Part shown: positions 1-64,000 of the stretch, piece by piece
Layout of the letters: the number at the start of each line of letters is the position of its first letter
Numbering within the stretch: position 1 is the first letter of the stretch
Assembly: GCA_963771615.1 (NCBI GenBank)
Contig: CAVYUD010000001.1
Span: 11,490 to 75,489 of the forward strand
Direction of reading: 5' to 3'
DNA length: 64,000 nucleotides
DNA from: an uncultured Gammaproteobacteria bacterium
GTDB taxonomy: Bacteria > Pseudomonadota > Gammaproteobacteria > Steroidobacterales > Steroidobacteraceae
Made by a program: the position numbers and the translations under genes
Notes under the pieces: generated by a model
What the model was told of the DNA's origin: nothing
Seen by the model: the letters and a program-made list of their open reading frames with translations, nothing else
The model's database searches: none

Positions 1-708
1 CTGTACTTGGGTTCCGTGCGCGGTTTTCGCGCGCTGGAAACAGGTGACACGCTCATCTGGGTGGCGGTTCCGCAGCTCATTTTCTGCCCGCTCGCGGCGT
101 TGATGCTGCGCCGATCGGATGCGAGGCTCGTGGCCGCAATCGGATTTATTTTCATCAGCGTTGCTTGCCTCATGGTGGCCTACAACCTGACCCCGCTCTG
201 GGGGTCGTATCAGTTTCTTCCATCCTCCTTCCTGCAGTCTCTCGGACAAAGCTTCGCCCTGTCTGGCGTCATCTTCTTCGGCATTCTTCACTTGAAACCC
301 CAGGATGCGCTTACCTTCGGGGTCGTGTTGCAGACGGCACGCCTCATGGGCGGGGAGATTGGAACAGCGTTCGTGACGACACTCGCGCGAGTGCGCGAAC
401 AAGTGGCGTCGAACTTGATCGGACAGCATTTGCAAATCGGCGACCCTCAAGTCATTCAGCGCGTGGGAGCTTATGGGGCGGCAACAACCAAGGTGATCGA
501 TCCTGGCGGAGCGGTGGCTCGCGGCGAGCTGGTGCTGGGAAATATCGTGCGAACTGCGGCTAACACCCAGGCTGTCATCGATTGCTTCGTCGTCATCGGG
601 GTCATGACCGTTGTGGCGTTGCTCATCGTGGTCATTCGCAGCGCAGCTCCCCAAGGCCCCGCATCCCCGATGACGCTGTTTCGCGCGCGCGGATCGAGCC
701 CGCCATGA
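1..708 (+). CDS. MFS drug-efflux transporter, EmrB/QacA-like, C-terminal part (5' end lies outside the window)
   Basis: ORF 7..708 is open to the window edge. It contains several hydrophobic helices typical of the C-terminal half of 14-TM MFS exporters. Its stop TGA 706-708 overlaps ATG 705 of the next gene (ATGA). Confidence 0.7.
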   Translation: MYLGSVRGFRALETGDTLIWVAVPQLIFCPLAALMLRRSDARLVAAIGFIFISVACLMVAYNLTPLWGSYQFLPSSFLQSLGQSFALSGVIFFGILHLKPQDALTFGVVLQTARLMGGEIGTAFVTTLARVREQVASNLIGQHLQIGDPQVIQRVGAYGAATTKVIDPGGAVARGELVLGNIVRTAANTQAVIDCFVVIGVMTVVALLIVVIRSAAPQGPASPMTLFRARGSSPP

Positions 709-2144
709 TTCGATCGGGCTATGCGGTTGTTTTAGGTGCGGTCAGCGCATCGCTCGCTGGGTGCCGGGTGGGTCCCAACTATCACCCGCCGGCGCTTCCG
801 ACGGGCACGGACGCGCCGTTGGTGTCCTTGAATACGGCGGCTGAAACACCGACGCTGCCGCCCGATGCGTGGTGGCGTCTCTACGAGGACTCGCGGCTCG
901 ACGCGCTGGTGCAAGAGGCCCTGCAGGCGAACCGCACCCTTGCGGCGGCTGATGCAAATTTTGCGGCGGCTCGGGCGGCGGTGTCGGCGGTGCATGCGGA
1001 GCGCTATCCCTCGACCGCTGCCGTTGCAGGCGGCATCTACGGGCGCGATGCCACGACGGATGAAATTCTCGAGCTGACCGGACGCCCGCCGCAGACAACT
1101 TGGTTGTTTGAGGATATTTTTCAAGCTGCGTACGAGGTGGATCTCTTCGGTCGCGTCCACCGCGCCATCGAAGCGGCGAATGCCAACGCCGATGCTGTCG
1201 CTGCGGCTCGCGACGGAGTGCGCGTGGTGGTGGCCGCGGAAACCGCCCGCGCTTATGCAGCGATCTGCGCGCTCGGCGAGGAGCTCGGTGTTGCGAACCA
1301 TTCACTCGCAGTGATATCCCGCGAAGCGGATATCACCGTGAAGCGACATGAGGCGGGCGCGAATTCCGATTACGATGTGGCCCGGGCGCAGGCTTTGGTG
1401 GCCCAGGTTCGTTCCACCATCCCAGAGTTTGAGGGCCAACGACGCGCGGCTCTGTTCGAGCTGACCGCGCTTCTCGGCCGCACGCCCGCGCAGGCGCCCA
1501 GTGATCTAACAACCTGCATCAGCCCGCCGCACTTGGTCGCACTCATTCCGGTGGGTGACGGGTCGGGACTCATCAAGCGCCGTCCCGATGTGCGTCAGGC
1601 GGACCGACGTCTCGCGGCCGCAACCGCTAAAATCGGCGTGGCGACCGCCGATCTGTATCCCACCATCCGCCTGGTTGGTCTTTACGGCGGTGCCGCGGTT
1701 CAGCTATCGCAGCTCAACACCAATGAGGGCCGTACCTGGGGCGTCGGACCTTCAATCAGCTGGACGTTTCCCAATATGGCGACGCCGCGCGCGCGGGTGC
1801 GTCAAGCCAAGGCGGAACAGGCCGCCGCGCTGGCGTCGTTCGATGGCGTGGTGCTGACCGCGCTCAAGGAGACCGAGCAAGCGCTCGCCTTGTACAGCGC
1901 GGCACTCGACAAGCGACAGGCGCTCGGCGATGCCCAAGACAAGGTGCACACTGCCTTCAGTATTGCTCACAATCAGTTTATCGCCGGCGCGCTCAGCAAT
2001 CTGGACTTGCTCACGACGGAACAATCCTTGGTCGCAGTCGACGCTGCAGTTGCCTCATCTAATGCCGCCTTGGTTCAAGACCAAATCGCGGTGTTCAAAG
2101 CGCTGGGCGGCGGCTGGCGAAGCGAAAGCCAGGCCGTTCGTTAG
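705..2144 (+). CDS. Efflux outer-membrane lipoprotein, NodT/OprM family
   Basis: Internal Met of ORF 582..2144 gives MIRSGYAVVLGAVSASLAGC with a lipobox LAG|C, followed by GPNYHPP. Coiled-coil/beta-barrel OMF-like sequence ends ...FKALGGGW. Confidence 0.85.
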   Translation: MIRSGYAVVLGAVSASLAGCRVGPNYHPPALPTGTDAPLVSLNTAAETPTLPPDAWWRLYEDSRLDALVQEALQANRTLAAADANFAAARAAVSAVHAERYPSTAAVAGGIYGRDATTDEILELTGRPPQTTWLFEDIFQAAYEVDLFGRVHRAIEAANANADAVAAARDGVRVVVAAETARAYAAICALGEELGVANHSLAVISREADITVKRHEAGANSDYDVARAQALVAQVRSTIPEFEGQRRAALFELTALLGRTPAQAPSDLTTCISPPHLVALIPVGDGSGLIKRRPDVRQADRRLAAATAKIGVATADLYPTIRLVGLYGGAAVQLSQLNTNEGRTWGVGPSISWTFPNMATPRARVRQAKAEQAAALASFDGVVLTALKETEQALALYSAALDKRQALGDAQDKVHTAFSIAHNQFIAGALSNLDLLTTEQSLVAVDAAVASSNAALVQDQIAVFKALGGGWRSESQAVR

Positions 2145-2213
2145 GACTCGACCATCGCCGCCGCTCAAAACCTGCCGCGCCAGCTTAACCTTCGCGATCT
2201 GGTCCTGTCGCAG

Positions 2214-3542
2214 GTGCTTACCGTCGTCGGCAGCGCATGGGTAGGCATCGCTGCGGGTCTCGGCCATGCGCAAACCGTCGTTTGGCTGCTGGCCTTCGGC
2301 ACTTTCTACTTGCCCATGGCCGCGGCGGTCTATCACTTAAATCGCGAGATGCCTCTCGAAGGCGGTCTTTATGTGTGGACGCGACGCGCATTCGGCGACA
2401 CAGCCGGCTTTCTCGTCGCCTGGAACGTCTGGGCCTACGCGCTTTCCACCATCGCCACGATCCTGTTTCAAATCCCCAGCGAGTTCGCCTACATGGTCGG
2501 CCCGCGCGCCGCCTGGATTCCGGAGAGTCACCTTGTGGTTTTCTGCTTTCTCGCGGGCGTCCTGATCGTACTGGCACTCTCCGCTGTCCGTGGCCTCGCC
2601 ATCGGCAAGTGGATTCACAACATCTCCGGCATGGCCATGATCGCTGCTTTCGCGTTGCTGATCCTCGCACCGCTTTGGGCGCTCCGGCATCACGCGCCTA
2701 TCCATTTCGCAGCTTTCGATCTCAAGCTTCCCGACTCCAGCCCGACCTCACTCGCCCTCATCGGTCAGACGCTATTCGCGGCAGCCGGCATTGAGTATGT
2801 CGCCATCATGGCCGGCGAGTCGAAGGCGCCCAGCCGCGATATCGGCCGCTCCATTCTCATTGCCTCGCCCATTATTTTTCTGATGTTCACGCTCGGAACG
2901 GCCTCCGTGCTTGCTTTCCATGAGCTTTCCGGCGCGACGATCAACTACATCGCGCCCATCCCGCAGACGCTTCGCCTTGCATTCGGAGACTCGGGCCTTG
3001 CCAACTTCCTTGCCCGACTCGTCATTCTTCTTCTGCAGATCCGCATTCTCGGTGCCGCCAGTCTGATCTTCACCGGCGTTACGAGGCTGCCGATGGTGGC
3101 GGGCTGGGACCACCTCATTCCACCCTGGTTCTCACGTCTTCACCCGCGCTACCGCACCCCGACCAACTCCATCCTCGTAGCCACCATTCTGATCGCTGCG
3201 CTGCTCGTTCTTGCCTCCGCCGGCGTCCGCGCGGCCGAGGCTTTCGCAGTCCTCAACAATGCGTCCAATATTCTCTACGGCCTCGCTTATTTGGCGATGT
3301 TCGCCATCCCCCTGATCGGCGCAAAGCTCGTTCGCGTGCGCATCCCGCCGTGGGTCGCGGTGCTCTGTGTCATCGGCTTTTGCGCGACGCTCTTTAGCTG
3401 CGCCACCAGTGTCTATCCCTTTGTCGACGTGCCCGATCCCCTTCACTTCGCCATTAAAATCACCGCGACCATTCTCTTGACCAACTTACTCGGGTACGCC
3501 TTCTATCGCATCCGCGGATCGTCGCGGCCTGCGTTGGTGTAG
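2214..3542 (+). CDS. APC-superfamily amino-acid permease (true N-terminus unresolved)
   Basis: 442-aa polytopic ORF. The conserved APC N-terminal motif (LNLRDLVLSQVLTVVGSAWVG) begins upstream of the first canonical start, GTG 2214. Confidence 0.8.
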   Translation: MLTVVGSAWVGIAAGLGHAQTVVWLLAFGTFYLPMAAAVYHLNREMPLEGGLYVWTRRAFGDTAGFLVAWNVWAYALSTIATILFQIPSEFAYMVGPRAAWIPESHLVVFCFLAGVLIVLALSAVRGLAIGKWIHNISGMAMIAAFALLILAPLWALRHHAPIHFAAFDLKLPDSSPTSLALIGQTLFAAAGIEYVAIMAGESKAPSRDIGRSILIASPIIFLMFTLGTASVLAFHELSGATINYIAPIPQTLRLAFGDSGLANFLARLVILLLQIRILGAASLIFTGVTRLPMVAGWDHLIPPWFSRLHPRYRTPTNSILVATILIAALLVLASAGVRAAEAFAVLNNASNILYGLAYLAMFAIPLIGAKLVRVRIPPWVAVLCVIGFCATLFSCATSVYPFVDVPDPLHFAIKITATILLTNLLGYAFYRIRGSSRPALV

Positions 3543-3548
3543 GCGGCG

Positions 3549-3881
3549 TTACGCGCTGCTTGATCTGCCGAGGGCTCGGTCCGCGGCCTTCCGAAATTCA
3601 TTGATGTCCCACAGCGCAATTCGCTTGCACTCGTTGGCGATCGATGCGACTTCTTCACGCGTTACTCCAACGACATTGAAACCGAGCATGGTTGCCCCGT
3701 CGCACGCGATAAATCGACCAACGCGAGATTCTTCCTCGTACACGTAAGAAAAACCTGGTTGTCGTCCGCTTACCATTTTAGCCAGATTGCCAGTATCTTG
3801 GACCGGGAACAGGAGCGACCTCGCCGTCGCCGTATCGTCAAGGTGCCACTTCGATAAATATATCTTTAGCGTATCGCGCAT
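3549..3881 (-). CDS. Hypothetical protein (110 aa counted from the internal Met of ORF 3549..4028)
   Basis: The ORF lies in a locally lower-GC stretch. The Arg-rich 5' extension looks non-coding, so Met at 3881 is preferred. No recognisable domain. Confidence 0.4.
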   Translation of the reverse strand: MRDTLKIYLSKWHLDDTATARSLLFPVQDTGNLAKMVSGRQPGFSYVYEEESRVGRFIACDGATMLGFNVVGVTREEVASIANECKRIALWDINEFRKAADRALGRSSSA

Positions 3882-4123
3882 GAGTCCGATTCTCGGCCGG
3901 CCTTTTTGACGGTCCCGGCGCGCAGATAAAACGGAGAGAGTAACGATGCTGGTTGCCCCGCGACTCCCCCAATTTTTTCTGCATCGCCGGGTTGAGCTGA
4001 TCCTCGTTCCATGTTCTATTCCTAGCAACGCCGTTGCTGCAAAACCCGATTCTGTGTCACAGGCTCCAATACGTTATGTGAAGAGAAGATGCGCCGCTTT
4101 AGCCGAACGCAGAAGCGGGTCCA

Positions 4124-4312
4124 TCAGCCTTCCGATTTCGAATGAAACCCGTTGCGATCCACTTCGCGCGAGTTGACAACTAGCCGTGACGCCTCAATGG
4201 CCTTTCCATTGCACCTTGTAATCGCCTCTAGAGTGGCATATCGCGACGAGACAATTTCTTTGCCAGCGCGTGGGTTCCACCAAGTGAATTGGTAGACCGC
4301 TGTCTCAGCCAT
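4124..4312 (-). CDS. Small hypothetical protein (62 aa)
   Basis: ORF MAETAVYQFTWWNPRAGKEIV... in the same low-GC islet. Assignment is weak. Confidence 0.35.
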   Translation of the reverse strand: MAETAVYQFTWWNPRAGKEIVSSRYATLEAITRCNGKAIEASRLVVNSREVDRNGFHSKSEG

Positions 4313-4455
4313 GGGGCCTGCTCCCTTGGTTTGACTGCCTCCGATGATACGGCTTGTTCGCGCCGAACTAAGCGCACGAGAGGACTGAGATGGGGAAAGT
4401 TTGGAGTAGTCGCCAGAAGCGATTGCGCTATGTTAAGGCATGTTTCGGTCGTCGA

Positions 4456-6833
4456 CTAAAAAGAGATCTTGACCCCGCCGAAATAGGACCGCGGCATCGC
4501 CGGGCTCTGGAAGCGCGGATCGACGCCTGGATCTCCCAATTCACCGGCCGGCACTCCCGGCGCGCCGATGCCCGTCGGGTCGCCCAAGATGCCATACGTC
4601 GAGTAACGCCGGTCGAATAGGTTTTGGATGTTGGCGAACACCTGCAAGTGCTTGCCGAATTGATACGAGGTACGCAGGCTGGCCACGGTATAGCTCGGCA
4701 ATTCCGGATTCAAATTGGCCTCATCGCCTCGATAGAAAGACGGCCCGACGTAGCTCAGCGTGCCGCCGACCGACCAGTGCGGCAACAGCACGATATCCGC
4801 ACCGAGCTTCACGCGGGTCTTGGGTATCAACGGCAATTCGTCGCCCACACTCACTTGAATGTTGCCGTTCTCGTCTTGAAACGGATTGGCAGGCGAGGGT
4901 TCCAGCAGCGCCGATCGGAATGTCGCTTTGAGATAGCTATATTGCACATATGCATTGAGCTTCGCCGTTTGATAGGTCAGGCCGAGGTCGGCGCCTTCGC
5001 GGCGCGTTGAGCCGATGTTTTGGAAAAAGCCAGATGCGATCGAGGTCGAAACGCCGTAGATGTCGTTCTCGGAGTTGGTGCGATAGACGCTCAAATCCCA
5101 GCCGAACTTGCCGATGCTCGCGTCGGATAGGGTACCCCGCGCACCGACTTCGACGGTTTTCGATACGACTTGTTGCAGCGGCGGATCGGAAGCCAGGTTC
5201 GTCGGCAGCAAGCACGGTGCGGCCGGATTTGCGCACTCAAGTTCACTGGCAGTAGGAGCGCGATTGTTGATCGCGTAACTGGCATACACCGTCACGGCGG
5301 GCATGATCTTGTAAGTGAGGCCGGCGGCCGGATCGAAGTGGGTGAAGCGGTTGTTGCCGTTCAGCGCGTCACCATTGCGATCGGCGAGATCCACTTTGGC
5401 GATGTTGTAGCGACCGTTGAGCGTAACGGACAATGCGTCGACAACGTCGAACGTGTCGGTCAAGTACACGCTGTAGTACTTGTTATTGGCGTTAAGATTC
5501 ACAGGGGTGGCGGTGATGTCGCCGCTTTCCGGTGTGGCAACGAAATACGGCGAAGGCAATACCGTCAATGACCGCATCGATCACGCCGAGCTCAGTGCCC
5601 GAGAAGAAATTGGTGGTCGAAGTATCCACCGTCGCCCCGACAGCGAATGAGTTGCTATGGCCGAGGAGCTTTTCGGTGCTGGAGAACTGAAGCGAGCCGC
5701 CCCAGGTTTGCGAGTGGATGGTCTCGAAATCGTTCTGGCCGATGATCGTCGTTCCGCCATTGGTGATGTCGGGAATATTTTGCCCAGAGGTATCGGTCAG
5801 CACGAAGTCGTCGTCGCACAAGAGGCCGGGAGCAGCATCGTCGTCGCAGGCCGAGTAGTCGCTATTGTCTCCGTTGGCGATCGTTTGCCGGTAGTTGCGG
5901 AAGTACACCACGCTCGATAGGGCCAGCTTCGGCGAGAAGTTGTGCGCCGCATTGAGCGTTATCATATCGAGATTATTGATGTTGTTCTGCGGGCCGGTAA
6001 AGACGTTTTCAGAACTGATCGCCAACGATTGCAGCGGAGCTGCGCCCTGACCGAACAGGCGGTTGTTGCCGCGCGAATAGCTCAAGTCCGCGGTGACGGT
6101 ATCGGTGTGCAAGCTCAAGTCCAGGTAGTACTGCAGGATCACGATCCTGCGAGAAATGGCGCCAGCCGCCTTCCTTAAGCCCGTTGACCGCCACGTAGGC
6201 ACCCAACGTGCCGTCATTGACGCCGTACTCGGTCTGCGCTTGGCGTTGATTGAACGAGCCGCCGGATAGCGTGGCGTCGAATCCGTCGTACGTAAAGCCG
6301 TTCTTCATCGTCACCGTCGCAGCGCCGCCCAGCGCGTTGAGGCCAAACACCGAAGTCGCGTTCAGAAAGTCGATGCGGTCGATGGCGATGTCCGGAATCA
6401 GGTCCCAATTGACGGTGTCGCCAAAGGCCTCGTTGATGCGGACACCATTCTGGTACACCGCCATGCCTTGCGGCGTGCCGAGCACCGGCGAGGCCTCGAA
6501 ACCGCGAAACAAAACCTCGGGCTGGAACGGATCCGCGAGCGTGTCGTTGAGGTTGACGCCGCTGATTTGTTGGTCCAATGCATTGAGCACACTGGCTGCG
6601 CCGTTGCGGCTCAGGTCGCTTGACCTTAGGGTCTGGATATTGCCGGGGATCTTGTCTCTATCGACTTTGAAGCCCGGCACAGGGGTGACGCCGACGACGA
6701 TGATTTCGTCGAGATCGTGCGTGTTCTGCGGCGCCTGCTGTGCCAGGGCTGCAGGCGCGACCACTGTCGATGTTATGGCCAAGACCCACAAGAAGGGCCG
6801 TAGGGCGCTCCTGCGCCTTGGATCAGGACACAT
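4456..6833 (-). pseudogene. TonB-dependent receptor split into three ORFs by two frameshifts
   Basis: ORF 6009..6833 carries the signal peptide and plug domain (DEIIVVGV..., FRGFE...). ORF 5492..6217 carries barrel strands. ORF 4456..5577 ends in the canonical ...YFGGVKISF terminal Phe. Frame changes lie near 6140-6180 and 5570-5580. Confidence 0.85.
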
Positions 6834-7122
6834 AAACCTTCTTCCCTTCGAGAACGGGGGCTACCGGAGGGCCTTAGCGCCCAAGTAAAATCAAGCCGAA
6901 TCGTTCCAGTTTCGCTCTACGATGGGAATAGGAGTTTTTCCCGTTTGCCCTCCCGGGAGGTGAATGCAGGGTAGTTGCATCAACGTCACAACGATCCGCT
7001 CAGAGCTGGCTGGTCACTTTCATCGGCCGTGACTGTGTCCACTTCGTCTTCATTTCATCGCTCAACTCTTGGACTGGGTCACCTTGATTTGCCCACGAAG
7101 GGAGTGCCTCCCAGTCCGCGGA

Positions 7123-7620
7123 TCAGCGCAGGGTGACGAGAAGCTCGTCCAGTTGCTCGAACGTCTCTCCCATCGCATCCGCCGCCCCGGTGCCGGCGGC
7201 GTCGAGAGCTTCCTTCGAGGGATAAAGCTCGTGCATGACCAGCAACGTCTTGCCGCCTTTTTCCGCGAAGGTCACGGTGGTGACGGAACCCTCGTCACTT
7301 TCCTCATTGGTCCAGACGAGGCGCGAGTGCGGTGTTACTTCCTTGTACGTGCCGAAGAACGCCACCTGTGAGTCCCCGTGTGCGAACTCCAAACGGTACC
7401 TGCCCCCGACACGAACATCCATTTCGCAGGAAAGCAGGGACATTCCCATCGACTTCGGCACCCACCACTGCCTGAACAGCTCGGGCTTGGTCCACGCCTC
7501 GAACACGAGGCGCGCCGGGCCGTTGAAGGTTCGCGTGACGACGAGCTCACGCTCGGACTTCCGCTCCACCGTCGTGCGGTTCTTCATGGGCGTAAGCTCA
7601 CTCTCTCTTCTTGCGTCCAT
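7123..7620 (-). CDS. SRPBCC / AHSA1 (Aha1-like) domain protein
   Basis: Contains ...LVVTRTFNGPARLVFEAWTKPELFRQWW...VGGRYRLEF..., typical of ArsR-linked SRPBCC proteins. Met at MKNRTT is probably the real start. Confidence 0.85.
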   Translation of the reverse strand: MDARRESELTPMKNRTTVERKSERELVVTRTFNGPARLVFEAWTKPELFRQWWVPKSMGMSLLSCEMDVRVGGRYRLEFAHGDSQVAFFGTYKEVTPHSRLVWTNEESDEGSVTTVTFAEKGGKTLLVMHELYPSKEALDAAGTGAADAMGETFEQLDELLVTLR

Positions 7621-7964
7621 CGACCTTCTCCTTCCGTTTCAATTCCTCGACAACTTTGTCCAGCTCGTCGAAGCGTGCGTCCCAGAGCTGGCGGTATCTC
7701 TCGATCCATGCCGCTTCCTCCTCCAGTCGGCGCAGGCCGAGCTTGCAGGTCCGCACGCGCCCGACCTTCTCCGTGGTGACGAGCCCCGCCCGCTCCAAGA
7801 CGCCGACATGCTTCTTCATGCCCGTGAGGGTCATGCGGAATTTCTCGGCAAGGTCCGTGATCGAAGCGTCTGCACGCCCGAGCTGCTCCAGAACGCCGCG
7901 TCGGGTGGCGTCCGAGAGCGCGGCGAACGAGGCATCGAAGCCGGCTGTGGCTATACTGAACCAT
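7598..7964 (-). CDS. ArsR/SmtB-family transcriptional regulator (frame change close to the 5' end)
   Basis: ORF 7598..7834 encodes the recognition helix and wing (MTLTGMKKHVGVLERAGLV). The same frame continues upstream as FDASFAALSDATRRGVLEQLGRADASITDLAEKFR with no canonical start. ATG 7964 (MVQYS...) lies in another frame. Confidence 0.75.
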
Positions 7965-7976
7965 ATGGTTCAGTAT
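7953..7976. promoter_or_regulatory. Perfect 24-bp palindrome ATACTGAACCATATGGTTCAGTAT, putative ArsR operator
   Basis: Read directly from the sequence. It spans the ATG (7964) of the arsR-like gene, the usual position for autoregulatory ArsR/SmtB operators. Confidence 0.6.
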
Positions 7977-8340
7977 TTAACACACGGATCGGTGGCATGC
8001 AAGCCACCTGCATTTCGAGCGCCGCCACCCACTCGGGTGGCGGCGTCCGTCTCAACGCTATTCCGTATGACATGTGCGTGAGATGCGCCCGATCGACGCC
8101 GAAAGGCGCGTGCATTTCATGGCTATCGCCGTTCGCGGCTTGATGGTTGCAGCGCCGCCTCGGTCGTGCCAGGATAATTTACAAACGGCCGCGCTCGCTT
8201 TTTTGTCGCAGAGCAGCACCGCTCAAGAAGATTTCAATAATTAATGCAGCTTGGGAAGAAGCGGACTTCTTCGTCACCGAAGTCAGCAAGAGCATCAAAT
8301 CGCCGCGATAAGAATCACTCAAATAAGAGAGGAGTTCCAC

Positions 8341-9057
8341 ATGAGCGAATCCACCACAGCCATGACCTCGTCCGCAAGCGTGTATGCCACCCGTGAGTTC
8401 TGGGAGCGCTTGTGGCGCACGGCCGGCCTCCAGTTCATCGGCTTTTTCATCATCGCGTACCTGATTTACGGCAGTCAGCCGCAGGTCGGTGCGTCGGCTG
8501 ACTTCCTCGCTGCGTTCTATCACGGCGATCGCGTGCGCATCCTGATCGCCGTCGTGTTCGCCGGCCTGAATGTCCTAAACCTGATGTGGTTCGCGGCGGC
8601 GCTAAAGACCACTCTGGCGGACGCGGGACAGGAAGGTTGGGGCGCGGCAGTGACTGCCTCCAGTGCAGCGCTCGGTGGCCTATTCCTCCTGATGATCACG
8701 ATCGTTGCGGCTCTCGCGTATTCAATCGCCGGCTCGGAAAATACCGCGCTAATATCGGTTCTAAACGATTTTCTATGGGTCAGCGTCGTACTGAGTTCCT
8801 TTCCCCGCGCGATGCTGATCATGGCCGGAACGTTCGGGCTCTGGAGGGCCGGGCTATTCTCGAACGCGCGCTTCGCGGCAGGCGTTGCAGCACTGTTGCT
8901 CGTCTTGTTGGGCGGCACTACTTGGCTGAGTGGTGGATTCTGGGCACCGGACGGCGCCTATTCGCGCTTCGTCTCGCCCCTGATCGGCCTTGTGTGGATT
9001 GTGGTCGTCAGCCGGATCCTCATGAGTCGAAGTTCTGCAGCCCGTGCTGGGTGGTAG
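8341..9057 (+). CDS. Integral membrane protein of unknown function
   Basis: Internal Met of ORF 8251..9057 is preceded by AGAGAGGAG. About six predicted hydrophobic helices. Confidence 0.6.
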   Translation: MSESTTAMTSSASVYATREFWERLWRTAGLQFIGFFIIAYLIYGSQPQVGASADFLAAFYHGDRVRILIAVVFAGLNVLNLMWFAAALKTTLADAGQEGWGAAVTASSAALGGLFLLMITIVAALAYSIAGSENTALISVLNDFLWVSVVLSSFPRAMLIMAGTFGLWRAGLFSNARFAAGVAALLLVLLGGTTWLSGGFWAPDGAYSRFVSPLIGLVWIVVVSRILMSRSSAARAGW

Positions 9058-9059
9058 CC

Positions 9060-9980
9060 TTGACGAGACCAGGCACTCATACGTCGTTCAGCCCCTTGAA
9101 GCAGATCGATGCGGGAGTCCTCAATGTTGGATACGCGGAAGAAGGACGCGGGGATGCTCCGCCGGTCATTCTCCTGCACGGCTGGCCCTACGATATTTAC
9201 AGCTATGCCGAGGTTGCCCCGCGTTTGGCCACAGCCGGCTACAAGGTCATCATCCCGTATCTACGCGGTTTTGGATCTACACGGTTTATCTCCGACAAAA
9301 CCTTGCGCAATGCTCAGCAGTCGGTGTTGGCTGTCGACACGATTGCCTTGATGGACGCGTTGCGAATCGAAACCGCGATTGTCGCTGGTTTCGATTGGGG
9401 AGCGCGGACGGCGAATATCGTCGCTGCGCTTTGGCCGAAGCGATGCAAGGGGCTCGTTTCAGTCAGTGGCTATCTGATCGGTAATCAGGAAGCGGGCAAA
9501 CTGCCATTGCCACCCAAGGCTGAGCTCCAATGGTGGTACCAATATTATTTTGCCACGGAACGCGGGCGCGCCGGCTACGAGAAATACCGATGCGAGTTTT
9601 CCAAGCTCATCTGGAGCGTCGCATCACCAAGATGGGAATTCACTGATGCGACCTTCGATCGTACGGCAGCGGCCTTCGACAATCCGGATCACGTCAGCAT
9701 TGTGATCGGCAATTATCGCTGGCGCCTTGGTCTGGCCGCAGGCGAGTCAAAGTACGACAATCTGGAAAAGCAACTTGCCGCAGGTCCGCTCATCGGCGTT
9801 CCCACGATCACCCTTGAAGGCGATGCCAACGGTGCGCCACACCTGGATGCCAGTTCTTATGCCGCGAAGTTCTCCGGCAAATACAAGCATTACATGATCA
9901 CGGGCGGTATCGGCCATAATTTGCCCCAGGAAGCTCCCCATGCCTTCGCCGACGCGGTCTTAGAAGTGGCTGGGTACTGA
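9060..9980 (+). CDS. Alpha/beta hydrolase (epoxide-hydrolase-like)
   Basis: Contains ...VILLHGWPYDIYSY...GFDWGAR... (nucleophile elbow with Asp) and ...GHNLPQEAP. TTG 9060 is the first plausible start after the upstream gene. The long 5' extension of ORF 8586..9980 overlaps that gene. Confidence 0.8.
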   Translation: MTRPGTHTSFSPLKQIDAGVLNVGYAEEGRGDAPPVILLHGWPYDIYSYAEVAPRLATAGYKVIIPYLRGFGSTRFISDKTLRNAQQSVLAVDTIALMDALRIETAIVAGFDWGARTANIVAALWPKRCKGLVSVSGYLIGNQEAGKLPLPPKAELQWWYQYYFATERGRAGYEKYRCEFSKLIWSVASPRWEFTDATFDRTAAAFDNPDHVSIVIGNYRWRLGLAAGESKYDNLEKQLAAGPLIGVPTITLEGDANGAPHLDASSYAAKFSGKYKHYMITGGIGHNLPQEAPHAFADAVLEVAGY

Positions 9981-11024
9981 TGGCTTACCGGCGGTCAGCA
10001 ATCGCAGCGCTGTGCGCAGCTTTCGCCTCGATGGCGCTGCCGCTGAATATAACGCCAGCAAAAAGCGGCGATATATCTATGCCTGCAGCCGGAGCGACTG
10101 AGTGGCTCAATACTTCACCGCAAACTTCCATCGATTTGCGAGGCAAGGTCGTTCTCGTCCAATTTTGGACCTACACCTGTGTCAATTGGCGAAGAACGCT
10201 CCCTTATATACGTGCATGGGATGCTAAATATCGTGGGCAGGGACTGGTCGTGATTGGCGTGCATACCCCGGAGTTTGATTTCGAGGAGGACGTCTCGAAT
10301 GTGCGTTCCCAGGTGGGAGAGATGCGCATTGAATATCCCGTTGCGATCGACAACAAACGCGTGATTTGGAATGCGTTCCATAACGTCTATTGGCCCGCTC
10401 TTTATCTGCTCGACGCTCAGGGACACGTCCGCTACCAACAATTCGGCGAAGGTGAGTACGGACGCACTGAGCGAGAGATTGCAGAAGTTGCTGGCCGAAC
10501 CTGGCGGCCATCCCTCGAACCAGCTTGCCGTAGTTGCGCCAGTCGGCGCCGAGGTCCCTGCGGATCTACGGAATCTAAGATCGCCGGAAAGCTACGTCGG
10601 CTATGAGATGGCAGAGAGGTTTGCTGCGCGCGGTGGAATAGTGCCGAACCGTCGCCATGAATATGTGGTGCCCCGTCGCCTATCCCTCAATGAATGGGCG
10701 CTGTCGGGAACCTGGATGATCGGGAGACAAGCGGCAGTACTCGAAGAAGCCAACGGGAAAATTGTCTACCGATTTCACGCTCGAGATCTCAACTTGGTAA
10801 TGGCTCCCTCCACATTGGGTACCCCGATTCGTTTTCGCGTCCTCATCGATGGCCATCCGCCAGGCACTGCACGGGGTGCGGACATCGACGAACAGGGATT
10901 TGGCACCGTCGGCGAGGCACGGATGTATCAATTGATACGACAGTCGGAAAAAATCGCCGATCGGGAATCCGTAATTGAATTTCTCACGCCTGGCGTGAGC
11001 GTGTACGACTTTACATTTGGATAA
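9980..11024 (+). CDS. Secreted thioredoxin-fold (redoxin / DipZ C-terminal-like) protein, one frameshift as sequenced
   Basis: ORF 9980..10606 has a signal peptide and FWTYTCVNWRRTLPY...VIGVHTPEF. It continues in ORF 10371..11024 (...LQKLLAEPGG...YDFTFG). The frame change lies near 10470-10490. Confidence 0.75.
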
Positions 11025-11042
11025 AGGACTACTGCATTGAAT

Positions 11043-12053
11043 TCAGCTATTGAGTGCACTCACCCTCACGCTCTTTACAATCATCTCGGAGGGATAATCG
11101 GACTGAATCAAATCCGCACCCGCCGACAGTCGTTCTGGCGAAACACCGTCGATGGGTTGCACATCTAATTCATTGAATGGCCACTTGCCGCCAACCGCGA
11201 AATTGATGATCAGGTACATATTCTGGCGCAGTGAGGCAGGTGTCGGCTGTTGCCAATAAACCTTGCCGTCAAACGATGCAGTCACTGTTTCGGATGTCCA
11301 ATTGAGGTCATAGCGGTGGAAGCCGACGGAAGGGTCTGCGCCAATGTCGGTCCACATGCCAAACCCGCCTCCGGGAGTTCCCTTTGGCACCAACACGCCG
11401 CAGTGAAGCTGCTGTCGATGTTTCCCCCACGGCATTGATTCAAAGATGTCGATCTCGGGCGGCCACTGATGCGATTCTGTCAACAACCAAAGATCTGCCC
11501 AGGAGCCGCGCGCGGACGGCAATTTGGCGACCATGCTGATATTGCCGAACGTAAAGGACTTTCGCGACAGCAGCATGCCGGAACCAAAACGTCGATAGCC
11601 GCCGATGTCATATGCTGACTGCTGCGCGGTGTTCAACAGCGAAGCTTTGATGTGCAAACCGTCCGGCTGAATTGAAAAAGGGTCGTAGCGCAGTTCCACG
11701 GGAACAGGCCGTCCCTTGATCTTGTTCATAAACGGTGTGACATAGGTCTGGCATTCGGCATTTCCCGCCAACCAGTTAGTGCCATCTCCGTAGCTATCCG
11801 GCCATTTGGCTCCAGGCCAGAATGTAAAAGCCCATTTGCTGGAATCGGGATACAGCTTTTTGCTTCCGTCCGGCATGAGAATTTCTACACCACGAAAGTC
11901 ATCTTCGATGAAAACAGATGACTTCGCAGGGCTTTGGACGTCGCCGAAAACAGACAACTGGGCCGCGTCGGGTAATGCTGCAAGACTGTGAATTGCAGGA
12001 AGCAATATGCCCGCACTCGAGGCGGTGTAGGAGAGAAAGTTGCGTCGATTCAT
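11043..12053 (-). CDS. Tat-secreted glycoside hydrolase family 16 (beta-glucanase-like)
   Basis: Internal Met gives MNRRNFLSYTASSAGILLPAIHSLAA, a twin-arginine signal. The GH16 catalytic motif E-I-D-I-F-E is present (WPPEIDIFES). Confidence 0.8.
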   Translation of the reverse strand: MNRRNFLSYTASSAGILLPAIHSLAALPDAAQLSVFGDVQSPAKSSVFIEDDFRGVEILMPDGSKKLYPDSSKWAFTFWPGAKWPDSYGDGTNWLAGNAECQTYVTPFMNKIKGRPVPVELRYDPFSIQPDGLHIKASLLNTAQQSAYDIGGYRRFGSGMLLSRKSFTFGNISMVAKLPSARGSWADLWLLTESHQWPPEIDIFESMPWGKHRQQLHCGVLVPKGTPGGGFGMWTDIGADPSVGFHRYDLNWTSETVTASFDGKVYWQQPTPASLRQNMYLIINFAVGGKWPFNELDVQPIDGVSPERLSAGADLIQSDYPSEMIVKSVRVSALNS

Positions 12054-12196
12054 GGGGCCAAACTCCGCAGCTGTAAGGAAAATCGTGGTTCGCTGTAACA
12101 CAAACCTCAGACCATATGAACATTGTTCCGCCCTGGACTCAACGCGGTAACTCAGACTCTCAGATACCACCGAATTGAAACCTTAGGAGCTGTCGC

Positions 12197-13570
12197 GTGC
12201 TTACACCCGCACTACGCAATCAGCGTCTGATCCTTCTTGAGTTCAATGAATTATGCCCACATTTGGTGGAGCGCTTCATCGACGAAGGCTCATTGCCCAA
12301 TTTCAAGCGCTTACGCGATGCGTCCGAGACATTCATCACTCATACGAATGAAGAGGTGCTCGAGCCGTGGATCCAGTGGGTCACGGTACATACCGGCGTG
12401 CCGCTCTCCGAGCATGGCATCAAAGATCTCGACGAAGCGGAAAAAGTAAGGCACAGCACTTTTTGGGACGGCCTCGTTGAAGAGAACGTTCTGTTGATGT
12501 CGCCTATGAACGTGAAATTTCGGTGCCGCAATCAATCGCTGTTTATGCCCGACCCGTGGGCGGCGTCGCAGGTCCCGTCAGCAGAACTTGAACCGTTTTA
12601 CAATTTCGTTCGCGCCGCGGTCAACAGCCACGCGCGCACAGACCGGCTTGATTTCAAGATAGCGGCTCGGGCCATGCGCTTTTTACTGGCGCACGGACTG
12701 ACGTTAAATACACTAGCCGCGGCTTGCAGCCAGCTGTGCGTCGAGAAATTCGGCAGCCACGATGCCAAGTGGCGCCGCGCCACGATACTCGATCGCCTCT
12801 TGTGGGATGTTTTTGCACATTTTTGGCGCGGATCGCGCCAACCACGCGTCGGAATATTCTTTTCCAATGCCACGGCGCACTATCAACACAAATATTGGTC
12901 GCACCACGATCCGTCGTTGTTCTCCCTGAAACCGAATGCTGCCGAAGTTGAAACGTACGGCAATGTCATCCGCTTCGGCTACCAAGCCCACGACCGGCTG
13001 ATCGGAAAAGCCATGGATCTGGCCGGAGCGGACACCGCGATAGCGCTCTGCACCGCGTTGAGCCAGCAGCCGATGCTCGATTACGAAGTGCGCGGCGGGA
13101 AACGGATGTTTTTGGTCAAGGACTTCGCCGCCCTACAGGCTGCGTTGGGCGTGAGCGCCACTGCGCGGGCCGAGGCGTTGATGGCAGAGGAGTCATGGCT
13201 GCATTTCGCCACGGAGACGGACGGCGCCGAGGGGTATCGGAAAATCTCGTCTGCCAAGACCGGAGACGGCCAAGCGCTATTCAAGCTGCGTGGCTTCGAC
13301 GGCAAGTCATTTGTCATCGGTTGCGGGCTCTTTGCCGGCGAAGTAAATGCGCGCTCAACCATCGTTAACGCGGCGGGTGCCTCGCTGCCGTTCCATAACT
13401 ACTTCCAGCCAATGGAAACGGTGACCACGGCCAAGCATCATCCGGACGGCCTGTTTTGGATCATGTCTGGCCGCCCGTCGCTTTGCGCGCGCAGGATTGG
13501 CTTTGCCGAGACCCTGCCGCTGACCAAGGTACGCCGCAAACTCGAGCAGGCATTGGCGTTCGAAGCTTGA
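12197..13570 (+). CDS. Divergent alkaline-phosphatase-superfamily (nucleotide pyrophosphatase/phosphodiesterase-like) protein
   Basis: 457-aa ORF. The N-terminus (LILLEFNELCP...GSLPNFKRLRD...VTVHTGVPLSEHGI) follows the AP/NPP scaffold, but the usual metal-binding Asp and nucleophile positions look substituted. Confidence 0.5.
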   Translation: MLTPALRNQRLILLEFNELCPHLVERFIDEGSLPNFKRLRDASETFITHTNEEVLEPWIQWVTVHTGVPLSEHGIKDLDEAEKVRHSTFWDGLVEENVLLMSPMNVKFRCRNQSLFMPDPWAASQVPSAELEPFYNFVRAAVNSHARTDRLDFKIAARAMRFLLAHGLTLNTLAAACSQLCVEKFGSHDAKWRRATILDRLLWDVFAHFWRGSRQPRVGIFFSNATAHYQHKYWSHHDPSLFSLKPNAAEVETYGNVIRFGYQAHDRLIGKAMDLAGADTAIALCTALSQQPMLDYEVRGGKRMFLVKDFAALQAALGVSATARAEALMAEESWLHFATETDGAEGYRKISSAKTGDGQALFKLRGFDGKSFVIGCGLFAGEVNARSTIVNAAGASLPFHNYFQPMETVTTAKHHPDGLFWIMSGRPSLCARRIGFAETLPLTKVRRKLEQALAFEA

Positions 13571-14505
13571 TCACGCTTATCGTACCCACCCGCAATCGTG
13601 CGCACACCCTGCGTCTGGTCGCGCCGAGCTATTTTGCCCAGGATGGCATCAGCGAATTGATCTTCGTCAGCGATGCCGGTGACGACGATACACCCGCCGT
13701 AATCGCGGATATTGCCCGACAGTTTCCCGAGAAAGTGACGCGCGTGCTGCGCAATGAAACCCGGCTGGGAGCGTCGCAGTCGCGCAATGTCGGCGTCGCC
13801 GCCAGCACCAATGAGTTCATTTTGTTTTGTGACGACGACGAATATCTCGAGGCTGGCTACGCGCAAATTGTGCGGCAAAAGCTGCAGGCGCTGAATGCGG
13901 GCGCCGTTTCCGGTCGGCGCATCTACCTCACGCCGGGAGAGGGCAGGGCGCATGCATTACAGCGGTTCGGTTCGGGGATTGGCACATCAAAAGCGTTTCG
14001 GCCGCTGGTTTGTGAATATGTGAATGGCGCGAAATTTGCGGGTGACATTTCAATCCCGGTAACCAACGCAATAATCCTGACGAGGAAGAGCCTGCTGCAG
14101 CAATTTCCGTTCGATAACTATTACGCTAGAGGGAATGGCTATCGCGAGGAGACCGATTTTCAGATGAATTTGTTTGTGCACGGGTTTGACATCCACGTCA
14201 CAAACGACTGCCATAGTTTTCACCTGCCCCTGTCCCAGGTTCGCACGGGAGGCCAGCGCACCGGGGCGCTCAAGCGGCTGTACTGGTCGATCTTTTACAC
14301 GCACTATTTTTTCGGCAAATATTACCCGCGCTATGCGCGGCGCATGGGGCTAAGCTCGCCGCGTTGGGTTGCCCTGCTTGCGTTTGCGGTATTTGCCGTC
14401 TATCGCGAAACCTTGCGCCCCATTCTTCATGCCGGCGCAATGCACGTGTTGGCCCGCCGCCGTGCTTCCGCCGAACGGCAGCCGCGACTCAGCGGTGAAT
14501 TGTGA
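13567..14505 (+). CDS. Glycosyltransferase family 2
   Basis: LITLIVPTRNRAHTL...VSDAGDDDT...QSRNVG...LFCDDDE (DXD). TTG 13567 overlaps the upstream stop (TTGA). Confidence 0.85.
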   Translation: MITLIVPTRNRAHTLRLVAPSYFAQDGISELIFVSDAGDDDTPAVIADIARQFPEKVTRVLRNETRLGASQSRNVGVAASTNEFILFCDDDEYLEAGYAQIVRQKLQALNAGAVSGRRIYLTPGEGRAHALQRFGSGIGTSKAFRPLVCEYVNGAKFAGDISIPVTNAIILTRKSLLQQFPFDNYYARGNGYREETDFQMNLFVHGFDIHVTNDCHSFHLPLSQVRTGGQRTGALKRLYWSIFYTHYFFGKYYPRYARRMGLSSPRWVALLAFAVFAVYRETLRPILHAGAMHVLARRRASAERQPRLSGEL

Positions 14506-14532
14506 GAGACACCATCGCCGAGCCGGCCACCC

Positions 14533-16020
14533 ATGGCCAATTCAGGCCGAAGCGTTAGCCGCAGCAAAACGGCAAATTCCATGGTGTGGAGCTTGGTCGA
14601 GAACGGCGGTCTTGCGCTCATTTCCTTTGTGTCCCTGATGGTCTATCTGCGGATCCTGTCCATCGCGGATTTTGGCATTTTCTCAGCGGCACTCGCTCTC
14701 ATTGAGTTGTTGGGCGTAGTGGTGACGATGCTGTTTCACAACGCGCTTGTGCAGCGGATGGATGCGACCGATCTGCATTTTAACACCGCGTTTACCGCGA
14801 CAATGGCCTTGAGCCTGATCATGGCGCTCGGCTGCTGGGCGATGGCACCGGCTTTTGCGGCATGGATTCACCAGCCGAGCGCGGTTCGCGTGCTCGCGTG
14901 GATGAGCCTGATTTTTCCATGCTCTGCCGTTAGTGCCACACTGGTGGCCCGGCAACGGCGGCAATTTGCATTCCGCAGCTTGGCGCTGCGCTCGCTCATG
15001 GGCCGTCTCATTGGGGGCGGCATCGGCATCGCAGCCGCAATCTTGGGCGCGGGGCTTTGGAGCCTCGTTCTGCAGCAAATCTTGATAGCTGCCATCGGCT
15101 CATTCGTGCTGTGGATCATGGCGGACAGAACACCGCGACTGCAGTTTCGCTACAGTGAATTTAAGGAAATGCTTGGATTTGGCGTGCTGTCGGTGAGCGG
15201 ACTGTTCCTCTCGACCTCGATAAAACGAGTTTTCACCTTATTGGCTACTTCGTATCTTGGCGTCGAAGCGGCCGGCTATCTTAATTTGAGCTTCCGCGTC
15301 GTCGATATGTTTTGGGTGATCGCGTCCACCGCCGTTGCTCAGGTTGCGCTCCCATTATTGTCCCGGCTGCAATTCGAACCTGCACGGCTCAAGCGAGCCT
15401 ATCAAGCTGCGACGCAATTCTCCTGCCTGGCTATCTACCCGTGCTTCGTCGGACTGGCCTCTGTGGCCCCGGATATCGTCGACATGCTGTTTGGCCATCG
15501 ATGGCAACCCAGTTCGCCTTATATCGCAGTGCTCGGTTTCCTCGTGCTGCTGCAGGTCCCGCGAATGGCCTTCACGCCCTTGTTGACCGCTCTGGGAAAG
15601 CCCCGGGAATCCCTGGTGGGATTGTTTGCCGAACTGGTTTTCATGCTGGCCGCCGTATGGCTGTCGAAGGTGCCTACGCTTCCCTGGGCCATCGGCATCT
15701 GGGCTGCGAGCGAGTGCGTGTCGGTCCTGGTTTCTGGCTGGGTGATGATGCGAGCGACCAGCTACAGCGTTTTAGAGCAGTTTCACGGGGTTCTAAAACC
15801 CATGCTGGCGTCCTTGTTAATGGCGTGCGTGGTCATCGAGACGGGGATGGCGCTTCCAGCCGAATTCAGTCCTATTCTGCGGCTTACGCTCCTAATTCCA
15901 CTTGGGGCCGTGATCTTCAGCGCTGCGATCTTCCTGCTCGATCCGAAGCTCGTCAGGAATTTCTTCGAATTCGCGCAAACCGCTTTTGAACGCCAGGCGA
16001 GTAATCCTGAGACTCCATAA
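14533..16020 (+). CDS. Polysaccharide flippase (Wzx / MOP superfamily)
   Basis: 495 aa with about 12-14 TM helices and the typical lipopolysaccharide-biosynthesis/PST-family N-terminus (VWSLVENGGLALISFVSLMVYLRIL). Confidence 0.8.
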   Translation: MANSGRSVSRSKTANSMVWSLVENGGLALISFVSLMVYLRILSIADFGIFSAALALIELLGVVVTMLFHNALVQRMDATDLHFNTAFTATMALSLIMALGCWAMAPAFAAWIHQPSAVRVLAWMSLIFPCSAVSATLVARQRRQFAFRSLALRSLMGRLIGGGIGIAAAILGAGLWSLVLQQILIAAIGSFVLWIMADRTPRLQFRYSEFKEMLGFGVLSVSGLFLSTSIKRVFTLLATSYLGVEAAGYLNLSFRVVDMFWVIASTAVAQVALPLLSRLQFEPARLKRAYQAATQFSCLAIYPCFVGLASVAPDIVDMLFGHRWQPSSPYIAVLGFLVLLQVPRMAFTPLLTALGKPRESLVGLFAELVFMLAAVWLSKVPTLPWAIGIWAASECVSVLVSGWVMMRATSYSVLEQFHGVLKPMLASLLMACVVIETGMALPAEFSPILRLTLLIPLGAVIFSAAIFLLDPKLVRNFFEFAQTAFERQASNPETP

Positions 16021-16032
16021 TAATCCGTCCTG

Positions 16033-17409
16033 CTAAATTGGCCCAGTGAGATAAAAGAGTTTTCGACATTTTTGAACAGGGTCGTCATCAGAAATGTCTG
16101 AAAGCATATCGATGACGGAGTACTTTGCCTTGAGATACTGTATTTGTTGATCCTGCTGGAGAACAGACCCATTGGTCTCGAACAGCATCGAATTGGATTT
16201 GGACTGGGCAAAGTCAATGACTTGTTGCCAGTTCTCCAGCCACATGCAAACAGACAGAAGAAAGCAGATATCGGCTTTGCCATCTGGCATAAAGTCACTA
16301 ATGAGTTCGAGCGGGTCTTCCTGCAGATCGACAACATAGAAGCTGACATTTTCTGAGGCGTTCACGCTTTTGATACGATTGGCTGCGTTGATCATGCGTG
16401 GGTCGTAGTCAATGCCAACACCCCATTTAATCACTGATCCGATTTGGTGAATCATGCCGCCTTGGTTGCAACCAAGGTCCAGAACACTCTTGCCGCGAAA
16501 ATCAATTGGCGCGGATGCCAAGCGCTTTGCTGGGTCGCGCTGCCCCGCAACTTGCCGGCCATTTACATTGACGGTGTGATACGCGGCCGGGAACTGCTCC
16601 GCCGAGTAATGTGAGTTACTGGTTTTCGTGAAATTCAATATATTTTGAATTTGTCTGAATACGCGCTCGTCAGCATTTGTACAATTATGTGTTTCGATGC
16701 GTGCAAAGGCGTATTTGCGAGAAAACCTATGTTTGAGATTGCTGGCCAATGTGCCAAACACGGGCGTCGATTTAACGGCTCTCTTCGAGGCAGAAAGCAT
16801 GCCCTGGGCGAGGTCTTTGATAGCGGCTGTCGGCAACAAGGTCAGTGTCTCCTTCATGACGTATAGGCTAATCGGGATCGGACCCCGGACCGCCGGCTGC
16901 TCCTGGGTCGCACCCAGTTCCTTGGCCAGCCGAACTGTATGGTTGGAGTATGACGTGTACGAATAAAACCAGCGGCGCCTACCAGTCCATAGCGCCGCCC
17001 AAATGAACCGCTCCTGAAAATGGATCTTCGCGATCTGTGCTTTGCTCATACGCAGCATAACTGCGTCGCCGTTCTTTAGATTCAAGCGCTCTCTCAAGTA
17101 AACGGTCGAAAGGATTTCTACAATGTGAAGCGGAGATTCGCGCCACCTGTAAACCCAAACGTTTATGCCGCCGAGCGAAGCTCGCCACAAAGTCCTGTAA
17201 TCGCGATCAAACGCAAATCCAGCGGTGTCAAGAAGGCGCACGGGGTGATTCAATACAATATTCAGAGAACCAGGGCAGAGCGGCTCCTTGACTATGGCCT
17301 GCAGCTGCTTCCGCAACGTTACCAACTCAGCGCCAGCCAGTCCGCGGCCGGCAACGACTTGCCCTTCCAAGGCGACCTCGAGAGAGTTGCGATCGGAAGA
17401 GTTCTCCAT
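16033..17409 (-). CDS. Fusion protein: N-terminal DUF120 / CTP-dependent riboflavin-kinase-like barrel plus C-terminal class I SAM-dependent methyltransferase
   Basis: N-terminus LEGQVVAGRGLAGAE...LCPGSLNIVL...HIVEILSTVYLRERLNLKNGDAV resembles DUF120. The C-terminus has SAM motif I, VLDLGCNQGG. The gene is lower in GC than its neighbours. Confidence 0.6.
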   Translation of the reverse strand: MENSSDRNSLEVALEGQVVAGRGLAGAELVTLRKQLQAIVKEPLCPGSLNIVLNHPVRLLDTAGFAFDRDYRTLWRASLGGINVWVYRWRESPLHIVEILSTVYLRERLNLKNGDAVMLRMSKAQIAKIHFQERFIWAALWTGRRRWFYSYTSYSNHTVRLAKELGATQEQPAVRGPIPISLYVMKETLTLLPTAAIKDLAQGMLSASKRAVKSTPVFGTLASNLKHRFSRKYAFARIETHNCTNADERVFRQIQNILNFTKTSNSHYSAEQFPAAYHTVNVNGRQVAGQRDPAKRLASAPIDFRGKSVLDLGCNQGGMIHQIGSVIKWGVGIDYDPRMINAANRIKSVNASENVSFYVVDLQEDPLELISDFMPDGKADICFLLSVCMWLENWQQVIDFAQSKSNSMLFETNGSVLQQDQQIQYLKAKYSVIDMLSDISDDDPVQKCRKLFYLTGPI

Positions 17410-17416
17410 CAGGGTC

Positions 17417-18670
17417 TCACGGCCTGATCTTGTACGTGACGCTCGCGGATGCGAGTGTGTCGTCGAACTGAAATCGCGCCTGGTTTGAATCGCGCTTATC
17501 GTAGCGGCCGGTCAGATTGAATATTAGCGAGTCCTTGGGGGCGTAAATCAGCCCTCCCTGCGCCGAGGTTAGCTTGTCGCGGCGCGAGACGAAGGCAATG
17601 GTGCTGGGGCTCGAACCGATGTAGTCGTGATTCTCGCGAAATAGTGTCAAAGATAACTTCAACTTTTGTGTCGCAATCCAAGTCGGCGCAAGGCTGACGC
17701 CGTTCGACACGAAGTAGTCCGACTCTGCATCCACATAGGCCAAGAGTTGGCGCCAGCCCGTCAAGACCCATTGGACCTGATCGGTCGGCTGCCACTGCAG
17801 CGCTGCACGCCATATGTCGCCCGAGAAGGTGGCGAATCTCGATTCCGGGTAGTCCCGCTTCAAATAACCCGCGCTTGCATCGAACTCCGTGGCCGCGCTG
17901 ACTACATATTTGAGCAATATTCGGGTCGTCTGTTCTTCGTAGTCAGAGTTGAACGGCGCGCCATTCAAAAGAAATTCCTGCGGGAAATTGGCATTCGTGT
18001 ATCGATATTCCAAGCCCACGGTATTCGAGGAGGAAGTCGCGAACTCAATTCCGGCAGTCCCCGCTTTGCTGCGAAAGTCGAACGGTTGCTCTGGCACGGC
18101 TGTCTGCGAAGTATCAGCGCCGATGAACCCGCCGTACAACGCCCAATGGGGCCCCACCTGGTAGCGGACAGTGCCGAAATAATCCTCCCGCTGCACCACG
18201 TCGCGGGAATAGAAACCGGTGTCTGCAAAATTCGCAAGTTCCCGCAAGTAGCTCACGCCTATTTGTCCCGACCAGTAGGTTCCCAGCTGCCAATCCCATT
18301 GCAGATTTCCCTTGCCTGAAACATTGTCCAAGGAGTCGTTGTGTATGAAGCGATTGTCGTCCGCGCGAAAATCCAAGGAAATAGCCTGGATGTCTGAGAA
18401 CCAGCGGCTGTTGCCGCCCAGGGATACCGAATTGAAACTATCGGCGCGTGTCGCCATAGGACCCGCCACGGTGGTGACGTCGAAGCCCGACGGCAATCGG
18501 TAGAGATTATCGTCGTGGGTAAATTGATCAGCGATGAAGAACTCAATGGAACTAGGGGAGTCCCTGGTTATTTTAGTGTCCGTGGTCATGCGAAAGTCCG
18601 GTGCGTCCGCGAACGCCGATGACCCAAGCGCAAGGAGCGTACCGATTGCCGCGCGGCGTTTGGCGGCCAT
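17417..18670 (-). CDS. EPS-locus outer-membrane beta-barrel protein (EpsL-like)
   Basis: Has a signal peptide (AAIGTLLALGSSAFA), alternating beta-strand pattern throughout and an aromatic-rich C-terminal strand. It sits inside the EPS export operon. Confidence 0.6.
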   Translation of the reverse strand: MAAKRRAAIGTLLALGSSAFADAPDFRMTTDTKITRDSPSSIEFFIADQFTHDDNLYRLPSGFDVTTVAGPMATRADSFNSVSLGGNSRWFSDIQAISLDFRADDNRFIHNDSLDNVSGKGNLQWDWQLGTYWSGQIGVSYLRELANFADTGFYSRDVVQREDYFGTVRYQVGPHWALYGGFIGADTSQTAVPEQPFDFRSKAGTAGIEFATSSSNTVGLEYRYTNANFPQEFLLNGAPFNSDYEEQTTRILLKYVVSAATEFDASAGYLKRDYPESRFATFSGDIWRAALQWQPTDQVQWVLTGWRQLLAYVDAESDYFVSNGVSLAPTWIATQKLKLSLTLFRENHDYIGSSPSTIAFVSRRDKLTSAQGGLIYAPKDSLIFNLTGRYDKRDSNQARFQFDDTLASASVTYKIRP

Positions 18671-18673
18671 CGA

Positions 18674-19975
18674 TTAGCCCACCGCAAGGTCGGCGCTCAA
18701 GCCGGAATCTTGCGGACTGTTGCCCGACCCGCGGGCGTCCGCCACCCGTTCTCGAATTGCCGCCATCGCCAGCAGCAATCGCCGACCCCTGACGTTCCAA
18801 TCGAATTGGGCTCCGCCGAGCGCGAAGGCGCGTTCCTGCATGCGATTCAACTCTTCGATGTGGTCAATGTGCGAGACAATGTCGCCGACGAGTCCGACGA
18901 GACTGTCGTTCTTCAACATGGCGAGTTGAAGCTCCTCGGATAGACCCGCAACGGCCTGAGAGACCGTGGCGACGGGAACGCGCCCGAATATGTAGTCCAG
19001 AAATTTAAGCTTGAAACCGCCTCCGATGGATTCCGGAACGATCCCGATACGGGCGCGCGCCAGATATGGGGCAACATCGGTCACGAAGCCGTGAAAATGC
19101 GTTGCACGACAGCGGGCTTTGAGAGTGGCGAGAAACGCTTTTGGAATGTCTCCAACAACGTCTATTTCAATGCCATGTTTCTCAAAAATTGGATCAGCGA
19201 TTTCCAGAAACCGTGTGAGGTTGACCTGCTTAACGACCCACTGAAACGAGCCCATGATGATGACCCGACGCGGTGTCGAAGCGCAGATACGCCGTGCATT
19301 GACCATCTGTCCCGAGTAGCCCGGTGTGATGGCGAGTGACCTGTCTTGGGCCACGGCCGCACCCAAGGTGCTTCGATCTTCGTCGGTAATGGTGGTCAGC
19401 AAATCCACGGCGCGCACCATTCGCCGCTCCAGAGTGGCGACCTTCATAGCGTTGCGTCGTAGTGCTAGTCGCTTGAGTGCCGATCCGCGGGTCTGGCGAC
19501 CCAAGACGAGCCACACCATTTCTTCGTTGTTATGAGATACGTGTACAAGAACGGGTCGGCGCGTGCCTCGAGCCCTGCAATATGCTGTGCAACGATCTAG
19601 CGCCCATCCTGTCCCATAGCCGTCCAAGACTATTGCATCCCATGGTTCTTGCAGTTCCGCCTCGAGCAATAGGCGGTAGGGTTTGGTCGCGTCTATGGCC
19701 GCCGCGAAGGGCAACGCGCTAAGGGCGGCCACAGCCGCGCTGCGCTTTCCGCCCGGTACGGCCAACCACTCAACGCCCGCGGCGCATTCCGGCACCGCGG
19801 CGGCGCTGCCGAGGCCCATAAAACGCACAAATGCGCCTGCCTTCACCAGTGCCTGCGCCAGATTCGCGGAATAGACCTGTGCACCTCCCTCCATCGGAAA
19901 GGGAATGTAGCGTGCGATCCAAAGGCATCGAATGCCCTCTCCCAGCGACGTAGCGGACTGTATGGATGGAGTCAT
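18674..19975 (-). CDS. Glycosyltransferase family 4 (GT-B, group 1)
   Basis: Internal Met 19975 (MTPSIQS...) overlaps the upstream stop (ATGA). N-terminal RCLWIARYIPFPMEGGAQVY and a C-terminal GT-B half with E-x7-E-like region. Confidence 0.75.
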   Translation of the reverse strand: MTPSIQSATSLGEGIRCLWIARYIPFPMEGGAQVYSANLAQALVKAGAFVRFMGLGSAAAVPECAAGVEWLAVPGGKRSAAVAALSALPFAAAIDATKPYRLLLEAELQEPWDAIVLDGYGTGWALDRCTAYCRARGTRRPVLVHVSHNNEEMVWLVLGRQTRGSALKRLALRRNAMKVATLERRMVRAVDLLTTITDEDRSTLGAAVAQDRSLAITPGYSGQMVNARRICASTPRRVIIMGSFQWVVKQVNLTRFLEIADPIFEKHGIEIDVVGDIPKAFLATLKARCRATHFHGFVTDVAPYLARARIGIVPESIGGGFKLKFLDYIFGRVPVATVSQAVAGLSEELQLAMLKNDSLVGLVGDIVSHIDHIEELNRMQERAFALGGAQFDWNVRGRRLLLAMAAIRERVADARGSGNSPQDSGLSADLAVG

Positions 19976-21123
19976 TTGCGGATCGAGGCGGCTGGAGTCC
20001 ACGTCTGGTAGCGCTCGCCGCGGATCGAGCGCCAGACGCCCAAACCAGTCCCTGCAAAGGCTGCAACAATCCCCGCTATTTGCGCGAAGGGCTTCAGCGT
20101 CGATACGCACCCGACGAGCAAGGCGACGGCACCACCGAACATGAGTGCGACCGCACTGCGCGGATGTCCACCCAACATCAACGCAACCTCAAAGGCGATA
20201 ACCGCCATCGCCAGGAGATAAATCGTGAACCAACGGATCAATTTGTGCGACACGTATTTATAAATGGTGATGCCATCCAACTTGCGCAGCTGCGGCCAAA
20301 GCAAGCGGTGAACGTTGAACGCCTGACAGGCAATGCGAATCTTGCGGTTGAATTCTTCCCGTGCCGACACAACCGATTCTTCGTACGCCAAAGCGTCGCT
20401 CGCTTGTATGACCCGATGGCCGCCGCACAGAATCATCAGCGAAACATACATGTCATCGATGATGTGATCCGGCGGTGCGACGTGCAACGAGCGCCTGATC
20501 GCGAATATCGATCCGTCCGCCCCCATCATTGAGCCGCTTTCCATCTCCAATTTCTTGATAACTTCTTCAAATCGCCAGTAGGCGGAGCCGGACAAAGCGG
20601 TTGCGGATTCGCCGCCGTTTGTATAGACGAGGTTGCCGCAGACGCAGCCGATTTCAGGGTCGGCGAAATAGCGCTGGAGATCGCCAACGCAGTTCAAATC
20701 CATCAGGACATTGGCGTCTGTGAAAATGAGTACCGATGCCTGCGCTTTTGACGCCAAATGATTCATGCCGTGAGTCTTACCGCGGCGTTCGGAGGCGATG
20801 TGCAGGCTTATTTGCGAGGCGTATTCCCGCAGGATATCCGCGGTCCGATCGCTGGCGCCATCTACATAGACGAGAATCTCAAGGCCCGGTTCACGCGCGC
20901 GCAGCGCCAGTAGATTCTGTACTTTGCGTTCGATGCCGCGTTCCTCGTTGTACGCGCAAACACAAATCGCACAACTCATAGGCGTTGGGGAAGGCTCGCT
21001 CGAGCGCGATCGCTTGACTGGGTACAGGGCTTGAAGAACCAACAACGACCAGGGATAGGTGATGAAGGGATGGCAGGCGGCGAGCAAGCACAAGCATCCG
21101 AAGATGAGGAGTGCGGTTGTCAC
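19972..21123 (-). CDS. Membrane-embedded glycosyltransferase family 2
   Basis: CAICVCAYNEE..., VDGASDRT, FTDAN (D,D,D pattern), flanked by N- and C-terminal TM helices. Confidence 0.85.
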   Translation of the reverse strand: MTTALLIFGCLCLLAACHPFITYPWSLLVLQALYPVKRSRSSEPSPTPMSCAICVCAYNEERGIERKVQNLLALRAREPGLEILVYVDGASDRTADILREYASQISLHIASERRGKTHGMNHLASKAQASVLIFTDANVLMDLNCVGDLQRYFADPEIGCVCGNLVYTNGGESATALSGSAYWRFEEVIKKLEMESGSMMGADGSIFAIRRSLHVAPPDHIIDDMYVSLMILCGGHRVIQASDALAYEESVVSAREEFNRKIRIACQAFNVHRLLWPQLRKLDGITIYKYVSHKLIRWFTIYLLAMAVIAFEVALMLGGHPRSAVALMFGGAVALLVGCVSTLKPFAQIAGIVAAFAGTGLGVWRSIRGERYQTWTPAASIRK

Positions 21124-22421
21124 GCCCGGATCCCTCGGACCACCGCCAAGGTAGATCCAGACACTGCTGCGCGACTCGGCTTGTAATCAGATGCAGCGGA
21201 CCACACCCTAGCTTCAGGGACTGAATTCCATAACAGCAAGCTCAACGCCAGCCCATGCGCAAATGGAACGTATATGCCGTTCAAGAAGAAGGTGATGCCG
21301 ACCGCAAGTATCACGAGGCGCGGGGCAGATGAATAATAGAGGCAGCTGAACAGGAAACCGAAATAGGCGATCGCGCCGACCAAACCGAATTCGAACACGA
21401 TCTTGAAGAGCGCCATTTCGGCGGCAGCGTAATAGTGAACTCGCGACGAGTAGCTGACGAACGAACCGGCCCCGTAACCAAATAACGTTCGCCATAGATC
21501 CTGCCAAAGAAATTTATCGAACAGACGAAAGCCGCCGACGAAACGCATGTAGGCGCTGGACTGATTCGAGTCAAACTCGCCAATTCTGGCGAGCAATCGG
21601 TTGGCATGAAAATACAGTTGCAGCGGAATCACCACGGCCAAAATCAGCAAGCCGAAAACCAGCAAGCCCCAGCGGCGCTGCGCAACGAGGCACAACGGCA
21701 GACAGACCGCTAGCACAATGAGTCCGGTGCCTGAGTAGGAAACAATCAGCGCGAGCCCGTATACGGCCACCCGGCTCAATCTGCCTACAGTGCACAACTC
21801 TACGATGATGGCAACCGCGAGCACCTGGCTAAAAAAGGATGGCTCCAACATGAAAACGCCGTTGGCACGATACTCCTGAGAGCCGTACTCCATGGCCGCC
21901 TGATGATTGAACTGCTGGACGATAAAGCTGTCAGGCGTGAAATTCTCGATGGGAAAAAGAAAGCGCGGACTGATGAAGAATTGAAGACCGTACTGTGCAA
22001 TACCACACCACGCAAAGACGGTAACGATTCCGAGAAAGAACTTGATGATGCGGTCTTTGTCATTGCTACCCGGGATCGCAAAAATGTAGGGCAGATGTAC
22101 GGCGACCAGCAGCAGCAGCGAGGAGGGCGAAAAAGAATTCGGTTGGAATATCTGCATCAGGCCCAGAATCCCCACCATCGCTGCGAAAAGCGCCAATCTC
22201 CGCGGTTCGATGCTCAAGCCGCCGAGCACTGTGCCGGCCGCGACTACTCCCAGCAGAAAAAATATCGAAGCACCGATACCCATCGCAGCTAATGGGGGAA
22301 ATCCAAACTTCGAAATAAACGTAGCGCCGATGAGGGGCGCCGCGAGCAATGCAAATCGCAGCCATGTCGGCGTCGAACCTGTGCCGACCATTACTTCGGG
22401 TTTGGCGCTGGAGTCTGCCAT
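21120..22421 (-). CDS. O-antigen-ligase/Wzy-like polysaccharide polymerase
   Basis: 433 aa with about 10-12 TM helices. Wzy_C-like loop (...SYSGTGLIVLAV...RFVGGFRLFDKFL...LFGYGAGSF...AEMALFKIVFEFGLVG). Confidence 0.7.
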   Translation of the reverse strand: MADSSAKPEVMVGTGSTPTWLRFALLAAPLIGATFISKFGFPPLAAMGIGASIFFLLGVVAAGTVLGGLSIEPRRLALFAAMVGILGLMQIFQPNSFSPSSLLLLVAVHLPYIFAIPGSNDKDRIIKFFLGIVTVFAWCGIAQYGLQFFISPRFLFPIENFTPDSFIVQQFNHQAAMEYGSQEYRANGVFMLEPSFFSQVLAVAIIVELCTVGRLSRVAVYGLALIVSYSGTGLIVLAVCLPLCLVAQRRWGLLVFGLLILAVVIPLQLYFHANRLLARIGEFDSNQSSAYMRFVGGFRLFDKFLWQDLWRTLFGYGAGSFVSYSSRVHYYAAAEMALFKIVFEFGLVGAIAYFGFLFSCLYYSSAPRLVILAVGITFFLNGIYVPFAHGLALSLLLWNSVPEARVWSAASDYKPSRAAVSGSTLAVVRGIRA

Positions 22422-22427
22422 GGTGCA

Positions 22428-23324
22428 CTAGCCGTCGATCACCGCGCCGACCAAGGAGACCCCTGCCGCCTCGAGCAGCGCTCTGACGCGCACTACGTCG
22501 CTCAGCCGCGTGGCGTGGCGCTTGGCGGCAAGCAGCGCGCCACCGGCGCGTGCTGCGATAACCTGAGCGTCTGCACACTGCAGCATCGGCGGCGTGTCGA
22601 TGATAACGACACCGTATTTCGCAGCCGCAATCTCCATCAGATAGGCAAAGGAGACGTGCCCCAGGAGTTCTTGCGGGTTCGGAGGGGGTGCGCCGGCAAT
22701 CATCACCGATAAGTGGTTGAAACCAGGCACATGGATGGCAACGCTGTCTAGATTTTGGCTCCCTTTGATAAAATCGACCAGGCCGACCTCCGATTGGAGG
22801 CCGAAGAGTTCTTGCTGCGCCGGTGCGCGCAAATTCGCATCGATCAGCAGCGTGCGCTCGCCCAACTGCGCAAAGCTCACGGCAAGATTGGCGGCAAGTA
22901 CACTGCTGCCGTCGCCGGGCCGAGCCTCGACGATCGATAGGGCTCGATTGCCTCTGCCAAACCAGCGAAGGCTCAGCTCGCTGCGTAACGTCCGCACTTC
23001 CTCCGCACGAGCGCTGGCAGGCTGATACGCGGCGACCAGCTCCGGACTCAGATTGGACTGCCCAGGTACCGCTAAAGGGAATTCGGCGTGGCGAGCGAGC
23101 GCGCTGCGAACATCTTGCTCTTTCGCCGGCCCCAATCGCGAGGCAACCTCTCCGAACTGTTCACCCAAGACGTGCTGGGCCGCCAGTATGTCGCGAACGT
23201 CCTGCTCGGTGAGTGTACCGTCATGCCGCAGGAGTTCGCCCAGCCGAGCATCAGCCGAGCTGAGAGCGGCGGCAGTGCGCTGCGCGGAAGTCTTGGTAGG
23301 CGTCACTGGATTGGTCTCCATCAT
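22428..23324 (-). CDS. EpsG-like chain-length-determinant ATPase (BY-kinase catalytic-domain homologue) with a GspE-N/MshEN-like N-terminal domain
   Basis: Walker A' (TLLIDANLR) and Walker B (VVIIDTPP) are present. The Walker A position reads RPGDGSS, with no Lys. The N-terminal ~80 aa (LGELLRHDGTLTEQDVRDILAAQH...FGEVA) resemble T2SSE_N. There is no C-terminal Tyr cluster. Confidence 0.75.
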   Translation of the reverse strand: MMETNPVTPTKTSAQRTAAALSSADARLGELLRHDGTLTEQDVRDILAAQHVLGEQFGEVASRLGPAKEQDVRSALARHAEFPLAVPGQSNLSPELVAAYQPASARAEEVRTLRSELSLRWFGRGNRALSIVEARPGDGSSVLAANLAVSFAQLGERTLLIDANLRAPAQQELFGLQSEVGLVDFIKGSQNLDSVAIHVPGFNHLSVMIAGAPPPNPQELLGHVSFAYLMEIAAAKYGVVIIDTPPMLQCADAQVIAARAGGALLAAKRHATRLSDVVRVRALLEAAGVSLVGAVIDG

Positions 23325-24772
23325 GCGGGTTCCACCCGCGGTTCTTTGTAGCCAATTCGCTGCTTGCGAGCCCGCCTATGCCGGCGTGACGAGGTGCGGG
23401 TGCGAGGCAATTCCGCGAGTACGGCGAGCTCTGCCACCTGCCACAGATCGGCGCGGAAATGAATACGGGGATCAAAGCGCTCTCTGATCAAGCTTGCGGC
23501 CACTGCGAGCATAGATCCCAAGATCATCGCCACCGCAAGATTGAGAAGCAGCTTAGGAAAGGAGGGCTTCATCGGCGGGTATGCATAATTCAAGATTGCC
23601 GTGTTGGTGTTGTTGAGCCGGCTTTCCAAGCGCGTCTCGCCGCCGCGTTGCAAAGAGGAGTCGTACGCGGCACGGGCGCTCTCCACCTCGCGTTTGAGCA
23701 CGCTGTACTCGTCCTGATTGTGCTGAAGGTCGAGAATGTGCTTGCGTTGCTGCTCCACTGCGTGTTGTAAATCCGTCAGATTTTGTCTGGCGATCTGCGC
23801 TTCTCGCGCCACGGTGCCGACCGCATTGCTCATTTCGCCGGCCACTTTTTCACGCAGAGATTCCAACTCAGCCTGGGCGCTCATGTACTGCGGATGATTG
23901 TGGTCGTAACGCTGCGAGACGTCGGCGAATCTGGCTTCCGACCGCGCCAACTCGGTCTTCAAGTTTTGCAGCAGAGGATTCTGAAGTATGGAAACCGACT
24001 CGCTGGCGCGACCCTTCGCCAGTGCATCATTCATCTGCCTCTGGCGTGTCTCTGCGTCGTACATGGCTGCCTGTGCTGCGACCATGTGATTCGATATTTC
24101 AGTCAACCGGGCGGTCTCCACGTCCAACCGGTTGTTGTTGTTGCTGTCATCGTTCCCTATTACGCCGTGTTGACCCTGATAAGCCGAGAGCTTCTGCTGC
24201 GCGGTTTCCAGCGCGCTGCGAAGATCATTGACTTGTTGATCGAACCAACCAGCCTGACGCCGCGCGGGATCGACCTTTAGCTCGAGGCTGGTCGTGATGT
24301 AGTTGTCGGCAAACGAGTTGGCGATATCAGCGGCCGCGCGCGGCGTTTCGGCGGCGAACTGCAGAAAGATCACGTTGCTATCGCGCGATGGTTTCACGGT
24401 CAGCTCCTTCAGAAGCTCTTCCGCCTCCCAATCGCGAATGCTGCCGACCCCGTTTGTTTTATCGTTGAATTTTTCGATGACTTCCGGGTCCGCGGCCAAT
24501 TTCATTCGATCGACAACTTTGAGGGCGACGCTGTGGCTGGCAATGACGTCCACCTGGGTTGCCACGAAGTTCGCCGCCAGTTGCACCGGCATCGCGCCTT
24601 GTTGCGCGAGCGGGTCGATTCCGCGTTCATCGACGACGACTGCAGATTCGCCGGTGTAGCGCTTCGGCAGAAAAACACTTGCAGCTACGGCTAGTGCAAG
24701 CGTCGCGACGACGATGCCGGAGCACATACTTCTGTGCACCCAGAGAATCCGAACAAATTGAGATAGGCGCAT
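23321..24772 (-). CDS. Polysaccharide co-polymerase (Wzz/EpsF-like chain-length determinant)
   Basis: N-terminal TM followed by PKRYTGESAVVVD (Wzz motif), a long coiled-coil periplasmic region and a C-terminal TM. 4-nt overlap with the next gene. Confidence 0.8.
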   Translation of the reverse strand: MRLSQFVRILWVHRSMCSGIVVATLALAVAASVFLPKRYTGESAVVVDERGIDPLAQQGAMPVQLAANFVATQVDVIASHSVALKVVDRMKLAADPEVIEKFNDKTNGVGSIRDWEAEELLKELTVKPSRDSNVIFLQFAAETPRAAADIANSFADNYITTSLELKVDPARRQAGWFDQQVNDLRSALETAQQKLSAYQGQHGVIGNDDSNNNNRLDVETARLTEISNHMVAAQAAMYDAETRQRQMNDALAKGRASESVSILQNPLLQNLKTELARSEARFADVSQRYDHNHPQYMSAQAELESLREKVAGEMSNAVGTVAREAQIARQNLTDLQHAVEQQRKHILDLQHNQDEYSVLKREVESARAAYDSSLQRGGETRLESRLNNTNTAILNYAYPPMKPSFPKLLLNLAVAMILGSMLAVAASLIRERFDPRIHFRADLWQVAELAVLAELPRTRTSSRRHRRARKQRIGYKEPRVEPA

Positions 24773-24786
24773 AATGATCTCGAGCT

Positions 24787-25590
24787 TCAGAACAAACTGG
24801 CTTTGATGAGCAGCACATCGTTGGGCTGCAACACATCCTCATTGCGAAGCGAAATTTTCCGCTCCTTGCCCGCCGCATCCATGCGCTTGACGATGGCACC
24901 TCGCTGCGTGCCTCGCGGCGTGAGGCCGCCGCCGATGGAAATGGCTTGCGAAATGGAGGTGTTACGCACGAGCCGATATTGCCCGGGATGTTGCACTTCA
25001 CCGTAAATGTAGAATTGCGGCGCGTGCGCGACAAACACGGTGTCGCCGTCTTGCACGACGAGATTTACGGCGGGATCCCCGTCGAATAATGTCTGTAAAT
25101 CAATGACCACACGGCTGCCGTTGGCGCGTACAAGTGTCGCATCGTCCGCCGCGGTGTCGTTCAGCACGCCGCCCGCCAATGCCAGGGCATCCAGCACCTT
25201 TTTCGAGGCATCGAGCGGGTATTGTCCGGGCCGCGCCACTTGGCCCATGACGGAGACCTTTTGGCTCTGGTAGTCGGAGACGAGGACGGATACCTGCGGC
25301 TGTTTTAAGAAGCCGCCTCCGGTTAAACGCGTGGCAAGAAGCAATTCTGCTTCGCGCGTGGAAAGCCCTGCGACCTGCACTTGGCCGATCAAAGGAAACG
25401 TAATATTCCCCGATTGACTGATCCGGGCGTCGACTCCGAGTTCATCGTGGTCGAACACGGCGATTTTCAGGAGGTCGCCGGCACCGAGTCGATAGTCCTC
25501 GGGCTTTGCACTGGCCTGCATCAACACTAACAGCGATATGGCGAACGCCACGACGCACGAACGCATGAAATCAATACGCATGCTGGTCAC
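24787..25590 (-). CDS. Polysaccharide export protein (Wza/EpsE-like, Poly_export + SLBB)
   Basis: Signal peptide followed by DYRLGAGDLLKIAVFDHDEL...GNITFPLIGQVQVAGLS. The real start may be the Met at 25566. Confidence 0.85.
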   Translation of the reverse strand: MTSMRIDFMRSCVVAFAISLLVLMQASAKPEDYRLGAGDLLKIAVFDHDELGVDARISQSGNITFPLIGQVQVAGLSTREAELLLATRLTGGGFLKQPQVSVLVSDYQSQKVSVMGQVARPGQYPLDASKKVLDALALAGGVLNDTAADDATLVRANGSRVVIDLQTLFDGDPAVNLVVQDGDTVFVAHAPQFYIYGEVQHPGQYRLVRNTSISQAISIGGGLTPRGTQRGAIVKRMDAAGKERKISLRNEDVLQPNDVLLIKASLF

Positions 25591-27019
25591 CCAAAAGTAC
25601 CCAGATCGTTCGCACCATGATGCTCAGGTCAAACCACAGGGACCAGTTTTTGAGGTACTCCAAGTCGCACTCGATACGCTTTGTCATCGTTAACAAATCA
25701 TCGCCCCCTCTGTAACCGTTGACCTGCGCCCAACCGGTAATGCCTGGCTTGACCTTGTGTCGGAACATGTAGCTAGGAATCAAGTGTCGATAATGTTCGT
25801 TGACTGCGATGGCGTGCGGGCGCGGACCAACGATGCTCATGCTGCCCTCGAGCACGTTGATCAGCTGCGGCAGTTCATCCAACGAGGTGCGACGGATAAA
25901 CGCGCCCACTGCCGTGACGCGGCTGTCCTCCCGAGTCACTTGCGTATAGCTGGTCGCTCCGTCTTCCGTCACCGTCATGGACCGAAATTTGTAGACCATG
26001 ATTTCCCGACCATCCAAGCCATAGCGGCGCTGCCGAAATAAAATCGGCCCCTTGGATGAGCGTTTGACCGCGATCGCCACGGCCGCGAGAACGGGGACCG
26101 CGATGATCAGCAGCAAGGCGGACAGCAAAATGTCGCTCACGCGTTTGGCCAAGGACCGTACGCCGAAGAAGGGCGATTCGTACACGGCAAACATCGGCAT
26201 GCCGTGCACCACATCGACTCGTCCCTGAATGATGTTGAGCGCGTGCAGATCCGGAACAAAGTAAACAGAGGCGAGGGTGTCGCGCAGCCCATCCAATAAC
26301 TGTAAAATGCCGGGGTGCGGCGAAATGGGTAACGTGATGTAGACCACGTTGACGCCGCAGATGCGCACAAATTCAGGTACATCGTCGATCTGGCCCAGCA
26401 GGAAGTCACTTTGGCCGGCGACCTCGCTGGATTCTCGGTCTTCAAAGAATCCCAACAGCTTGATGCGCAGCAGAGGCTGTTCCGCAATTCTCTGCTGCAG
26501 CAGAAAACCCAGCCTATTTGCTCCGATAATCACGGCCAGCCGCTCTTGCATGTGATTGATGCCGACATACAGCAATAGGCGCCTGACTCCAACGGTTCCG
26601 CTCCACAGCACAAACGGCGTGAGTGCAAACCAGATGAGCAAAACTCTGTCGGTCGGAATGATCATCACGCCCGAGACATAGAGGACGAGTGCGACGCACA
26701 ATCCAATGGCGATCCAGCGCGCGACCAGGCCGAAGAACCAGCGCAGTTCCAGCGAAAAGTCCGCTTCGCTGTAGTCGATGCGAGAATCCCCCAAAAGCTC
26801 TCCGGCGCCGGCGAAGGCGAGTACCGCAACGAGAAAATACGTGCCCGAAAACCGGCGGTCTCCCAGCTCCAGGCAAAGTGCCAAGAACGCAACCACGGTC
26901 ACGGGATAAAACAACGCCTTGATCAGAAATACAGCGCCGGAATCAAATGAGGTTACATCGTGAGACATCTGCGAGCGGGCGCGCGCGATGCGAGCCCCGA
27001 GAGATTGCCCGGTAATCAC
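25571..27019 (-). CDS. Undecaprenyl-phosphate sugar phosphotransferase (WcaJ/EpsB-type initiating transferase)
   Basis: N-terminal TM bundle plus the C-terminal bacterial sugar-transferase domain (...[30 protein letters not shown]...IVGPRPH...). Confidence 0.85.
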
Positions 27020-27110
27020 TTCAACCCTCGACTTGCGGAACTCATATAGGATTTCACAGCACCGCCATTTAAATTTTGCGTTCTCTAAAGACGGTTCGCG
27101 AATTCAGCGT

Positions 27111-27485
27111 TCAGGCGTAGGGCGAGATCTGCCGTTGCGGCAAGGATTTATGTTTGCGCCGTAGTTGCAGGACGATCATCCCGATTGCCGCCAGCAGCAT
27201 CAACCCACGGTCGGCACTTTCATCTTTGACCACATTCTCTTTCACAAATGCCTTGGTGGCTCGCATCTCCTTGACGACGGTACTCCTAAGGCCGCCTAAG
27301 TTTCCCTGAACCCGCGGCGCAGTTTGTTTGCCATGCGCATGCTGCGCGGCTGATGCAGGAATTTCGAGCGCAACCTTGCTTGACTTGTTGTCGAGTGTTG
27401 CGCCGTACGACTTGTAATCGTTCGCGGCAGTGTTACTTGGGCTGGAAATGGCAGCGATGCATATCAAAATGAGAACGGTCTTCAT
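27111..27485 (-). CDS. Small secreted/anchored protein heading the EPS operon (unknown function)
   Basis: 124 aa with an N-terminal signal peptide (MKTVLILICIAAISS), a low-complexity middle, and a C-terminal hydrophobic helix plus basic cluster (LMLLAAIGMIVLQLRRKHK). Confidence 0.5.
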   Translation of the reverse strand: MKTVLILICIAAISSPSNTAANDYKSYGATLDNKSSKVALEIPASAAQHAHGKQTAPRVQGNLGGLRSTVVKEMRATKAFVKENVVKDESADRGLMLLAAIGMIVLQLRRKHKSLPQRQISPYA

Positions 27486-27938
27486 AGCTGTGTATCCTTG
27501 CGTGTCCTGTCCGTCGCTGCGCGTATCCCACGATCTTGTGTTCCCGACTACACATCGATTCGGCTAGAAAGCAAACCGATCACATTAATGTAGCAAGCGA
27601 CAAGCGGCTGTCGATACCGTCGCCTCTCGCCGACACGCGCTGCGAGTGCAAGCTCTAAACGCAAATTCGCAAAGCGTTTTCAGCCACTTTTTGTAGGACA
27701 GCTGCGCCGATAATTCCAGATTGACCAGCGGAGGGGCCGGGTGAATGCGTAGCAACACGCATGTGTTAAATCAAGGATCAGAACGCGCGTCGCCCGATCG
27801 CGATGCAGAGAAAAATATTTGCGCGGTAATTTTTCATCTCGGGTTGGAACCGAAACATTGATTCACCCAATTCGTGAGGCTAAATGAAATATGTTGAATT
27901 GAGCGCCTCAATCCTGTGCGACTTAAAGTAGGCGTAAG

Positions 27939-28895
27939 CTACTTGGGCGAGCGCGCCGCCCGCCGATTCGCCGGCACACCTCTGCGTTGCCTCGTCACGG
28001 AATTTCTTGTGTCGGCGGCCTCAAACAATTGCCGAAACCCGTGTGCCAACTCTTCGACGGCCTTCCCCAAGGCGCCGAGTTGAACAACCCGAACTATCGC
28101 GACGGATCGGCGCAGGTCGAACGATGGGGGACGCAATACTTTCACCGGATCGATAGAACGATTCCTAGCAATAAAGCGAGCGGGTAACAACCCGACCCCG
28201 TAGCCGGACTGAACGAACGCCAGCTGCATATGCATGTTGTGGACTTCAGCCGCTATTATGGGGGTGAAGCCGGCACGCTCCATCCGATCGATGAGGCTCC
28301 CCCGAAGAAAGCACCCGGGCGGATTGAGCACCCAGGGTGCTCTGCCCAAACTTTTCCAATCACCGTCAACGTTGCCTGCGGCGCCTTGAACGATCTCCAT
28401 GCGGTCGCTTGCGATGACATTCGTCAGAAGAGGTGGAGGCGCGGTTTTACCTTCCGGCAAAAGCACGGCAGCAACGTCGAGTTCACCAGCGAGCAGCCGG
28501 TTAATTAATTCACCGGTCAGTTCGGTCGACAGCCGCAGTCGGACCTTGGGGTATTTCTCAGTCAGCGACTGTATGGGTTCGATAAGCGTCCCTTCGGCCA
28601 GGGCATGCGCGAGCCCGATGCGCAAGAGGCCGCGAGGTTCGGCGTCGCTCGATGTAAGAGATTTCAGTGCCTCCGTCCGCTGCAGCAGATCCCGCGCTTG
28701 TTCGAGCACTCTGGAGCCAAGCGAGTTCAGGCGCGGCGGCTTTACCGAGCGGTCCAGCAACTCGGCACCCAATGCAGCCTCCAGCCTTTGCACTTGACGG
28801 GTAATCGCAGAGGGCGTCCGGAATAGGCGATCAGCTGCAGCGGCGATGGACCCGGCATGGGCGAACTCTACGAGGGCGCGTAAATCTTCAAGCAA
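27939..28895 (-). CDS. LysR-family transcriptional regulator
   Basis: N-terminal wHTH (LRALVEFAHAGSIAAAADRLFRTPSAITRQVQRLE) plus a substrate-binding domain. Divergent from the RidA operon. Confidence 0.9.
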   Translation of the reverse strand: MLEDLRALVEFAHAGSIAAAADRLFRTPSAITRQVQRLEAALGAELLDRSVKPPRLNSLGSRVLEQARDLLQRTEALKSLTSSDAEPRGLLRIGLAHALAEGTLIEPIQSLTEKYPKVRLRLSTELTGELINRLLAGELDVAAVLLPEGKTAPPPLLTNVIASDRMEIVQGAAGNVDGDWKSLGRAPWVLNPPGCFLRGSLIDRMERAGFTPIIAAEVHNMHMQLAFVQSGYGVGLLPARFIARNRSIDPVKVLRPPSFDLRRSVAIVRVVQLGALGKAVEELAHGFRQLFEAADTRNSVTRQRRGVPANRRAARSPK

Positions 28896-28948
28896 GGGAG
28901 TCTCCTAAAGCGTTTCGGACGACTAACAGAATCGTGCGTGAATGGTAC

Positions 28949-28964
28949 TATTATCGTGATAATA
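28949..28964. promoter_or_regulatory. Inverted repeat TATTATC-GT-GATAATA (contains T-N11-A), putative LysR box
   Basis: Read directly in the divergent intergenic region between the LysR gene and the RidA gene. Confidence 0.4.
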
Positions 28965-29107
28965 ATGAAGTAGTGGAATCTTTCGTCTTGCATCAAAATA
29001 TCAGGAAGTTCAGGTTTTTGCGGAAGACTGTATGCCTCGTGCGATGCAAATTCGGCAGACGCGCGGTCCCGAGGTTCCATCTAACCCCGCATCCACAGGA
29101 GTTTGCC

Positions 29108-29488
29108 ATGAGCAAGACCGCAATTACCTCGCCCGAACTTGCGCCGCCGGTCGGCCCGTTTTCCCAGGCGATCGAAGTCGGTGGTTTCCTCTACTTCAGC
29201 GGTCAGGTCGGCCAAGATCCGGCCACTGGCAAGGTGGTCGAGGGGGGTATTGTGGCCGAGACAGAGCGCGTCTTCCGCAATCTCTCGGCGGTTCTCAAGG
29301 CGGCCGGAAGGAGTTTCGATCACGTTGCGCGCGCCGGCGTGTATCTCACGAGCATGAGTGACTTCGTCGCGATGAATGGCATCTACGCCAAGTATTTCAG
29401 TCAGCCGTTTCCCGCCCGCACGACGATCGCGGTGGCCGCGCTGCCGCTTGGGGCCTGCATCGAGATCGACCTCATCGTCAAGGCTTGA
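29108..29488 (+). CDS. RidA/YjgF-family reactive-intermediate deaminase
   Basis: MSKTAITSPELAPPVGPFSQAIEVGGFLYFSGQ...ARTTIAVAALPLGACIEIDLI is a classic RidA sequence. Confidence 0.9.
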   Translation: MSKTAITSPELAPPVGPFSQAIEVGGFLYFSGQVGQDPATGKVVEGGIVAETERVFRNLSAVLKAAGRSFDHVARAGVYLTSMSDFVAMNGIYAKYFSQPFPARTTIAVAALPLGACIEIDLIVKA

Positions 29489-29511
29489 GGCGAAGCACGG
29501 AGGTTGATCTC

Positions 29512-30420
29512 ATGAAGTACACATTTCACATCGTCGATGTTTTCAGTTCAACACCGTTCGGCGGTAATCAACTCGCCGTTCTGCCTGACGCGGCCGGCAT
29601 TTCTAGCGAGGGGATGCAGAAGATTGCTCGCGAATTCAATTTCGGCGAAACGACCTTCGTCCTGCCGAGGAAGGATCCTGCAAACACGTGCCGGGTGCGC
29701 ATCTTCTCACCGCGGGCGGAGCTCGACTTTGCGGGGCATCCCACGGTCGGCACAGCCTGTGCGCTTGTGATTAAACAGCACGTACGACTTAGTGATCCAA
29801 TCCGGCTCATTCTGGAGGAGAATGTTGGTCCCGTGACGGTCGACGTCGCTCAGCGAAATGGAGCGTTCCACGGCACGTTGACGTTGTCGCGGAAGATCGA
29901 GACACCGACCGGCGCACCTTCTCCGACTGATCTCGCCGCAGTCCTATCGATCGAGCCCGCCGAGGTGAGCCAAGTGCTTTTTGCGGGCGTCGGTCTTCCA
30001 TTCTGTTTTGCGCAACTGAGCTCGAACGAGGTCGTCGATCGGGCGGCGATCAATCGGGCGGCTTGGGCGGCTACGCTCGCGCGCGCGTGGTCTCCGCACG
30101 TCTTCTTCTTCGCAGGAGATCTTCGGGATGGCGGCAAGCTCTATGCTCGCATGTGCGCACCCGCGCTGGGCGTCGAAGAAGATCCCGCGACCGGCAGCGC
30201 TTGTGCCGCCTTGGTCGGGGCCATGGCATCGAAGCCCGATTTTGGCGGGATGGCCTATCGCCTTTCGATCGAGCAAGGCGTCTCGATGGGGCGCCGAAGC
30301 GATATCGAAGCGGAAGCTCGCAAGCGCGACGGTGTGGTGACCTCTGTCAGCGTTGGCGGCGCGACAACCTACATCGCAAGCGGCGAGATCGAGGTGCCGC
30401 CGTCCGCGCTTGTGTCTTAG
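29512..30420 (+). CDS. PhzF-family isomerase
   Basis: MKYTFHIVDVFSSTPFGGNQLAVL...EFNFGETTFV...DPATGSA motifs. Confidence 0.85.
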   Translation: MKYTFHIVDVFSSTPFGGNQLAVLPDAAGISSEGMQKIAREFNFGETTFVLPRKDPANTCRVRIFSPRAELDFAGHPTVGTACALVIKQHVRLSDPIRLILEENVGPVTVDVAQRNGAFHGTLTLSRKIETPTGAPSPTDLAAVLSIEPAEVSQVLFAGVGLPFCFAQLSSNEVVDRAAINRAAWAATLARAWSPHVFFFAGDLRDGGKLYARMCAPALGVEEDPATGSACAALVGAMASKPDFGGMAYRLSIEQGVSMGRRSDIEAEARKRDGVVTSVSVGGATTYIASGEIEVPPSALVS

Positions 30421-30461
30421 ACAGTCGAGTGTGAGCCCATGGGGTAAACCGGAGAATTGAT

Positions 30462-31223
30462 ATGAAAATTATGCCTATCTTGATCGCAGTCCTCGCGCTT
30501 GTTTCCGGCGCGAATGCCTTGGACAACGCAAGTAATTCAACTGCCGCCACAATCGCGGTCGCCGATCCGTCGCGCCCGGACTCTGACACCACCCGGGATG
30601 CTGACCGAAAGCCGGCGCAAATATTAGCGTTCGTGGGCATTAAGTCAGGGGATAACGTTGCTGACTACGTCGCAGACGCAGGCTATTTCACGCGTCTCTT
30701 CTCTAGCATCGTCGGCTCCACGGGTCACGTTTACGCGGTGGAGCCCACCGCCTTCTTCAAGTTCGAGCACTTCGTTAAGGCTGTCGCGGAGCTGCAGGGC
30801 TATGCCGTCGCCCATCCAAATGTAACAGTTACGACTGCCGCGGCGCTCGAAGGACTAAAGTTCCCCGAGAAGCTCGACCTGTTCTGGATTTCCCGAAATT
30901 ATCACGACCTACACGACGAGTTCATGGGCCCGGTCGACACCGCCGCGTTCAACAAGGCCGTGTACAGTGCGCTGAAGCCCGGCGGCGTATATGTAGTTCT
31001 CGATCACTCCGCCGCTCTGGGTGCTCCGGCAAATGTAACCGAGACCTTGCATCGCATCGAGTCCTCGACCGTGCGCCGCGAGGTCGAGGCCGCGGGGTTC
31101 AAGTTTGACTCCGAGAGTTCGATTCTCGCCAATCCGGCGGATCCCCGTACGGCGAAAGTGTTCGACCCGACGATTCGCGGACACACCGACCAGTTCATCC
31201 TGAAGTTCCGCAAGCCTAAGTAA
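30462..31223 (+). CDS. Periplasmic class I SAM-dependent methyltransferase-like protein
   Basis: Signal peptide (MKIMPILIAVLALVSGANA), then VADYVADAGYFTRLFS...YVVLDH. Fits the predicted-methyltransferase (COG4798-like) pattern. Confidence 0.7.
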   Translation: MKIMPILIAVLALVSGANALDNASNSTAATIAVADPSRPDSDTTRDADRKPAQILAFVGIKSGDNVADYVADAGYFTRLFSSIVGSTGHVYAVEPTAFFKFEHFVKAVAELQGYAVAHPNVTVTTAAALEGLKFPEKLDLFWISRNYHDLHDEFMGPVDTAAFNKAVYSALKPGGVYVVLDHSAALGAPANVTETLHRIESSTVRREVEAAGFKFDSESSILANPADPRTAKVFDPTIRGHTDQFILKFRKPK

Positions 31224-31229
31224 AGAGGA

Positions 31230-31258
31230 TGGCAATATTTGCCAATTCATGTTTTTTT
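31230..31258 (+). terminator. Possible weak intrinsic terminator (TGGCAA-TAT-TTGCCA stem, T7 run 8 nt downstream)
   Basis: Stem read directly at 31230-31244, T-run at 31252-31258. The stem-to-T-run spacing is not ideal. Confidence 0.3.
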
Positions 31259-31294
31259 CGAAAGTCTGGGTATATCAAAACACATCGAGGGAAA

Positions 31295-31735
31295 ATGACT
31301 AAGACTATTATCTTATGCATGTGTCTCGTAGCTTGTTCACTTTCGCTCAATGCACGCGCCCAGGATGAGCGCGCTTATGCCGAGGGCCCGGTCACTGAGG
31401 TGGACTACATACAAGTTGAGTACGGGAGATTTGAAACGTACATCGATTGGCTAAATTCGACATGGAAGCCGACCATGGAAGCCACGAAGAAAGCCGGGCT
31501 GATCATCGATTACAAGGTCTTCAGGCTCACTCCAAAATTGCCGGATCAGCCCAATATAATCTTGTGGATCACTTATAAAAACGCGGCTGCGGCTTTGGAT
31601 AAGGGCGTCGAGCTAGAAGCAGTGGCCAAGAAAGTAATCTGTAGCACCGAGTGCCAGAACAAGGCCAGAGTGGCCCGGAGTGAATACAGAAAAGTTCTGG
31701 GCACAGAATATGTTCGTGAACTTATTTTAAGATGA
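31295..31735 (+). CDS. Secreted hypothetical protein (low GC)
   Basis: Internal Met gives MTKTIILCMCLVACSLSLNARA, a signal peptide. No recognisable domain. Confidence 0.5.
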   Translation: MTKTIILCMCLVACSLSLNARAQDERAYAEGPVTEVDYIQVEYGRFETYIDWLNSTWKPTMEATKKAGLIIDYKVFRLTPKLPDQPNIILWITYKNAAAALDKGVELEAVAKKVICSTECQNKARVARSEYRKVLGTEYVRELILR

Positions 31736-31799
31736 GATTGTTATACGTGTCTGTGGAAACCCAATCCGCGAGTGTGCGGTGGATCGCGAGGAATGCAAG

Positions 31800-32237
31800 A
31801 TGCGGGAATATAAGGGCGGATGCCATTGTGGCGCTCTCGGAATAATCTATCGCACCAGCATCGATCCCATGGACTGGCGCCTGCGGCACGACGGCTGTTC
31901 GTTTTGTCGGCGCCACGGGGTGGTTGGCACATCGGACCCGACGGGCAATCTCTCCATTGACATCGAGAATCTCTCCAAGGTTCGGTACTATCGTTTCGCA
32001 CACGGGACCGCGGATTTCTTGATTTGCGGTGAGTGCGGTGTGTTCGTTGCGGCGATCACCGACACTGCCGGAGGAAGGCGCGCAGTCATCAATGCACGCG
32101 TACTCGATGGCATCTCGTTAAATTGGGCCTCGGTGGCGGACGTGCACTTTGATGACGAAAGCCCGCAGCAGCGGGCGGATCGACGATCCCAGCACTGGAC
32201 TCCCGTGGTCGGTGCCGCGAACCGGAAGTCGGCTTGA
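31800..32237 (+). CDS. GFA/CENP-V family (glutathione-dependent formaldehyde-activating-like) protein
   Basis: MREYKGGCHCGA...CSFCRRHG...ICGECGVF zinc-binding Cys pattern. Confidence 0.8.
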   Translation: MREYKGGCHCGALGIIYRTSIDPMDWRLRHDGCSFCRRHGVVGTSDPTGNLSIDIENLSKVRYYRFAHGTADFLICGECGVFVAAITDTAGGRRAVINARVLDGISLNWASVADVHFDDESPQQRADRRSQHWTPVVGAANRKSA

Positions 32238-32924
32238 AAGGTTAGAGAAATCAGGAGAGGCGCGAGGCGACAAATAGAAGGGCTCTTGTAAGTTGCGCTC
32301 ATGGTGAACGCACGCGAGAGCGAAGAGCTGCCCAGATCGCCGTGTCTGACGGATACGTCGGAGCTTCTCCGCGGGAAACGCGTCCTAGAAATCAATCACC
32401 CGGCGCTGCGACTTTTTTTGTTCCGATCCAGATCGAATCCGGACCGAGTGTTGCCGCACGCCTTATCGTGTAGGCGGCGGCTTTTACTGTGATTTGATCG
32501 AGCGCGCCAAATGGCGAAGCGCATGATAATGACTGATGTCGCGATGATCGGCAGCGCACGCTCGAGACTATTCAGCTTGGCCGTGTTGCGGGCTGCAGGC
32601 GGAGCAGCCTTTCATCCTTGGCCAACAATGGAAAGGGAAGGTAGGGCTTACAGCAAATATCGACTCCGGGGCTTGAGGGGTCACGGCAAATGAAGTTCAG
32701 GCTCGGTACGGCGCACGGGCTGTTTTCGGCGCTTACGCTGCGATTTTGGTTGCGCTCGTTGGATTCCATTTTGTGATCCGCATTGACGGTACCCACCCGC
32801 GGCTGCCACCTACTCGGGAAGCAATTTGGCATTTCGGCCCAAAGGTTGCACGCGAGCAGCCCTCGATTCGCCTCGATGAACATGTCGTATCCGTATGGAC
32901 CAACCGAGTCCCTCGGCAATATAA

Positions 32925-32938
32925 TGGTAGCGCTATCA
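32925..32938. promoter_or_regulatory. Pseudo-palindrome TGGTAGCGCTATCA, putative LacI-family operator overlapping a perfect TATAAT (32920-32925)
   Basis: A 15-nt identical copy (ATGGTAGCGCTATCA) occurs at 37340-37354. It resembles CebR/CelR-type boxes (TGGGAGCGCTCCCA). It lies 92 bp upstream of ATG 33030. Confidence 0.45.
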
Positions 32939-33029
32939 GACGCGGCTTCAAGACTGCAATGCGCCGCGCCGGGGATGCGCTGGCGATAGGGCCGGCGCGC
33001 GTTGGTGGCGTAGCTTTTGGGGAAATTTC

Positions 33030-34673
33030 ATGCATACGCTTGCCACAATTGAACCCGCCGATGGAACTTTGATGACGGCCACGGGCGCGTGGGGTTTTCG
33101 ATCTACGACGTTTATCGTGGCACTGTTTTGCCTTGCGGGCTGCGGAGGCGGGTCCACTAACGGCGCGACCGGCGGCAACGGGGTGATGAACGCCGGTGGA
33201 TCGAGCACCACCGCTGTTCTGGTGTCGATAGATACGACGCCAGCGAATCCGAGCCTCGCGGTTGGCACGCAAGTAAAGTTGATCATCACGGGACGTCTAT
33301 CCGATGGCACTACCACGTCATCCGTTGCAGCTCCCTACTTCAGTTCCTCGGCGCCCACAGTGGCAGCGGTGGATCAAGCCGGGAATGTGAGTGCCCTGGC
33401 CATTGGGTCCACAACGATCACAGTCACAGTCAACGCCATCACGACGACGACGATAGTCACTGTGACTTCCGGCGTGGCATCCGTGTCGTACCTGTACTCC
33501 TTTGGACTCGTGCAGTCTGACGGTGCTCAGCCGGAAGGCTTCCTCCAGGCCAGCGATGGAAACTTCTATGGCTCGACCGCGACGGGGGGCGCAGGCAACG
33601 CATGCTCCGATATGGAGAACTCCTGTGGCGCAATCTTTAAGATGACGCCGGCCGGGAACGAGACGGTGCTGTACTCCTTCGGAGCGAACACCTCTGATGG
33701 ATACTGGCCGGGTGGCCTCATACGCGCCAGCGACGGCAATTTCTATGGTACGACCGTAGACGGGGGGAAATATGGATATGGCACGTTCTTCAAGCTGACT
33801 CTCGATGGAGTCGAAACGTTGCTGTACTCCTTTGGCGCCTCATCGTCTGATGGGATCACTCCGGTGGGTCTCGTTGCCGGTTCAGACGGTAACTTCTACG
33901 GGATAACCTCTACCGGGGGAGCGAACTCTTGTGTACAAACGCCAGGCGCCGGCAACAACTGTGGCACCGTCTTCAGGCTGACTGCGGCTGGTGTCGAAAC
34001 CATTCTGTATAACTTTGGGGCCAACGCGTCCGACGGCGTAGAACCGAACGGGCTGATACTTGCGACCGATGGCAACTTGTACGGAACGACTGCCTCGGGC
34101 GGCACCAATGCCTGCGGCGATCTCCCCGGAGAAACCAATGACTGCGGCACGCTCTTCAGAGTAACCCTCGACGGCACGGAGACGGTCCTTTTCTCCTTCG
34201 GGGGCGACCGACTGAACGGGTCATCCCCGCATGGGTCTGCCCCGCAGGGGGTTCTCCTTCAGGGGAGCGACGGAAATCTCTACGGCGCCACGGCGAGCGG
34301 CGGCGCGAACGGCCTCGGGTGCGGGATTATCTATCGAATGAGCCTGACCGGTACGCAGTCAGTCCTGCATTCATTTGGATCCTCGAATCCGGACGGATGT
34401 GGACCTAACGGTCTCATACAGGGCGCCGACGGAAACTTCTACGGCACCACAGGCAACGGCGGCGCATTCGGTGGGGACCTCACCGGTACCGCATTTGAGC
34501 TTACGCCTGCTGGAGTCGAAACAGTTTTATATTCGTTTGGGCCTCTCAACATCGCTCCGTCTCAACCGCATGGTCTACTTCAGGGCAGTGATGGGAACTT
34601 CTATGGATTGACTAGCTATTCCTTTCCCGGATCCGGAGCTGGCTCGCTCTTCAGGCTCGTGTTGACGCACTGA
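33030..34673 (+). CDS. Lipoprotein with a Big_2 Ig-like domain and seven GloVer (Gloeo_Verruco-type) tandem repeats
   Basis: Lipobox FCLAG|C. Big_2-like segment (VSIDTTPANPSLAVGTQVKL...STTITVTV). Seven units of ...LYSFG...SDG..P.GL...SDGNFYGTT..GG....G..F.L...G.ET. Confidence 0.75.
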   Translation: MHTLATIEPADGTLMTATGAWGFRSTTFIVALFCLAGCGGGSTNGATGGNGVMNAGGSSTTAVLVSIDTTPANPSLAVGTQVKLIITGRLSDGTTTSSVAAPYFSSSAPTVAAVDQAGNVSALAIGSTTITVTVNAITTTTIVTVTSGVASVSYLYSFGLVQSDGAQPEGFLQASDGNFYGSTATGGAGNACSDMENSCGAIFKMTPAGNETVLYSFGANTSDGYWPGGLIRASDGNFYGTTVDGGKYGYGTFFKLTLDGVETLLYSFGASSSDGITPVGLVAGSDGNFYGITSTGGANSCVQTPGAGNNCGTVFRLTAAGVETILYNFGANASDGVEPNGLILATDGNLYGTTASGGTNACGDLPGETNDCGTLFRVTLDGTETVLFSFGGDRLNGSSPHGSAPQGVLLQGSDGNLYGATASGGANGLGCGIIYRMSLTGTQSVLHSFGSSNPDGCGPNGLIQGADGNFYGTTGNGGAFGGDLTGTAFELTPAGVETVLYSFGPLNIAPSQPHGLLQGSDGNFYGLTSYSFPGSGAGSLFRLVLTH

Positions 34674-34748
34674 GCACAACTCGGGAACTGTACTTATGCC
34701 ACTCGCACTCCAGCCTAAAGGAAGTGGTGGGCTACGACCAGCCGATGG

Positions 34749-34768
34749 GATTGGCTCCCCGGGACGGA
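34749..34768. repeat. 20-nt exact copy of the tRNA-Asn 3' end and flank (GATTGGCTCCCCGGGACGGA): outermost att remnant
   Basis: Identical to 51029-51048. Read directly. Confidence 0.7.
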
Positions 34769-35344
34769 GCCGAAATCATGCGAAAACCGCGGGAATTTCC
34801 CCGCACTTTTCGTGTCTGCGGATTTCCGATACCCGCAAAAACACCCCTGCCAAAAACATGGCTGCCGCCGGACGTTGTCGGATGACAGATCACCGGATCC
34901 GACAGAAAGCTACGAGATCGAACACACCGGATCGCCATCATTTATTCCAAATACACCGGCAGCGACTTCAATCCACGGAAAACCGGTGACGCGCGCCAAC
35001 GAATTTCCGCGCGTGGAACGGCCAATCGAATGTTGGGAAATCGGGCGAGCAACTTGTTAAAGGCGATGCCCCGCCGGCGATTCATCAAGCTCGGCAATGA
35101 CGCTGTGCGCGAAATGTACGATCGTTAGAAGCGTCTCCATGGCGGGTTCGGATGCGCGCCGCAGCAGGCTTGGAGGTTTATTTGCATACATAGCTAGATT
35201 TGGTCAGGCTGGCGGTTTAATTCCCAATCTCGCAGGGTAACGTCAATGAAATGGAAGGCGCCGGATCCACAAGCTAGGGATTGCCATCACGGCTTCGCGC
35301 ATGGAAAGTGATGAAACCGCCAACTGCCGCTGGCGCAGCTCGCT

Positions 35345-37074
35345 TTGTTGGCTCTTGGACTGGGCGTCGTCACCGGCATCGGCGCGGTGTTGTTCCGCGA
35401 TTTGATTGGCCTTATTCACAATCTATTCTTTACCGGCCACGCATTGCTTCACTACGATGCGAATGTTTTCACAGCTCCCGCGCCATGGGGCGCGTGGGTG
35501 ATCCTGGTGCCCGTGTTGGGCGCGATTGGCGTGACGTTTCTGGTAACCAATTTTGCCCCGGAGGCCAAAGGCCATGGCGTGCCCGAGGTCATGGATGCGA
35601 TCTATCACAAAGGCGGCGTCATCCGCCCGGTGGTGGCATTGGTCAAATCCTTGGCCTCAGCCCTGGCTATCGGCAGCGGCTCATCGGTTGGGCGCGAAGG
35701 ACCCATTATCCAGATCGGATCCGCGCTCGGTTCGACTTTAGGACAGATCGTTCGCATGCCTGCGGGCCAGCGAATTGCCCTGGTCGCCGCAGGCGCGGGC
35801 GCGGGGATCGCTGCCACGTTCAACACGCCCATTGGCGGCGTGATGTTTGCCATCGAGCTGATGATGCCGGAGGTGAGCGTCGAGACTTTCCTTCCGGTCG
35901 CCATTGCGACGGGAACCGCGACCTTCGTGGGCCGCTGGTTCTTTGGCGATACGCCGGCCTTCCATGTGCCGCCGCTTCAGGCGATGGCCGTCGATTCAAA
36001 CGCGCTGATCGTGCTGATCCTGTTCGCCGTGCTCGGTGCGCTGAGCGGAGTGGCCGCGGCGGGCTTCATCAAAGCGCTGCATCTCGCTGAGGATTTGTTC
36101 GACAGGATCAAGTCGCGCTATTTGCGCCACATGCTGGGCATGCTGATCGTGGGCGTGCTCATGTACGTGCTGTTGCGCATCTTCGGTCAGTACTACGTCG
36201 ATGGGGTCGGTTACGCCACCGTTCAGGCGGTGTTGGCGGGACAGATCTCGACCTTTTGGCTGCTCGCACTCCTCGGCCTCTGCAAAGCGTTGGCGACATC
36301 GATCAGTCTCGGATCGGGCTCATCGGGGGTATCTTTTCGCCTTCGTTGTATATGGGCGCTGCCCTGGGTGGCGCATTCGCGGCACTCTGGAATGTGGCCG
36401 GCCTGCCGATTCAGTTAAGCGTTCCCGCGTTCGCGATGGTCGGCATGGGTGCGATGGTGGGCGGCGGCACCGGCGCGGTGATGACGGCCGTCACGATGAT
36501 TTTCGAAATGACGCTCGACTACAGCATCGTGATGCCGATGATTGTGGCGGTGGCGATGAGCATCGGCGCGCGCCGCGTGCTTTCTCGCGAGACCATCTAC
36601 ACCCTGAAGCTGGTACGCCGCGGACGTGCGATTCCGAAGGCGCGCCATGCGAACATGTTTCTCGTCCGCTCTGCGCGCGAAGTGATGGACGCCGATATCC
36701 AGGTTCTGCCGGCGGAAGAGAGTTTCGATGAGTATTTGCGTCAGCCCGAGCATGCCGGCCGACTGCGCTACGTCGTTGTCACGGACAAAGGCCATCTGTT
36801 CGGCGTGATCCGCGTCAACACGGGACTGCGGCGAGGCTTGGAAGGTGCGAATACCGGCGTGAGTTTAGGCGATGTTGCCAACCGAAACTTCACCGTGGTG
36901 CGCGAAGATGAGACTGCTTTTGATGTCATCCGCCGCATGTGGCGGCGCAAGGCGATCATGGCGGTGGTTGTGCGTGGCCGCGGAGTCCCACGCGGCAGCG
37001 ATGTCGCCGGCGTGATCACCAAGGAACACGTGGCGGACTCTGTTGCGGACAGCGTGAAGGCCTATCCGCAATAA
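35345..37074 (+). CDS. ClC-family voltage-gated chloride channel with C-terminal CBS pair, one frameshift as sequenced
   Basis: GKEGP-type and GSGIPE-type motifs are present as GREGPIIQ and GHGVPEV. ORF 35345..36418 continues in ORF 36256..37074 (GIFSPSLYMGAALGG, then CBS domains). The shift is in the G-run 36325-36329. The start is uncertain (TTG 35345, or ATG 35311 in another frame). Confidence 0.8.
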
Positions 37075-37340
37075 GAAAATCAGGTTAGCGACTGCGTCAA
37101 ACCGCCAAAATTGCTTCAGCTCCGGCGGGCGTTGGCAGACCTAACAGCTCCCATAGGTGAGGCGGACTGCTCGACGTTACGCCAAAGAGGCGGACTACTT
37201 ATAAGAGTTTGCTGCCTTAGTCGCCCTGGTGGTCCCCTTGGGTATCAACAGGTGGTCGGCCGAAATTGGATTTATTCTAAAAAATTGGAAAAGCGATTTC
37301 GCAACCGCCCTCGAGCGCAATCACGGTCGCATTCTGAATA

Positions 37341-37354
37341 TGGTAGCGCTATCA
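37341..37354. promoter_or_regulatory. Second copy of TGGTAGCGCTATCA, putative LacI-family operator 35 bp upstream of the GH3 start
   Basis: Same 15-nt string as at 32924-32938. Located between a possible -10 element and the RBS AAGGGGAGG. Confidence 0.45.
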
Positions 37355-37388
37355 TTTATGTCTAAGTAAAGGGGAGGCGGGCTGCAGC

Positions 37389-40086
37389 ATGAGACGGTTC
37401 ACCGTTACCGCTTTCGTATACCTGTTGGCATCAGCCGCCGCTTGGTCTGAAGATGCCACCCATCTCGCCGCTCCAGTCGCGAGCGCGAAGCGGCAGCCAC
37501 CGGCACGAGGCGAGTCAAGCCTGCCGTATTTGGACACCCGCCTTACGGCAGAGGAGAGGGCCACCGATTTGGTAGGCCGTATGACTCTCGCCGAGAAGGC
37601 CGCGGAGATGCAGAACAATTCTGCGGCAGTACCGAGACTCAACGTCCCCGCATATCAGTGGTGGAGCGAGGCGCTGCATGGAGTCATTAACGACGGTGTC
37701 ACCGAGTACCCTGAGCCCATCGGATTGGCGGCCAGCTTTGATGCGCCCGCCATCCACGCGATGGCGGCTCAGATCGGCATCGAGGGGCGGATAAAACACG
37801 TGCAAAATGCCCGCGAGGGACACACCGGAATCATGGGCGGGCTGGATTTTTGGTCGCCCAATCTGAATATTTTCCGAGATCCGCGCTGGGGCCGCGGCCA
37901 GGAGACCTACGGGGAAGACCCCTTCCTGACCGGACGCATGGGCGTCGCCTATGTGACCGGACTGCAGGGCGACGATCCGAGATACTACCTCGCCATTGCC
38001 ACCCCAAAGCACTTTGCGGTCCATAGCGGGCCGGAGCCGACGCGGCATTTTGCCGACGTCGATGTCAGCCTACACGATGAGCTGGATACCTATGAACCCG
38101 CATTTCGTGCGGCTGTCGTGGAAGGCAAGGCTGCCTCAGTGATGTGTGCGTACAACGCCATCAATGGAGAGCCGGCATGCGCCAACCAGCACCTGCTGCA
38201 GGACCAGCTGCGCGGCCGGTGGGGCTTCACCGGGTACGTGGTCTCTGACTGCGATGCGGTTCGAGACATCGCCGCCAGTCATCGTTACCGCACCACGCAG
38301 GCGCAGGGCGTTGCCATATCCGTCATTCGAGGCATGGACAACGAATGCGTCACCTTCACCTCGAGATTCGGAGAGCCCGTCGAAAAAGCCTATGTGGACG
38401 CCGTGCAGCAGGGATATCTGCCGGAAGCCAAACTCGACGCGGCGCTGATCCGCCTGTTCACGGCTCGAATCAAGCTGGGCATGTTCGACCCGGCGGGAAT
38501 GGTTCCCTATGCGGCGATCGACGAGAAAGAACTGGACAGCACTGAGCATCGTGCCCACGCGCTCAAGCTTGCCAACGAGTCCATGGTATTGCTGAAGAAT
38601 GACGGCACCCTCCCAATCAAGAGCACCACGCAAAATATCGTGGTGGTCGGTCCGCTTGCCAGCCAGACCAAGGTGCTGCTCGGCAACTATTCGGGAAGGC
38701 CGACCCACAGCGTCTCCATCCTCGACGGTCTGAAGAAGGAATTTCCGACCGCCAAGATCACTTTCGTTCCGGGAATCCAGTTTCTGCGCAACGACGGCGA
38801 GCCGGTTGCGGACTCCATGCTCAGCACTCCGAGCGGACAGGCTGGGCTGACGGCGAAATACGGCGAGCCGAAAGGTGGTTTTGATGTCGCATCCGAGAAA
38901 GCGCTCGTCACCAGGACCGAAACCAACATCAATCTTTCCCAGTCCAGCCTGCCTTCGTTGCTCGCCGGAAAAAAGATCGTCACCGTGGAATGGACCGGTT
39001 CGATCGCGGTGCCGGAAACTGGTGACTATCTACTCGGCATGCGCGGCGTCGGCATTGCCGACCTAACGATCGATGGTAAGCGAGTCGCAAACCTGGCGGC
39101 TTACGATGACGCGGAGGCGGCCACGGGCCGAGTTCATTTCGTCCAGGGCCAGAAAGCCGCATTGACCGTGCATTACCGCAGCATGCCCAATGCACCGCGA
39201 CTCCAGCTCATCTGGGCAAGGGTCGATGACGATGTCTCTCCCGACGCCCTCACAGCCGCCCGCGGAGCCGACCTGGTGGTCGCTGTCGTCGGCATCACCA
39301 GCAGGCTTGAGGGTGAGGAAATGCCGGTCTCGATTCCGGGGTTTCTGGGCGGAGATCGAACCAGCATTGATCTGCCCCAACCGGAGGAAGCGCTCCTTGA
39401 AGCGATCGCCGGCACCGGCAAGCCCCTGGCCGTGGTCCTTCTGAATGGCAGTGCGCTCGCAGTCAACTGGATGAGCAGCCATGCCAATGCCATTCTTGAA
39501 GCATGGTATCCGGGCGAGGAGGGCGGGACGGCCGTCGCAAAAACGCTGAGCGGTGAAAACAATCCTGCCGGCCGGCTGCCGGTAACCTTCTACACCGGCG
39601 TTGAGCAGCTGCCTCACTTTGAAGATTACGGAATGGCCAACCGGACCTATCGTTATTTCGAGGGCAAGCCGCTTTATCCATTCGGATACGGGCTTGAGCT
39701 ATACGACCTTCAGCTACAGTGGCCTTCGCATTCCCATGCGCCCCGTGGCGGCGGGACAATCAGTCAACGCTGAAGCGACGGTCACCAACACCGGGAGGCT
39801 GGCGGGAGACGAGGTCGTTCAACTTTATCTTCAATTCCCGCCGGTCAAGGGGGCGCCGCTCGTCGCTCTTCGCGGCTTCGAGCGCGTCCATCTCGAGCCG
39901 GGTGCAAGCCGGCAGGTTCATTTTGAGTTGAAGAGCCGTGATTTGGGAATGGTCACGGAGGCTGGAAATCCGATCGTCGCCTCGGGGGACTACCGGGTCA
40001 GCATCGGCGGCGGTCAGCCGAATACCACTGCTGCCGTCGCGAGCGGGAAGTTCACCATCGATGGGCAGATCGCCCTGGCCGAATAG
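37389..40086 (+). CDS. Secreted glycoside hydrolase family 3 beta-glucosidase (BglX-like) with a PA14 insertion, one frameshift as sequenced
   Basis: KHFAVHSGPE and GFTGYVVSDCDAV (nucleophile Asp) motifs, a PA14-like segment at about 38800-39200, and a C-terminal Fn3-like domain in ORF 39601..40086 (GLSYTTFSYS...). The shift is at the G-run 39690-39692. Confidence 0.85.
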
Positions 40087-40456
40087 CGGATCGGGGCTAG
40101 TAGGACTATCGTAGAACCAGCAACGCGACGGAGAAAACAGAGGTAGTGGGAAAATTAGCCACCATGCGATGCCGCCGATCGCGATGGTCACCAATACGAA
40201 GCGGCGATCGTCGGTCGAACCAATGCTCTGTGAGTGCGCGCTCATCGCCTGAAATTGAACGGTCGTCATCTGCCGCAGAACTTCGTTGTCTCCCATGGTG
40301 GTAGGCGACCTTGGCGTCCCATTCGATTGCGATGAGATGCCGGCCGATTCGCAGCGGGGCGGGGCGGCGAAAGTAAGCGTTTTGTACGTATTTTCGACCA
40401 ACGAAAACAAATGACTCCGTAGAGCCTCAAGGAGATAGCGTAAGTCATTGTTTTGA

Positions 40457-40475
40457 TGGCTCCCCGGGACGGATT
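40457..40475. repeat. 19-nt copy of the tRNA-Asn 3' end (TGGCTCCCCGGGACGGATT): att remnant
   Basis: Identical to 51032-51050. With a 1-nt gap the match extends to GTTTTGA upstream (40450-40475 versus 51024-51050). Confidence 0.7.
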
Positions 40476-40555
40476 ACTCGGCGACCTCGCCCTTCGGGTC
40501 GCCCTAAAGGGCGATCGCCGCCGCTGTCGCGGCGTCGTCGAACCGTCTTGTTCAT

Positions 40556-40571
40556 GTCGGCGGTTCGAATC
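40556..40571. repeat. 16-nt tRNA-Asn T-arm fragment (GTCGGCGGTTCGAATC) in inverted orientation
   Basis: Exact reverse complement of 51047-51062. It overlaps the previous fragment's tRNA coordinates by 4 nt (GATT/AATC). Confidence 0.5.
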
Positions 40572-40620
40572 GACTTGGCTGACATCTCTCGGCAATAAGT
40601 CTGCGACCAGCCTTTCGGTG

Positions 40621-41909
40621 TGTAGTACCTGACACATAGCTTACTGCATATACCGGAGACATCGTTTACACCTCAAGGCTTTGGGAGTGCCCCAATGCCG
40701 TGGAAGGAGTGTAAGCGGATGGATGAACGGCTTCGTTTTGTGGCCCGCCTACTGGATGGGGAGAACATGTCTCGAGTGTGCCGAGAGTTTGGCATCTCTC
40801 GTCCTACGGGCTACAAAATATTCAACCGCTACAAGGATCTGGGTTACCAAGGATTGCTCGACCGCAGTCGACGTCCCTACCGACACGCCAACAAGCTGCC
40901 TTTCCAGCTCGAGAGTGCGATTGTTAGGCTGCGCACCGAACATCCGAGTTGGGGCGCTGCGAAGATCCGTGAGAAGCTGCTGCGCGCTTTCCCCATGGTG
41001 CCGGCGCCGGCCAAAAGCACCGTGCACGCGGTGCTGGATCGCAACGGCCTAGTCGAGCGGCGCAAACGCCGACGCCACAAAGCCCAAGGCACTTCTCTTA
41101 CCGATCCGAGTTCACCAAACCAACTCTGGTGTGCAGACTTTAAAGGCGAGTTCATGCTCGGCAATCGCCTGTACTGCTATCCGCTGACAATCAGCGACTA
41201 CAGCTCTCGATACCTGCTGGCCTGCGAGAGCCTCGAGTCGACCAAGTCTGCTTTTGCCTTTAACGTCTTTGAGCGAGTTTTTAAGGACTTCGGACTGCCC
41301 AGCGCCATCCGCAGCGACAACGGTGTTCCCTTCGCCTCACCCAACGCTCTGTTCGGGTTGAGCAAGCTTGCCGTATGTGTGGCTACGCTTAGGCATCCAG
41401 ATCGAGCGCATTAAGCCCGGACATCCTCAGCAAAACGGACGCCATGAACGCATGCACTTGACGCTGAAGAAGGAAGCCACCAAGCCGGCCTCCTTCAACT
41501 TCCTGCAGCAGCAGAGTCGCTTCGATAAGTTCATCGAGGTTTACAACTCGCAACGACCCCACCAAGCCCTCGGCATGCGCTACCCAGCGGAACTGTATAC
41601 ACCCTCTGTTCGCCCTTACCGCGACCCTGAGCCGCCGCAGTATCCCTTCCACGATCGCACCGTGTGTGTCACGCAATGTGGTCGAATCTGCATCGGAAAG
41701 CGAAAAATCAACTTGAGCCAAGTCTTCTCCGGTCAACTCCTGGGTATCCGCGAGGTAGATGAGAAAATCTGGCTTGTCAGCTTCTTGGATTTTGACTTAG
41801 GTTACTTCGATGAGACGGAGGGACGGGTCGAACCAGGCCCCAATCCCTTCGCCGCAAAAGTGTTAACGATGCCACCGGTATAGTCTGTAAAGGATGTGCC
41901 CGGTACAGA
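40621..41909. mobile_element. IS481-family insertion sequence (~1.29 kb)
   Basis: Imperfect terminal inverted repeats: TGTAGTACCTGACACATAGCTTAC at 40621-40644 versus the reverse complement of 41887-41909. They flank a DDE transposase gene. Confidence 0.7.
40695..41883 (+). pseudogene. IS481-family DDE transposase, one frameshift
   Basis: ORF 40695..41414 has an HTH and the first part of the catalytic core (LWCADFKGEF...IRSDNGVPF). ORF 41368..41883 continues (IERIKPGHPQQNGRHERMH...). The shift lies near 41370-41385. Confidence 0.8.
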
Positions 41910-41919
41910 CCGTGCTGAA

Positions 41920-41964
41920 TGGCTCCCCGGGACGGATTCGAACCGCCGACCAACGGATTAACAG
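41920..41964. repeat. 45-nt perfect direct repeat of the tRNA-Asn 3' end (distal att site of the capsid-encoding element)
   Basis: TGGCTCCCCGGGACGGATTCGAACCGCCGACCAACGGATTAACAG is identical to 51032-51076. Confidence 0.85.
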
Positions 41965-42112
41965 GGCCTAACTTCGCGCATTCTTCTTACGGTTGCGCAC
42001 GTAACTGCAAGATAATAAAGCACATCAGAAGCGGCAATAACGCTGCTTTTTCAGCTATTCCGAAGTGCGTTGCAACACGGTTGCAACTCAAACGAACCGC
42101 GAGTGACGGGAG

Positions 42113-42898
42113 TCAGACTTGGGTGGGAGGCTGCGGATCACTAAAGTCCCTGCCAACCTTGCGTCTCTTTCGCCATTTGTTAACGAGCCTGCGCAAACAT
42201 CGGCGCCACCAGGCAGCTTTCCTCGTACTGGCGGGCGGCGACACTCCACGGGCTGGCGCCGTCGGTGTGTACCTCATTATCAAACCGGTCGGAAATACCA
42301 GACTGAGGACCTCACTGAGTTGCGTCGATATTGAGAGCAGTGCCTCAACGGTCCTAGGAATGTCAGCCTGCAGGTTTCCGGTGAGTTGCTTCAATTGCTG
42401 TACAAGATCAAATCCGACCATTTCCTCGACAACATGACTCGGCACGGATTCGCTCGGGCGCAGAACCTCTCGCGCGCGCTCTTGGAATCTCAAGTGAGTT
42501 TCATTGCGCATTTTGTTTGCCGCCAGAATGGAAAGGAAGGCCCTCTCGACCAATGACAATCTATTCAAGATGTCTGCATCGTGCGATTTGAGCAAGAATC
42601 CCAAACGGTCCATTGGGAGCGTCGATCGTTCATTCCACACAATCGTCATCGGAAGGTATTCGATATAGACAGGGTCTCGTTTCAATTTGCTACGCACCTC
42701 CAATGCTCTATCGACAAACGCCTGCTGATCATAATTGCGAATGACCGAATACATCTGTGCGAGGACCATGATCGCTTCGTTTCCGGCCGCAAGGTTCTCA
42801 CGATGCTTCTCGCTGCCTCGCCGTACAGCCTCCAATGCGAAGGCGGCGACTGCAAAAAAAGCCGCTCCAAACTCTGCATATGGGGTGGACTCGCTCAT
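42113..42898 (-). CDS. Cargo protein C, hypothetical (261 aa, predicted all-helical, basic tail)
   Basis: ORF with about 50% GC. The start lies 4 nt after the stop of the 70-aa ORF. No recognisable domain. Confidence 0.55.
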   Translation of the reverse strand: MSESTPYAEFGAAFFAVAAFALEAVRRGSEKHRENLAAGNEAIMVLAQMYSVIRNYDQQAFVDRALEVRSKLKRDPVYIEYLPMTIVWNERSTLPMDRLGFLLKSHDADILNRLSLVERAFLSILAANKMRNETHLRFQERAREVLRPSESVPSHVVEEMVGFDLVQQLKQLTGNLQADIPRTVEALLSISTQLSEVLSLVFPTGLIMRYTPTAPARGVSPPASTRKAAWWRRCLRRLVNKWRKRRKVGRDFSDPQPPTQV

Positions 42899-42902
42899 TT
42901 TC

Positions 42903-43115
42903 TCACTTCCCTACCCGCGCGGCTTGAGCCGGTAAAGGCCGGTTTCTTTCCAGACTTCGATTACATCGCGTTTCGCGAGTAGTTCTGCGGCTTTCTTCGT
43001 CGCTTCGAGGCTTCCGATCTAGCCATTTGTCCGGGCGATCCGACGCCCATTCGAGCATTGCGAGCATTTGCTCCTGCACCAGGCGTTCTTGTCGCGTAAG
43101 TTTTTTCGCTGTCAA
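42903..43115 (-). CDS. Cargo protein B, small hypothetical (70 aa, charged)
   Basis: ATG 43115 overlaps the stop of the upstream gene (ATGA). Translational coupling on both sides supports that it is a real gene. Confidence 0.45.
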   Translation of the reverse strand: MTAKKLTRQERLVQEQMLAMLEWASDRPDKWLDRKPRSDEESRRTTRETRCNRSLERNRPLPAQAARVGK

Positions 43116-43969
43116 GCGCTGCCTGCGGGTCGACGAAATTCTTCGTCGGCTTCATTTCCATCCGTGTGCGCCGCTAGGCTGGGACCCATTACCCCGAGTG
43201 GTCCACCCGTGTAAAAGCGGTACCGAGTAAACCTGTCGTTCCCGAATGCGTCACGATAGCGGATTTCGCCAAACACAAAAATTGCTTTTTTCCCGCTCCG
43301 AAGATCTCCTAAAACTTCAGTGCTCAACACAACCCCCGATACCCAGAAAATAGCTCTGTTAGAGGAAGGACCCATGCTCGCTTTTGAGATTTTCGGATCA
43401 TCAAATCGAGCCTTTGGCACAAGTTCCGTTATTAAGGGCCAATCAACGAGTTCTGTACTTATTGTCGCTTGGGCGTCGTAAGCTGGCGTCTGGCCAAAGT
43501 TTCTAAATTCGATAACTACACCTGTCCCGCCACCAGCAAATATTGTTCGGTTAGGCTCTATGAAGTTGCTATTTGCGTCCGCCGCGACAATCCTTGCGTT
43601 CTCAACAAAAACATCCGCCCGCAATTGCCTCACTGCTGTTCTTTCCGCATCTTCAACCAGGTTTCCGGTTGATCGCCAAAGCCGGTAGGTAAAGATTGCT
43701 AAGGCGGCTGTTATAACTGCGAGGGCCCCAGTCCCAACAGCAGTCCAAAATTCGATCCTGGATTTTCGCGTTTCTCTGTCATTTTCCAGACGAGTCTCCG
43801 TCAGAGGCTTGCTGATGATGATTGGCTGATCTGCAGTTCCGCGCCTGTCAGTCTCCGCCGTCGGATTAGGGTAGGCATCCGGGATTTCCGGAATGATGGT
43901 GGCGTGCGCAATTGCGAATGCGAGTAATCCCGTAAATGTCAGTCCGTGCCGCATCTTGTGGAGGCTCAT
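43112..43969 (-). CDS. Cargo protein A, hypothetical membrane protein (285 aa, two TM segments plus a ~170-aa beta-rich C-terminal domain)
   Basis: TM1 LTFTGLLAFAIAHATII and TM2 FWTAVGTGALAVITAALAIFTY. C-terminal domain ...VVIEFRNFGQTPAYD...IFVFGEIRYRDAFGNDRFTRYRFY. Confidence 0.55.
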   Translation of the reverse strand: MSLHKMRHGLTFTGLLAFAIAHATIIPEIPDAYPNPTAETDRRGTADQPIIISKPLTETRLENDRETRKSRIEFWTAVGTGALAVITAALAIFTYRLWRSTGNLVEDAERTAVRQLRADVFVENARIVAADANSNFIEPNRTIFAGGGTGVVIEFRNFGQTPAYDAQATISTELVDWPLITELVPKARFDDPKISKASMGPSSNRAIFWVSGVVLSTEVLGDLRSGKKAIFVFGEIRYRDAFGNDRFTRYRFYTGGPLGVMGPSLAAHTDGNEADEEFRRPAGSA

Positions 43970-44068
43970 GCGCCAATTGTAGCGGGCCGGTGTTGAAAAA
44001 GACCGTCCAATGTTGCGACCAGCCCTGCGGCCATTTCACAGATACCCGATCTGCGCTACATTCGCGGA

Positions 44069-44374
44069 GTGCTGATCGGCGCGAAAGTCCGAATCGATCC
44101 CAACACACCGTGCGGCGATTGCCCGCACGCGCCCAGCTGCGCCGCTTCTGGCATGGTCTGCGTGGCCTTTAATTGCTTCATAAGCAGCGGCTACTCAAGC
44201 CAGCGCTGGCGATCGCTGCCGCGAGAGCCAAGCGCAGCGATGACAGCGCACTCGCAGCAGCTGCATAGAAAGCAAACGGAGATGGAGCTTAAATGGCTGG
44301 CGAAGTTCGAGAAGCGCCAGGCGCGAAGGGGAAAGGCCACCAACTCGAGTCGCCCCGAATCGGTGGCCTGCTGA
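44069..44374 (+). CDS. Possible Cys-rich small protein (101 aa), convergent with the capsid gene
   Basis: ORF only (GTG start). No homology recognised. It could be non-coding. Confidence 0.3.
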   Translation: MLIGAKVRIDPNTPCGDCPHAPSCAASGMVCVAFNCFISSGYSSQRWRSLPREPSAAMTAHSQQLHRKQTEMELKWLAKFEKRQARRGKATNSSRPESVAC

Positions 44375-45522
44375 TCAAGCCAGCGCGACGACCTGCACAG
44401 CGTGCGCGTCGCCTACGGATAATTGCCCTCGAAGCTCGGCCAGGTAGGTGAATAGGTTCTCGGTGAACTGCGAGCCCGTATAGCCGATTAGGAATTGAAT
44501 TTCCTGCCGATCCAGTATCTCGACCAGCTGCGTATCCAGCACAATCGCATGGCCCGCCGCCAGACCAGGCGTAGAGACAATCTTTGCGTTGTTCCAGAGG
44601 GCGCTCGGCGCGGTTGCATCTACGTACTCACCAGTGGTCGCCCGCTCGGAAATGATATTGAAATAGTCGCTGGAATTCACTATCACCAAATCCGCCGCGT
44701 ATCCGTAAGGCGGAAGGCCGTTGTAGACTGCATCGCCGATTTTGTCCCGATTCTTTGTCGCGGCCGACGTGAATGCGGTGCCCGCGTTCACTAAGCCAGT
44801 GATATGCCCATCGCTGGCGCTGCCTGAGCCGCTGATGATCAGATTCTCGTACTTGCGCAGCACGAAGAACGAGAGCCAGGACTGCAGGAAAGCTGGCAAT
44901 GACGAAACATCATCCAGCAGCTGGCGGCTTGCATTCAGGAAGGTCGCAACCGTCGCCATCGGCAAGCTTGCGTGTGAACGGACATAGTGCTTTCGCCCTT
45001 CGCGCCGCCCTGGAATTCCTGGACGGCCGATCCATCGCTGCTGCTGGTAACTTCGGGGACAATCGCCGTGCCTGCTCCTGTCGGCCGATGCGGCAACGCC
45101 TGAAGCACTTGCAGTTTTCTGCCGGGCGAAGAAATTGGGACTGGCGAAATAAATTCTGTCGGCGTCGGGAAGCCGTCTTCCGGCGAAGATCCGCTGGTGC
45201 CGGTCGAGACAAGGACGGATTTGATCAGCATCGACAGCGAGCCCTTCTGGGTCAGCTGAATCTGGCGCGTCTCGCCCTTGCGCAGCTGCTCGATCTTCGG
45301 ATCAGCGGCAAGCAATTCGCCGAAGTTTAGGCGGCCGCCGGCGCCACGATTGCCGCCGCTGCGGACGCTCTTCGCGACCTTCTGCTCAAGATCCAGAATG
45401 CGCGCATCGGTGGCCTTGGTGTAATCGCCGAGTTCGGCCAACTGCTTATCGACCTTCAGGCCGGAAGCCTTCGCTGCATCGCCGATTTCGCCGATAGATT
45501 TCGTGATCGTTGCAAGATCCAT
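44375..45522 (-). pseudogene. HK97-fold phage major capsid protein, one frameshift as sequenced
   Basis: ORF 44935..45522 has an N-terminal coiled delta-like region (...DARILDLEQKVA...). ORF 44375..44965 carries ...TFLNASRQLLDD...IISGSG...GLV... and a C-terminal A-domain. The shift lies near 44960-44970. Confidence 0.85.
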
Positions 45523-45525
45523 AAA

Positions 45526-46188
45526 TTAATTCCTTGAATTGAAGTTTTGAGTAGCGCGCCTCGCTGCGGCAAGCACCGCCGTGATTTCTTGCGCGTCGAA
45601 TTTGGGTTCGTGATCGTCTTCCGCCAAAAGCGGGCCGCACGCCTTTGCAATTTTCTCGGCCAGGCGGCGCGGCATCGGCGGAAGCTCGCCTTCGCGTAGC
45701 AAGCGCTCAAGATCTGCGCCTGCGAGATTCTTCACCGCCAAGATTCGCGATTCTCGATTCGATGGCGCTGCGACGGCGCTGATTTCGACCAGATCGACGC
45801 GCTTGAAGCGCTTGCCGCCGCCAGAAATGGCTTCCACATGCCCATCGTGCGGCATGAATCCGACGCTTAGCGAAAGCTGATTGGCGCGCGCAAGGGCCAA
45901 CGCGCGGTCCGCAGATGGCGTGCCGGGTATGATTCGACCTTCGACGTGCAGGCCTTCGTCGGTTTCTTCAGCGCTTGTGATGCCGCCCAGCTGGTCGCGC
46001 TCCGAGTGATTGTTCAAAAGCGGGATGCGCTGCTTACCGGAATGCAGCGCGGCGATTGAATCGGCGAAAGCACCAGGCAAAATCTCGTCGCCATGACGAT
46101 CTCGCGCCCAGCTCGATGCGAACCCTGCGAATGTGCCTGAATCGGCTGCGGGCGCGAATTTTAAAATCAATGGCTGCGAAAAGATCAC
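45526..46188 (-). CDS. HK97-family prohead protease (S78/U35)
   Basis: ...FAGFASSWARDRHGDEILPGAF... (catalytic His region) and ...LSLSVGF... (Ser region). It sits immediately upstream of the capsid gene. Confidence 0.85.
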   Translation of the reverse strand: MIFSQPLILKFAPAADSGTFAGFASSWARDRHGDEILPGAFADSIAALHSGKQRIPLLNNHSERDQLGGITSAEETDEGLHVEGRIIPGTPSADRALALARANQLSLSVGFMPHDGHVEAISGGGKRFKRVDLVEISAVAAPSNRESRILAVKNLAGADLERLLREGELPPMPRRLAEKIAKACGPLLAEDDHEPKFDAQEITAVLAAARRATQNFNSRN

Positions 46189-46333
46189 GCGCGCACCTCA
46201 AAGGCCAGTAGAAAATCTGGATTGCCTTTCGAGAAGCGCGGTCGCACATTCTGAAAAATGCAAAGGCGCGCGGTCGCACAGCCTCTACGCGGCGGAATGT
46301 AGCGCATGGAAGCATGGCCGCACAAGACCGGCT

Positions 46334-46666
46334 TCACGATTTCGGGCCAACAATCGAGACATTCCTTCGGCCGGTATGCACACGCGATGCCTTCGCCAGG
46401 TCAGAAATTCCCTGGCCCATGCGCTTGAACCTTTGCAGCGCTATGTGCAGCGCGATCTTCGCGTCTGCGGCGGACATCGGGCCTTCGATCTGCCAGGAAA
46501 TGATCAGTCCGTTCTGAATCGTCGCAACGCCGACGCATGCTTGATCCTTTCCCACATGCGGGCAATCGACGATCGCGTGGTCATCGGGTAGCGCGAATCC
46601 TGCCAGCTGATGTGCTTCGGCTTCGCATGCCGCGCAAAGCATAGGCGGCCGGAGGTGCGTGGCCAT
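46334..46666 (-). CDS. Hypothetical protein (110 aa)
   Basis: ORF co-oriented in the element. Its start abuts the stop of the upstream ORF. No domain recognised. Confidence 0.4.
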   Translation of the reverse strand: MATHLRPPMLCAACEAEAHQLAGFALPDDHAIVDCPHVGKDQACVGVATIQNGLIISWQIEGPMSAADAKIALHIALQRFKRMGQGISDLAKASRVHTGRRNVSIVGPKS

Positions 46667-46908
46667 CAGTTCGTCGCCCTTGCGATGCGCGCCTGATACT
46701 GCGCCAGGCGCACCGCCAACATGCCGTTGATCTGCCGCATGGCGATTTTCAGCTGCTGCTCGTCCATCAGCCCGCTTGATGCCAGCAAAAGCTGCCCACG
46801 CTCGCCTACATTCAGGAATGTTTCGTACGTCATGCTATTCAGCAAAAGGATCAGCGCCAGCTGCGAAGTCTCTCGCGCTACGGGTTCGTCGAAAGTCGGT
46901 TCGGTCAT
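46666..46908 (-). CDS. Hypothetical protein (~80 aa, from the internal Met MTEPTF...)
   Basis: The internal Met is preceded by AGAGGAA. The longer 5' extension looks non-coding. Confidence 0.4.
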   Translation of the reverse strand: MTEPTFDEPVARETSQLALILLLNSMTYETFLNVGERGQLLLASSGLMDEQQLKIAMRQINGMLAVRLAQYQARIARATN

Positions 46909-47113
46909 CGGAATTCCTCTATTTGCCGGGAAAAAGTGAAACTGCTCGGGGGGGATGCTGCGAATTAAGCGACGGGGTACCATGCAATTTCGCGCAAAGG
47001 GGCTCGCGTTTGGACGATGGCCGCGCAAAAATCTTTCTAGGACGCGATCGCTTGCGCGCACCGCTTTTTACTGTGGACCGCCCTACGGGAGGCGGACCCG
47101 CCCCTATGGGCGA

Positions 47114-47386
47114 TCATGGCGATTTGCCTTCGAGCGCCGCATAGCTCGCGATTTGAAAGTGGAGTAGGCCGCTCCATCCGCAGCCGCACTCAGCGATGCG
47201 GCTGTTAGGCAAATCGACATACCACCATCGAAAGCCGCGCACGCCATTGGGCGTTCGCTGCGTGTGCGCGATATGGTTGTGAACAATGGCCCGCCCTGCG
47301 ATCCGTTCGGGCATTCTTCGTCCTGCGATCCGTTCGGGCATTCTTCGTTCTTCTGGCATTCCTCGCTGCGCTTTTGTTGTCTTCAT
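47114..47386 (-). CDS. Hypothetical protein (90 aa) containing a duplicated RRMPERIAG segment
   Basis: ORF. Contains the perfect 27-bp tandem duplication at 47295-47348. Confidence 0.4.
   Translation of the reverse strand: MKTTKAQRGMPEERRMPERIAGRRMPERIAGRAIVHNHIAHTQRTPNGVRGFRWWYVDLPNSRIAECGCGWSGLLHFQIASYAALEGKSP
47295..47348. repeat. Perfect tandem duplication, 2 x 27 bp (CCTGCGATCCGTTCGGGCATTCTTCGT)
   Basis: Read directly. It is in-frame within ORF 47114..47386. Confidence 0.9.
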
Positions 47387-47428
47387 TTCGAATCTCTCCT
47401 GCAGTTACGGGTTCAATCAATCGGTTCG

Positions 47429-47623
47429 TCAAAGCATTTCGCGCGCGATGATCTGCACCACATCGTGATCATTCATGCGCAAGCAGCTGGCGATATCGCG
47501 CGGCCGAAGTCCATCGCGATGCATGCGCAGTACTTCGCGGCGAATATCATCGGGATTGGTTGGCCGATGCATCTGCGCGCGCGCTTCGTAGTCGCGCGCT
47601 GATAGAATTCGATCAGCCATCAA
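47429..47623 (-). CDS. Small HTH-like protein (64 aa)
   Basis: ...IRREVLRMHRDGLRPRDIASCLRMNDHDVVQII resembles a sigma-70 region 4 / LuxR-type HTH. Confidence 0.45.
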   Translation of the reverse strand: MMADRILSARDYEARAQMHRPTNPDDIRREVLRMHRDGLRPRDIASCLRMNDHDVVQIIAREML

Positions 47624-47750
47624 GCGTTGCTCCTAGCGATTTGGTGGTTAGGCCGCGCGGCCGAAGAGTCGGTATGCTGCGGCCAACGGGAACCGCCGCT
47701 TAGACTCAAGGATCGGACTGCGCTGGCCGATTTCAAATTGCGGCGAATTT

Positions 47751-48494
47751 TCAATGCAGCGCTCCCGATTCGGACAGCGAAAGCTTGAGGCGCTCGACGT
47801 CCTCGATCGGCAGATTGTATTCACGGGCGAACCAAGTCAGCGCCTGGCTTGGAACGGCCGCCATCACTTCAAGCGCGAGCTTCTCGCGCTGATCCTTCGG
47901 CAGATCTGAAAATTCAGCTTTGCCTTTCATGACCCTCCGCAGCGTTGGCGGCCTGGCTGCTGGCGCTTCGGGCTTCGAGCTTTTTTTTTCCAAATCTTCC
48001 GGCGCGCGCGGTGCGGCAGCTTGCTGCTGCACATTACATGTACGATTATTTGGAGGGTTACCTGAAGAGTTAAGAGAAGAGTTAGTCGGCAATCCTTGCC
48101 GGGCGTCGTGTCGTAGATTGCCGGGCGTCGGGTCGTCATTTGCCGGGCGTTCCCACTTTGGGTCATCTACCCAGGGTTTTGACGTACGCAATCCGGCCAG
48201 CCGATCGGGAATCGTGGCCATGTACTCGTGAACGAACCAAGCTTTGCCCTTCTGCGCCTTCTGATAGATCCTGAGCCACTCTGCGTCTGCCGCTAGATTG
48301 AGGTGAGTGCGAACCGATCGCACGCTCAGTCCGGCTCGCTTGGCGATAAGCTCCTGGGCTGGGAAAGCGTTTTCGCCGACCTGATTCATATGCAGGGAGA
48401 GCACCAAAAGCACCAGCCGAGTACTCGGATCTGACGGACCATTTTCGCTTGCGATCAATTCGCGCCATTGCCAGCGCTCACACTCAAGCGCCAT
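47751..48494 (-). CDS. Winged-helix replication-initiator-like protein
   Basis: N-terminal ...RLVLLVLSLHMNQVGENAFPAQELIAKRAGLSVRSVRTHLN... wHTH, as in phage/plasmid replication organiser proteins. Low-complexity linker. Confidence 0.55.
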   Translation of the reverse strand: MALECERWQWRELIASENGPSDPSTRLVLLVLSLHMNQVGENAFPAQELIAKRAGLSVRSVRTHLNLAADAEWLRIYQKAQKGKAWFVHEYMATIPDRLAGLRTSKPWVDDPKWERPANDDPTPGNLRHDARQGLPTNSSLNSSGNPPNNRTCNVQQQAAAPRAPEDLEKKSSKPEAPAARPPTLRRVMKGKAEFSDLPKDQREKLALEVMAAVPSQALTWFAREYNLPIEDVERLKLSLSESGALH

Positions 48495-48636
48495 TGCGCG
48501 CAGCCACTACTTCAATCATCGCTTGTCCGTCCCGTATCCGTTCCAAGCCTAAAAGAAACGCGCCGAATATCCGGCGACCGATCAGCTTCAAAAAGACGCA
48601 GCGCTTGATTACGGGTCAAGCGCTGCGCGATTCCGA

Positions 48637-48885
48637 TCAGGGCTGTGCTGCCGCGGCTTCTTTGCGCTGGCGATTCGGCGCTGTGCCGGTGCCAAGAAAT
48701 TCCAACGCCTCGGCTGCAGATAGGTCGTATGCAAAGCCCGCCACCGCAAAATTCGATGCGAGATCAACGATCATAAATTTCCCGTGATTGCTGGCTGACC
48801 CGAGATGCCGCCGGCTTTTTCGAAGTCGGTAGCCATGCGCTTTGGCTGCTCGCTGCGCGCGCGCGATCTGCTTACCGGCGCTCAT
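48637..48885 (-). CDS. Small hypothetical protein (82 aa) ending ...APNRQRKEAAAAQP
   Basis: ORF. 4-nt overlap with the upstream ORF. Its C-terminal tail is encoded by the 35-nt repeat. Confidence 0.45.
   Translation of the reverse strand: MSAGKQIARAQRAAKAHGYRLRKSRRHLGSASNHGKFMIVDLASNFAVAGFAYDLSAAEALEFLGTGTAPNRQRKEAAAAQP
48647..48681. repeat. 35-nt direct repeat, copy 1 (GCTGCCGCGGCTTCTTTGCGCTGGCGATTCGGCGC)
   Basis: 34 of 35 nt identical to 48892-48926, with 245-bp spacing. Confidence 0.85.
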
Positions 48886-49169
48886 GCCGATGCTGCCGCC
48901 GCTTCTTTGCGCTGGCGATTCGGCGCGATAGAAAAGCTGGCGACGTTGGCGGTGTGGAGTTCAAGCCAGCGCTGGTATCGGCTGCCCAGCACAATCAATT
49001 CGCGGCCGACGCGGGCAAGCGCGCCCGCTTGGATCAGTGAATCCCGATTGGCGCGAACGACGTACGCGGCGCGCGAGCAGGAATTGGGGTAAATGTGGGC
49101 GGGCCAGTCGGCGATCGTCCAGGAATCTTGCTGCGCGAATTTGCGCGGCTTCGGGGTCTTGGCAGGCAT
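48882..49169 (-). CDS. Possible excisionase/DNA-binding protein (95 aa) ending ...APNRQRKEAAAASA
   Basis: ...LIQAGALARVGRELIVLGSRYQRWLE resembles Xis/AlpA-type wHTH C-termini. The position near the integrase fits. Confidence 0.45.
   Translation of the reverse strand: MPAKTPKPRKFAQQDSWTIADWPAHIYPNSCSRAAYVVRANRDSLIQAGALARVGRELIVLGSRYQRWLELHTANVASFSIAPNRQRKEAAAASA
48892..48926. repeat. 35-nt direct repeat, copy 2
   Basis: See copy 1. Confidence 0.85.
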
Positions 49170-49268
49170 ATCAGCGGCTCCATCAAGTTTGGTACCGCTT
49201 ACCTATATAAAGTACTTTTGCCCGAGTGGGGCGCGCGAACGGCGTTCACGCGCCAAATAATCGAAAAA

Positions 49269-49724
49269 CTACTTGTTTTTGGCTGTCAAATCGCCCTCAG
49301 CTTCGGCGGTGATTTTGTAGATCTGGGAGTTGGTGAGCGCCAGCGATGATACCCAGTCAAGGCGGAATAGCTCGCGCATTGCATCGGATCGCTCGAAGCC
49401 CTTTTTGCGAATCTTCAGATATTCCTTTTTCAATTTCGCATGATCATTTTTCTTTCGACGCGCCTTACCTGAAGCTTTGCCAGCAGCACTCGCGCGCTTC
49501 GCGGTGGCGCTGCCTTTGCCTGATGCGATGGCGGCGTCAAAGGCCGCTTGATATTCGTCCATCGCGGCTTTCATGCTTTGCAAATCGCCGATCCTGATCG
49601 ACTCGGACACCCGCGCAGCATGGATTTCGTGCGCACGCTTCGCTTCGTCTGAAGCAGCATCGATCACCGATACAAGATCAGCGATTGCCTTCGCAATCGG
49701 GGCTGGCTTCGCCTTGCCGCTCAT
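49269..49724 (-). CDS. Hypothetical protein (151 aa, Ala/Lys-rich)
   Basis: ORF with a 4-nt overlap with the integrase stop. No domain recognised. Confidence 0.45.
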   Translation of the reverse strand: MSGKAKPAPIAKAIADLVSVIDAASDEAKRAHEIHAARVSESIRIGDLQSMKAAMDEYQAAFDAAIASGKGSATAKRASAAGKASGKARRKKNDHAKLKKEYLKIRKKGFERSDAMRELFRLDWVSSLALTNSQIYKITAEAEGDLTAKNK

Positions 49725-50830
49725 TTGCCGCCCAACGCTTTATCAAGCGCGGCATGGCCAGTCACCGCCTTCGTGTCGACCAGGTGCGCATACCGCGCCG
49801 TTACAGCTGGCGATCGATGGCCGAGGACGCTGCCGATTTCCAGCAGGCTTGCGCCATTGGCGGCCAGGAGCGAAGCGCAGCTGTGGCGAAGATCGTGCCA
49901 GCGGAATCCCTGCAGGCCCGCAGCTGCGCGGATGCGGCGCCAGAATCGTTCGACCCACCATTGCGTCGCGGGCTCGCCGCGCTCATTGATGAACACGGCC
50001 GATGTAGAAACGACATTCGCGCGCTTCAGATCCCGAAGGGCAGCGGCAGCGGAGGAGGGCAGGTGCGCGCCGCGCGCGTCGCCATTCTTCGAAATGAGGA
50101 TCCGAAGCGATTGCGCCTCGAAATCGACATCAGCCCACTTCAGGCGCAGCAATTCCCCCTTTCGCAAGCCGGTGGCGATCGAGACCAGCACCGCCGCATA
50201 CATCGTCGGGCCCTGATCCTTCGCGGCGGCCAGGACGCGCGGAAGCTCGAGTTCGGTCAGATGCCGGGTGCGCGGCCGCCGTTCTGTCAGCAGCAGGCGC
50301 GGCGGCCAGACCTGATTCTCTGCCAAGTATCCGGAGGCGCGGCCCCAATTCCAGGCCGATCGAAGCGCCGATAGGTACCGATTGATCGTCGCGGGCGCGA
50401 TGCCGGTCTGCGCAAGCTTGTCTCGCGCATCGCGAAGGGTGACCACGCCGACTTCGCGGATTCGCTTCTCGCCGATCTTATTGACCCACCAAGCCAGCCG
50501 GGCGCACGAATCCTTGTAGGAAAGCAGCCGCTGCGCTTCAGGGTCCGCCAGGTAGGCTGCGGCCAGCTGCGAGACCGTCAGGCTCGTAAGATCGGGCCGC
50601 GCATCGCCTGCCTTGCGCCGCTCAGCGATCAGCTTCGTTTTTTCGGCATCGGCCCAGGCGGCCGCATCATCTTTGCTGCGGAAGGTCTGCGATCGCGCGT
50701 GGAAGGGGCGCACGCGGACCATGGCCACCCAGGCTATCGATCCGTCCTGATTGACGCGGCGCTTGACGTTGCCCTTCCAGCTTCGCTTTGAAGCTGATCG
50801 GGATCGGGCCGTATGATTGGCGGTATCCAT
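49721..50830 (-). CDS. Tyrosine recombinase / phage integrase
   Basis: SAM-like N-domain. Catalytic residues sit in ...ATGLRKGELLRLKW..., ...WHDLRHSCASLL... and ...LGHRSPAVTARYAHL. Adjacent to tRNA-Asn. Confidence 0.9.
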   Translation of the reverse strand: MDTANHTARSRSASKRSWKGNVKRRVNQDGSIAWVAMVRVRPFHARSQTFRSKDDAAAWADAEKTKLIAERRKAGDARPDLTSLTVSQLAAAYLADPEAQRLLSYKDSCARLAWWVNKIGEKRIREVGVVTLRDARDKLAQTGIAPATINRYLSALRSAWNWGRASGYLAENQVWPPRLLLTERRPRTRHLTELELPRVLAAAKDQGPTMYAAVLVSIATGLRKGELLRLKWADVDFEAQSLRILISKNGDARGAHLPSSAAAALRDLKRANVVSTSAVFINERGEPATQWWVERFWRRIRAAAGLQGFRWHDLRHSCASLLAANGASLLEIGSVLGHRSPAVTARYAHLVDTKAVTGHAALDKALGGK

Positions 50831-51031
50831 TGCAGCACCTCGATTGCTGTAGCGGCTAGGCCCTGGTCGATCCTTGCCGGGATCGATCGGGGCTGATTCT
50901 CAAGGCGCGCACTAGGCGCGTAGACGCGAATATGCGCCGCTCTGGGAGGCAGTTGCAACATGGCTTGCAACACGGCAATGCTGGCGAACCGCGGAAAGCG
51001 GCTTAAATACCTGTATTCACTGCGTTTTGAT

Positions 51032-51106
51032 TGGCTCCCCGGGACGGATTCGAACCGCCGACCAACGGATTAACAGTCCGTCGCTCTACCACTGAGCTAC
51101 CGGGGA
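51032..51106 (-). tRNA. tRNA-Asn (GTT), CCA encoded
   Basis: Manual fold: acceptor TCCCCGG/CCGGGGA, anticodon stem ACGGA/TCCGT, loop CTGTTAA, T-arm GGCGG-TTCGAAT-CCGTC. Confidence 0.9.
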
Positions 51107-51199
51107 ATCGGAAGAGGCGCGGGATTGTCGGGAAGCCGCGCATTTAAGTCAAGAAAACAGACCCAATCAGGCTTGTCGCTTCGCGGCAGCCTCTTACTC

Positions 51200-52404
51200 T
51201 TACGCGCGTTTAGCGACCGCCGGAGCAACGGCGAGCCGGATGCGGCTCAACGCGTCCTTGAGCGTGTCCATGCTGCAGGCGAAAGAGATGCGCATATGAT
51301 TCGGGGCACCAAATCCTGATCCTGGGACCACGGCGACCAAGGCGTTCGCCAGCAAGTATTCGGCAAACTCCGTGTCATCTTTCAGTCCGAGTGAGCGCAT
51401 CGCACCTTCGACATTCGCGAAGGCGTAAAACGTTCCGGCACCTGGGCAAGCAGGAAATGCCTGGAATCGCATTCAAGTCCGGCTACCACAAAATCATGCC
51501 GTGCCTTGAACGCCTTGTTCATCTCGCCAACGCAGGTCTGGTCGCCGTTTAGCGCGACCGTGGCGGCGCGTTGTGAAATGCTCGATGCATTCGAGGTGGA
51601 TTGGCCCTGGACGGTGGACATGGCCGCAACAATTTCCTTGGGGCCGCCGCAATAACCAATTCTCCAGCCCGTCATCGCGTAGGCCTTCGAAACGCCGTTG
51701 ATGGTGATGGTGCGGTCATAGAGATTGGGATTCGCCTGAGCAAAGCTCGTGAACGGCTCCGGCGCCCAATAAATATGCTCGTACATCTCGTCCGAGGCGA
51801 TGACAATCTGCGGGTGCTTGGCAAGGACTTGGCCCAAAGCCTGCAACTCTGATTTTGTGTAGGCGGCTCCGGTCGGGTTGCTCGGACTGTTAATGATGAA
51901 AAGCTTGGTGCGTTGAGTGATCGCGGCCGCGAGTTGTGCGGCCGTGATCTTGTAGGATTGTGAGGGCCCGGCATAAACGAAGACCGGTACACCGTCGGCC
52001 AACAGTGCCATGTCGGGATACGATACCCAGTAGGGCGCCGGAATGACGCATTCATCGCCCGGATCGAGCAGTGCGGCGCAGGCATTAAAACAAGTCTGTT
52101 TGGCCCCGGAGGAAACCAAGATTTGGCTTCGATCATAGGTTAGCGAGTTGTCTCGCTTGAACTTGGCAATAATTGCATCCTTCAATTCAGCCGTGCCGTC
52201 GACGGCGGTATAGCGTGTGATCCCCTTGCGAATGGCTTCGATGCCCGCATCTGAGATATGCGCGGGTGTGTCGAAATCCGGCTCCCCTGCCGCCAATCCG
52301 ATGATGTCCTTACCCTCCGCTTTGAGCTTGGCGGCTCGGGCGGTCATCGCGAGGGTCGGAGAGGGCTTAACCTTTTGAACGCGCTGGGAAAGGGGCAAGG
52401 GCAA
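51200..52404 (-). CDS. Class I pyridoxal-phosphate aminotransferase (aspartate aminotransferase-like), two closely spaced frameshifts as sequenced
   Basis: ...GEPDFDTP..., ...NSPSNPTG..., ...GVSKAYAMTGWRIGY... in ORF 51382..52404. The C-terminus (GAGTFYAF...MRISFA...) is in ORF 51200..51472. Two single-A insertions lie near 51440-51480. Confidence 0.85.
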
Positions 52405-52576
52405 GGGGACATACCTATGTTAAATCGAGAGGGTTTGAGTGTACGAAAAAAGACCAACCCATGCCAGGAAACCTTAGCCTCGAGCGTGTGACATATGGCA
52501 TTCCGAAAATGCGTACCGGTGCACCGCGCCATGCGCGAACGCCTCGAATCTTTGCAACGTGAGAGAATATGCAGAC

Positions 52577-54579
52577 ATGAAGTTCGAACTTTTTTCAGAT
52601 TACCTGCCTGCAGGGGATCAGCCGCAAGCAATTGAAAAGCTGGTCGATGGCTTGAGCAGCGGACTTGCGCACCAGACGCTTTTAGGGGTGACTGGATCGG
52701 GCAAGACCTTCACCATCGCCAACGTCATCCAGCAGGTGCAGCGTCCGACGCTGGTGCTGGCGCACAACAAGACGCTCGCCGCGCAGTTGTACGGCGAGTT
52801 CAAGATCTTCTTCCCGAAGAATTCGGTCGAGTACTTTGTTTCCTACTACGACTACTACCAGCCGGAAGCCTACGTTCCTGCCTCGGATACCTTCATCGAA
52901 AAGGATGCCTCGATCAATGAGCACATCGAGCAGATGCGCTTGTCCGCGACCAAGGCGCTGTTGGAGCGGCCTGACTCCATCATCGTGGCGACCGTGTCCG
53001 CCATTTACGGCTTGGGTGATCCGAACGCGTACTTGAGCATGGTATTGCACATGTCGCGCGGCGACATTCTCGATCAGCGCAAGCTGCTGCGGCGCTTGGC
53101 CGACATGCAGTACACGCGCAACGAAATCGATCTGCAGCAGGGTACCTATCGGGTGCGCGGCGATGTCATCGACATCTTTCCGGCGGAATCCGAGCGCGAG
53201 GCGGTGCGCGTGGAGTTATTCGACGATCGCGTCGAGAGCTTGAGCTTTTTTGATCCTCTCACCGGCGAAGTGATGCGCAAAGTGCCGCGCCTCACCATTT
53301 ATCCCTCCTCGCACTATGTGACGCCGAAGGAAAGAGTGCACTCCGCGGTCGATCAAATTCGCGATGAACTGCGCACCCGGCTGCTCGAGTTGAACGCGGG
53401 CGGCAAGCTGGTAGAGGCGCAGCGCCTGCAGCAGCGCACGCTCTTTGACTTGGAAATGATGCATGAGGTGGGCTACTGCGCCGGCATCGAGAATTATTCT
53501 CGATATTTGTCCGGGCGCGCTGCCGGCGAGCCGCCGCCCTGTCTGTTCGATTACCTGCCGAAGGATGCGCTGATGGTGATCGATGAAAGCCATCAGACAA
53601 TCCCGCAGCTCGGCGCGATGTACAAGGGTGATCGATCGCGCAAGGAAACGCTGGTCGAGTACGGCTTCCGCTTGCCCTCGGCGCTGGACAATCGACCGTT
53701 GAGATTTGAGGAATTCGAACATTTGGCGCCGCAGGCGATTTACGTGTCGGCGACCCCCGCTGCCTATGAGAAGCGCGTTTCGGCCCAGGTCATCGAGCAG
53801 GTCGTGCGCCCGACGGGCCTCACCGATCCGCCGGTGGAAATCCGACCGGTTCGTGCGCAAGTGGATGATTTGTTGTCGGAGATTCGCATTCGCGCGCAGG
53901 CGAATGAGCGAGTGCTTGGTTACCACACTCACCAAGCGGATGGCGGAGGATCTGACCGAATATTTGAGCGAACATGGCGTCAGGGTTCGCTATCTGCACG
54001 CCGATATCGAGACGGTCGAGCGTTCGGAAATCATTCGCGATCTGCGTTTGGGGAAGTTCGACGTGATTGTCGGCATCAATTTGCTGCGCGAAGGACTCGA
54101 CATGCCGGAGGTTTCGCTGGTAGCCATCCTCGATGCCGACAAGGAAGGTTTCCTGCGGTCCGAAGGTTCGCTGATCCAGACCATTGGACGCGCGGCGCGC
54201 AACATTTCTGGCAAGGCGATCCTATACGCGGACGTGCGCACCGGCTCGATCGAGCGCGCAATTGCCGAGACCGATCGGCGCCGCAACAAGCAAATCCAGT
54301 TCAATGTCGAACATGGCATCACGCCGCGCAGCATCATCAAGGCGGTCGCCGATGTCATGGAAGGCGCGCGCGACGTGCAAGACGGCGAACGCTATGGCTG
54401 CGGGCAGCGACGTCGCCCTGTTGGCGCCGGAGCAGGCAGTGAAGCGCATCAAGAAGCTCGAAATTGAAATGACAAAATTGGCACGTAATCTCGAGTTCGA
54501 ACAGGCCGCGCGAGTGCGCGATGAAATCCAAAAGCTGCGGGCTTCGGCATTCGGATTGCCGAGCACTCGGGCAGGGTAG
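52577..54579 (+). CDS. uvrB: Excinuclease ABC subunit B, two frameshifts as sequenced
   Basis: [22 protein letters not shown]...GVTGSGKTF... continues through frames 52559/53706/54184. It ends with the UVR domain ([17 protein letters not shown]). Shifts lie near 53917 and 54390. Confidence 0.9.
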
Positions 54580-54585
54580 GTACTT

Positions 54586-56477
54586 ATGGCAGTGGAAAAC
54601 GGTCAGTCCCAAGAGCTGGACCTCGACAAGACCGACAGGCTCCCGATTCTCGAGGGCGTGCTGTTCGACGAAGATGTGGCGGACGATGCGGTGCGCCTGG
54701 ATCGGCTGCCGACCGCGTCTTTGTTGGCGAGCAATCCACAGAATGACTTTGTCCGCCCGTCATCGATTGATCTGCCGTCGCTTGCGGAGAGCGTGCGCAC
54801 GGTCGAAGAACGGATCGCCCGGCAGAATGCCGAATATGAGGCGCTGACGCGTTCCTACGAACGTGCCCGCGATGCCGAGACCGCGGCCGTAGCCCGGGCG
54901 GGCGCCGTGGAGCGCGATCTGGCTGTCGGCCCGCGCCGCCTTGGAGGCGGAGCAGGCGCGCTCTCGCGAGTTTGAAAAATCCTCCGCGGAAAGGGCTGCG
55001 GCGATCGACGCTGCAAAGTCACGCGCCGCGGAGGCCGCGCGTGATTCGGAGCGCCACCAGGCAGAGGCACGCGTGCTGCGCGAGTCTTTGGCCGCGCGCG
55101 ACGCCACGGTTGTTCAATTGCTGCACTCCTTGAGTGAGCGGGACGCCCAGCTGTCTGCCGTGCAGTCAGAGCACGCCAAAGTGCTGCCCGTCCTCGAATC
55201 GCGCGTCAAGAGCAACCTACAATTGGAGAACGAGCTGGGCGCGGTGCGTGCGCAGCTGACAACAGTGTCCGCGGAACTCAAGGCAAGTCAGCAGCAGGCA
55301 GGTGCGCTCGGCGCGTTGGCTAAGCGCAACGAATCAGAGATCCGCGCCGCGCGCGCTGATTTGGCGCTCACCAAGACCCACGCTAGCTCCTACCTGGAAT
55401 TGTTGCGAACTCGAGATTGGCGCAGCAATTTCCAACAGAATCTGTTTCGCGACATGGACGCGAAGGTCGCCGCGTCGGATACCGCACGCGAGACTCTCAA
55501 AGCCGAGCGCGACCAGATCGAGGCTCAATTGGCCTCGTTCGAAGCGAAGATTGCTGCGCAAAGCGCCACCATCGAGCAATTGCAAGGCGCAGCGGCAGCG
55601 CAGGCCGGCTCGGTCGCTGAACGTATGAAGCGCTTGGCCGAAGCTGAGCAGCAGCGCGTCGAGTTGACCAGCAAGCTCACGGTGCTGGAGACCGACCGAA
55701 CGCGCCTGCGTAGCGAGCTTTCTGCCCGGGATCAGGCACTCGCCGAGGCGCAAGCCAGCGTGGCCACCGCCACGCAGCGCATCACGCAGTTGCAGTCCGA
55801 GCATGCTGCGAGAATTGCGCAACTCGAAACCGACGCGGAGACGCGCGAGCAGGAAATGACGGTGCTCATGGCACATCTGCAAGAAGCGCGGCGGCCGATC
55901 GAGATCGATCGAAGGCCGACGTCAAGCGCTTGAAAGACGAACTGGCCCTCAAGAGCGCCAGGCCATCAACGATCTCACGGAGGAGGCGGATAAGTTGCGC
56001 ACGTCGCTCGAGCGCACACGCGGTCAGCTCGAGGAGCGCGAGTTCCTGATCCGACGCTTGGAGCGCAGCGAGAGCAACAATGCCAACGTGCTCGGCCGAA
56101 TTCAGACCAGCATGGAACGGTTGGGATCCTCGGTCACGTCGAACGGGAACGGCGCGCCGGCTCTGGAATGGGCGCCGGAACTGATCCGCATGGACGGCGA
56201 TCGAAGCATCAGCCATACCTTGGGCCGCCGCACGCGCATTGGGCGCGCGCCCGGCTGCGAGTTGCACATCGACTCCTCATCGGTGAGCCGCCACCATGCG
56301 CTCATACTGGCCGGAACGCGCGAGGCCATCATCGAGGACCTGAACAGCACCAACGGCGTGATCTTGAATGGACGCAAGGTGACGCGGCAGGTCTTGAACG
56401 ATGGGGACATCCTGACGCTCGGGGAGATTCAATTCCGGTACGTGGCAAAACCGTCGCAGCCGGCCCTCCAGGGGTGA
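54586..56477 (+). CDS. Long coiled-coil protein with a C-terminal FHA domain, two frameshifts as sequenced
   Basis: Three consecutive ORFs (54586.., 54941.., 55995..). The central part is Ala/Glu/Gln-rich coiled coil. The C-terminus reads RIGRAPGCELHIDSSSVSRHHALI...STNGVILNGRKV (FHA). Confidence 0.75.
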
Positions 56478-56549
56478 TTTTCCAGCCAGCTCGGCGACTT
56501 TTGCTTTATTGGTGCCGGCGAATCCGGTATCTTTCGCGCCCGACGGCTT

Positions 56550-56624
56550 GCGCGCTTAGCTCAGCGGTAGAGCATCACCTTGACATGGTGGGGGTCAGTG
56601 GTTCGATCCCACTAGCGCGCACCA
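56550..56624 (+). tRNA. tRNA-Val (GAC), CCA encoded
   Basis: Manual fold: acceptor GCGCGCT/AGCGCGC, anticodon loop TTGACAT, T-arm AGTGG-TTCGATC-CCACT. Confidence 0.9.
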
Positions 56625-56670
56625 TCCCTTTCAGACGAGGGATGCCGGCCCCCTTTGTTAAGATGCGTTC

Positions 56671-58628
56671 ATGCCTGCGATTACTCTTCCTGACGGTAGC
56701 CAAAAACACTTCGACCAAGCGATTTCGGTGGCAGAGGTGGCCGCCAGCATCGGCCCCGGACTCGCCAAGGCGGCGCTTGCGGGCAAGGTGAATGGCAAAG
56801 CTCGTCGATACCTCGGCGTCGATCGATCAGGACGCCACTTTAAGCATCGTGACCGACAAGGACCCGGAAGGGCTGGAAATCATTCGCCACTCCACGGCAC
56901 ATCTGCTGGCGAATGCCGTGCAAGAACTCTTTCCCGACGCGCAAGTCACCATCGGCCCGGTGATCGAAAACGGCTTTTACTATGATTTCGCCTACAAGCG
57001 GCCGTTCTCCACCGACGACTTGGCAGCGATCGAAAAACGCATGGCCGAGATCTCCGCCAAGGACCTGAAGGTGCACCGGCGCGTGCTGCCGCGTGATGAA
57101 GCGGTGGCGCACTTCAAGAAAATCGGCGAGCATCTACAAGGCCGAGATCATCGCGGCGATTCCGCCCGGGGAATCGATCAGCCTATATGGCCAGGGCGAT
57201 TGGGAGGACCTGTGCCGGGGCCCGCACGTTCCCAGCACCGGCAAGCTCAAGGCCTTCAAATTGATGAAGGTGGCCGGCGCCTACTGGCGGGGCGATTCCA
57301 ACAATGAAATGTTGCAGCGGATCTACGGCACCGCCTGGGCCAACGAAAAGCAGCTCAAGGAATACCTGACGCGACTGGAAGAAGCGGAAAAGCGCGATCA
57401 TCGGCGCATCGGCAAGGAACTGGACCTGTTCCATTTGCAGGAAGAGGCGCCGGGGGCGGTGTTCTGGCATCCCAAGGGCTGGGCGCTATTTCAACAGTTG
57501 ATCGCCTACATGCGCGCAGCGCCAAACCGAGGCGGGCTATCAAGAGGTCAACACCCCGCAAGTGATGGACCGCGAGCTGTGGGTCAAGTCGGGCCACATC
57601 GAGACCTTCGGCGAGAACATGTTCATGACGCAGACACCCGATGATCGGGTGTTTGCGCTCAAGCCCATGAATTGCCCGGGTCACATCCAGGTGTTCAAGC
57701 AGGGACTGCGCAGCTATCGCGAATTGCCGCTGCGCCTGGCCGAGTTTGGCGCCGTGCACCGCTACGAGCCGTCGGGTGCGCTGCATGGGCTCATGCGCGT
57801 GCGCGCCTTTACTCAAGATGACGCCCACATCTTTTGCACGCCGGAGCAAATCACCGCGGAGTCCGTCAAGATCACCGAGTTGATCTTGGGGATTTACCGC
57901 GACTTTGGGTTTGACGATGTGCGCATCAAATTTTCCGACCGCCCGGCAAAGCGCGTGGGTTCTGATGAGATCTGGGACATGGCGGAAATGGCCTTGAGGC
58001 ATGCCTCCGCCGCCGCCGGGCATCGAAACCACCTTGAATCCGGGCGAGGGGGCCTTTTACGGACCCAAGCTGGAGTTCGTTTTACGGGATGCCATCGGGC
58101 GCGACTGGCAGTGCGGCACCCTGCAAGTGGATTTCAATCTCCCGGTACGCCTCGGCGCCCAGCTACATCGGCGAGGACAGCCAGAAACACACCCCGGTCA
58201 TGCTGCACCGGGCGATGTTCGGCTCGTTGGAGCGTTTTATCGGGATTTTGATCGAACATCATGCCGGCAAATTGCCCACTTGGCTGGCCCCGGTACAGGC
58301 CGTTGTGATGGGAATTACCAACACGTCAGGACAAATATTGTCTGGAAGTGGCGGAAAACCTGAAAAATCAGGGGCTTCGAGTAGAAACGGACTTGAGGTA
58401 TGAGAAGGTAGGCTTTAAAATCCGCGAGCACACAATTAAGCGTGTCCCTTTCCTTCTGGTCGCGGGTGAGCGGGAAGTGGAGGGACGCACCCTGTCCGTT
58501 CGCACGCGCGCTGGCGAAGATCTCGGCACCATGGAGCTCCGAAGCTCTATGCCTTTCTTCGCGAGCAAGTCGCGAGCCGCGGACATTTTGTTTTGGAGGA
58601 TCGTGTATCGCAACGTCGAAGCGGGTAA
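56671..58628 (+). CDS. thrS: Threonyl-tRNA synthetase, shattered into at least 8 frame segments as sequenced
   Basis: TGS domain ([14 protein letters not shown]), editing domain ([11 protein letters not shown]), class II core ([11 protein letters not shown]..., [22 protein letters not shown]) and anticodon-binding domain (VQAVVMGIT...KIREH) are read across frames. Shifts lie near 56800, 57125, 57515, 58018, 58150, 58325 and 58540. The exact 3' end is uncertain. Confidence 0.85.
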
Positions 58629-59125
58629 GGCGCAATGAAGAGATCTCCGCACCATCGGTGCGAGTGATCGCAGCCGATGGAAGCCAAGCAGGGGTAATGA
58701 CACGCGCGGAAGCGCTGCAGATGGCCCTCTCGCAAACTCTGGACCTCGTCGAGGTCTCGCCGATGGCGGAGCCGCCGGTGGTACGAGTCATGGATTTCGG
58801 CAAATTCTTGTTCGAACAAAACAAGAAGGCGCACGCGGCGAAGCGTAAGCAGAAGCAGATTCAAGTCAAGGAAGTAAAGTTTCGTCCCGGGACGGAAGAG
58901 GCGGACTACCAGGTCAAACTGCGTAGCATCATCCGCTTCCTGACCGAGGGTGATAAGGCCAAGGTGACTTTGCGTTACCGCGGCCGTGAGCTCGTGCATC
59001 AAGACATCGGTCGCCGGCTACTCACGCGGATTTCTGAAGACCTCGCACCGTATTCGGTGGTGGAGCAGAACCCGCTGATGGAAGGCAAGCAGATGGTCAT
59101 GGTGTTCGGGCCCAAAAAGAAGTGA
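58607..59125 (+). CDS. infC: Translation initiation factor IF-3 (non-canonical ATC start proposed)
   Basis: ...[18 protein letters not shown]...[22 protein letters not shown]...[20 protein letters not shown]...[10 protein letters not shown]. There is no ATG/GTG/TTG in frame after the GGAGGA at 58595-58600. ATC 58607 follows it. Confidence 0.85.
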
Positions 59126-59220
59126 GCGGCAGACCTTAAAAATCTGCCACCCCGCCTGTAGCGGCGACCTGGTCACAGCCGGGGCGCTTGTGAGCAGGGC
59201 TATAAAATTAGGAGTCGATC

Positions 59221-59415
59221 ATGCCCAAGTTGAAAACTAAGCGGGCTGCGGCGAAGCGTTTTCGCAAAACAGCGAATGGCTTCAAACGCGGTCAGTCCCA
59301 CCGTCGTCATATCCTGACGAAAAAACCGAGCAAGCGTAAGCGCCAGCTGCGCCGCGAGATGCACGTCAGCGAGTCTGACGTTAAGCGCATCAAGCAATGT
59401 TTGCCGAACGCCTAA
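59221..59415 (+). CDS. rpmI: 50S ribosomal protein L35
   Basis: [35 protein letters not shown]... Confidence 0.95.
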
Positions 59416-59433
59416 AGAGTCAGGAGATAAAAC

Positions 59434-60823
<1,390 letters not shown>

Positions 60824-60836
60824 AGAATCCTCTGCC

Positions 60837-63233
60837 GTGAAAGTTACTTATCGATGGTTGCAGGAATTTACGCCGATCAGCCGCATCGCCTGCGGAGTTG
60901 GCGGCGCAGCTGACCATGGCCGGGCTCGAAGTCGAATCGCTGACGCCGGTGGCGCCGCCCTTTTCCGGCGTCGTGGTGGGCGAAGTGCTGGAGTCGGGGC
61001 GGCATCCGGATGCGGAAAAATTGTCGCTCTGCCAAGTCACCACGGATGGCACGAATCGATTGCAGATCGTCTGCGGTGCGAAAAATGTGCGCGCGGGTCT
61101 GAAGGTCGCCGTGGCCACGGTCGGCGCGCGGCTGCCGAACGATGTCGTCATCAAGCGCGCGACGCTGCGCGGGCAGGAGTCCAACGGCATGCTGTGTTCG
61201 GCGCGCGAACTGGGCTTGGGCGATGAACACGACGGCATCATGGAGCTGGCGGATTCGCTGCCGCTGAATCAAGATCTGCGCGAGGCCTTGGATCTGGACG
61301 ACTGCATTCTCGAAGTGAATGCGACGCCGAATCGCGGCGATTGCATGAGCGTATTCGGCATCGCGCGTGATTACGCCGCCGCCAGCACGCGCCGTCACCT
61401 CAAATTTGAAGGTAAGCCCATCGGCGCGAGCCAACAGGCGGTATTCCCCGTAGCGTTGGAATCCGCCGCCTGTCCGGTGCTTGCCACACGAGTGATTCGT
61501 GGCGTGCGTCAAAACGCACAATCGCCGCAGTGGCTGCGTGAGCGCTTGCGGCGGGTTGGGATCAACAGCATTTCCGCCGTCGTCGATGTCACCAACTACG
61601 TCATGACGGAGTTGGGCCAACCGTTGCATGCTTACGATGTCGCCAAGCTGAGCCAGCGAATCGTCGTGCGCGCGGCAAAGCCGAAAGAGCGCATTACGCT
61701 TCTGGATGACAAAGAATACGAGCTCGATCCGGAATTCTTGGTGATCGCCGATGCCAGCGGCGCAATCGGCCTTGCCGGCATCATGGGCGGGCGCGGGACC
61801 GCGATCTCGGATTCCACCACGGATGTCTGTTTTGAGTCCGCTCATTTCAGGCCCGACGCGATCGCGGGCCGTGCGCGGCGCTTAGGTCTTTTCACCGATG
61901 CTGCGCAGCGTTTTGAGCGCGGCGTTGATCCCAACCTGACGACGATTGCCATCGAGCGTGCCACTGAATTGCTGTTGGAATGTGCAGGCGGCGCGCCGGG
62001 TCCTACGCAAGTGAGCCGTCTCAAAGACGTGCCTGTGCTCGAAGATCATTGGGTGACTTTGCGTCGCGATCGGGTGACGCGATTGCTGGGCGCGCCCGTG
62101 CCGGACAACGAGGTGCACGCCGTCATCAGTGCCATCAGCGAGCGCGTCGAAGCCATGTCGGGTGGATGGAGGGTGCGGCGGCCCTCGCATCGCTTCGATA
62201 TCCGCATCGAAGCGGACCTCATCGAGGAGGTGGCGCGCTTGAGGGGTTTCGACAAGATCGAGGAGCATCATGCAACCGCTCCGCAAATTGCGGGTTCTGC
62301 AACCGAAGCGCAGGTTCCGAACGATCGCCTGCGTTGGGCCATCGCTGATCGGGGCTATCGCGAGATGATCAGCTACTCGTTCGTCGATCCGAATCTGCAG
62401 CAGCAGCTTTTCCCAGATGTCGCGGCCCTCAAACTCGCCAATCCCATCTCCGCGGACTTGAGCGAAATGCGCGTGTCGCTGTGGCCGGGCCTGGTGCACG
62501 CCTGCCGTGAAAATCTCCGCAGGCAGCAGTCTCGAGTTCGCTTATTCGAAATCGGCAATCGATTTGTCGTCAGCGCGTGAGTCCGGAAAGAACGACCTCG
62601 CAGGAGGTCGAGTCGCTCGGCGGAATCGCGACCGGCTCTCGATGGCCGCAACAGTGGGGCAGCAGTTCCGAGCCGGTGGATTTCTACGATGTGAAGTCCG
62701 ATGTGATGGATCTGCTGACGCTGACCGGCGATGCATCGAGCGTGCGATTCGTGCCTGAGGTGCTGCCTGTGTTGCGCCCCGGTCGCAGCGCGCGCATTTA
62801 TCGCAATGCAACGCCGATTGGCTGGATGGGAGAGATGCACCCACAAGTTGTCAAGGCGATCAATTTTCCGGCGACCGCATTTTTATTTGAATTAGATATC
62901 ACATCAGCATTTAAAGCGAAGCCATTGAAATATCAGAAGATATCAAAGTTCCCCAGCGTGCGACGAGATTTGGCCATCGTTGTAGACGAAAGCGTCCCTC
63001 TCGCAGTTTTGCAGGAAAATGTTACTGTTAGCGCGTCAGGTCTATTGAGCGAGTTGCGGGTGTTCGATGTCTATCGGGGCCCCAGCATAGAAACTGGACG
63101 AAAAAGTGTCGCTTTAGGCTTGATTTTACAGGACTCTTCCCGCACTCTTACTGACGTTGATGCAGATGCCGTGGTGACCGCAGTGGCTACCCGGTTACGG
63201 GATGTATTGAGCGCCACAATAAGAGATCAATAA
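60837..63233 (+). CDS. pheT: Phenylalanyl-tRNA synthetase beta subunit, two frameshifts as sequenced
   Basis: (GTG)KVTYRWLQEFTP..., then AAQLTMAGLEVESL..., tRNA-binding, B3/4 and B5 domains. The FDX-ACB C-terminus is in ORF 62577..63233. Shifts lie near 60885 and 62575. Confidence 0.9.
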
Positions 63234-63236
63234 GCA

Positions 63237-63542
63237 ATGGCAGCCCTAACGAAGGCAGAAATGGCGGAGGCCCTATTCGATCAATTGGGGCTGAACAAAC
63301 GCGAAGCACGTGAACTCGTTGATCTTTTTTTCGAAGAGATTCGTGCGGCGCTATCCTCAGGCGAGCAGGTGAAGCTTTCTGGTTTTGGAAACTTCGATCT
63401 GCGCGATAAAAATCGCCGCCCTGGGCGCAATCCGAAAACCGGTGAAGAGATTCCAATCAGCGCCCGTCGCGTTGTCACATTTCGTCCTGGTCAGAAACTG
63501 AAGGCGCGCGTCGAAGCATATGCTGGAACCAAGCAACAATAG
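63237..63542 (+). CDS. ihfA: Integration host factor subunit alpha
   Basis: [36 protein letters not shown]...[27 protein letters not shown]. Confidence 0.95.
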
Positions 63543-63876
63543 CGATCTGCCGCCGATTCCGGGGAAGCGCTACTTCACCATCGGCGAGGTGAGCGACTTA
63601 TGCGGCGTCAAGCCGCACGTGCTGCGATACTGGGAGCAGGAATTCCCGCAGCTCAAGCCGGTCAAGCGCCGCGGCAATCGGCGCTACTATCAGCGCCAGG
63701 ACGTGTTGATCATCCGGCAAATTCGCAGCCTGCTCTATGAGCAGGGCTTTACCATCGGCGGCGCACGTAATCGACTCACGGGCGACGATGCGCAGGTCGA
63801 TCTGAATCAGAGCCAGCAGTTGATTCATCAGATGCGCCTGGAACTCGAGGAACTGATCAAGATTCTGCGCCGCTGA
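63520..63876 (+). CDS. MerR-family transcriptional regulator
   Basis: ...[45 protein letters not shown]... It overlaps the ihfA 3' end. Confidence 0.85.
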
Positions 63877-63931
63877 CGCTCGCGCGATTCAAAGTCTTTG
63901 CGGCCCAATTGGGCTATGATTCCCTTCCGGT

Positions 63932-64000
63932 CGGGGCGTGGCGCAGCCTGGTAGCGCACTTGCATGGGGTGCAAGGGGTCGCAAGTTCGAATCTTGTCGC
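63932..64000 (+). tRNA. tRNA-Pro (GGG), 3' end truncated by the window edge
   Basis: Manual fold: acceptor CGGGGCG, D-arm GCGC/GCGC, anticodon stem CTTGC/GCAAG with loop ATGGGGT, T-arm GCAAG-TTCGAAT-CTTGT. Confidence 0.85.

Follow-up and report, generated by a model that had tools for sequence, protein, structure and literature searches.

In the window, the 64,000-nt stretch of DNA analysed here, the 16 kb downstream of the tRNA-Asn gene most probably (at roughly 70%) form a mosaic of three processes, namely an integrated element, an insertion sequence (IS) that homes to tRNA ends and relics of older recombination, and not three successive islands. In itself the repeat array at this gene is an unremarkable tRNA integration hotspot, though an untidy one. 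An initial annotation had read the same region as serial island accretion; of this reading the hotspot and one intact element (41965-51031) stand, whereas the IS segment and the segment with a ClC channel and a GH3 beta-glucosidase are not integrase-bearing islands.

The tRNA-Asn(GTT) gene lies on the minus strand at 51032-51106 (ARAGORN; Rfam tRNA, 74.5 bits), and the four copies of its 3' end described initially proved correct in position and length (ARAGORN, Rfam, blastn-short). Comparison of the tRNA and its flanks with the window by blastn-short aligns copy B (41920-41964, plus strand), which runs from the anticodon loop to CCA, with 51032-51076 at 45/45 nt (E 2e-20), and copy C (40457-40475, plus strand), which starts within the T loop, with 51032-51050 at 19/19 nt. 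Copy D (34749-34774, plus strand) matches 51029-51048 at 20/20 nt over 34749-34768, comprising 17 nt of tRNA (34752-34768) and 3 nt of flank; its extension into the T loop matches at 21/23 nt (..ACGGAgcCGAA). It lies 76 nt past the stop codon of a GloVer-repeat protein gene (33030-34673; TIGR03803 match). The 17-mer TGGCTCCCCGGGACGGA has exactly four exact occurrences in the window, starting at 34752, 40457, 41920 and 51032 and all on the plus strand, against 0.01 expected by chance (100 shuffles), which upholds the view that these matches exceed chance. Among 176 fetched loci the 17-mer was not found outside tRNA-Asn genes or fragments, so within that set it is not a dispersed repeat. The suggestion that copy C extends to 26-27 nt with one gap fails, as the extension is not above chance in shuffled controls. 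No flank-to-flank comparison between copies rose above such controls either. Between copy C and the IS lies a 145-nt non-IS stretch (40476-40620) that resembles neither any of 181 loci nor another part of the window, and within it an inverted T-arm piece of tRNA-Asn, piece F (GTCGGCGGTTCGAATC, 40556-40571, tRNA sense on the plus strand). Piece F corresponds to 51047-51062, in the orientation opposite to the four main copies, and shares tRNA coordinates with copy C over GATT/AATC; in tRNA numbering, copy C covers positions 58-76, copy D 60-76 and piece F 46-61.

The capsid-encoding segment is a genuine integrase-bearing, tRNA-integrated element, as initially proposed. This element, E_B, is 9.07 kb long (41965-51031), carries all its genes on the minus strand and was delineated from the 45-nt repeat, Pfam, PHROGs and composition. 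It is bounded by a perfect 45-nt direct repeat, formed by the tRNA-proximal att at 51032-51076 and the distal copy B, and its tyrosine integrase (49721-50830; Pfam Phage_integrase, 4e-31) lies 200 nt from tRNA-Asn. It thereby combines the two features that Islander looks for, a same-strand displaced tDNA fragment and an integrase inside the interval. Further genes encode a replication-initiator-like HTH_36 protein (47751-48494), a prohead protease (45526-46188) and an HK97-type major capsid protein (44375-44965), the N-terminal part of which is probably in an overlapping ORF (44935-45522); two low-GC ORFs (42113-42898 and 43112-43969) have no assigned function. The composition of E_B is atypical for the window, with a tetranucleotide distance of 0.0182 versus 0.0091 ± 0.0017 in null windows, none of which reaches 0.0182. 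E_B entered through crossover by a tyrosine recombinase in the anticodon-loop region of tRNA-Asn, and its integration regenerated the gene and displaced the perfect 45-nt fragment that is now copy B. A relative (L001) has another integrase (31% identity) at the same tRNA-Asn, which bears out the claim that this tRNA 3' end is a recombination hotspot, and synteny with three relatives (L001-L003) runs from 62 kb in the window as far as the tRNA, ending precisely at its 3' end.

In its small size (9 kb), tRNA integration and possession of an integrase, a replication initiator, a prohead protease and an HK97-type capsid, E_B resembles the cf-PICI-like capsid-forming phage satellites. Such satellites depend on a helper and combine an integrase and replication module with a full capsid and packaging module (capsid, protease, portal, small terminase, adaptors); in contrast, portal, terminase and head-tail adaptor were not detected in E_B with Pfam and PHROGs. 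No close relatives of E_B were found in IMG/VR.

What, then, occupies the middle segment, initially described as an IS481 element between two copies of the tRNA end? The IS covers only about 40621-41908, and its position is set by its own targeting. It is a 1.29-kb IS481-family element on the plus strand, recognised from Pfam, NCBIfam and its inverted repeats. The transposase (40695-41883, plus strand; Pfam HTH_32/HTH_28/rve/rve_3/LZ_Tnp_IS481) regains a 395-aa ORF on a one-base deletion within about 41365-41380, and the repaired protein scores 225.9 bits against the cutoff of 224 of NCBIfam IS481 model NF033577. Terminal inverted repeats, each with two sub-repeats, lie at about 40621-40671 and 41860-41908, with an imperfect 47-nt match between 40625-40671 and 41860-41906; the ends are conserved in homologues. 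Family membership is thus indicated by a transposase above the model cutoff, terminal inverted repeats and a size of about 1-1.3 kb. The closest copy (L095) has 88% nucleotide identity over window positions 40619-41950. A possible 3-bp target-site duplication is present in some copies (L097, L103 and L124); others, like the window, have no visible one.

The relatives of this IS share a marked preference of site. In all ten full-length copies first checked, from the window and nine plasmids, the insertion lies 8-10 bp downstream of a T-arm/acceptor sequence in the same orientation, and a GATTCGAACC-type box lies 23-25 nt from the right end; a homologue on S. meliloti pSymB (68% nucleotide identity) ends 10 nt from tRNA-Arg(CCG). 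An unbiased scan of metagenomes, in which the transposase served as query, yielded 80 loci, 22 of which have a full tRNA gene directly after the IS, representing 11 anticodon types. A strict test for acceptor plus T arm was passed by 56 of the 76 evaluable loci (nine plasmid loci plus metagenome loci) compared with 26 of 5124 control windows (0.5%). On inspection by eye, 12 of the 20 loci that fail still resemble tRNA, which brings the count to about 68/76; about 10% of copies have no adjoining tRNA-like sequence. Aligned right junctions of 57 copies place the tRNA 3' end 8-10 nt, mostly 9, from the IS right end. Among the neighbours are tRNAs of 11 anticodon types, fragments of tRNAs and tmRNA-like ends; two different IS variants occupy the same position after tRNA-Ser(CGA), one copy adjoins an intact tRNA-Asn (L168) and another a 45-nt tRNA-Asn fragment ending in TTAACAG, like copy B (L097). 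Motif, distance and orientation are thus shared across independent copies, far above background. Comparison of these junctions shows that the IS lineage follows a position and orientation rule, with insertions about 9 bp beyond tRNA 3' ends, and suggests that T-arm/acceptor DNA is what it recognises. The target selected would be T-arm and acceptor 3'-strand DNA of tRNA type, and insertion occurs at a constant distance from it, about 9 bp beyond CCA and 23-25 bp from the GGTTCGAANCC box. The right end faces the tRNA in every case, which leaves the tRNA gene intact.

This targeting accounts for the spacer of 8-11 nt (41909-41919) between the right end of the window IS (..CCCGGTACAGACC) and the TGG of copy B. 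The IS may have arrived beside the intact tRNA before E_B integrated, a state like that of L168, or later beside the displaced fragment. Could the IS itself have made copy C, by duplicating the tRNA end as a long target site or by bringing flanking DNA along? A 20-nt direct repeat, ATGGCTCCCCGGGACGGATT, does bracket 1443 nt that contain the IS, and some IS1202-family DDE insertion sequences make target duplications of more than 20 bp, which counts in favour of such an origin. The repeat, however, lies 145 nt from the left IS end and does not adjoin it, and a tRNA-end repeat of at least 11 nt to the left of the IS is present in none of about 56 comparable copies, an absence that effectively refutes this origin and leaves it extremely improbable. 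The middle segment is not an att-bounded island.

Within the mosaic reading, the IS may belong to a larger pattern. We tentatively propose, with confidence a little short of even, that a widespread IS481-family clade of soil, sediment and rhizobial-plasmid sequences, undescribed as far as we found, homes in one orientation 8-10 bp downstream of any tRNA-type T-arm/acceptor 3' end, its targets including many tRNA isotypes, intron-containing tRNA genes, tmRNA-like ends and island-displaced tRNA fragments, and that its copies thus mark the outer borders of tRNA-linked islands. As displaced fragments are among the targets, fragments generated by islands would act as landing pads, and IS copies would be a systematic feature of the outer edges of such islands if the proposal is true. 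A full-text literature search found no description of a tRNA-homing IS481 clade.

Target choice of this kind has counterparts in other elements. TnsD of Tn7 targets glmS. IS1202-group elements insert 5 bp from dif/pdif (PMC10132070), REP-targeting IS are known (PMC1525189) and eukaryotic tRNA-gene-targeting elements include Ty3, TRE5 and Dada (PMC3706591). The IS described here shares with Tn7, the IS1202 group, REP-targeting IS and Ty3/TRE5/Dada a fixed distance and orientation and insertion beside, not inside, an essential, highly conserved sequence (a "safe harbour"). Unlike them, it is a single-ORF IS481-family DDE element that encodes no accessory target-selector protein, and its target is T-arm/acceptor DNA of many tRNAs, tRNA fragments and tmRNA-like ends; the classical IS481 targets NCTAGN. 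A DDE IS with a single protein that locates tRNA 3' ends to about 9-bp precision, and in a fixed orientation, would give bacteria a compact equivalent of Tn7/TnsD or the eukaryotic tRNA-targeting elements. The IS also bears on the prediction of island boundaries. If the clade is truly undescribed, it would offer a tractable system for a transposase that reads a conserved structured-RNA gene as DNA and possibly a safe-harbour insertion tool, and it would explain transposase genes at island borders and beside the S. meliloti pSymB tRNA-Arg(CCG) gene. That tRNA gene has been reported to be essential (PMC11837538).

The remaining segment, between copies D and C, holds on the plus strand a ClC chloride-channel gene with a CBS domain (35301-37074; Pfam), which a frameshift near 36256-36418 divides into two ORFs, and a GH3 beta-glucosidase unit with GH3 N and C domains and PA14 (37326-40089; Pfam). 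The initial annotation held that the two genes were acquired horizontally as a pair, which cannot be shown. Displaced tRNA fragments alone do not make the intervening DNA an island, and acquisition of ClC and GH3 does not follow from the fragments. In tetranucleotide composition the D-C segment falls inside the native range, with 15% of native windows equally distant. The 591-aa ClC homologues have 90-97% identity and form more than 100 clusters, several labelled Steroidobacteraceae, and the closest are all Steroidobacteraceae where named. Nucleotide homology of ClC to two relatives (L175 and L176) is limited to 35301-37074. The GH3 unit shares 91-92% nucleotide identity with two relatives (L093 and L094), exactly from 37326 to 40089/90 and amid unrelated flanking DNA, and it therefore does move; GH3 alone shows such mobility, as a single-gene unit. 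ClC and GH3 were not seen as neighbours, nor either of them beside tRNA-Asn, in the four closest relative contexts examined, and no empty-site genome was found among the relatives compared. Composition, phylogenetic signal and the search for an empty site thus give no sign of foreign cargo, and from sequence comparison both genes look native to Steroidobacteraceae.

These observations bear on serial accretion as a whole, in which three islands would have entered in turn at tRNA-Asn, the two older ones losing their integrases and ClC/GH3 being foreign cargo. Tandem arrays of tRNA-integrated islands are of a known kind (Islander; Hudson, Lau & Williams, 2015, PMC4383910), and in Islander each member of a tandem array needs its own tDNA fragment and its own integrase (PMC4383910). 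As in Islander islands, a regenerated tRNA and same-orientation displaced 3' fragments mark the ends, the blocks of identity reach the 3' end from a start in either the anticodon loop (45 nt) or the T-loop/T-stem region (about 17-31 nt), and several fragments may pile up at one tRNA; copies C and D formally qualify as displaced fragments as well. Serial accretion also draws support from four same-orientation copies far beyond chance, from copy lengths that match the known T-loop and anticodon-loop att classes, from the other integrase in L001 and from the mobility of the GH3 unit, found in unrelated contexts of relatives. In contrast to Islander arrays, two of the three intervals lack an integrase, and Islander would call a single island; one interval is mostly IS, which arrived by transposition, and one has family-conserved genes of native composition. 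The claim of older islands with lost integrases gains no support, since neither 34769-40456 nor 40476-41919 contains an integrase remnant (tblastn E > 1). Since the targeting of the IS accounts for its place and all but about 155 nt of the middle "island" are IS, and since ClC is conserved across the family, loosely linked to an OEP gene homologue in L175 and paired with GH3 in no other context examined, we regard serial accretion as distinctly unlikely.

Rearrangement offers another account of copies C and D, as scars of inversions or translocations through integrase-mediated or homologous recombination between tRNA-Asn genes or att copies elsewhere in the genome, by which native ClC and GH3 were carried beside the tRNA. 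The native appearance of ClC, the inverted piece F, the break of synteny exactly at the tRNA and a gene order around ClC and GH3 that differs in every relative all fit, but repeats of 17-19 nt are short for homologous recombination and the four main copies all share one orientation. We consider this account unlikely. Within the mosaic, the best reading of copies C and D, whose flanks are mutually unrelated, is as relics of earlier recombination in the T-loop region: together with piece F, they may have been left by other integrases acting there on tRNA-Asn, and C and F would represent a 31-nt tRNA block split by an inversion of about 92 nt at GATT/AATC, a 4-nt microhomology. Crossover classes in the T-loop/T-stem and the anticodon loop are established (PMC4383910; sublocations according to Williams, 2002). 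Whatever DNA those events brought would no longer be recognisable, and ClC and GH3 may have reached the D-C interval by later rearrangement. No integrase or phage-like gene was found in association with copies C and D, and, with no empty-site genome among the relatives compared, the older events are neither dated nor proven.

In the CIME accretion-mobilisation model, integrase-less att-flanked remnants lie beside ICEs such as ICESt1/ICESt3 of Streptococcus thermophilus. The window is similar in that integrase-less DNA between att-like repeats lies in tandem with a functional integrative element. Unlike in CIMEs, copies C and D do not have the anticodon-loop part of the 45-nt site of the resident integrase, and E_B probably cannot mobilise them.

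The GH3 unit, finally, starts with a 63-nt leader that holds a conserved palindrome, ATGGTAGCGCTATCAT, upstream of the CDS start at 37389. Its homologues are 880-898 aa long with an Fn3-like domain. The ORF breaks at 39773, and homology to relatives of 896-898 aa continues to 40089, which indicates a frameshift.

The initial annotation read the four copies of the tRNA-Asn 3′ end in this region as the product of serial island accretion. The repeats, the hotspot and the integration of a capsid-encoding element stand, but the segment holding an IS481-family insertion sequence (IS) is not an island bounded by attachment sites, and acquisition of the ClC/GH3 segment is unsupported. By Pfam, NCBIfam and PHROGs, an exopolysaccharide cluster and then LysR, RidA and PhzF genes come before the gene for a GloVer-repeat protein (33030–34673). 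This gene is followed by copy D of the tRNA end, a ClC channel gene with a CBS domain (35301–37074), a GH3 beta-glucosidase gene with PA14 (37389 to ~40086), copy C, a 145-nt stretch holding the inverted piece F, the IS (~40621–41908), copy B, the 9.07-kb capsid element (41965–51031, all genes on the minus strand), tRNA-Asn and an aminotransferase gene (51200–52404). The upstream polysaccharide export/biosynthesis cluster (17400–27000, minus strand; Wzz/GNVR, Wza-type Poly_export, sugar transferase) is free of mobile-element genes.

Compared with intact homologues, the ClC, GH3, transposase (40695–41883) and aminotransferase genes are each interrupted by one frameshift, and the capsid gene (44375–45522) is probably split likewise. 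One frameshift apiece in at least four genes suggests homopolymer/indel errors of long-read assembly rather than pseudogene decay. Exact-protein look-ups for the aminotransferase, GH3 and GloVer returned no matches, in a window where at least four genes hold such indel-type frameshifts; its best relatives are Steroidobacteraceae MAGs.

Short-word BLAST of the tRNA-Asn(GTT) gene (51032–51106, minus strand; ARAGORN, Rfam) and its flanks against the window reproduced the coordinates and lengths of all four same-orientation copies. Copy B (41920–41964, plus strand, 45/45 nt) spans tRNA positions 32–76, from the anticodon loop to the CCA; copy C (40457–40475, plus strand, 19/19 nt) spans positions 58–76, starting within the T loop; copy D (34749–34768, plus strand, 20/20 nt, being 17 nt of tRNA and 3 nt of flank) spans positions 60–76 and extends into the T loop at 21/23 nt. 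Read in reverse complement, the tRNA-Asn 3′ end with its CCA gives the 17-mer TGGCTCCCCGGGACGGA, which has four exact occurrences in the window, all on the plus strand (34752, 40457, 41920 and 51032), where 0.01 would be expected by chance. It does not behave as a dispersed repeat, as among 176 loci from relatives and elsewhere it is confined to tRNA-Asn genes or fragments. Similarity among the flanks of the copies does not exceed that of shuffled controls, and the proposed extension of copy C to 26–27 nt with a gap is dropped on these grounds. To the four copies we add a fifth piece, F (GTCGGCGGTTCGAATC, 40556–40571), an inverted 16-nt T-arm segment equal to gene positions 51047–51062 (tRNA positions 46–61). 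Over 34–52 kb, Rfam detects nothing except tRNA-Asn.

The segment next to the tRNA can be called a genuine integrated element with high confidence. Its ends are the perfect 45-nt repeat, which starts at the anticodon loop, a location that the Islander paper (PMC4383910) counts among the crossover sites, and its tyrosine integrase gene starts 200 nt from tRNA-Asn. Within the region, only this element is clearly atypical in tetranucleotide composition, with a distance of 0.0182 that none of the native windows of equal size reaches (0.0091 ± 0.0017). It encodes an HK97-type capsid, a prohead protease, small ORFs, a replication-initiator-like protein and the integrase, with two unknown low-GC ORFs (42113–43969) at its distal end. 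No portal or terminase was detected in the element, its small ORFs have no match in PHROGs or Pfam, and an IMG/VR scan with the integrase gave no close relatives (hits at 26–30% identity only). The element is possibly a satellite that encodes a capsid, or else a prophage in decay. Synteny with three relatives (L001–L003) runs from ~62 kb to tRNA-Asn and ends exactly at the tRNA 3′ end. In L001, the closest GTDB relative (aminotransferase 86% identical in amino acids), a different tyrosine integrase (31% identity) directly follows tRNA-Asn at 11675–13184, indicating that the site is a hotspot in Steroidobacteraceae. An empty site was not found: synteny with L001–L003 is limited to the aminotransferase side, and their fetched 9–10 kb hold no tRNA-end repeat. 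The T stem of the L001 tRNA-Asn differs from that of the window by one compensatory pair.

Why does the IS lie next to copy B? The initial annotation took the interval between copies C and B for an island bounded by attachment sites. Comparison with homologues, however, places the IS ends at about 40619–40621 and 41908–41911, short of both copies, which leaves 145 nt on the left and 8–11 nt on the right outside the IS. Sequence comparison indicates that the target preference of the IS itself accounts for its place beside copy B. The IS scores just above the cutoff of the IS481 family model and has inverted repeats of the family type; at its C-terminus the transposase extends ~95 aa past that model. 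Candidate 3-bp target-site duplications flank some IS copies (L097, L103, L124); other copies, and that of the window, show none. On S. meliloti pSymB, a 68%-identical copy stops 10 nt short of the tRNA-Arg(CCG) 3′ end and is oriented likewise, and other plasmid copies, from Rhizobium, Methylocystis, Peteryoungia and Ensifer, end 9–10 nt from tRNA-Arg(CCG) or tRNA-Ser(CGA), or beside tRNA-like fragments. A GATTCGAACC-type T-loop box lies 23–25 nt from the right end in 10/10 full-length copies. A metagenome scan seeded with the transposase alignment alone yielded 80 loci (66–91% amino acid identity), and at 22 of these a complete opposite-strand tRNA gene directly follows the IS (ARAGORN). The tRNAs comprise 11 anticodon types (Met, Arg (TCT, CCG, ACG, TCG), Glu, Pro (GGG, TGG), Ser (CGA), Phe and Asn). 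A strict test asked for NGG, 8 nt and a 5-7-5 T arm, beginning 41–60 nt after the stop codon; it was passed by 56 of 76 evaluable loci (9 plasmid loci plus metagenome loci, from L081–L089 and L095–L174) and by 26 of 5124 control windows of the same loci (0.5%). Of the 20 loci that failed, 12 nonetheless look like tRNA by eye. The spacer between the IS terminus (..CCGGAATGGACC) and TGG measures 8–10 nt, mostly 9.

Across the plasmid and metagenome loci, tRNA-Arg(CCG) is the most frequent neighbor. Many of the neighbors are tRNA 3′ fragments ending at the anticodon loop, the kind displaced by islands. A group I intron lies within the neighboring tRNA gene at L129 (62 bits in Rfam), and the L161 flank is of the same type; L141 and L144 show weak tmRNA-like matches at the neighboring ends. 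The neighbor of the IS on a plasmid of Rhizobium sp. Pop5 (L086), between RtcB and an annotated RNA-binding protein gene, is a tRNA-like module that may be a Y-RNA-type tRNA-like domain. We hold with high confidence that this IS481-family lineage inserts 8–10 bp past tRNA-type T-arm/acceptor 3′ ends in one orientation; dependence on a GGTTCGAANCC box in the target T arm, with insertion 9 bp past the CCA, would be predicted. In the window, two orders of events would fit: insertion of the IS beside the then-intact tRNA-Asn, followed by integration of the capsid element, or integration first and IS insertion beside the displaced fragment later. The tRNA-Asn next to the IS at L168 is intact and shares 93% identity with that of the window over 123 nt; at L097 the IS neighbors a 45-nt tRNA-Asn fragment ending TTAACAG, like copy B. 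In S. meliloti 1021 pSymB (1313734–1318030), as in 29 further plasmid records of Sinorhizobium, the IS sits 10 nt downstream of tRNA-Arg(CCG), a gene reported to be essential on pSymB (PMC11837538); the plasmid table used annotates no feature in the pSymB stretch with the IS.

In its insertion behavior the IS resembles Tn7/TnsD, the dif-targeting IS1202-group elements (PMC10132070), REP-targeting IS (PMC1525189) and eukaryotic elements that target tRNA genes (PMC3706591). Full-text searches of the literature turned up no account of an IS481 group that targets tRNA genes, and the group may be undescribed. Repeat arrays of this type are already known; what is non-trivial is the targeting rule of the IS. 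Tandem islands at tRNA genes are documented by Islander (125 double and 4 triple among 3919 islands), which requires each tandem member to have its own fragment and its own integrase (PMC4383910); under this rule, the locus consists of one island plus orphan fragments.

The origin of these orphan copies, C and D, can be proposed with moderate to low confidence. Copy C might have been a duplication of the tRNA end made by the IS. We reject this possibility, since none of the IS loci examined has a left-hand repeat of the tRNA end. When the IS inserted, copy C lay ~155 nt from the tRNA end (or copy B). Copy C and piece F, which lies 80 nt from it, overlap by GATT/AATC, and from this 4-nt microhomology we infer an inversion: re-inverting 40476–40567 (~92 nt) would restore C and F to an uninterrupted 31-nt block of the tRNA 3′ end (51032–51062). 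Blocks of the T-stem region are a common class of attachment site (PMC4383910), and copy D looks like a slightly decayed block of the T-loop type. No integrase remnants were found in 34600–41000, and the small ORFs around copies C and D are without PHROGs or Pfam matches and not phage-like. An ORF at 39760–40410 (minus strand), considered as an integrase remnant, gave no similarity; it runs across the C-terminal part of the frameshifted GH3 gene and is likely spurious. Neither the 145-nt stretch nor the other intergenic pieces match any of the fetched loci.

The proposal that ClC and GH3 were acquired together as an island receives no positive support. The interval between copies D and C has a native composition, with a distance equalled or exceeded by 15% of native windows; ClC is conserved in the family, and the two genes are unpaired in the four relatives examined. 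Homologues of ClC fall into more than 100 clusters at 90–97% amino acid identity, several labelled Steroidobacteraceae. In the relatives L175 and L176 (89–90% nucleotide identity) homology is limited to the ClC coding sequence, among different neighbors and with neither a tRNA piece nor GH3. A homologue of the window's OEP gene (1257–2132) lies 9 kb upstream of ClC in L175, a hint of conserved linkage. GH3 is 91–92% identical in nucleotides to L093 (9943–12694) and L094 (9939–12700) over exactly 37326–40089/90, with wholly different flanks and no ClC nearby; the next named homologues are acidobacterial (75–79% amino acid identity). This exact span and the unrelated flanks in three contexts argue that GH3 behaves as a single-gene unit changing context. 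Also shared is the 63-nt leader, in which a conserved palindrome, ATGGTAGCGCTATCAT, looks like an operator. In the closest GloVer relative (L091, 89% nucleotide identity), similarity ends 21 nt past the stop codon, at a point 55 nt short of copy D, and no tRNA piece is present. Between copy D and ClC, 65 nt (34828–34892) are 80% identical to L175 21181–21244, upstream of a ParD-like antitoxin gene.

Follow-up and report, generated by a model that had tools for sequence, protein, structure and literature searches.

We analyzed a 64-kb stretch of DNA (the window) from a soil gammaproteobacterium of the Steroidobacteraceae, in which a 9.1-kb element is inserted in a tRNA-Asn gene. As listed in Table 1, all genes of the element lie on the minus strand, in the order integrase, small ORFs, Rep-like initiator, three small proteins, protease, capsid protein and cargo. 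An earlier note on this DNA had described this single gene direction, a 45-nt direct repeat of the tRNA-Asn 3′ end bracketing the element and a tyrosine integrase beside the intact tRNA, and our analysis bore out all three. The two copies of the repeat are identical and spaced 9112 bp apart, and the 31-mer core of the repeat was matched twice, with 0 matches expected in shuffles. The integrase translation shows HDLRH and RYAH motifs.

Table 1. Features of the element and its flanks, by position in the window
Feature	Position	Strand	Evidence or remark
IS481-family transposase, split over two frames	40695..41883	+	HTH_32, rve, rve_3 domains; phrog_8463
Distal att copy, exact 45-nt duplicate of tRNA-Asn 3′ end	41920..41964	.	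0 chance matches expected
Conserved element end beside distal att copy; possible integrase arm sites	41965..42089	.	function inferred
Cargo ORF, 261 aa, function unknown	42113..42898	-	ORF call
Cargo ORF, 285 aa, predicted membrane helices, low GC	43112..43969	-	ORF call
16-bp hairpin then U run, 6 nt past capsid stop codon	44334..44369	-	RNA fold -39.8 kcal/mol, z-score -3.4
HK97 gp5-type major capsid protein, N-terminal delta (scaffolding) region	44375..45522	-	PF05065; phrog_10
Prohead serine protease, S78, HK97 gp4 type	45526..46188	-	PF04586 Peptidase_S78 1.9e-15; phrog_80 1.5e-31
Conserved non-coding region, promoter-like	46189..46333	-	alignment A3, 12 family members
110-aa family-specific protein, directly upstream of protease	46334..46666	-	alignment, AF2 model
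~81-aa helical protein, family-specific	46669..46911	-	family HMM; AF2 model
Perfect 27-nt x 2 tandem repeat, candidate cis site for packaging/regulation	47295..47348	.	TRF score 108
64-aa HTH protein, kept across satellite family	47429..47623	-	sub-threshold PF17469 GP68 (8.5e-5), HTH_23/PAX
Replication initiator-like protein, N-terminal winged helix	47751..48494	-	PF13730 HTH_36 2.1e-10
22-nt x 2.5 tandem repeat within rep gene	48096..48150	.	TRF score 82
Terminator-like hairpin, 13-bp stem then T run, after early genes	48596..48628	-	consensus scan only
82-aa protein, function unknown	48637..48885	-	translation; repeat D4
95-aa protein g95, possible excisionase or regulator	48882..49169	-	assignment unverified
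151-aa Lys/Ala-rich protein, function unknown	49269..49724	-	start overlaps integrase stop
Tyrosine integrase, 369 aa	49721..50830	-	PF00589 4.3e-31; phrog_1 5e-58
Integrase-proximal att core, tRNA-Asn 3′ 45 nt	51032-51076	-	direct repeat D1
tRNA-Asn(GTT)	51032..51106	-	ARAGORN; Rfam RF00005, 74.5 bits

The distal att copy is also 100% identical to the tRNA-Asn 3′ end at three related loci, L027, L041 and L043. In L041 and L043 (UvrB 92-94% identical) the site is empty: the tRNA-Asn is followed by ~55 nt and then by sequence matching window positions 40439-40570. The insertion in the window therefore consists of the 9.1-kb element plus the IS481-family copy, which is absent from the empty sites and is external to the element, separating the host flank from the distal att copy. 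At the equivalent tRNA-Asn site, L027 carries a small element related to this one, with 91% identity between the integrases and a related Rep. The earlier note would have been refuted by a full-length prophage at this site in close relatives; none was found in these three genomes, and no prophage lies within the 64-kb window. The end of the element beside the distal att copy is itself conserved: positions 41920-42089 are 82% identical over 170 bp to positions 5948-6117 of another related locus, L003, despite differing cargo.

Several small genes follow the integrase. The 151-aa protein had no family match in Pfam, PHROGs or NCBIfam, and its C-terminal half is 68% identical to the product of the neighboring gene in L027. 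The 95-aa and 82-aa proteins have a C-terminal peptide in common, APNRQRKEAAAA, by way of a 48-nt DNA repeat (48634-48681 and 48879-48926, 88% identity). Homologues of the 95-aa protein occur in L027 (72%) and L028 (48%), its sole profile match was phrog_28498 (E 0.016), and it does not resemble the HTH_17 Xis of L030. A DNA-binding role was substantiated only for the Rep and the 64-aa HTH protein; the possible Xis of the earlier note was not supported. The hairpin after these early genes comes from a consensus scan in which the total count of such sites was not above chance.

The winged-helix initiator also matches phrog_1032, phrog_270 and phrog_391 (replication initiation or O-like), in agreement with the role first assigned to it, and is 75% identical to its L027 counterpart. 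The rep gene of L027 has a different repeat (21-nt x 2.4) at the place equivalent to that of the 22-nt repeats. The lambda ori sits inside gene O, and by analogy the 22-nt repeats are a candidate iteron origin, a function that is inferred. The 27-nt repeat falls inside a 90-aa ORF (47114-47386) with no homologue in any related locus, and because this ORF is not conserved, the stretch is probably non-coding. A cos-like segment lies at the relative position of this repeat in L031 and L009. We infer for the repeat a possible role in cis, in packaging or regulation.

A protease-capsid pair and a variable cargo slot

The prohead protease and HK97-fold major capsid protein reported earlier were both recovered. 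The protease gave single-piece tblastn matches at 41-58% identity in members of the family described below. The capsid ORF is split into two parts (44935-45522 and 44375-44965) by a one-base frame change near 44965-44970; the C-terminal part matches PF05065 Phage_capsid (8.6e-13) and phrog_10 (3e-14). When rejoined, the protein is 382 aa long and aligns collinearly and end to end with 43 homologues (best identity, 74%), and the family profile matches HK97 gp5 (3qpr) at 3.9e-29. When compared with L027, each of four genes next door, encoding ThrRS, an FHA-domain protein, UvrB and an aminotransferase, is broken up into 2-4 frames. Because these neighbors, including the essential ThrRS, are also frameshifted in what is an error-prone assembly, the frameshift in the capsid gene cannot be taken as a sign of decay and is probably a sequencing error. 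A sub-threshold match of the capsid to Linocin_M18 (E 0.0042) was also seen. The hairpin past the capsid stop codon is a probable terminator; the stretch that holds it (44316-44374) is 88% identical to L003 3633-3697, with zero mismatches in the alignment over the ~38 nt covering the hairpin.

Beyond the hairpin lies the 2.4-kb cargo region, whose low GC content, already remarked on, is 0.48-0.53 compared with ~0.58-0.62 in the rest of the element. Neither cargo ORF had a match in Pfam, PHROGs, NCBIfam or PADLOC or a homologue in related loci. The same slot holds a PADLOC candidate defense gene in L028 (PDC-S59, 1.6e-73) and a SocA_Panacea protein in L003.

Phage HK97, like the element, has an S78 protease followed by a ~385-aa capsid protein with an N-terminal delta region. 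In HK97 and in ~40-kb HK97-like phages among our loci, however, HNH, TerS, TerL and portal genes precede this pair and connector and tail genes follow it, and the element lacks all of these. The earlier note had recognized no portal, terminase, head-completion, tail or lysis gene, and our searches agreed: no portal, terminase, connector, tail or lysis gene was found among ORFs of ≥60 aa with Pfam, PHROGs and NCBIfam, and a three-frame minus-strand PHROG scan of two unannotated stretches gave no portal, terminase or tail match. No TerS- or Rpp-like packaging-specificity protein was recognized in the element.

Related elements and their links to tailed phages

The architecture of the element recurs in at least 10 independent loci (L001/2, L003, L004, L005, L008, L009, L010/30, L028, L029 and L031), with the gene order recombinase, Rep, small genes, protease, capsid, short cargo and host genes. 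Integration targets are tRNA-Asn, Ser, Lys and Pro, and two recombinase classes are represented, L001 having a serine recombinase. Unit lengths are 9112, 8809, 8471 and 8302 bp. The assembly of one relative closes into a free 8.8-kb circle: the two ends of L010 overlap by 98 bp, and its sequence is found circularly permuted, at 100% identity, in L030 from a different sample. Whether such circular contigs originated from particles or from cells is not distinguished. The recurrence, the 8.3-9.1-kb size range and the free circle support the earlier proposal of a complete, satellite-like integrative unit, as opposed to a randomly deleted prophage.

In the ~40-kb phages, TerL and portal lie directly upstream of the protease, where every family member instead carries three conserved small genes and a promoter-like region; these are kept in the satellite family and absent from phage loci. 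The 64-aa HTH protein was detected by a family HMM in L001, L003, L004, L009, L027 and L031; the ~40-kb phage loci gave no match. The ~81-aa protein, recovered by its HMM in L001/2, L003, L005/6 and L040, corresponds to a listed 131-aa ORF (46666-47061) that probably starts at the internal Met51. Its single-sequence AF2 model (pLDDT 70.7) has four helices and no PDB fold match at E<2, and its profile gave no PDB sequence match. The 110-aa protein, present in L001, L004, L009, L028-L031 and L040, had only 16 matches among 1.84 billion representative proteins. Its invariant residues are P8, C11, C14, C35, W58, G62 and P63, and the conserved Cys/His pattern points to zinc binding; Foldseek gave no PDB or BFVD match to its AF2 model (pLDDT 74.6) at E<0.02. 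The earlier note had allowed for cryptic TerS, portal or connector folds among the small ORFs, and neither of these two modeled proteins matched any such fold.

The promoter-like region contains TTGTGC (46320-46325), an 18-nt spacer, TACATT (46296-46301) and two direct TGTGCGACCGCGC boxes (46268-46280 and 46236-46248), in that order. No conserved RNA fold was found in it (-3.4 kcal/mol), and its profile matched once per satellite locus and not at all in phage loci. Its function as a promoter is inferred.

Direct links to tailed phages were found for L010/L030. They encode an 849-aa tape-measure protein that shares 79-83% identity with its counterpart in the ~40-kb phages L012, L017/18 and L013/34, so the family is not strictly without tail genes. 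A further 130 nt match, at 88.5% identity, the part of L017 between the HNH domain and terS (cos-type), and a cos-like profile also matches L028 (E 1.7e-11), L031 and L009. The first ~100 nt of the L010/L030 capsid gene are 87-93% identical to those of the ~40-kb phages, and the capsids have an N-terminal peptide in common; the capsid bodies are only ~25% identical. L012 and L010 came from one sample, as did L034/L035 and L030. The phage loci were retrieved through a capsid delta-region motif, so this co-occurrence is partly search bias; the tape-measure and cos similarities do not rest on this motif. For the window element, our searches turned up neither a helper phage nor a cos-like segment nor DNA in common with phages, and the N-terminal peptide by which some relatives are linked to phages is missing from its capsid. 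The reliance on a helper proposed in the earlier note thus gains support from the tape-measure, cos-position and capsid N-terminal links of L010/L030, and none has been shown for the window copy.

Interpretation and comparison with known systems

We consider it probable that the window element is an integrated phage satellite that encodes its own capsid shell and no other virion part, a helper supplying the rest. An infecting helper phage, or induction of a resident one, would trigger excision at the 45-nt core, and the excised circle would then be replicated by Rep, starting at the iterons. The protease and capsid genes would be turned on from the conserved promoter that precedes them. HK97 gp4 and gp5 alone assemble proheads, and the satellite capsid protein would likewise build a small shell, sized for ~9 kb of DNA and probably begun on a helper portal. 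Assembly on a foreign portal needs explaining, because capsid protein and portal usually co-evolve in tailed phages; contact may be made through the delta region, which retains motifs in common with the candidate helper phages. Helper HNH/TerS/TerL would package the satellite DNA at a borrowed cos-type site, helper connectors and tails would complete the particle and helper lysis would release it. The cargo slot may hold host-benefit or anti-phage genes that vary between elements.

It is possible, though unlikely, that the capsid and protease serve mainly to sabotage phage assembly, for example through poisoned procapsids, and protect the host without particle transfer. The delta-region motifs common with phages and the candidate defense gene in L028 would suit such an island, and cos-type SaPIs offer a precedent: in the portion of the source available, the Ccm of SaPIbov5, a satellite-encoded homologue of the helper capsid, blocks the helper and redirects its capsid assembly from prolate to isometric, and the satellite has no terminase, helper terminase acting at a copied cos (PMC8569155). 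No protease accompanies Ccm, whereas the window element has a complete pair of protease and delta-domain capsid; phylum and gene set also differ, and the shell-forming body of the family capsid is only ~25% identical to candidate helper capsids. The narrow 8.3-9.1-kb units, the free circle and the phage-shared cos-position segment point, however, to packaging of the element itself, and since interference and transfer do not exclude each other in known satellites, this is a partial reading more than a rival.

We regard as distinctly improbable a helper-independent element whose HK97 shell, closed and portal-less like a procapsid or encapsulin, forms a compartment or a tailless mini-virus. Protease and delta-domain capsid suffice for shell assembly, as established for HK97, the window element gave no portal or terminase match, and the sub-threshold Linocin_M18 match and the free circular L010 are compatible with it. 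Gene logic and size are also alike in the "mini" HK97 twilight-zone entities of Aguilar et al. 2025 (bioRxiv 10.1101/2025.06.18.659913), 8.9 +/- 0.6 kb with terminal repeats, which encode an integrase (sometimes an excisionase), Rep and an HK97-fold capsid but no terminase, portal, connector or tail, apart from a lone tape-measure ORF in one entity, and which those authors, in line with this reading, take for possible ssDNA or procapsid-type viruses. Our relative L010 fits their description. Their clade, however, is from human gut, with encapsulin-profile capsids, a separate scaffold and no protease mentioned, whereas the present family comes from soil Pseudomonadota and has an HK97 gp5-type capsid, an S78 protease and direct sequence links to tailed phages. 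Moreover, the above-threshold capsid matches are to Phage_capsid and HK97 gp5 and not to encapsulin families, a maturation protease with a cleavable delta region is typical of DNA-packaging capsids, no cargo-loading partner is evident, and the helper-type tape-measure gene and HNH-terS (cos) segment of L010 would be senseless without a tailed helper.

Decay of an HK97-like prophage at tRNA-Asn, with terminase, portal, connectors, tail and lysis genes deleted, would fit the phage order of the protease-capsid pair, the interrupted capsid ORF, the IS element adjoining an att copy and the tape-measure gene of L010/L030, but is scarcely tenable given two exact att copies, the same reduced gene set and order, with a similar size, at four tRNA targets with two recombinase classes, small genes and a promoter-like region replacing TerL/portal in every family member, related genomes without a full prophage at the site and a frameshift explained by assembly error.

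A helper-dependent satellite with its own shell thus remains our preferred reading, and it can be set beside other satellites. P4, like the present family a small integrative replicon of ~10 kb, carries the cos of its helper P2, is packaged by the helper terminase and has a capsid smaller than that of the helper, traits that our reading would give the present family too. It redirects the helper capsid protein through the external scaffold Sid and encodes neither capsid protein nor protease. No P4-like gene names occurred among the PHROG and Pfam matches of the element, which are general profiles and not P4-specific markers. PICMIs are also minimalist, with very reduced gene content, but encode no capsid-remodeling genes according to the part of the source available (PMC10803314), whereas the present family spends ~1.8 kb on its capsid module.

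Akin in design are the capsid-forming PICIs (cf-PICIs, e.g., EcCIEDL933; Alqurainy et al. 2023; de Sousa et al. 2023, PMC10085698), which have 11 core components and a median size of 14 kb. Like the window element, they are integrated and encode an integrase and a replication module together with a prohead serine protease and an HK97-fold capsid. They build a satellite-sized capsid of their own and rely on a helper, as the window element would. Their core includes portal, head-tail adaptor, head-tail connector, TerS, TerL and HNH, none of which (0/6) is present in the 9.1-kb window element. The earlier note had called such an architecture possibly undescribed, which is only partly true in view of the ~8.9-kb integrase, Rep and capsid genomes of the 2025 preprint and the SaPIbov5 capsid homologue. 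The window element is one of a small, conserved family that has yet to be characterized and, as a probable satellite, would, unlike cf-PICIs, borrow the portal and packaging motor as well as the tails of its helper.

Ends and integration site of the element

We compared the ends of the element with the surrounding chromosome and with related genomes. The 45-nt 3′ end of a tRNA-Asn(GTT) gene is duplicated exactly at the far end of the unit, and the 31-nt core of this repeat has two matches in the window compared with none in 100 shuffles. No further att copies indicative of tandem islands were found across the window, and Rfam gave the tRNA as its single match. The genes adjoining the tRNA belong to the host (an aminotransferase, UvrB, an FHA-domain gene, ThrRS and IF3), and the closest named relatives of the host flank genes are from Steroidobacteraceae or Pseudomonadota metagenome-assembled genomes. 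Two relatives with UvrB 92-94% identical to that of the window, L041 and L043, carry the same tRNA-Asn followed ~55 nt on by sequence matching window 40439-40570. Measured against these empty sites, the extra DNA in the window consists of an IS481-family insertion (40.6-41.9 kb) and the 9.1-kb element. The IS481-family transposase gene, missing at L041 and L043 and itself split over two frames, sits exactly where the host flank gives way to the distal att copy. A third relative, L027, has an integrase 91% identical and a Rep 75% identical to those of the window copy at the same site, after which its contig ends. The earlier note had described a complete integrative unit with exact repeats, a claim that a full-length prophage at the same site in close relatives would have undermined. 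The ends proved exact, and none of the related genomes examined (L027, L041, L043) has a full prophage at this tRNA-Asn; they carry an empty site or a related small element instead.

No helper prophage was found in the 64-kb window, whose left flank contains only host genes: an exopolysaccharide-type cluster at 16000-27000 (sugar transferase, Wzz/GNVR chain-length protein, glycosyltransferases and methyltransferase), which is unrelated to the element, and genes for a LysR regulator, PhzF, a ClC channel and a GH3 glycosidase. Window 41920-42089, comprising the att copy and 125 bp inside the element, is 82% identical to positions 5948-6117 of the related locus L003, which has wholly different cargo of nearly equal length (2.41 against 2.44 kb). 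This combination suggests, from sequence comparison, that the arm sites may be conserved and the cargo slot limited in size.

Gene content and assembly quality

All sizeable ORFs between the repeats that have HMM or homologue support lie on the minus strand. The replication protein is a winged-helix initiator and not a primase-type replicase. Its gene contains an internal repeat of 22 nt x 2.5, and rep of L027 has a repeat there too, though a different one; by analogy with lambda gene O, these repeats would match the pattern expected of iterons within an initiator gene. The protease had no sequence match in the PDB, and the capsid family profile matched HK97 gp5 (3.9e-29). An encapsulin system was considered and rejected: the capsid scored 16.8 bits against Linocin_M18 (cut-off 24.3) vs 48.7 bits against Phage_capsid, an S78 protease is present, and the neighbouring genes are integrase and Rep.

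Coordinates of features in the window and in related loci
Feature	Locus	Positions	Strand	Support or remark
IS481-family transposase	window	40695-41883
45-nt repeat, distal copy	window	41920-41964
Capsid protein, two pieces	window	44935-45522 + 44375-44965	minus	C-terminal part vs Phage_capsid (PF05065) 9e-13; phrog_10
S78 prohead protease	window	45526-46188	minus	PF04586 2e-15; phrog_80 1.5e-31
90-110-aa protein (g110)	window	46334-46666		directly upstream of protease; invariant P8, C11, C14, C35, W58, G62, P63
~81-aa helical protein	window	46669-46911		longer listed ORF probably starts at internal Met
27-nt x 2 repeat	window	47295-47348		perfect; in non-conserved stretch
64-aa HTH protein	window	47429-47623		family-specific
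Winged-helix replication-initiator-like protein (Rep)	window	47751-48494	minus	HTH_36 2e-10; PHROG replication-initiation families
22-nt x 2.5 repeat inside Rep gene	window	48096-48150
48-nt direct repeat	window	48634-48681, 48879-48926
Tyrosine integrase	window	49721-50830	minus	PF00589, 4e-31
45-nt repeat, tRNA copy	window	51032-51076
tRNA-Asn(GTT)	window	51032-51106	minus	ARAGORN, Rfam
N-terminal capsid peptide	L010	7324-7460
N-terminal capsid peptide	L005	5575-5710
N-terminal capsid peptide	L012	4262-4400
N-terminal capsid peptide	L017	9788-9930
849-aa tape measure	L030	6140-8689 (= L010 8602-8907 + 9-2342)		phrog_8462, 7.5e-30
51-nt tRNA-Pro(GGG) 3′-end repeat x3	L004	2731-2781, 4380-4430, 12682-12732
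439-aa AAA-type cargo protein	L028	10150-11469		PADLOC PDC-S59, 1.6e-73

Joining the two capsid pieces between STMSVHTQA and LPMATVATF yields a protein of 382 aa that can be aligned with its homologues over its full length, apart from a 5-aa gap near residues 300-310 that an alternative frame does not explain. The window is part of a 150-kb metagenomic contig, and its assembly, probably from long reads, is error-prone: by comparison with L027, at least four frames are needed to cover the essential ThrRS gene, four for the FHA-domain gene, three for UvrB and two for the aminotransferase (window 51200-58700). Because these flanking genes are split over two to four frames, the capsid frameshift near 44960-44970, which the earlier note wanted checked by re-sequencing, is most simply explained by a sequencing error and carries no information on decay. 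Small ORFs could likewise be fragments produced by errors, and their annotation therefore rests on relatives found in other assemblies. The checkable element genes (integrase, Rep, g110, protease and capsid, within 44375-50830) contain one frame change in ~4.6 kb, vs ~10 in ~7.7 kb of flanking chromosomal genes; the lower density in the element might reflect higher coverage (e.g., from extra copies) or a mixture of strains in the flanking DNA.

The final 2.4 kb has a lower GC content (0.48-0.53) and contains two cargo ORFs, which are unique to the window copy, with no counterpart in related loci and no match in Pfam, PHROGs, NCBIfam or PADLOC; with neither ORF matched in PADLOC, we dropped the idea that they are defence genes. 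A 16-bp hairpin followed by a U run stands after the capsid stop codon, and the conserved post-capsid segment, once a candidate cos, proved to be this terminator. A 20-mer of the segment had a single, chance match of 24 nt in the IMG/VR contig L044 and no other similarity. Upstream of Rep, adjacent genes for 95-aa and 82-aa proteins share the C-terminal peptide APNRQRKEAAAA, which arises from the 48-nt direct repeat. The possible Xis suspected among the small DNA-binding-like proteins was not borne out; the 95-aa protein has no similarity to the HTH_17 excisionase of the circular relative L030.

We searched the remaining coding space for other virion genes. No ORF of the element matched a portal, large or small terminase, HNH, head-tail adaptor or connector protein, and what is left consists of small ORFan genes only; NCBIfam had no match for any small or cargo ORF. 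Scanning all minus-strand frames of 46189-47750 and 41965-44374 against PHROGs, with stops masked, likewise revealed no portal, terminase or HNH and nothing beyond the known small HTH protein. Since the same library detects TerL (7e-148) and portal (7e-97) in L012, a ~40-kb HK97-like phage, the negative result is not a failure of sensitivity for typical proteins; TerL, TerS and HNH were readily detected in L012 and in the similar phage L017. The earlier note's failure to recognise portal, terminase, head-completion, tail or lysis genes thus stands after searches of ORFs and frames alike.

Three small proteins go with the protease-capsid pair throughout the family, and the phage loci contain none of them: the HTH protein, the helical protein and g110. 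For g110, a word-based search found 2 homologues and an exhaustive search of 1.84 billion representative proteins found 16. Its AF2 model (pLDDT 74.6) had no fold match in PDB or BFVD. The helical protein had no fold match for its single-sequence model (pLDDT 70.7) and no PDB sequence match for its profile. As neither model found a match, none of the three can be called a TerS, connector or portal fragment, and the suspicion that such folds might be hidden among the small ORFs gained no support. Between g110 and the protease, ~145 nt are conserved at the DNA level even among members whose proteins are only 35-55% identical. This region comprises a promoter-like TTG(C/T)GC separated from TACATT by 17-18 nt, and after these come two direct TGTGCGACCGCGC boxes at a distance of 32 nt. 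Its profile matches once per satellite and never in the phages. We infer that it may be a regulated late promoter. A structured RNA upstream of the protease was also considered and dropped, there being no conserved secondary structure (-3.4 kcal/mol).

Relatives and candidate helper phages

The rejoined capsid has 43 homologues among 5.8 billion proteins. Its profile found only L004 in a one-genome-per-species collection, from which the window's own genome is absent, and 13 loci in metagenomes. Where context sufficed to judge (L001/2, L003, L004, L005, L008, L009, L010/30, L028, L029 and L031; at least 10 loci), the layout is the same throughout: a recombinase and a few small genes come first, then a replication protein with further small genes, then the S78 protease and capsid, and last one to four unrelated genes before the host genes. 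None of these family loci has a portal or terminase within 10 kb. Family members target tRNA-Asn, Ser(TGA), Lys(CTT) and Pro(GGG). Their modules vary: L001/2 has a serine recombinase, and L001 a weak MerR_1 match; the replication proteins are of HTH_36 types, with RecT in L028, DUF1376 in L009 and a DnaD-like protein in L004. The cargo slot contains a PADLOC candidate defence protein in L028 (at tRNA-Ser), a SocA_Panacea protein in L003 and a tape measure in L010. Units with both ends visible measure 9112 bp (window), 8809 bp (L010), 8471 bp (L028) and 8302 bp (L004). In L004, the 8.3-kb member lies beside a 1.6-kb remnant, and the tRNA-Pro repeat is present three times, which indicates that elements have integrated in tandem at a single tRNA. 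Where capsid identity is only ~25%, the loci are ordinary ~40-kb phages with the order TerL-portal-protease-capsid ... tape measure.

One relative, with 41% capsid identity, assembles as a free form. L010 (IMG/VR, 8907 bp) has a 98-bp terminal overlap, leaving a unit of 8809 bp, and L030, from a different metagenome, is a circular permutation of it with 100% identity; overlap and permutation together imply that this relative exists as an 8809-bp circle or as a concatemer. It encodes an integrase, an HTH_17 excisionase, Rep, a Cys-rich small protein, protease, capsid and one 849-aa tape measure, which is 79-83% identical over its whole length to those of the ~40-kb phages L012, L017/18 and L013/34. 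No other tail gene was recognised among the called ORFs, and why this satellite carries a tape measure as its lone recognised tail protein remains unexplained.

Further similarities connect L010/L030 with these phages. Over its initial ~100 nt the capsid gene is 87-93% identical to the phage genes, whereas the rest of the capsid is only ~25% identical. These nucleotides encode the N-terminal peptide RRIITRGVIDMATS..LE..Y.Y.G, which is near-identical in phage capsids and several satellite capsids. A non-coding segment of 130 nt is 88.5% identical to a stretch of L017 that separates the HNH domain (PF01844) from the start of terS (PF05119, Terminase_4), immediately upstream of terL; in HK97-type phages, cos lies at this HNH-terS position. 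A profile of this segment matches L028 just after the capsid gene (E 1.7e-11) and, more weakly, L031 and L009. Phage and satellite also share samples (L012 with L010; phage L034 and L035 with L030). We note that the phage loci were retrieved through the delta-region motif ARILDLEQK, which biases the set towards including them; the similarities in tape measure and cos position do not depend on the motif.

The window copy has the full family core, intact ends, an integrase whose translation shows the expected catalytic motifs, and a capsid with ARILDLEQK in its delta region. Its capsid lacks the N-terminal peptide, the cos-like profile derived from L010 and phage sequences has no match in the window, and none of 50,697 phage records shared DNA with the 7.8 kb of the element compared by blastn. 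The perfect 27-nt repeat and the non-coding DNA after the capsid gene could serve as cis sites, a suggestion that is speculative. As judged by sequence similarity, the apparent helper link is carried by L010/L030 and in part by L028, L031 and L009; it is not shown for the window copy.

Comparison with known systems and proposed mode of life

We place the element among phage satellites that encode capsid components. It shows the generic satellite trait of a discrete integrative element without most virion genes. Among classical PICI features, we found an integrase in the window, no match for alpA, merR or stl, a winged-helix initiator rather than a primase, and no TerS. Like the cf-PICIs, it combines an integrase and replication module with its own HK97-fold capsid and prohead protease; unlike them (PMC10085698), it lacks portal, TerS/TerL/HNH, head-tail adaptor and connector, and it is ~5 kb shorter than their median. 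Like cos-type SaPIs (PMC8569155), it has a capsid homologue and probably a helper cos; unlike them, it has a full protease and delta-domain capsid pair. The closest published architecture is that of the ~8.9-kb mini HK97 genomes of Aguilar 2025 (bioRxiv 10.1101/2025.06.18.659913), which encode integrase, Rep, capsid and scaffold without portal, terminase or tail, one of them with a lone tape-measure ORF. These come from the human gut, have encapsulin-like capsids with no protease mentioned, and were not tied to helpers by the authors. L010, with its 98-bp terminal repeat, fits the mini-entity traits of that study: a genome <11.6 kb with a terminal repeat that encodes an HK97-fold capsid as well as lysogeny genes but neither portal nor terminase nor tail. 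The window copy is its integrated counterpart; the element does not share the encapsulin-enriched capsid trait of the main clade. The view of the element as satellite-like, with protease and capsid as its sole particle genes, is supported, and the family-level evidence is coherent. The suggestion that it might be undescribed survives in part: no description of a protease-plus-capsid-only satellite family was found in the literature, but the preprint contains genomes that are similar.

We consider it probable that the element is a phage satellite: shell and protease would be its own, and an HK97-like helper would provide portal, HNH/TerS/TerL, connectors, tail and lysis. The whole case is computational and the family is rare; helper-dependent packaging is inferred, the circular assembly of L010/L030 being the sole related evidence. 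Rival readings are a self-contained element whose shell has no portal and a pure interference island. A third, a defective prophage or prophage remnant, is unlikely, given the exact ends, the reduced architecture kept in at least 10 loci and the lack of a full prophage at the site in relatives.

In HK97, gp4 and gp5 are enough to form proheads. The capsid and protease of a shell-supplying satellite would assemble their own small HK97-type shell, which we infer to be much smaller than the helper's, fitting the narrow genome size, no T number being derivable. Helper-like delta-region motifs may allow contact with the helper portal or protease, again an inference. It is possible, and we propose it only tentatively, that this amounts to a distinct strategy, midway from the theft of whole capsids by PICIs to the theft of tails alone by cf-PICIs: protease-capsid satellites of ~8.3-9.1 kb would build their own shell on the helper portal via the delta-domain motifs, the helper HNH/TerS/TerL would fill it at a borrowed cos, and the three small proteins and the promoter would control or redirect the process.

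If true, this would be an unstudied division of labour, with shell and protease from the satellite and portal, packaging motor, connectors and tail from the helper. The family would offer a handle on how a capsid recognises a portal with which it has not co-evolved, the short delta motifs that it shares with the candidate helpers being direct candidates. With genomes of 8.3-9.1 kb, it bears on the minimum size of a DNA-filled HK97-type capsid, and its shells would be natural sub-T=7, possibly T=3 or T=4, capsids of tailed-phage type, which are predicted but rarely seen. It also offers a satellite explanation for the portal-less, tail-less ~9-kb HK97 virome genomes reported without a mechanism. 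Current satellite finders would miss the family because the expected core genes are lacking. The variable cargo slot, which holds a candidate defence gene, a toxin-antitoxin-related gene or a tape measure depending on the member, is also worth searching for genes of phage-host conflict, and the family extends capsid-encoding satellites to uncultured soil Gammaproteobacteria (Steroidobacteraceae-like).

Follow-up and report, generated by a model that had tools for sequence, protein, structure and literature searches.

Three tightly packed ORFs, here called A, B and C, lie on the minus strand at one end of a phage-derived element in the window (the whole 64,000-nt stretch of DNA analyzed), and they raise the question of whether they form one translationally coupled, membrane-acting system or are neighbors with unrelated pasts. 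We favor the latter, and put at roughly 70% the probability of a mosaic cargo end in which the genes have separate histories, A and C each act alone, and B belongs to the prophage backbone. The argument depends on the layout of the element, on the integrity of the middle gene, and on what accompanies each gene family elsewhere.

The element measures 9.1 kb and is integrated at a tRNA-Asn gene, with a direct repeat (94% over 54 nt) formed by positions 41911-41964 and 51023-51076. Its features, from the distal end towards the tRNA gene, are as follows.

41919-41964, no strand: distal att repeat, a 46-nt copy of the 3' part of tRNA-Asn, marking the end of the element
42113-42898, minus strand: ORF C, 261 aa, an N-terminal hydrophobic anchor helix followed by a bundle of long helices
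43112-43969, minus strand: ORF A, 285 aa, a membrane protein with a beta-sandwich
43970-44068, no strand: divergent intergenic region of 99 nt between A and the Cys-rich ORF, defined by ORF layout
44069-44374, plus strand: small Cys-rich ORF of 101 aa (C-x2-C-x6-C-x6-C), conserved in the element family
44375-45522, minus strand: HK97-type major capsid gene, present as two ORFs (Pfam Phage_capsid, E = 8.6e-13, C-terminal half)
45526-46188, minus strand: prohead serine protease (Pfam Peptidase_S78, E = 1.9e-15)
49721-50830, minus strand: tyrosine integrase at the tRNA-proximal end (Pfam Phage_integrase, E = 4.3e-31)
51031-51106, minus strand: tRNA-Asn gene (51032-51106) with the proximal att repeat (51031-51076)

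The distal repeat begins 148 nt past the stop codon of ORF C, and an IS481-type element is located just beyond it. Frame analysis shows the capsid gene to be split into ORFs at 44935-45522 and 44375-44965, with a frame break near 44960-44971. A cf-PICI-like satellite would be a compact island with integrase, capsid, protease, portal, head-tail connector and small-terminase genes. The element has the integrase, the S78 protease and the split HK97 capsid gene, and neither portal nor terminase families were found among the element ORFs scanned; a prophage remnant left by deletion is no less likely than a capsid-forming satellite. Among the related loci compared, L100 is an intact, fully tailed prophage. 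In L084, a 450-aa ORF without an assigned family lies upstream of the protease gene. Homologues of the Cys-rich ORF were located in L003 (9094-9507), L093 (7921-8250), L100 (4767-5063) and L001 (4215-4475), and family scans assigned it to no family.

The three ORFs span 43112-43969 (A, 285 aa), 42903-43115 (B, 70 aa as read) and 42113-42898 (C, 261 aa), all on the minus strand, just as originally predicted, and the 4-nt gap between the stop of ORF B and the ATG of ORF C (GAAA, 42899-42902) is likewise as described. They do lie between the capsid gene and the distal att repeat, but A does not directly follow the capsid gene, because the opposite-strand Cys-rich gene at 44069-44374, divergent from A and convergent with the capsid gene, intervenes. 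The first junction, previously given as an ATGA overlap, reads TTGA, and the only start of B is a TTG; C is preceded by an SD-like sequence, GGAAGTGAG. This tight spacing is compatible with co-transcription of A, B and C, and from the ORF layout the 99-nt intergenic region is likely to be their putative promoter region. A scan of 41850-44500 for sigma-70 consensus promoters and terminators gave nothing above chance, and an Rfam scan found no match in the region. The lower GC content that had been noted is correct in direction, whereas its proposed size (~50% against ~60%) is too large: the GC fraction is 0.528 in the three-ORF region, 0.594 in the rest of the element and 0.582 in the window. 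At third codon positions, A (0.49) and C (0.59) compare with 0.63-0.74 in backbone and neighboring genes.

The middle ORF proved to be misread. The 70-aa charged protein is an artifact. Its residues 1-31 align with a conserved family of 68-aa proteins, and the charged tail is an out-of-frame translation. Gene B is instead made up of the following parts.

43023-43115, minus strand: 5' part of gene B, codons 1-31, with a TTG start that overlaps the TGA stop of A (TTGA)
43019-43022, minus strand: frameshift site, CTAG here against CACAAG in the orthologue, a 2-nt deletion
42911-43018, minus strand: true 3' half of gene B in the other frame, IGSLEATKKAAELLAKRDVIEVWKETGLYRLKPRG, with a TAG stop at 42913-42911

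The frameshift was defined by pairwise DNA and protein alignment with L001 together with tblastn searches that used the B protein either repaired or taken from the orthologue, and conservation extends over both halves. The true 3' half, IGSLEATKKAAELLAKRDVIEVWKETGLYRLKPRG, is encoded by 43018-42914, and 12 nt lie between its stop and C. The residues around the break (W31-H-K-I-G) are conserved in the family alignment (29 members of ~68 aa). In the window, B has been either inactivated by the 2-nt deletion or mis-assembled at this point. The family to which it belongs is large, with at least 336 clusters of ~68 aa at 70-85% identity in prophages of Steroidobacteraceae-like Gammaproteobacteria, and B closes the conserved part of the late operon in the intact prophage L100. 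We therefore read B as a probable prophage backbone gene rather than a partner of A or C, and it may encode a small DNA-binding-type protein, either a regulator or a factor of the recombination-directionality type.

These observations bear directly on the original prediction of a single, translationally coupled system of the Abi type that acts at the membrane; worked out in full, it would have A as membrane effector, B as small partner and C as sensor or regulator. Such a system would account for the tight, co-oriented ORFs, their reduced GC content and their cargo position, and some pairwise associations point the same way: B and C are neighbors in L001 and L002, and A-family genes lie within ~1-1.5 kb of B in L084 and L089. 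The trio itself, however, occurs nowhere else, an outcome that the prediction had itself counted against the idea. Neither B nor C was found less than 8 kb from any of the 63 A-family loci (0/63), and none of the ~14 C loci carries A. The linkage of B and C is confined to one other element (L001, L002), where a 252-aa gene separates them, and most C loci lack B just as most B loci lack C, B being ~20 times commoner than C. Gene order and neighbors change in every related locus, and the supposed small charged partner is a frameshifted gene with an out-of-frame tail. A PADLOC search with the three proteins yielded no match at E ≤ 1. With the trio unconserved elsewhere and B frameshifted, a coupled three-component system is therefore unsupported, and we regard it as very improbable.

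What does recur is the position. In L100, the order runs from a tailspike gene to the Cys-rich gene and on through three small genes to B, which is followed by a 216-aa TM protein, a GT2 gene and the integrase. The slot that follows B is filled by C in the window, by a 252-aa TM gene and then C in L001, by a GT1-like protein in L092, by A-family genes in L084 and L089, and by unrelated ORFs in L085, L088 and L090; the sizes among unrelated ORFs after B are 216, 220 and 172 aa. In L093, the slot holds a 372-aa PD-T7-5-like protein (PADLOC E = 1.1e-19) whose gene overlaps the stop codon of B. The comparison covers ~11 B loci, one of which has such a PD-T7-5-like neighbor. Three features expected of accessory cargo are present, namely a location between backbone and att, varying content and deviant composition. 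The original assignment of the region to accessory cargo at the att-distal end is therefore supported by its atypical composition, its adjacency to att, and the variability of the equivalent slot, which in one locus contains a PD-T7-5-like gene.

The same comparison speaks to a narrower association, in which B and whichever cargo gene follows it form a pair, with B as regulator, adaptor or antitoxin, so that B and C would be a module to which A is unrelated. B is always co-oriented with the following gene and lies close to it or overlaps it (by 8 nt in L001 and at the stop and start codons in L093, whereas 12 nt separate the two in the window), and its basic sequence (net charge ~+5) has a pattern that may be winged-helix-like. 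Yet B proteins are 70-85% identical while their would-be partners are mutually unrelated, which a backbone gene explains better, and C mostly occurs without B. In addition, B is broken in the window, L088, L089 and L090, and the downstream ORFs are intact in all four, which argues against an essential antitoxin. We consider such a pair distinctly unlikely. A type II toxin-antitoxin module with B as antitoxin and C as toxin was also examined and set aside, given that the pairing is not exclusive and that B is frameshifted beside an intact C.

The preferred reading, that of a mosaic cargo end, takes the locus to be the end at which accessory cargo genes ("morons") vary in a partly decayed, phage-derived tRNA-Asn element rather than a three-component system, and A, B and C to be three genes with separate evolutionary histories. 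Searches of Pfam, NCBIfam, PHROGs, PADLOC and the PDB (and, for C, BFVD) returned no match that would assign a function to any of them. This holds for A, for B both as read and as repaired, and for C, whose superfamily (92 members) gave no Pfam family and no consistent PADLOC match; profile searches of the three family alignments against PDB sequences produced nothing meaningful.

Gene A is a real gene, as supported by its 34 homologues (best E = 5e-35), and belongs to a family found at 63 genome loci and on 6 viral contigs. Its start is probably the second ATG, at 43954, which would give a protein of 280 aa, matching the homologues. The predicted architecture, with two hydrophobic helices (one of them N-terminal) ahead of a beta-rich C-terminal domain, was borne out by the AF2 model (pLDDT 82), which comprises a signal-like or TM helix at residues 4-23, a disordered linker, a TM segment within the helix at 58-116 and a beta-sandwich at 120-255. 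The family alignment shows conserved RQLRAYV, NxGQTPAYD and GEIRYRDAF motifs and a C-terminal EGNEAD, and the copy in the window is full-length and keeps all invariant residues. We picture A as a single-pass membrane protein, with an additional signal-like helix, whose Ig-like beta-sandwich would face the cytoplasm. Against the PDB, Foldseek found only a generic Ig-like fold (E ≥ 3.5e-3). The TM helix and beta-sandwich align with KirBac3.1 chains (E ~5e-3, probability 0.97-0.99), but the TM-scores are 0.24-0.29, one TM helix precedes the domain, and there is no pore helix or selectivity filter. Membership of A among the KirBac proteins was rejected, since equal matches to TRAP, the Wzt carbohydrate-binding domain, ApaG and CEP192 mark the fold as generic. 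A relationship between A and the TM-plus-beta cargo protein that follows B in L100 was likewise discarded (hhalign probability 0.9%).

Members of the IS1595 family known as transporter ISs (an ISfinder class) carry passenger genes, and the A family includes such passengers. An IS1595 transposase is the immediate neighbor of an A-family gene in 8 loci, and in L013, L016 and L033 the A homologue follows DDE_Tnp_IS1595 within terminal inverted repeats that start with GGCGA and measure 25 nt (perfect), 29 nt and 23 nt, respectively. These three homologues qualify as IS1595 passengers. The window copy does not: it lies in a prophage remnant, and a search for IS remnants near it (43112-43969) found no transposase and no inverted repeats. 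The remaining immediate neighbors of A-family genes are mostly unrelated housekeeping genes rather than defense genes, and further contexts include a prophage accessory region, a McrBC-adjacent site and the near-end regions of IMG/VR contigs. An integrase was detected near only 2 of 72 A-family loci by tblastn, so that A does not look integrase-linked, although the test is an insensitive one for this purpose. Judged by its sequence contexts, the A family is autonomous, occurring as an orphan insertion, as an IS1595 passenger (at least 3 loci) and at prophage ends. Nevertheless, A-family genes lie near B in three loci (the window, L084 and L089, the latter two with very divergent alleles), so A may have some functional tie to the backbone that contains B.

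Gene C fills the variable slot between B and att. Its description as all-helical agrees with the AF2 model (pLDDT 82; helices at residues 7-72, 110-145, 163-201 and 230-249), but the protein is not the soluble one envisaged, as it has a conserved N-terminal hydrophobic helix; we therefore propose a helical bundle that would be anchored in the inner membrane. The C-terminal helix is conserved, basic and amphipathic (KAAWWRRCLRRLVNKWRKRR). Foldseek comparisons of the model gave nothing below E = 0.2 in the PDB or 0.017 in BFVD, and a likeness to generic helical bundles or BAR-like proteins in these databases was of low probability and was not built upon. C, like A, is a real gene: its close homologues number 16 among 5.8e9 proteins (none more than 70% identical, best E = 1e-113). 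With a cut-off of E ≤ 1e-3, a superfamily profile search gathered 899 representatives, or some 900 clusters at 50% identity. Among ten superfamily clusters looked up for names, one was named, as "hypothetical protein". In 5 of 8 independent contexts, C has an integrase, a recombinase or an att site no more than 3 kb away, and what lies upstream of C varies (DUF4236 in L003 and L076, TM proteins in L001, none in L005). C is also found outside phages, in islands that contain ParDE, NACHT or Fic genes, and the viral contigs scanned for it contained none. As far as sequence comparison tells, the C superfamily is rare, unannotated, mostly adjacent to integrases or recombinases, and accompanied by changing neighbors.

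Could A and C serve the element's own cycle, as lysis proteins of the holin or spanin kind, or as virion or assembly proteins? Both are membrane proteins at the end of the late, structural block, and the N-terminal TM helix and long helices of C might superficially recall an i-spanin. Set against this are the carriage of A by insertion sequences and its presence amid housekeeping genes, the occurrence of C in non-phage islands, and the absence of both from 50,697 phage genomes, where, as in plasmids, tblastn found no match to A or C. Nor is an endolysin or holin family adjacent, profile scans having found none in the element, and Foldseek searches with the A and C models revealed no virion-protein match, the structural finding that the original prediction had listed against its own interpretation. 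A role in the element's own cycle is thus extremely improbable. A phage lysis cassette had been considered separately and was rejected for want of an endolysin or holin family and in view of the non-phage contexts of A and C.

Another explanation is that A and C are non-functional remnants hitch-hiking on a dying element. The capsid gene is split, B is frameshifted, portal and terminase families were not found, an IS481-type element sits just outside att, and C has lost a nearly invariant Gly of its N-terminal helix. On the other hand, A and C are both full-length and keep their invariant residues apart from that Gly, and the C family has a dN/dS of ~0.16, a value indicative of purifying selection. 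The frame breaks, moreover, may stem from faulty assembly, given that a chromosomal GH3 gene is broken as well. Accessory genes in defective prophages frequently outlast the structural genes. We judge the debris explanation unlikely; given the broken capsid gene and B and the missing Gly in C, the window copies may nevertheless be non-functional.

Within the mosaic reading, A and C would work independently of each other on the cytoplasmic side of the inner membrane and benefit the lysogen, most plausibly by keeping out other phages or mobile elements or by aborting their infections. A membrane-level exclusion or defense role for each protein on its own is our best guess at function. Prophages of temperate phages and satellites commonly carry accessory genes, or morons, at their ends, and HK97 gp15, P22 SieA and lambda RexB are inner-membrane proteins of prophages that act in superinfection exclusion or abortive infection. 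By analogy, A and C may resemble these three in being small to medium-sized, membrane-anchored, single accessory products encoded near prophage ends, but no similarity to them was detected in sequence or structure, so that the comparison is one of analogy and not of membership.

Hotspots for accessory and defense genes were reportedly described in P2 and P4 by Rousset and colleagues and by Fillol-Salom and colleagues in 2022. The locus resembles these hotspots and morons in having a slot between B and att or int with varying content, lower GC and GC3 values and, in one locus, a PD-T7-5-like gene. It differs from P2 and P4 in that neither the Steroidobacteraceae-like soil hosts nor the anchor gene B has been described in this connection, and in that A and C match no defense family. 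PD-T7-5 has been named among defense systems in published papers; PD-T7-5 and PD-T7-1 are single-gene systems in the PADLOC models, and the L093 gene occupies the slot held here by C, which itself shows no similarity to PD-T7-5. Hotspot status of the post-B slot, based on ~11 loci, is suggestive. The broader proposal that the slot is a new accessory and defense hotspot in prophages of soil Steroidobacteraceae-like bacteria, and that the A family and the C superfamily are new single-gene membrane determinants of anti-phage defense or exclusion, is tentative, and we hold it to be doubtful.

The locus is ordinary in kind, and as a three-gene system it adds nothing new. The annotation is corrected in that what was read as the middle "gene" is a conserved small gene with a frameshift, and B offers an anchor for finding a variable cargo slot in a prophage family of soil bacteria, one instance of which contains a known defense gene. 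Two uncharacterized membrane-protein families are now set by motifs, confident AF2 models and mobile-element contexts, one of them an IS passenger. Should an exclusion or defense role prove true for either family, the list of single-gene systems would grow modestly, and in the case of A, such a gene would also be seen to travel on an IS.

The three ORFs A, B and C most probably represent mosaic cargo and not a system (probability of about 0.7). All three lie on the minus strand exactly where originally read, within a 9.1-kb phage-derived element whose edges are marked by two 46-nt direct repeat copies that match the 3′ portion of tRNA-Asn. The element and its borders comprise the following features:

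41919-41964 and 51031-51076, the two 46-nt att direct repeat copies
42113-42898, minus strand, ORF C, 261 aa
42903-43115, minus strand, ORF B as read, 70 aa, TTG start
43112-43969, minus strand, ORF A, 285 aa
44069-44374, plus strand, opposite to A, conserved small Cys-rich ORF
44375-44965 and 44935-45522, HK97-type capsid gene, split in two ORFs
45526-46188, S78 prohead protease
47751-48494, HTH_36 protein
49721-50830, tyrosine integrase
51032-51106, tRNA-Asn

Since the Cys-rich ORF sits between the capsid gene and A, the A-B-C stretch begins after a 99-nt divergent intergenic region. The predicted 4-nt gap between B and C is present (GAAA), and the A/B overlap, predicted as ATGA, reads TTGA, i.e., a TTG start over a TGA stop. 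As proposed, the GC content of the trio is below that of the surroundings, albeit not by the proposed margin (0.528, compared with 0.594 in the remainder of the element and 0.582 across the window); A has a GC3 of 0.49 and C one of 0.59, and neighbouring genes have 0.63-0.74. Instead of a capsid-forming satellite, the element itself may be a prophage that has suffered deletions. The att/tRNA-Asn repeat has a third, 20-nt copy (40456-40475; other copy at 41919-41938), 1463 nt outside the element, and an IS481-type transposase gene, split into two ORFs (40695-41883), occupies the interval between it and the distal att copy; the arrangement may be what is left of an earlier tandem integration that then received the IS. 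Near the HTH genes, within the element's regulatory or replication region, two tandem 27-nt repeats (47292-47345; 96% identical, in perfect register) and 48-nt direct repeats (48634-48681 and 48879-48926; 88% identical, 245 nt apart) may be iterons or operator sites.

Gene B is disrupted in the window. In tblastn and blastn comparisons with the related locus L001, only B residues 1-31 match the 74-aa L001 protein, and DNA homology (74%) persists across the remainder of the gene. Pairwise alignment reveals a 2-nt deletion in the window copy (GACAAATGG--CTAGATC versus GACAAATGGCACAAGATC in L001), with the conserved C-terminal half, IGSLEATKKAAELLAKRDVIEVWKETGLYRLKPRG followed by a stop, in a different frame (43018-42914, stop 42913-42911). 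The repaired B is 68 aa long and aligns end to end with its family, which numbers at least 336 clusters, 70-85% identical and for the most part 67-70 aa in length. Given this full-length fit, the charged 70-aa protein of the original prediction is an artefact of read-through across the frameshift, and its annotation is hereby corrected. The frame break may be real decay, as B is also truncated or a remnant in L088, L089 and L090 and the capsid gene is split too, or an assembly error, as small indels also break the nearby chromosomal GH3 gene and the IS481-type transposase. The GH3 beta-glucosidase gene (37389-40086, plus strand) is split near 39688, apparently through the insertion of one nucleotide (CTT-G-AGC; expected peptide GYGLSYTTF); four genes are thus broken in ~6 kb (GH3, B, capsid and transposase), with assembly indels and real decay both in question. 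The exact 12-mer GCAAGCTTGCCG has just two copies in the window (41362-41373, plus strand, and 44960-44971, minus strand), one at the frame break of the IS481-type transposase gene and the other at that of the unrelated HK97 capsid gene; chance, a mutational or assembly artefact common to both, or some other cause could account for this.

MAGs of Steroidobacteraceae and other Gammaproteobacteria carry B homologues, as do three viral contigs. In the intact prophage L100, the order tailspike ... Cys-rich small gene, 75 aa, 90 aa, 149 aa, B, 216-aa TM protein, GT2 glycosyltransferase (opposite strand), integrase identifies B as the last conserved gene ahead of the variable region and int/att; B is hence valuable as an anchor for locating a cargo slot. 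The genes found after B are the following:

window, C, reached directly, skipping the 252-aa gene of L001
L001, 252-aa TM protein, then C
L084 and L089, A-family genes, 26-28% identical to window A, all motifs present
L092, GT1-like protein
L093, 9201-10319, 372-aa PD-T7-5/PD-T7-1-like protein, overlapping the B stop
L085, L088 and L090, unrelated ORFs

Two PADLOC models hit the L093 gene, PD-T7-5 with E=1.1e-19 and PD-T7-1 with E=6e-14. That B and its downstream gene form a module is improbable. The slot adjoins att and varies among relatives, in agreement with the proposed att-end cargo position. Among known kinds it comes closest to the moron or accessory hotspots that temperate phages and satellites carry at their ends. 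Of the four defining features of such hotspots, three (position, variability among relatives and atypical composition) were recognised here; for the fourth, a promoter and terminator of its own, a consensus scan of 41850-44500 detected no signal exceeding chance. A conserved pair of 89-aa and 185-aa genes (L001 3319-4126; L089 8151-8988), the latter product with a faint retropepsin-like (gag-asp_proteas) match, changes position relative to B and C between elements; small modules recurring at different positions are typical of mosaic accessory DNA. Within this element family, members of a small Cys-rich protein family (PC-x2-C-x6-C-x6-C-xAF) repeatedly lie close to B, C and integrases, in either orientation (window 44069-44374, plus strand; L003 9094-9507; L093 7921-8250; L100 4767-5063; L001 4215-4475); it has no Pfam, PHROGs or NCBIfam match and may act as a regulator that binds zinc.

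The trio is not conserved and its ORFs differ in evolutionary distribution, contrary to the predicted three-gene unit; A and C each occur alone in mobile contexts. A has 34 homologues in a set of 5.8 billion proteins, and its family occupies 63 loci in species-representative genomes, chiefly of soil Alphaproteobacteria and Acidobacteriota, and 6 in IMG/VR. At none of the 63 genome loci does a homologue of B or C lie within 8 kb, and a true three-gene system is very unlikely. In the family alignment, a variable N-terminus (signal-like helix and low-complexity linker, often absent) precedes a conserved core of a TM helix, the motifs RQLRAYV, NxGQTPAYD and GEIRYRDAF, and a C-terminal EGNEAD. The AF2 model (pLDDT 82) has a long helix (58-116) with the TM segment and a beta-sandwich (120-255), for which Foldseek retrieved from the PDB only generic Ig-like domains (E>=3.5e-3, TM-scores 0.2-0.3), including the KirBac cytoplasmic domain, TRAP, the Wzt carbohydrate-binding domain and ApaG. 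Only two families recur among the nearest neighbours, IS1595 transposases at 8 loci and DUF6471 at 3; the others are unrelated housekeeping genes. Inverted repeats enclose a transposase and an A homologue in L013 (306-2166; perfect, 25 nt), L016 (5783-8861; 29 nt) and L033 (85-1864; 23 nt), making the A family a passenger of these IS1595-family elements; the L013 and L016 repeats start with GGCGA. No IS remnants were found around the window copy, which failed the test for membership in an IS1595 passenger unit. Further contexts are a prophage accessory region, a site adjoining McrBC, the vicinity of viral-contig ends, and a position beside an IS fragment and barnase/barstar genes.

Word-seeded search retrieved only 16 homologues of C. 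Its loci number 2 in genomes, 6 in metagenomes and none in viral contigs, and full profile search retrieved a superfamily of 899 representatives at E<=1e-3 (317 at E<=1e-10), with no Pfam or PADLOC family among 92 members scanned. Conserved are an N-terminal hydrophobic helix (AAFFGAVAAFALEAxRR), in which window C lacks one nearly invariant Gly, and the motifs AGNEA, LGFLLxSxDPDILNRL and RNxxH; the close family adds a basic amphipathic C-terminal helix (KAAWWRRxLRxxVNxWR). The AF2 model (pLDDT 82), a bundle of long helices, has no significant Foldseek match in PDB or BFVD. With dN/dS of ~0.16 against L001 and L003, the C family is under purifying selection; that the region is non-functional debris is doubtful. 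Nearly all C contexts are mobile-element borders with varying upstream partners: a prophage end adjoining an integrase (L003/L004), an integrase nearby (L082), and, at other loci, two flanking integrases with ParDE, an adjoining serine recombinase, a P63C phage operon, and an island where C is alone with NACHT, Fic and DUF2130 genes.

As mosaic cargo, A and C, two membrane-protein families defined here though uncharacterised, would be autonomous inner-membrane-anchored proteins with cytoplasmic domains. The location of such genes and the one known defence gene in the slot suggest that their most plausible role, tentatively assigned, would be to exclude other phages or elements or to counter them through abortive defence. 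Membership in known defence systems, toxin-antitoxin pairs and lysis cassettes was tested and rejected; a lysis or virion role is highly improbable.

Two recurrent neighbourhoods were observed besides. In alphaproteobacterial MAGs (L027, L036, L039, L056 and L069), A-family genes follow a 145-153-aa protein, an opposite IS1595-type transposase-like gene and a 75-120-aa protein, whose cluster matches DUF6471 in 3 A-family loci. At two independent loci (L003 7681-8004; L076 177-481), the gene directly upstream of C encodes a DUF4236 protein that carries a TM helix at its C-terminus; it is the only recurrent C neighbour besides B.
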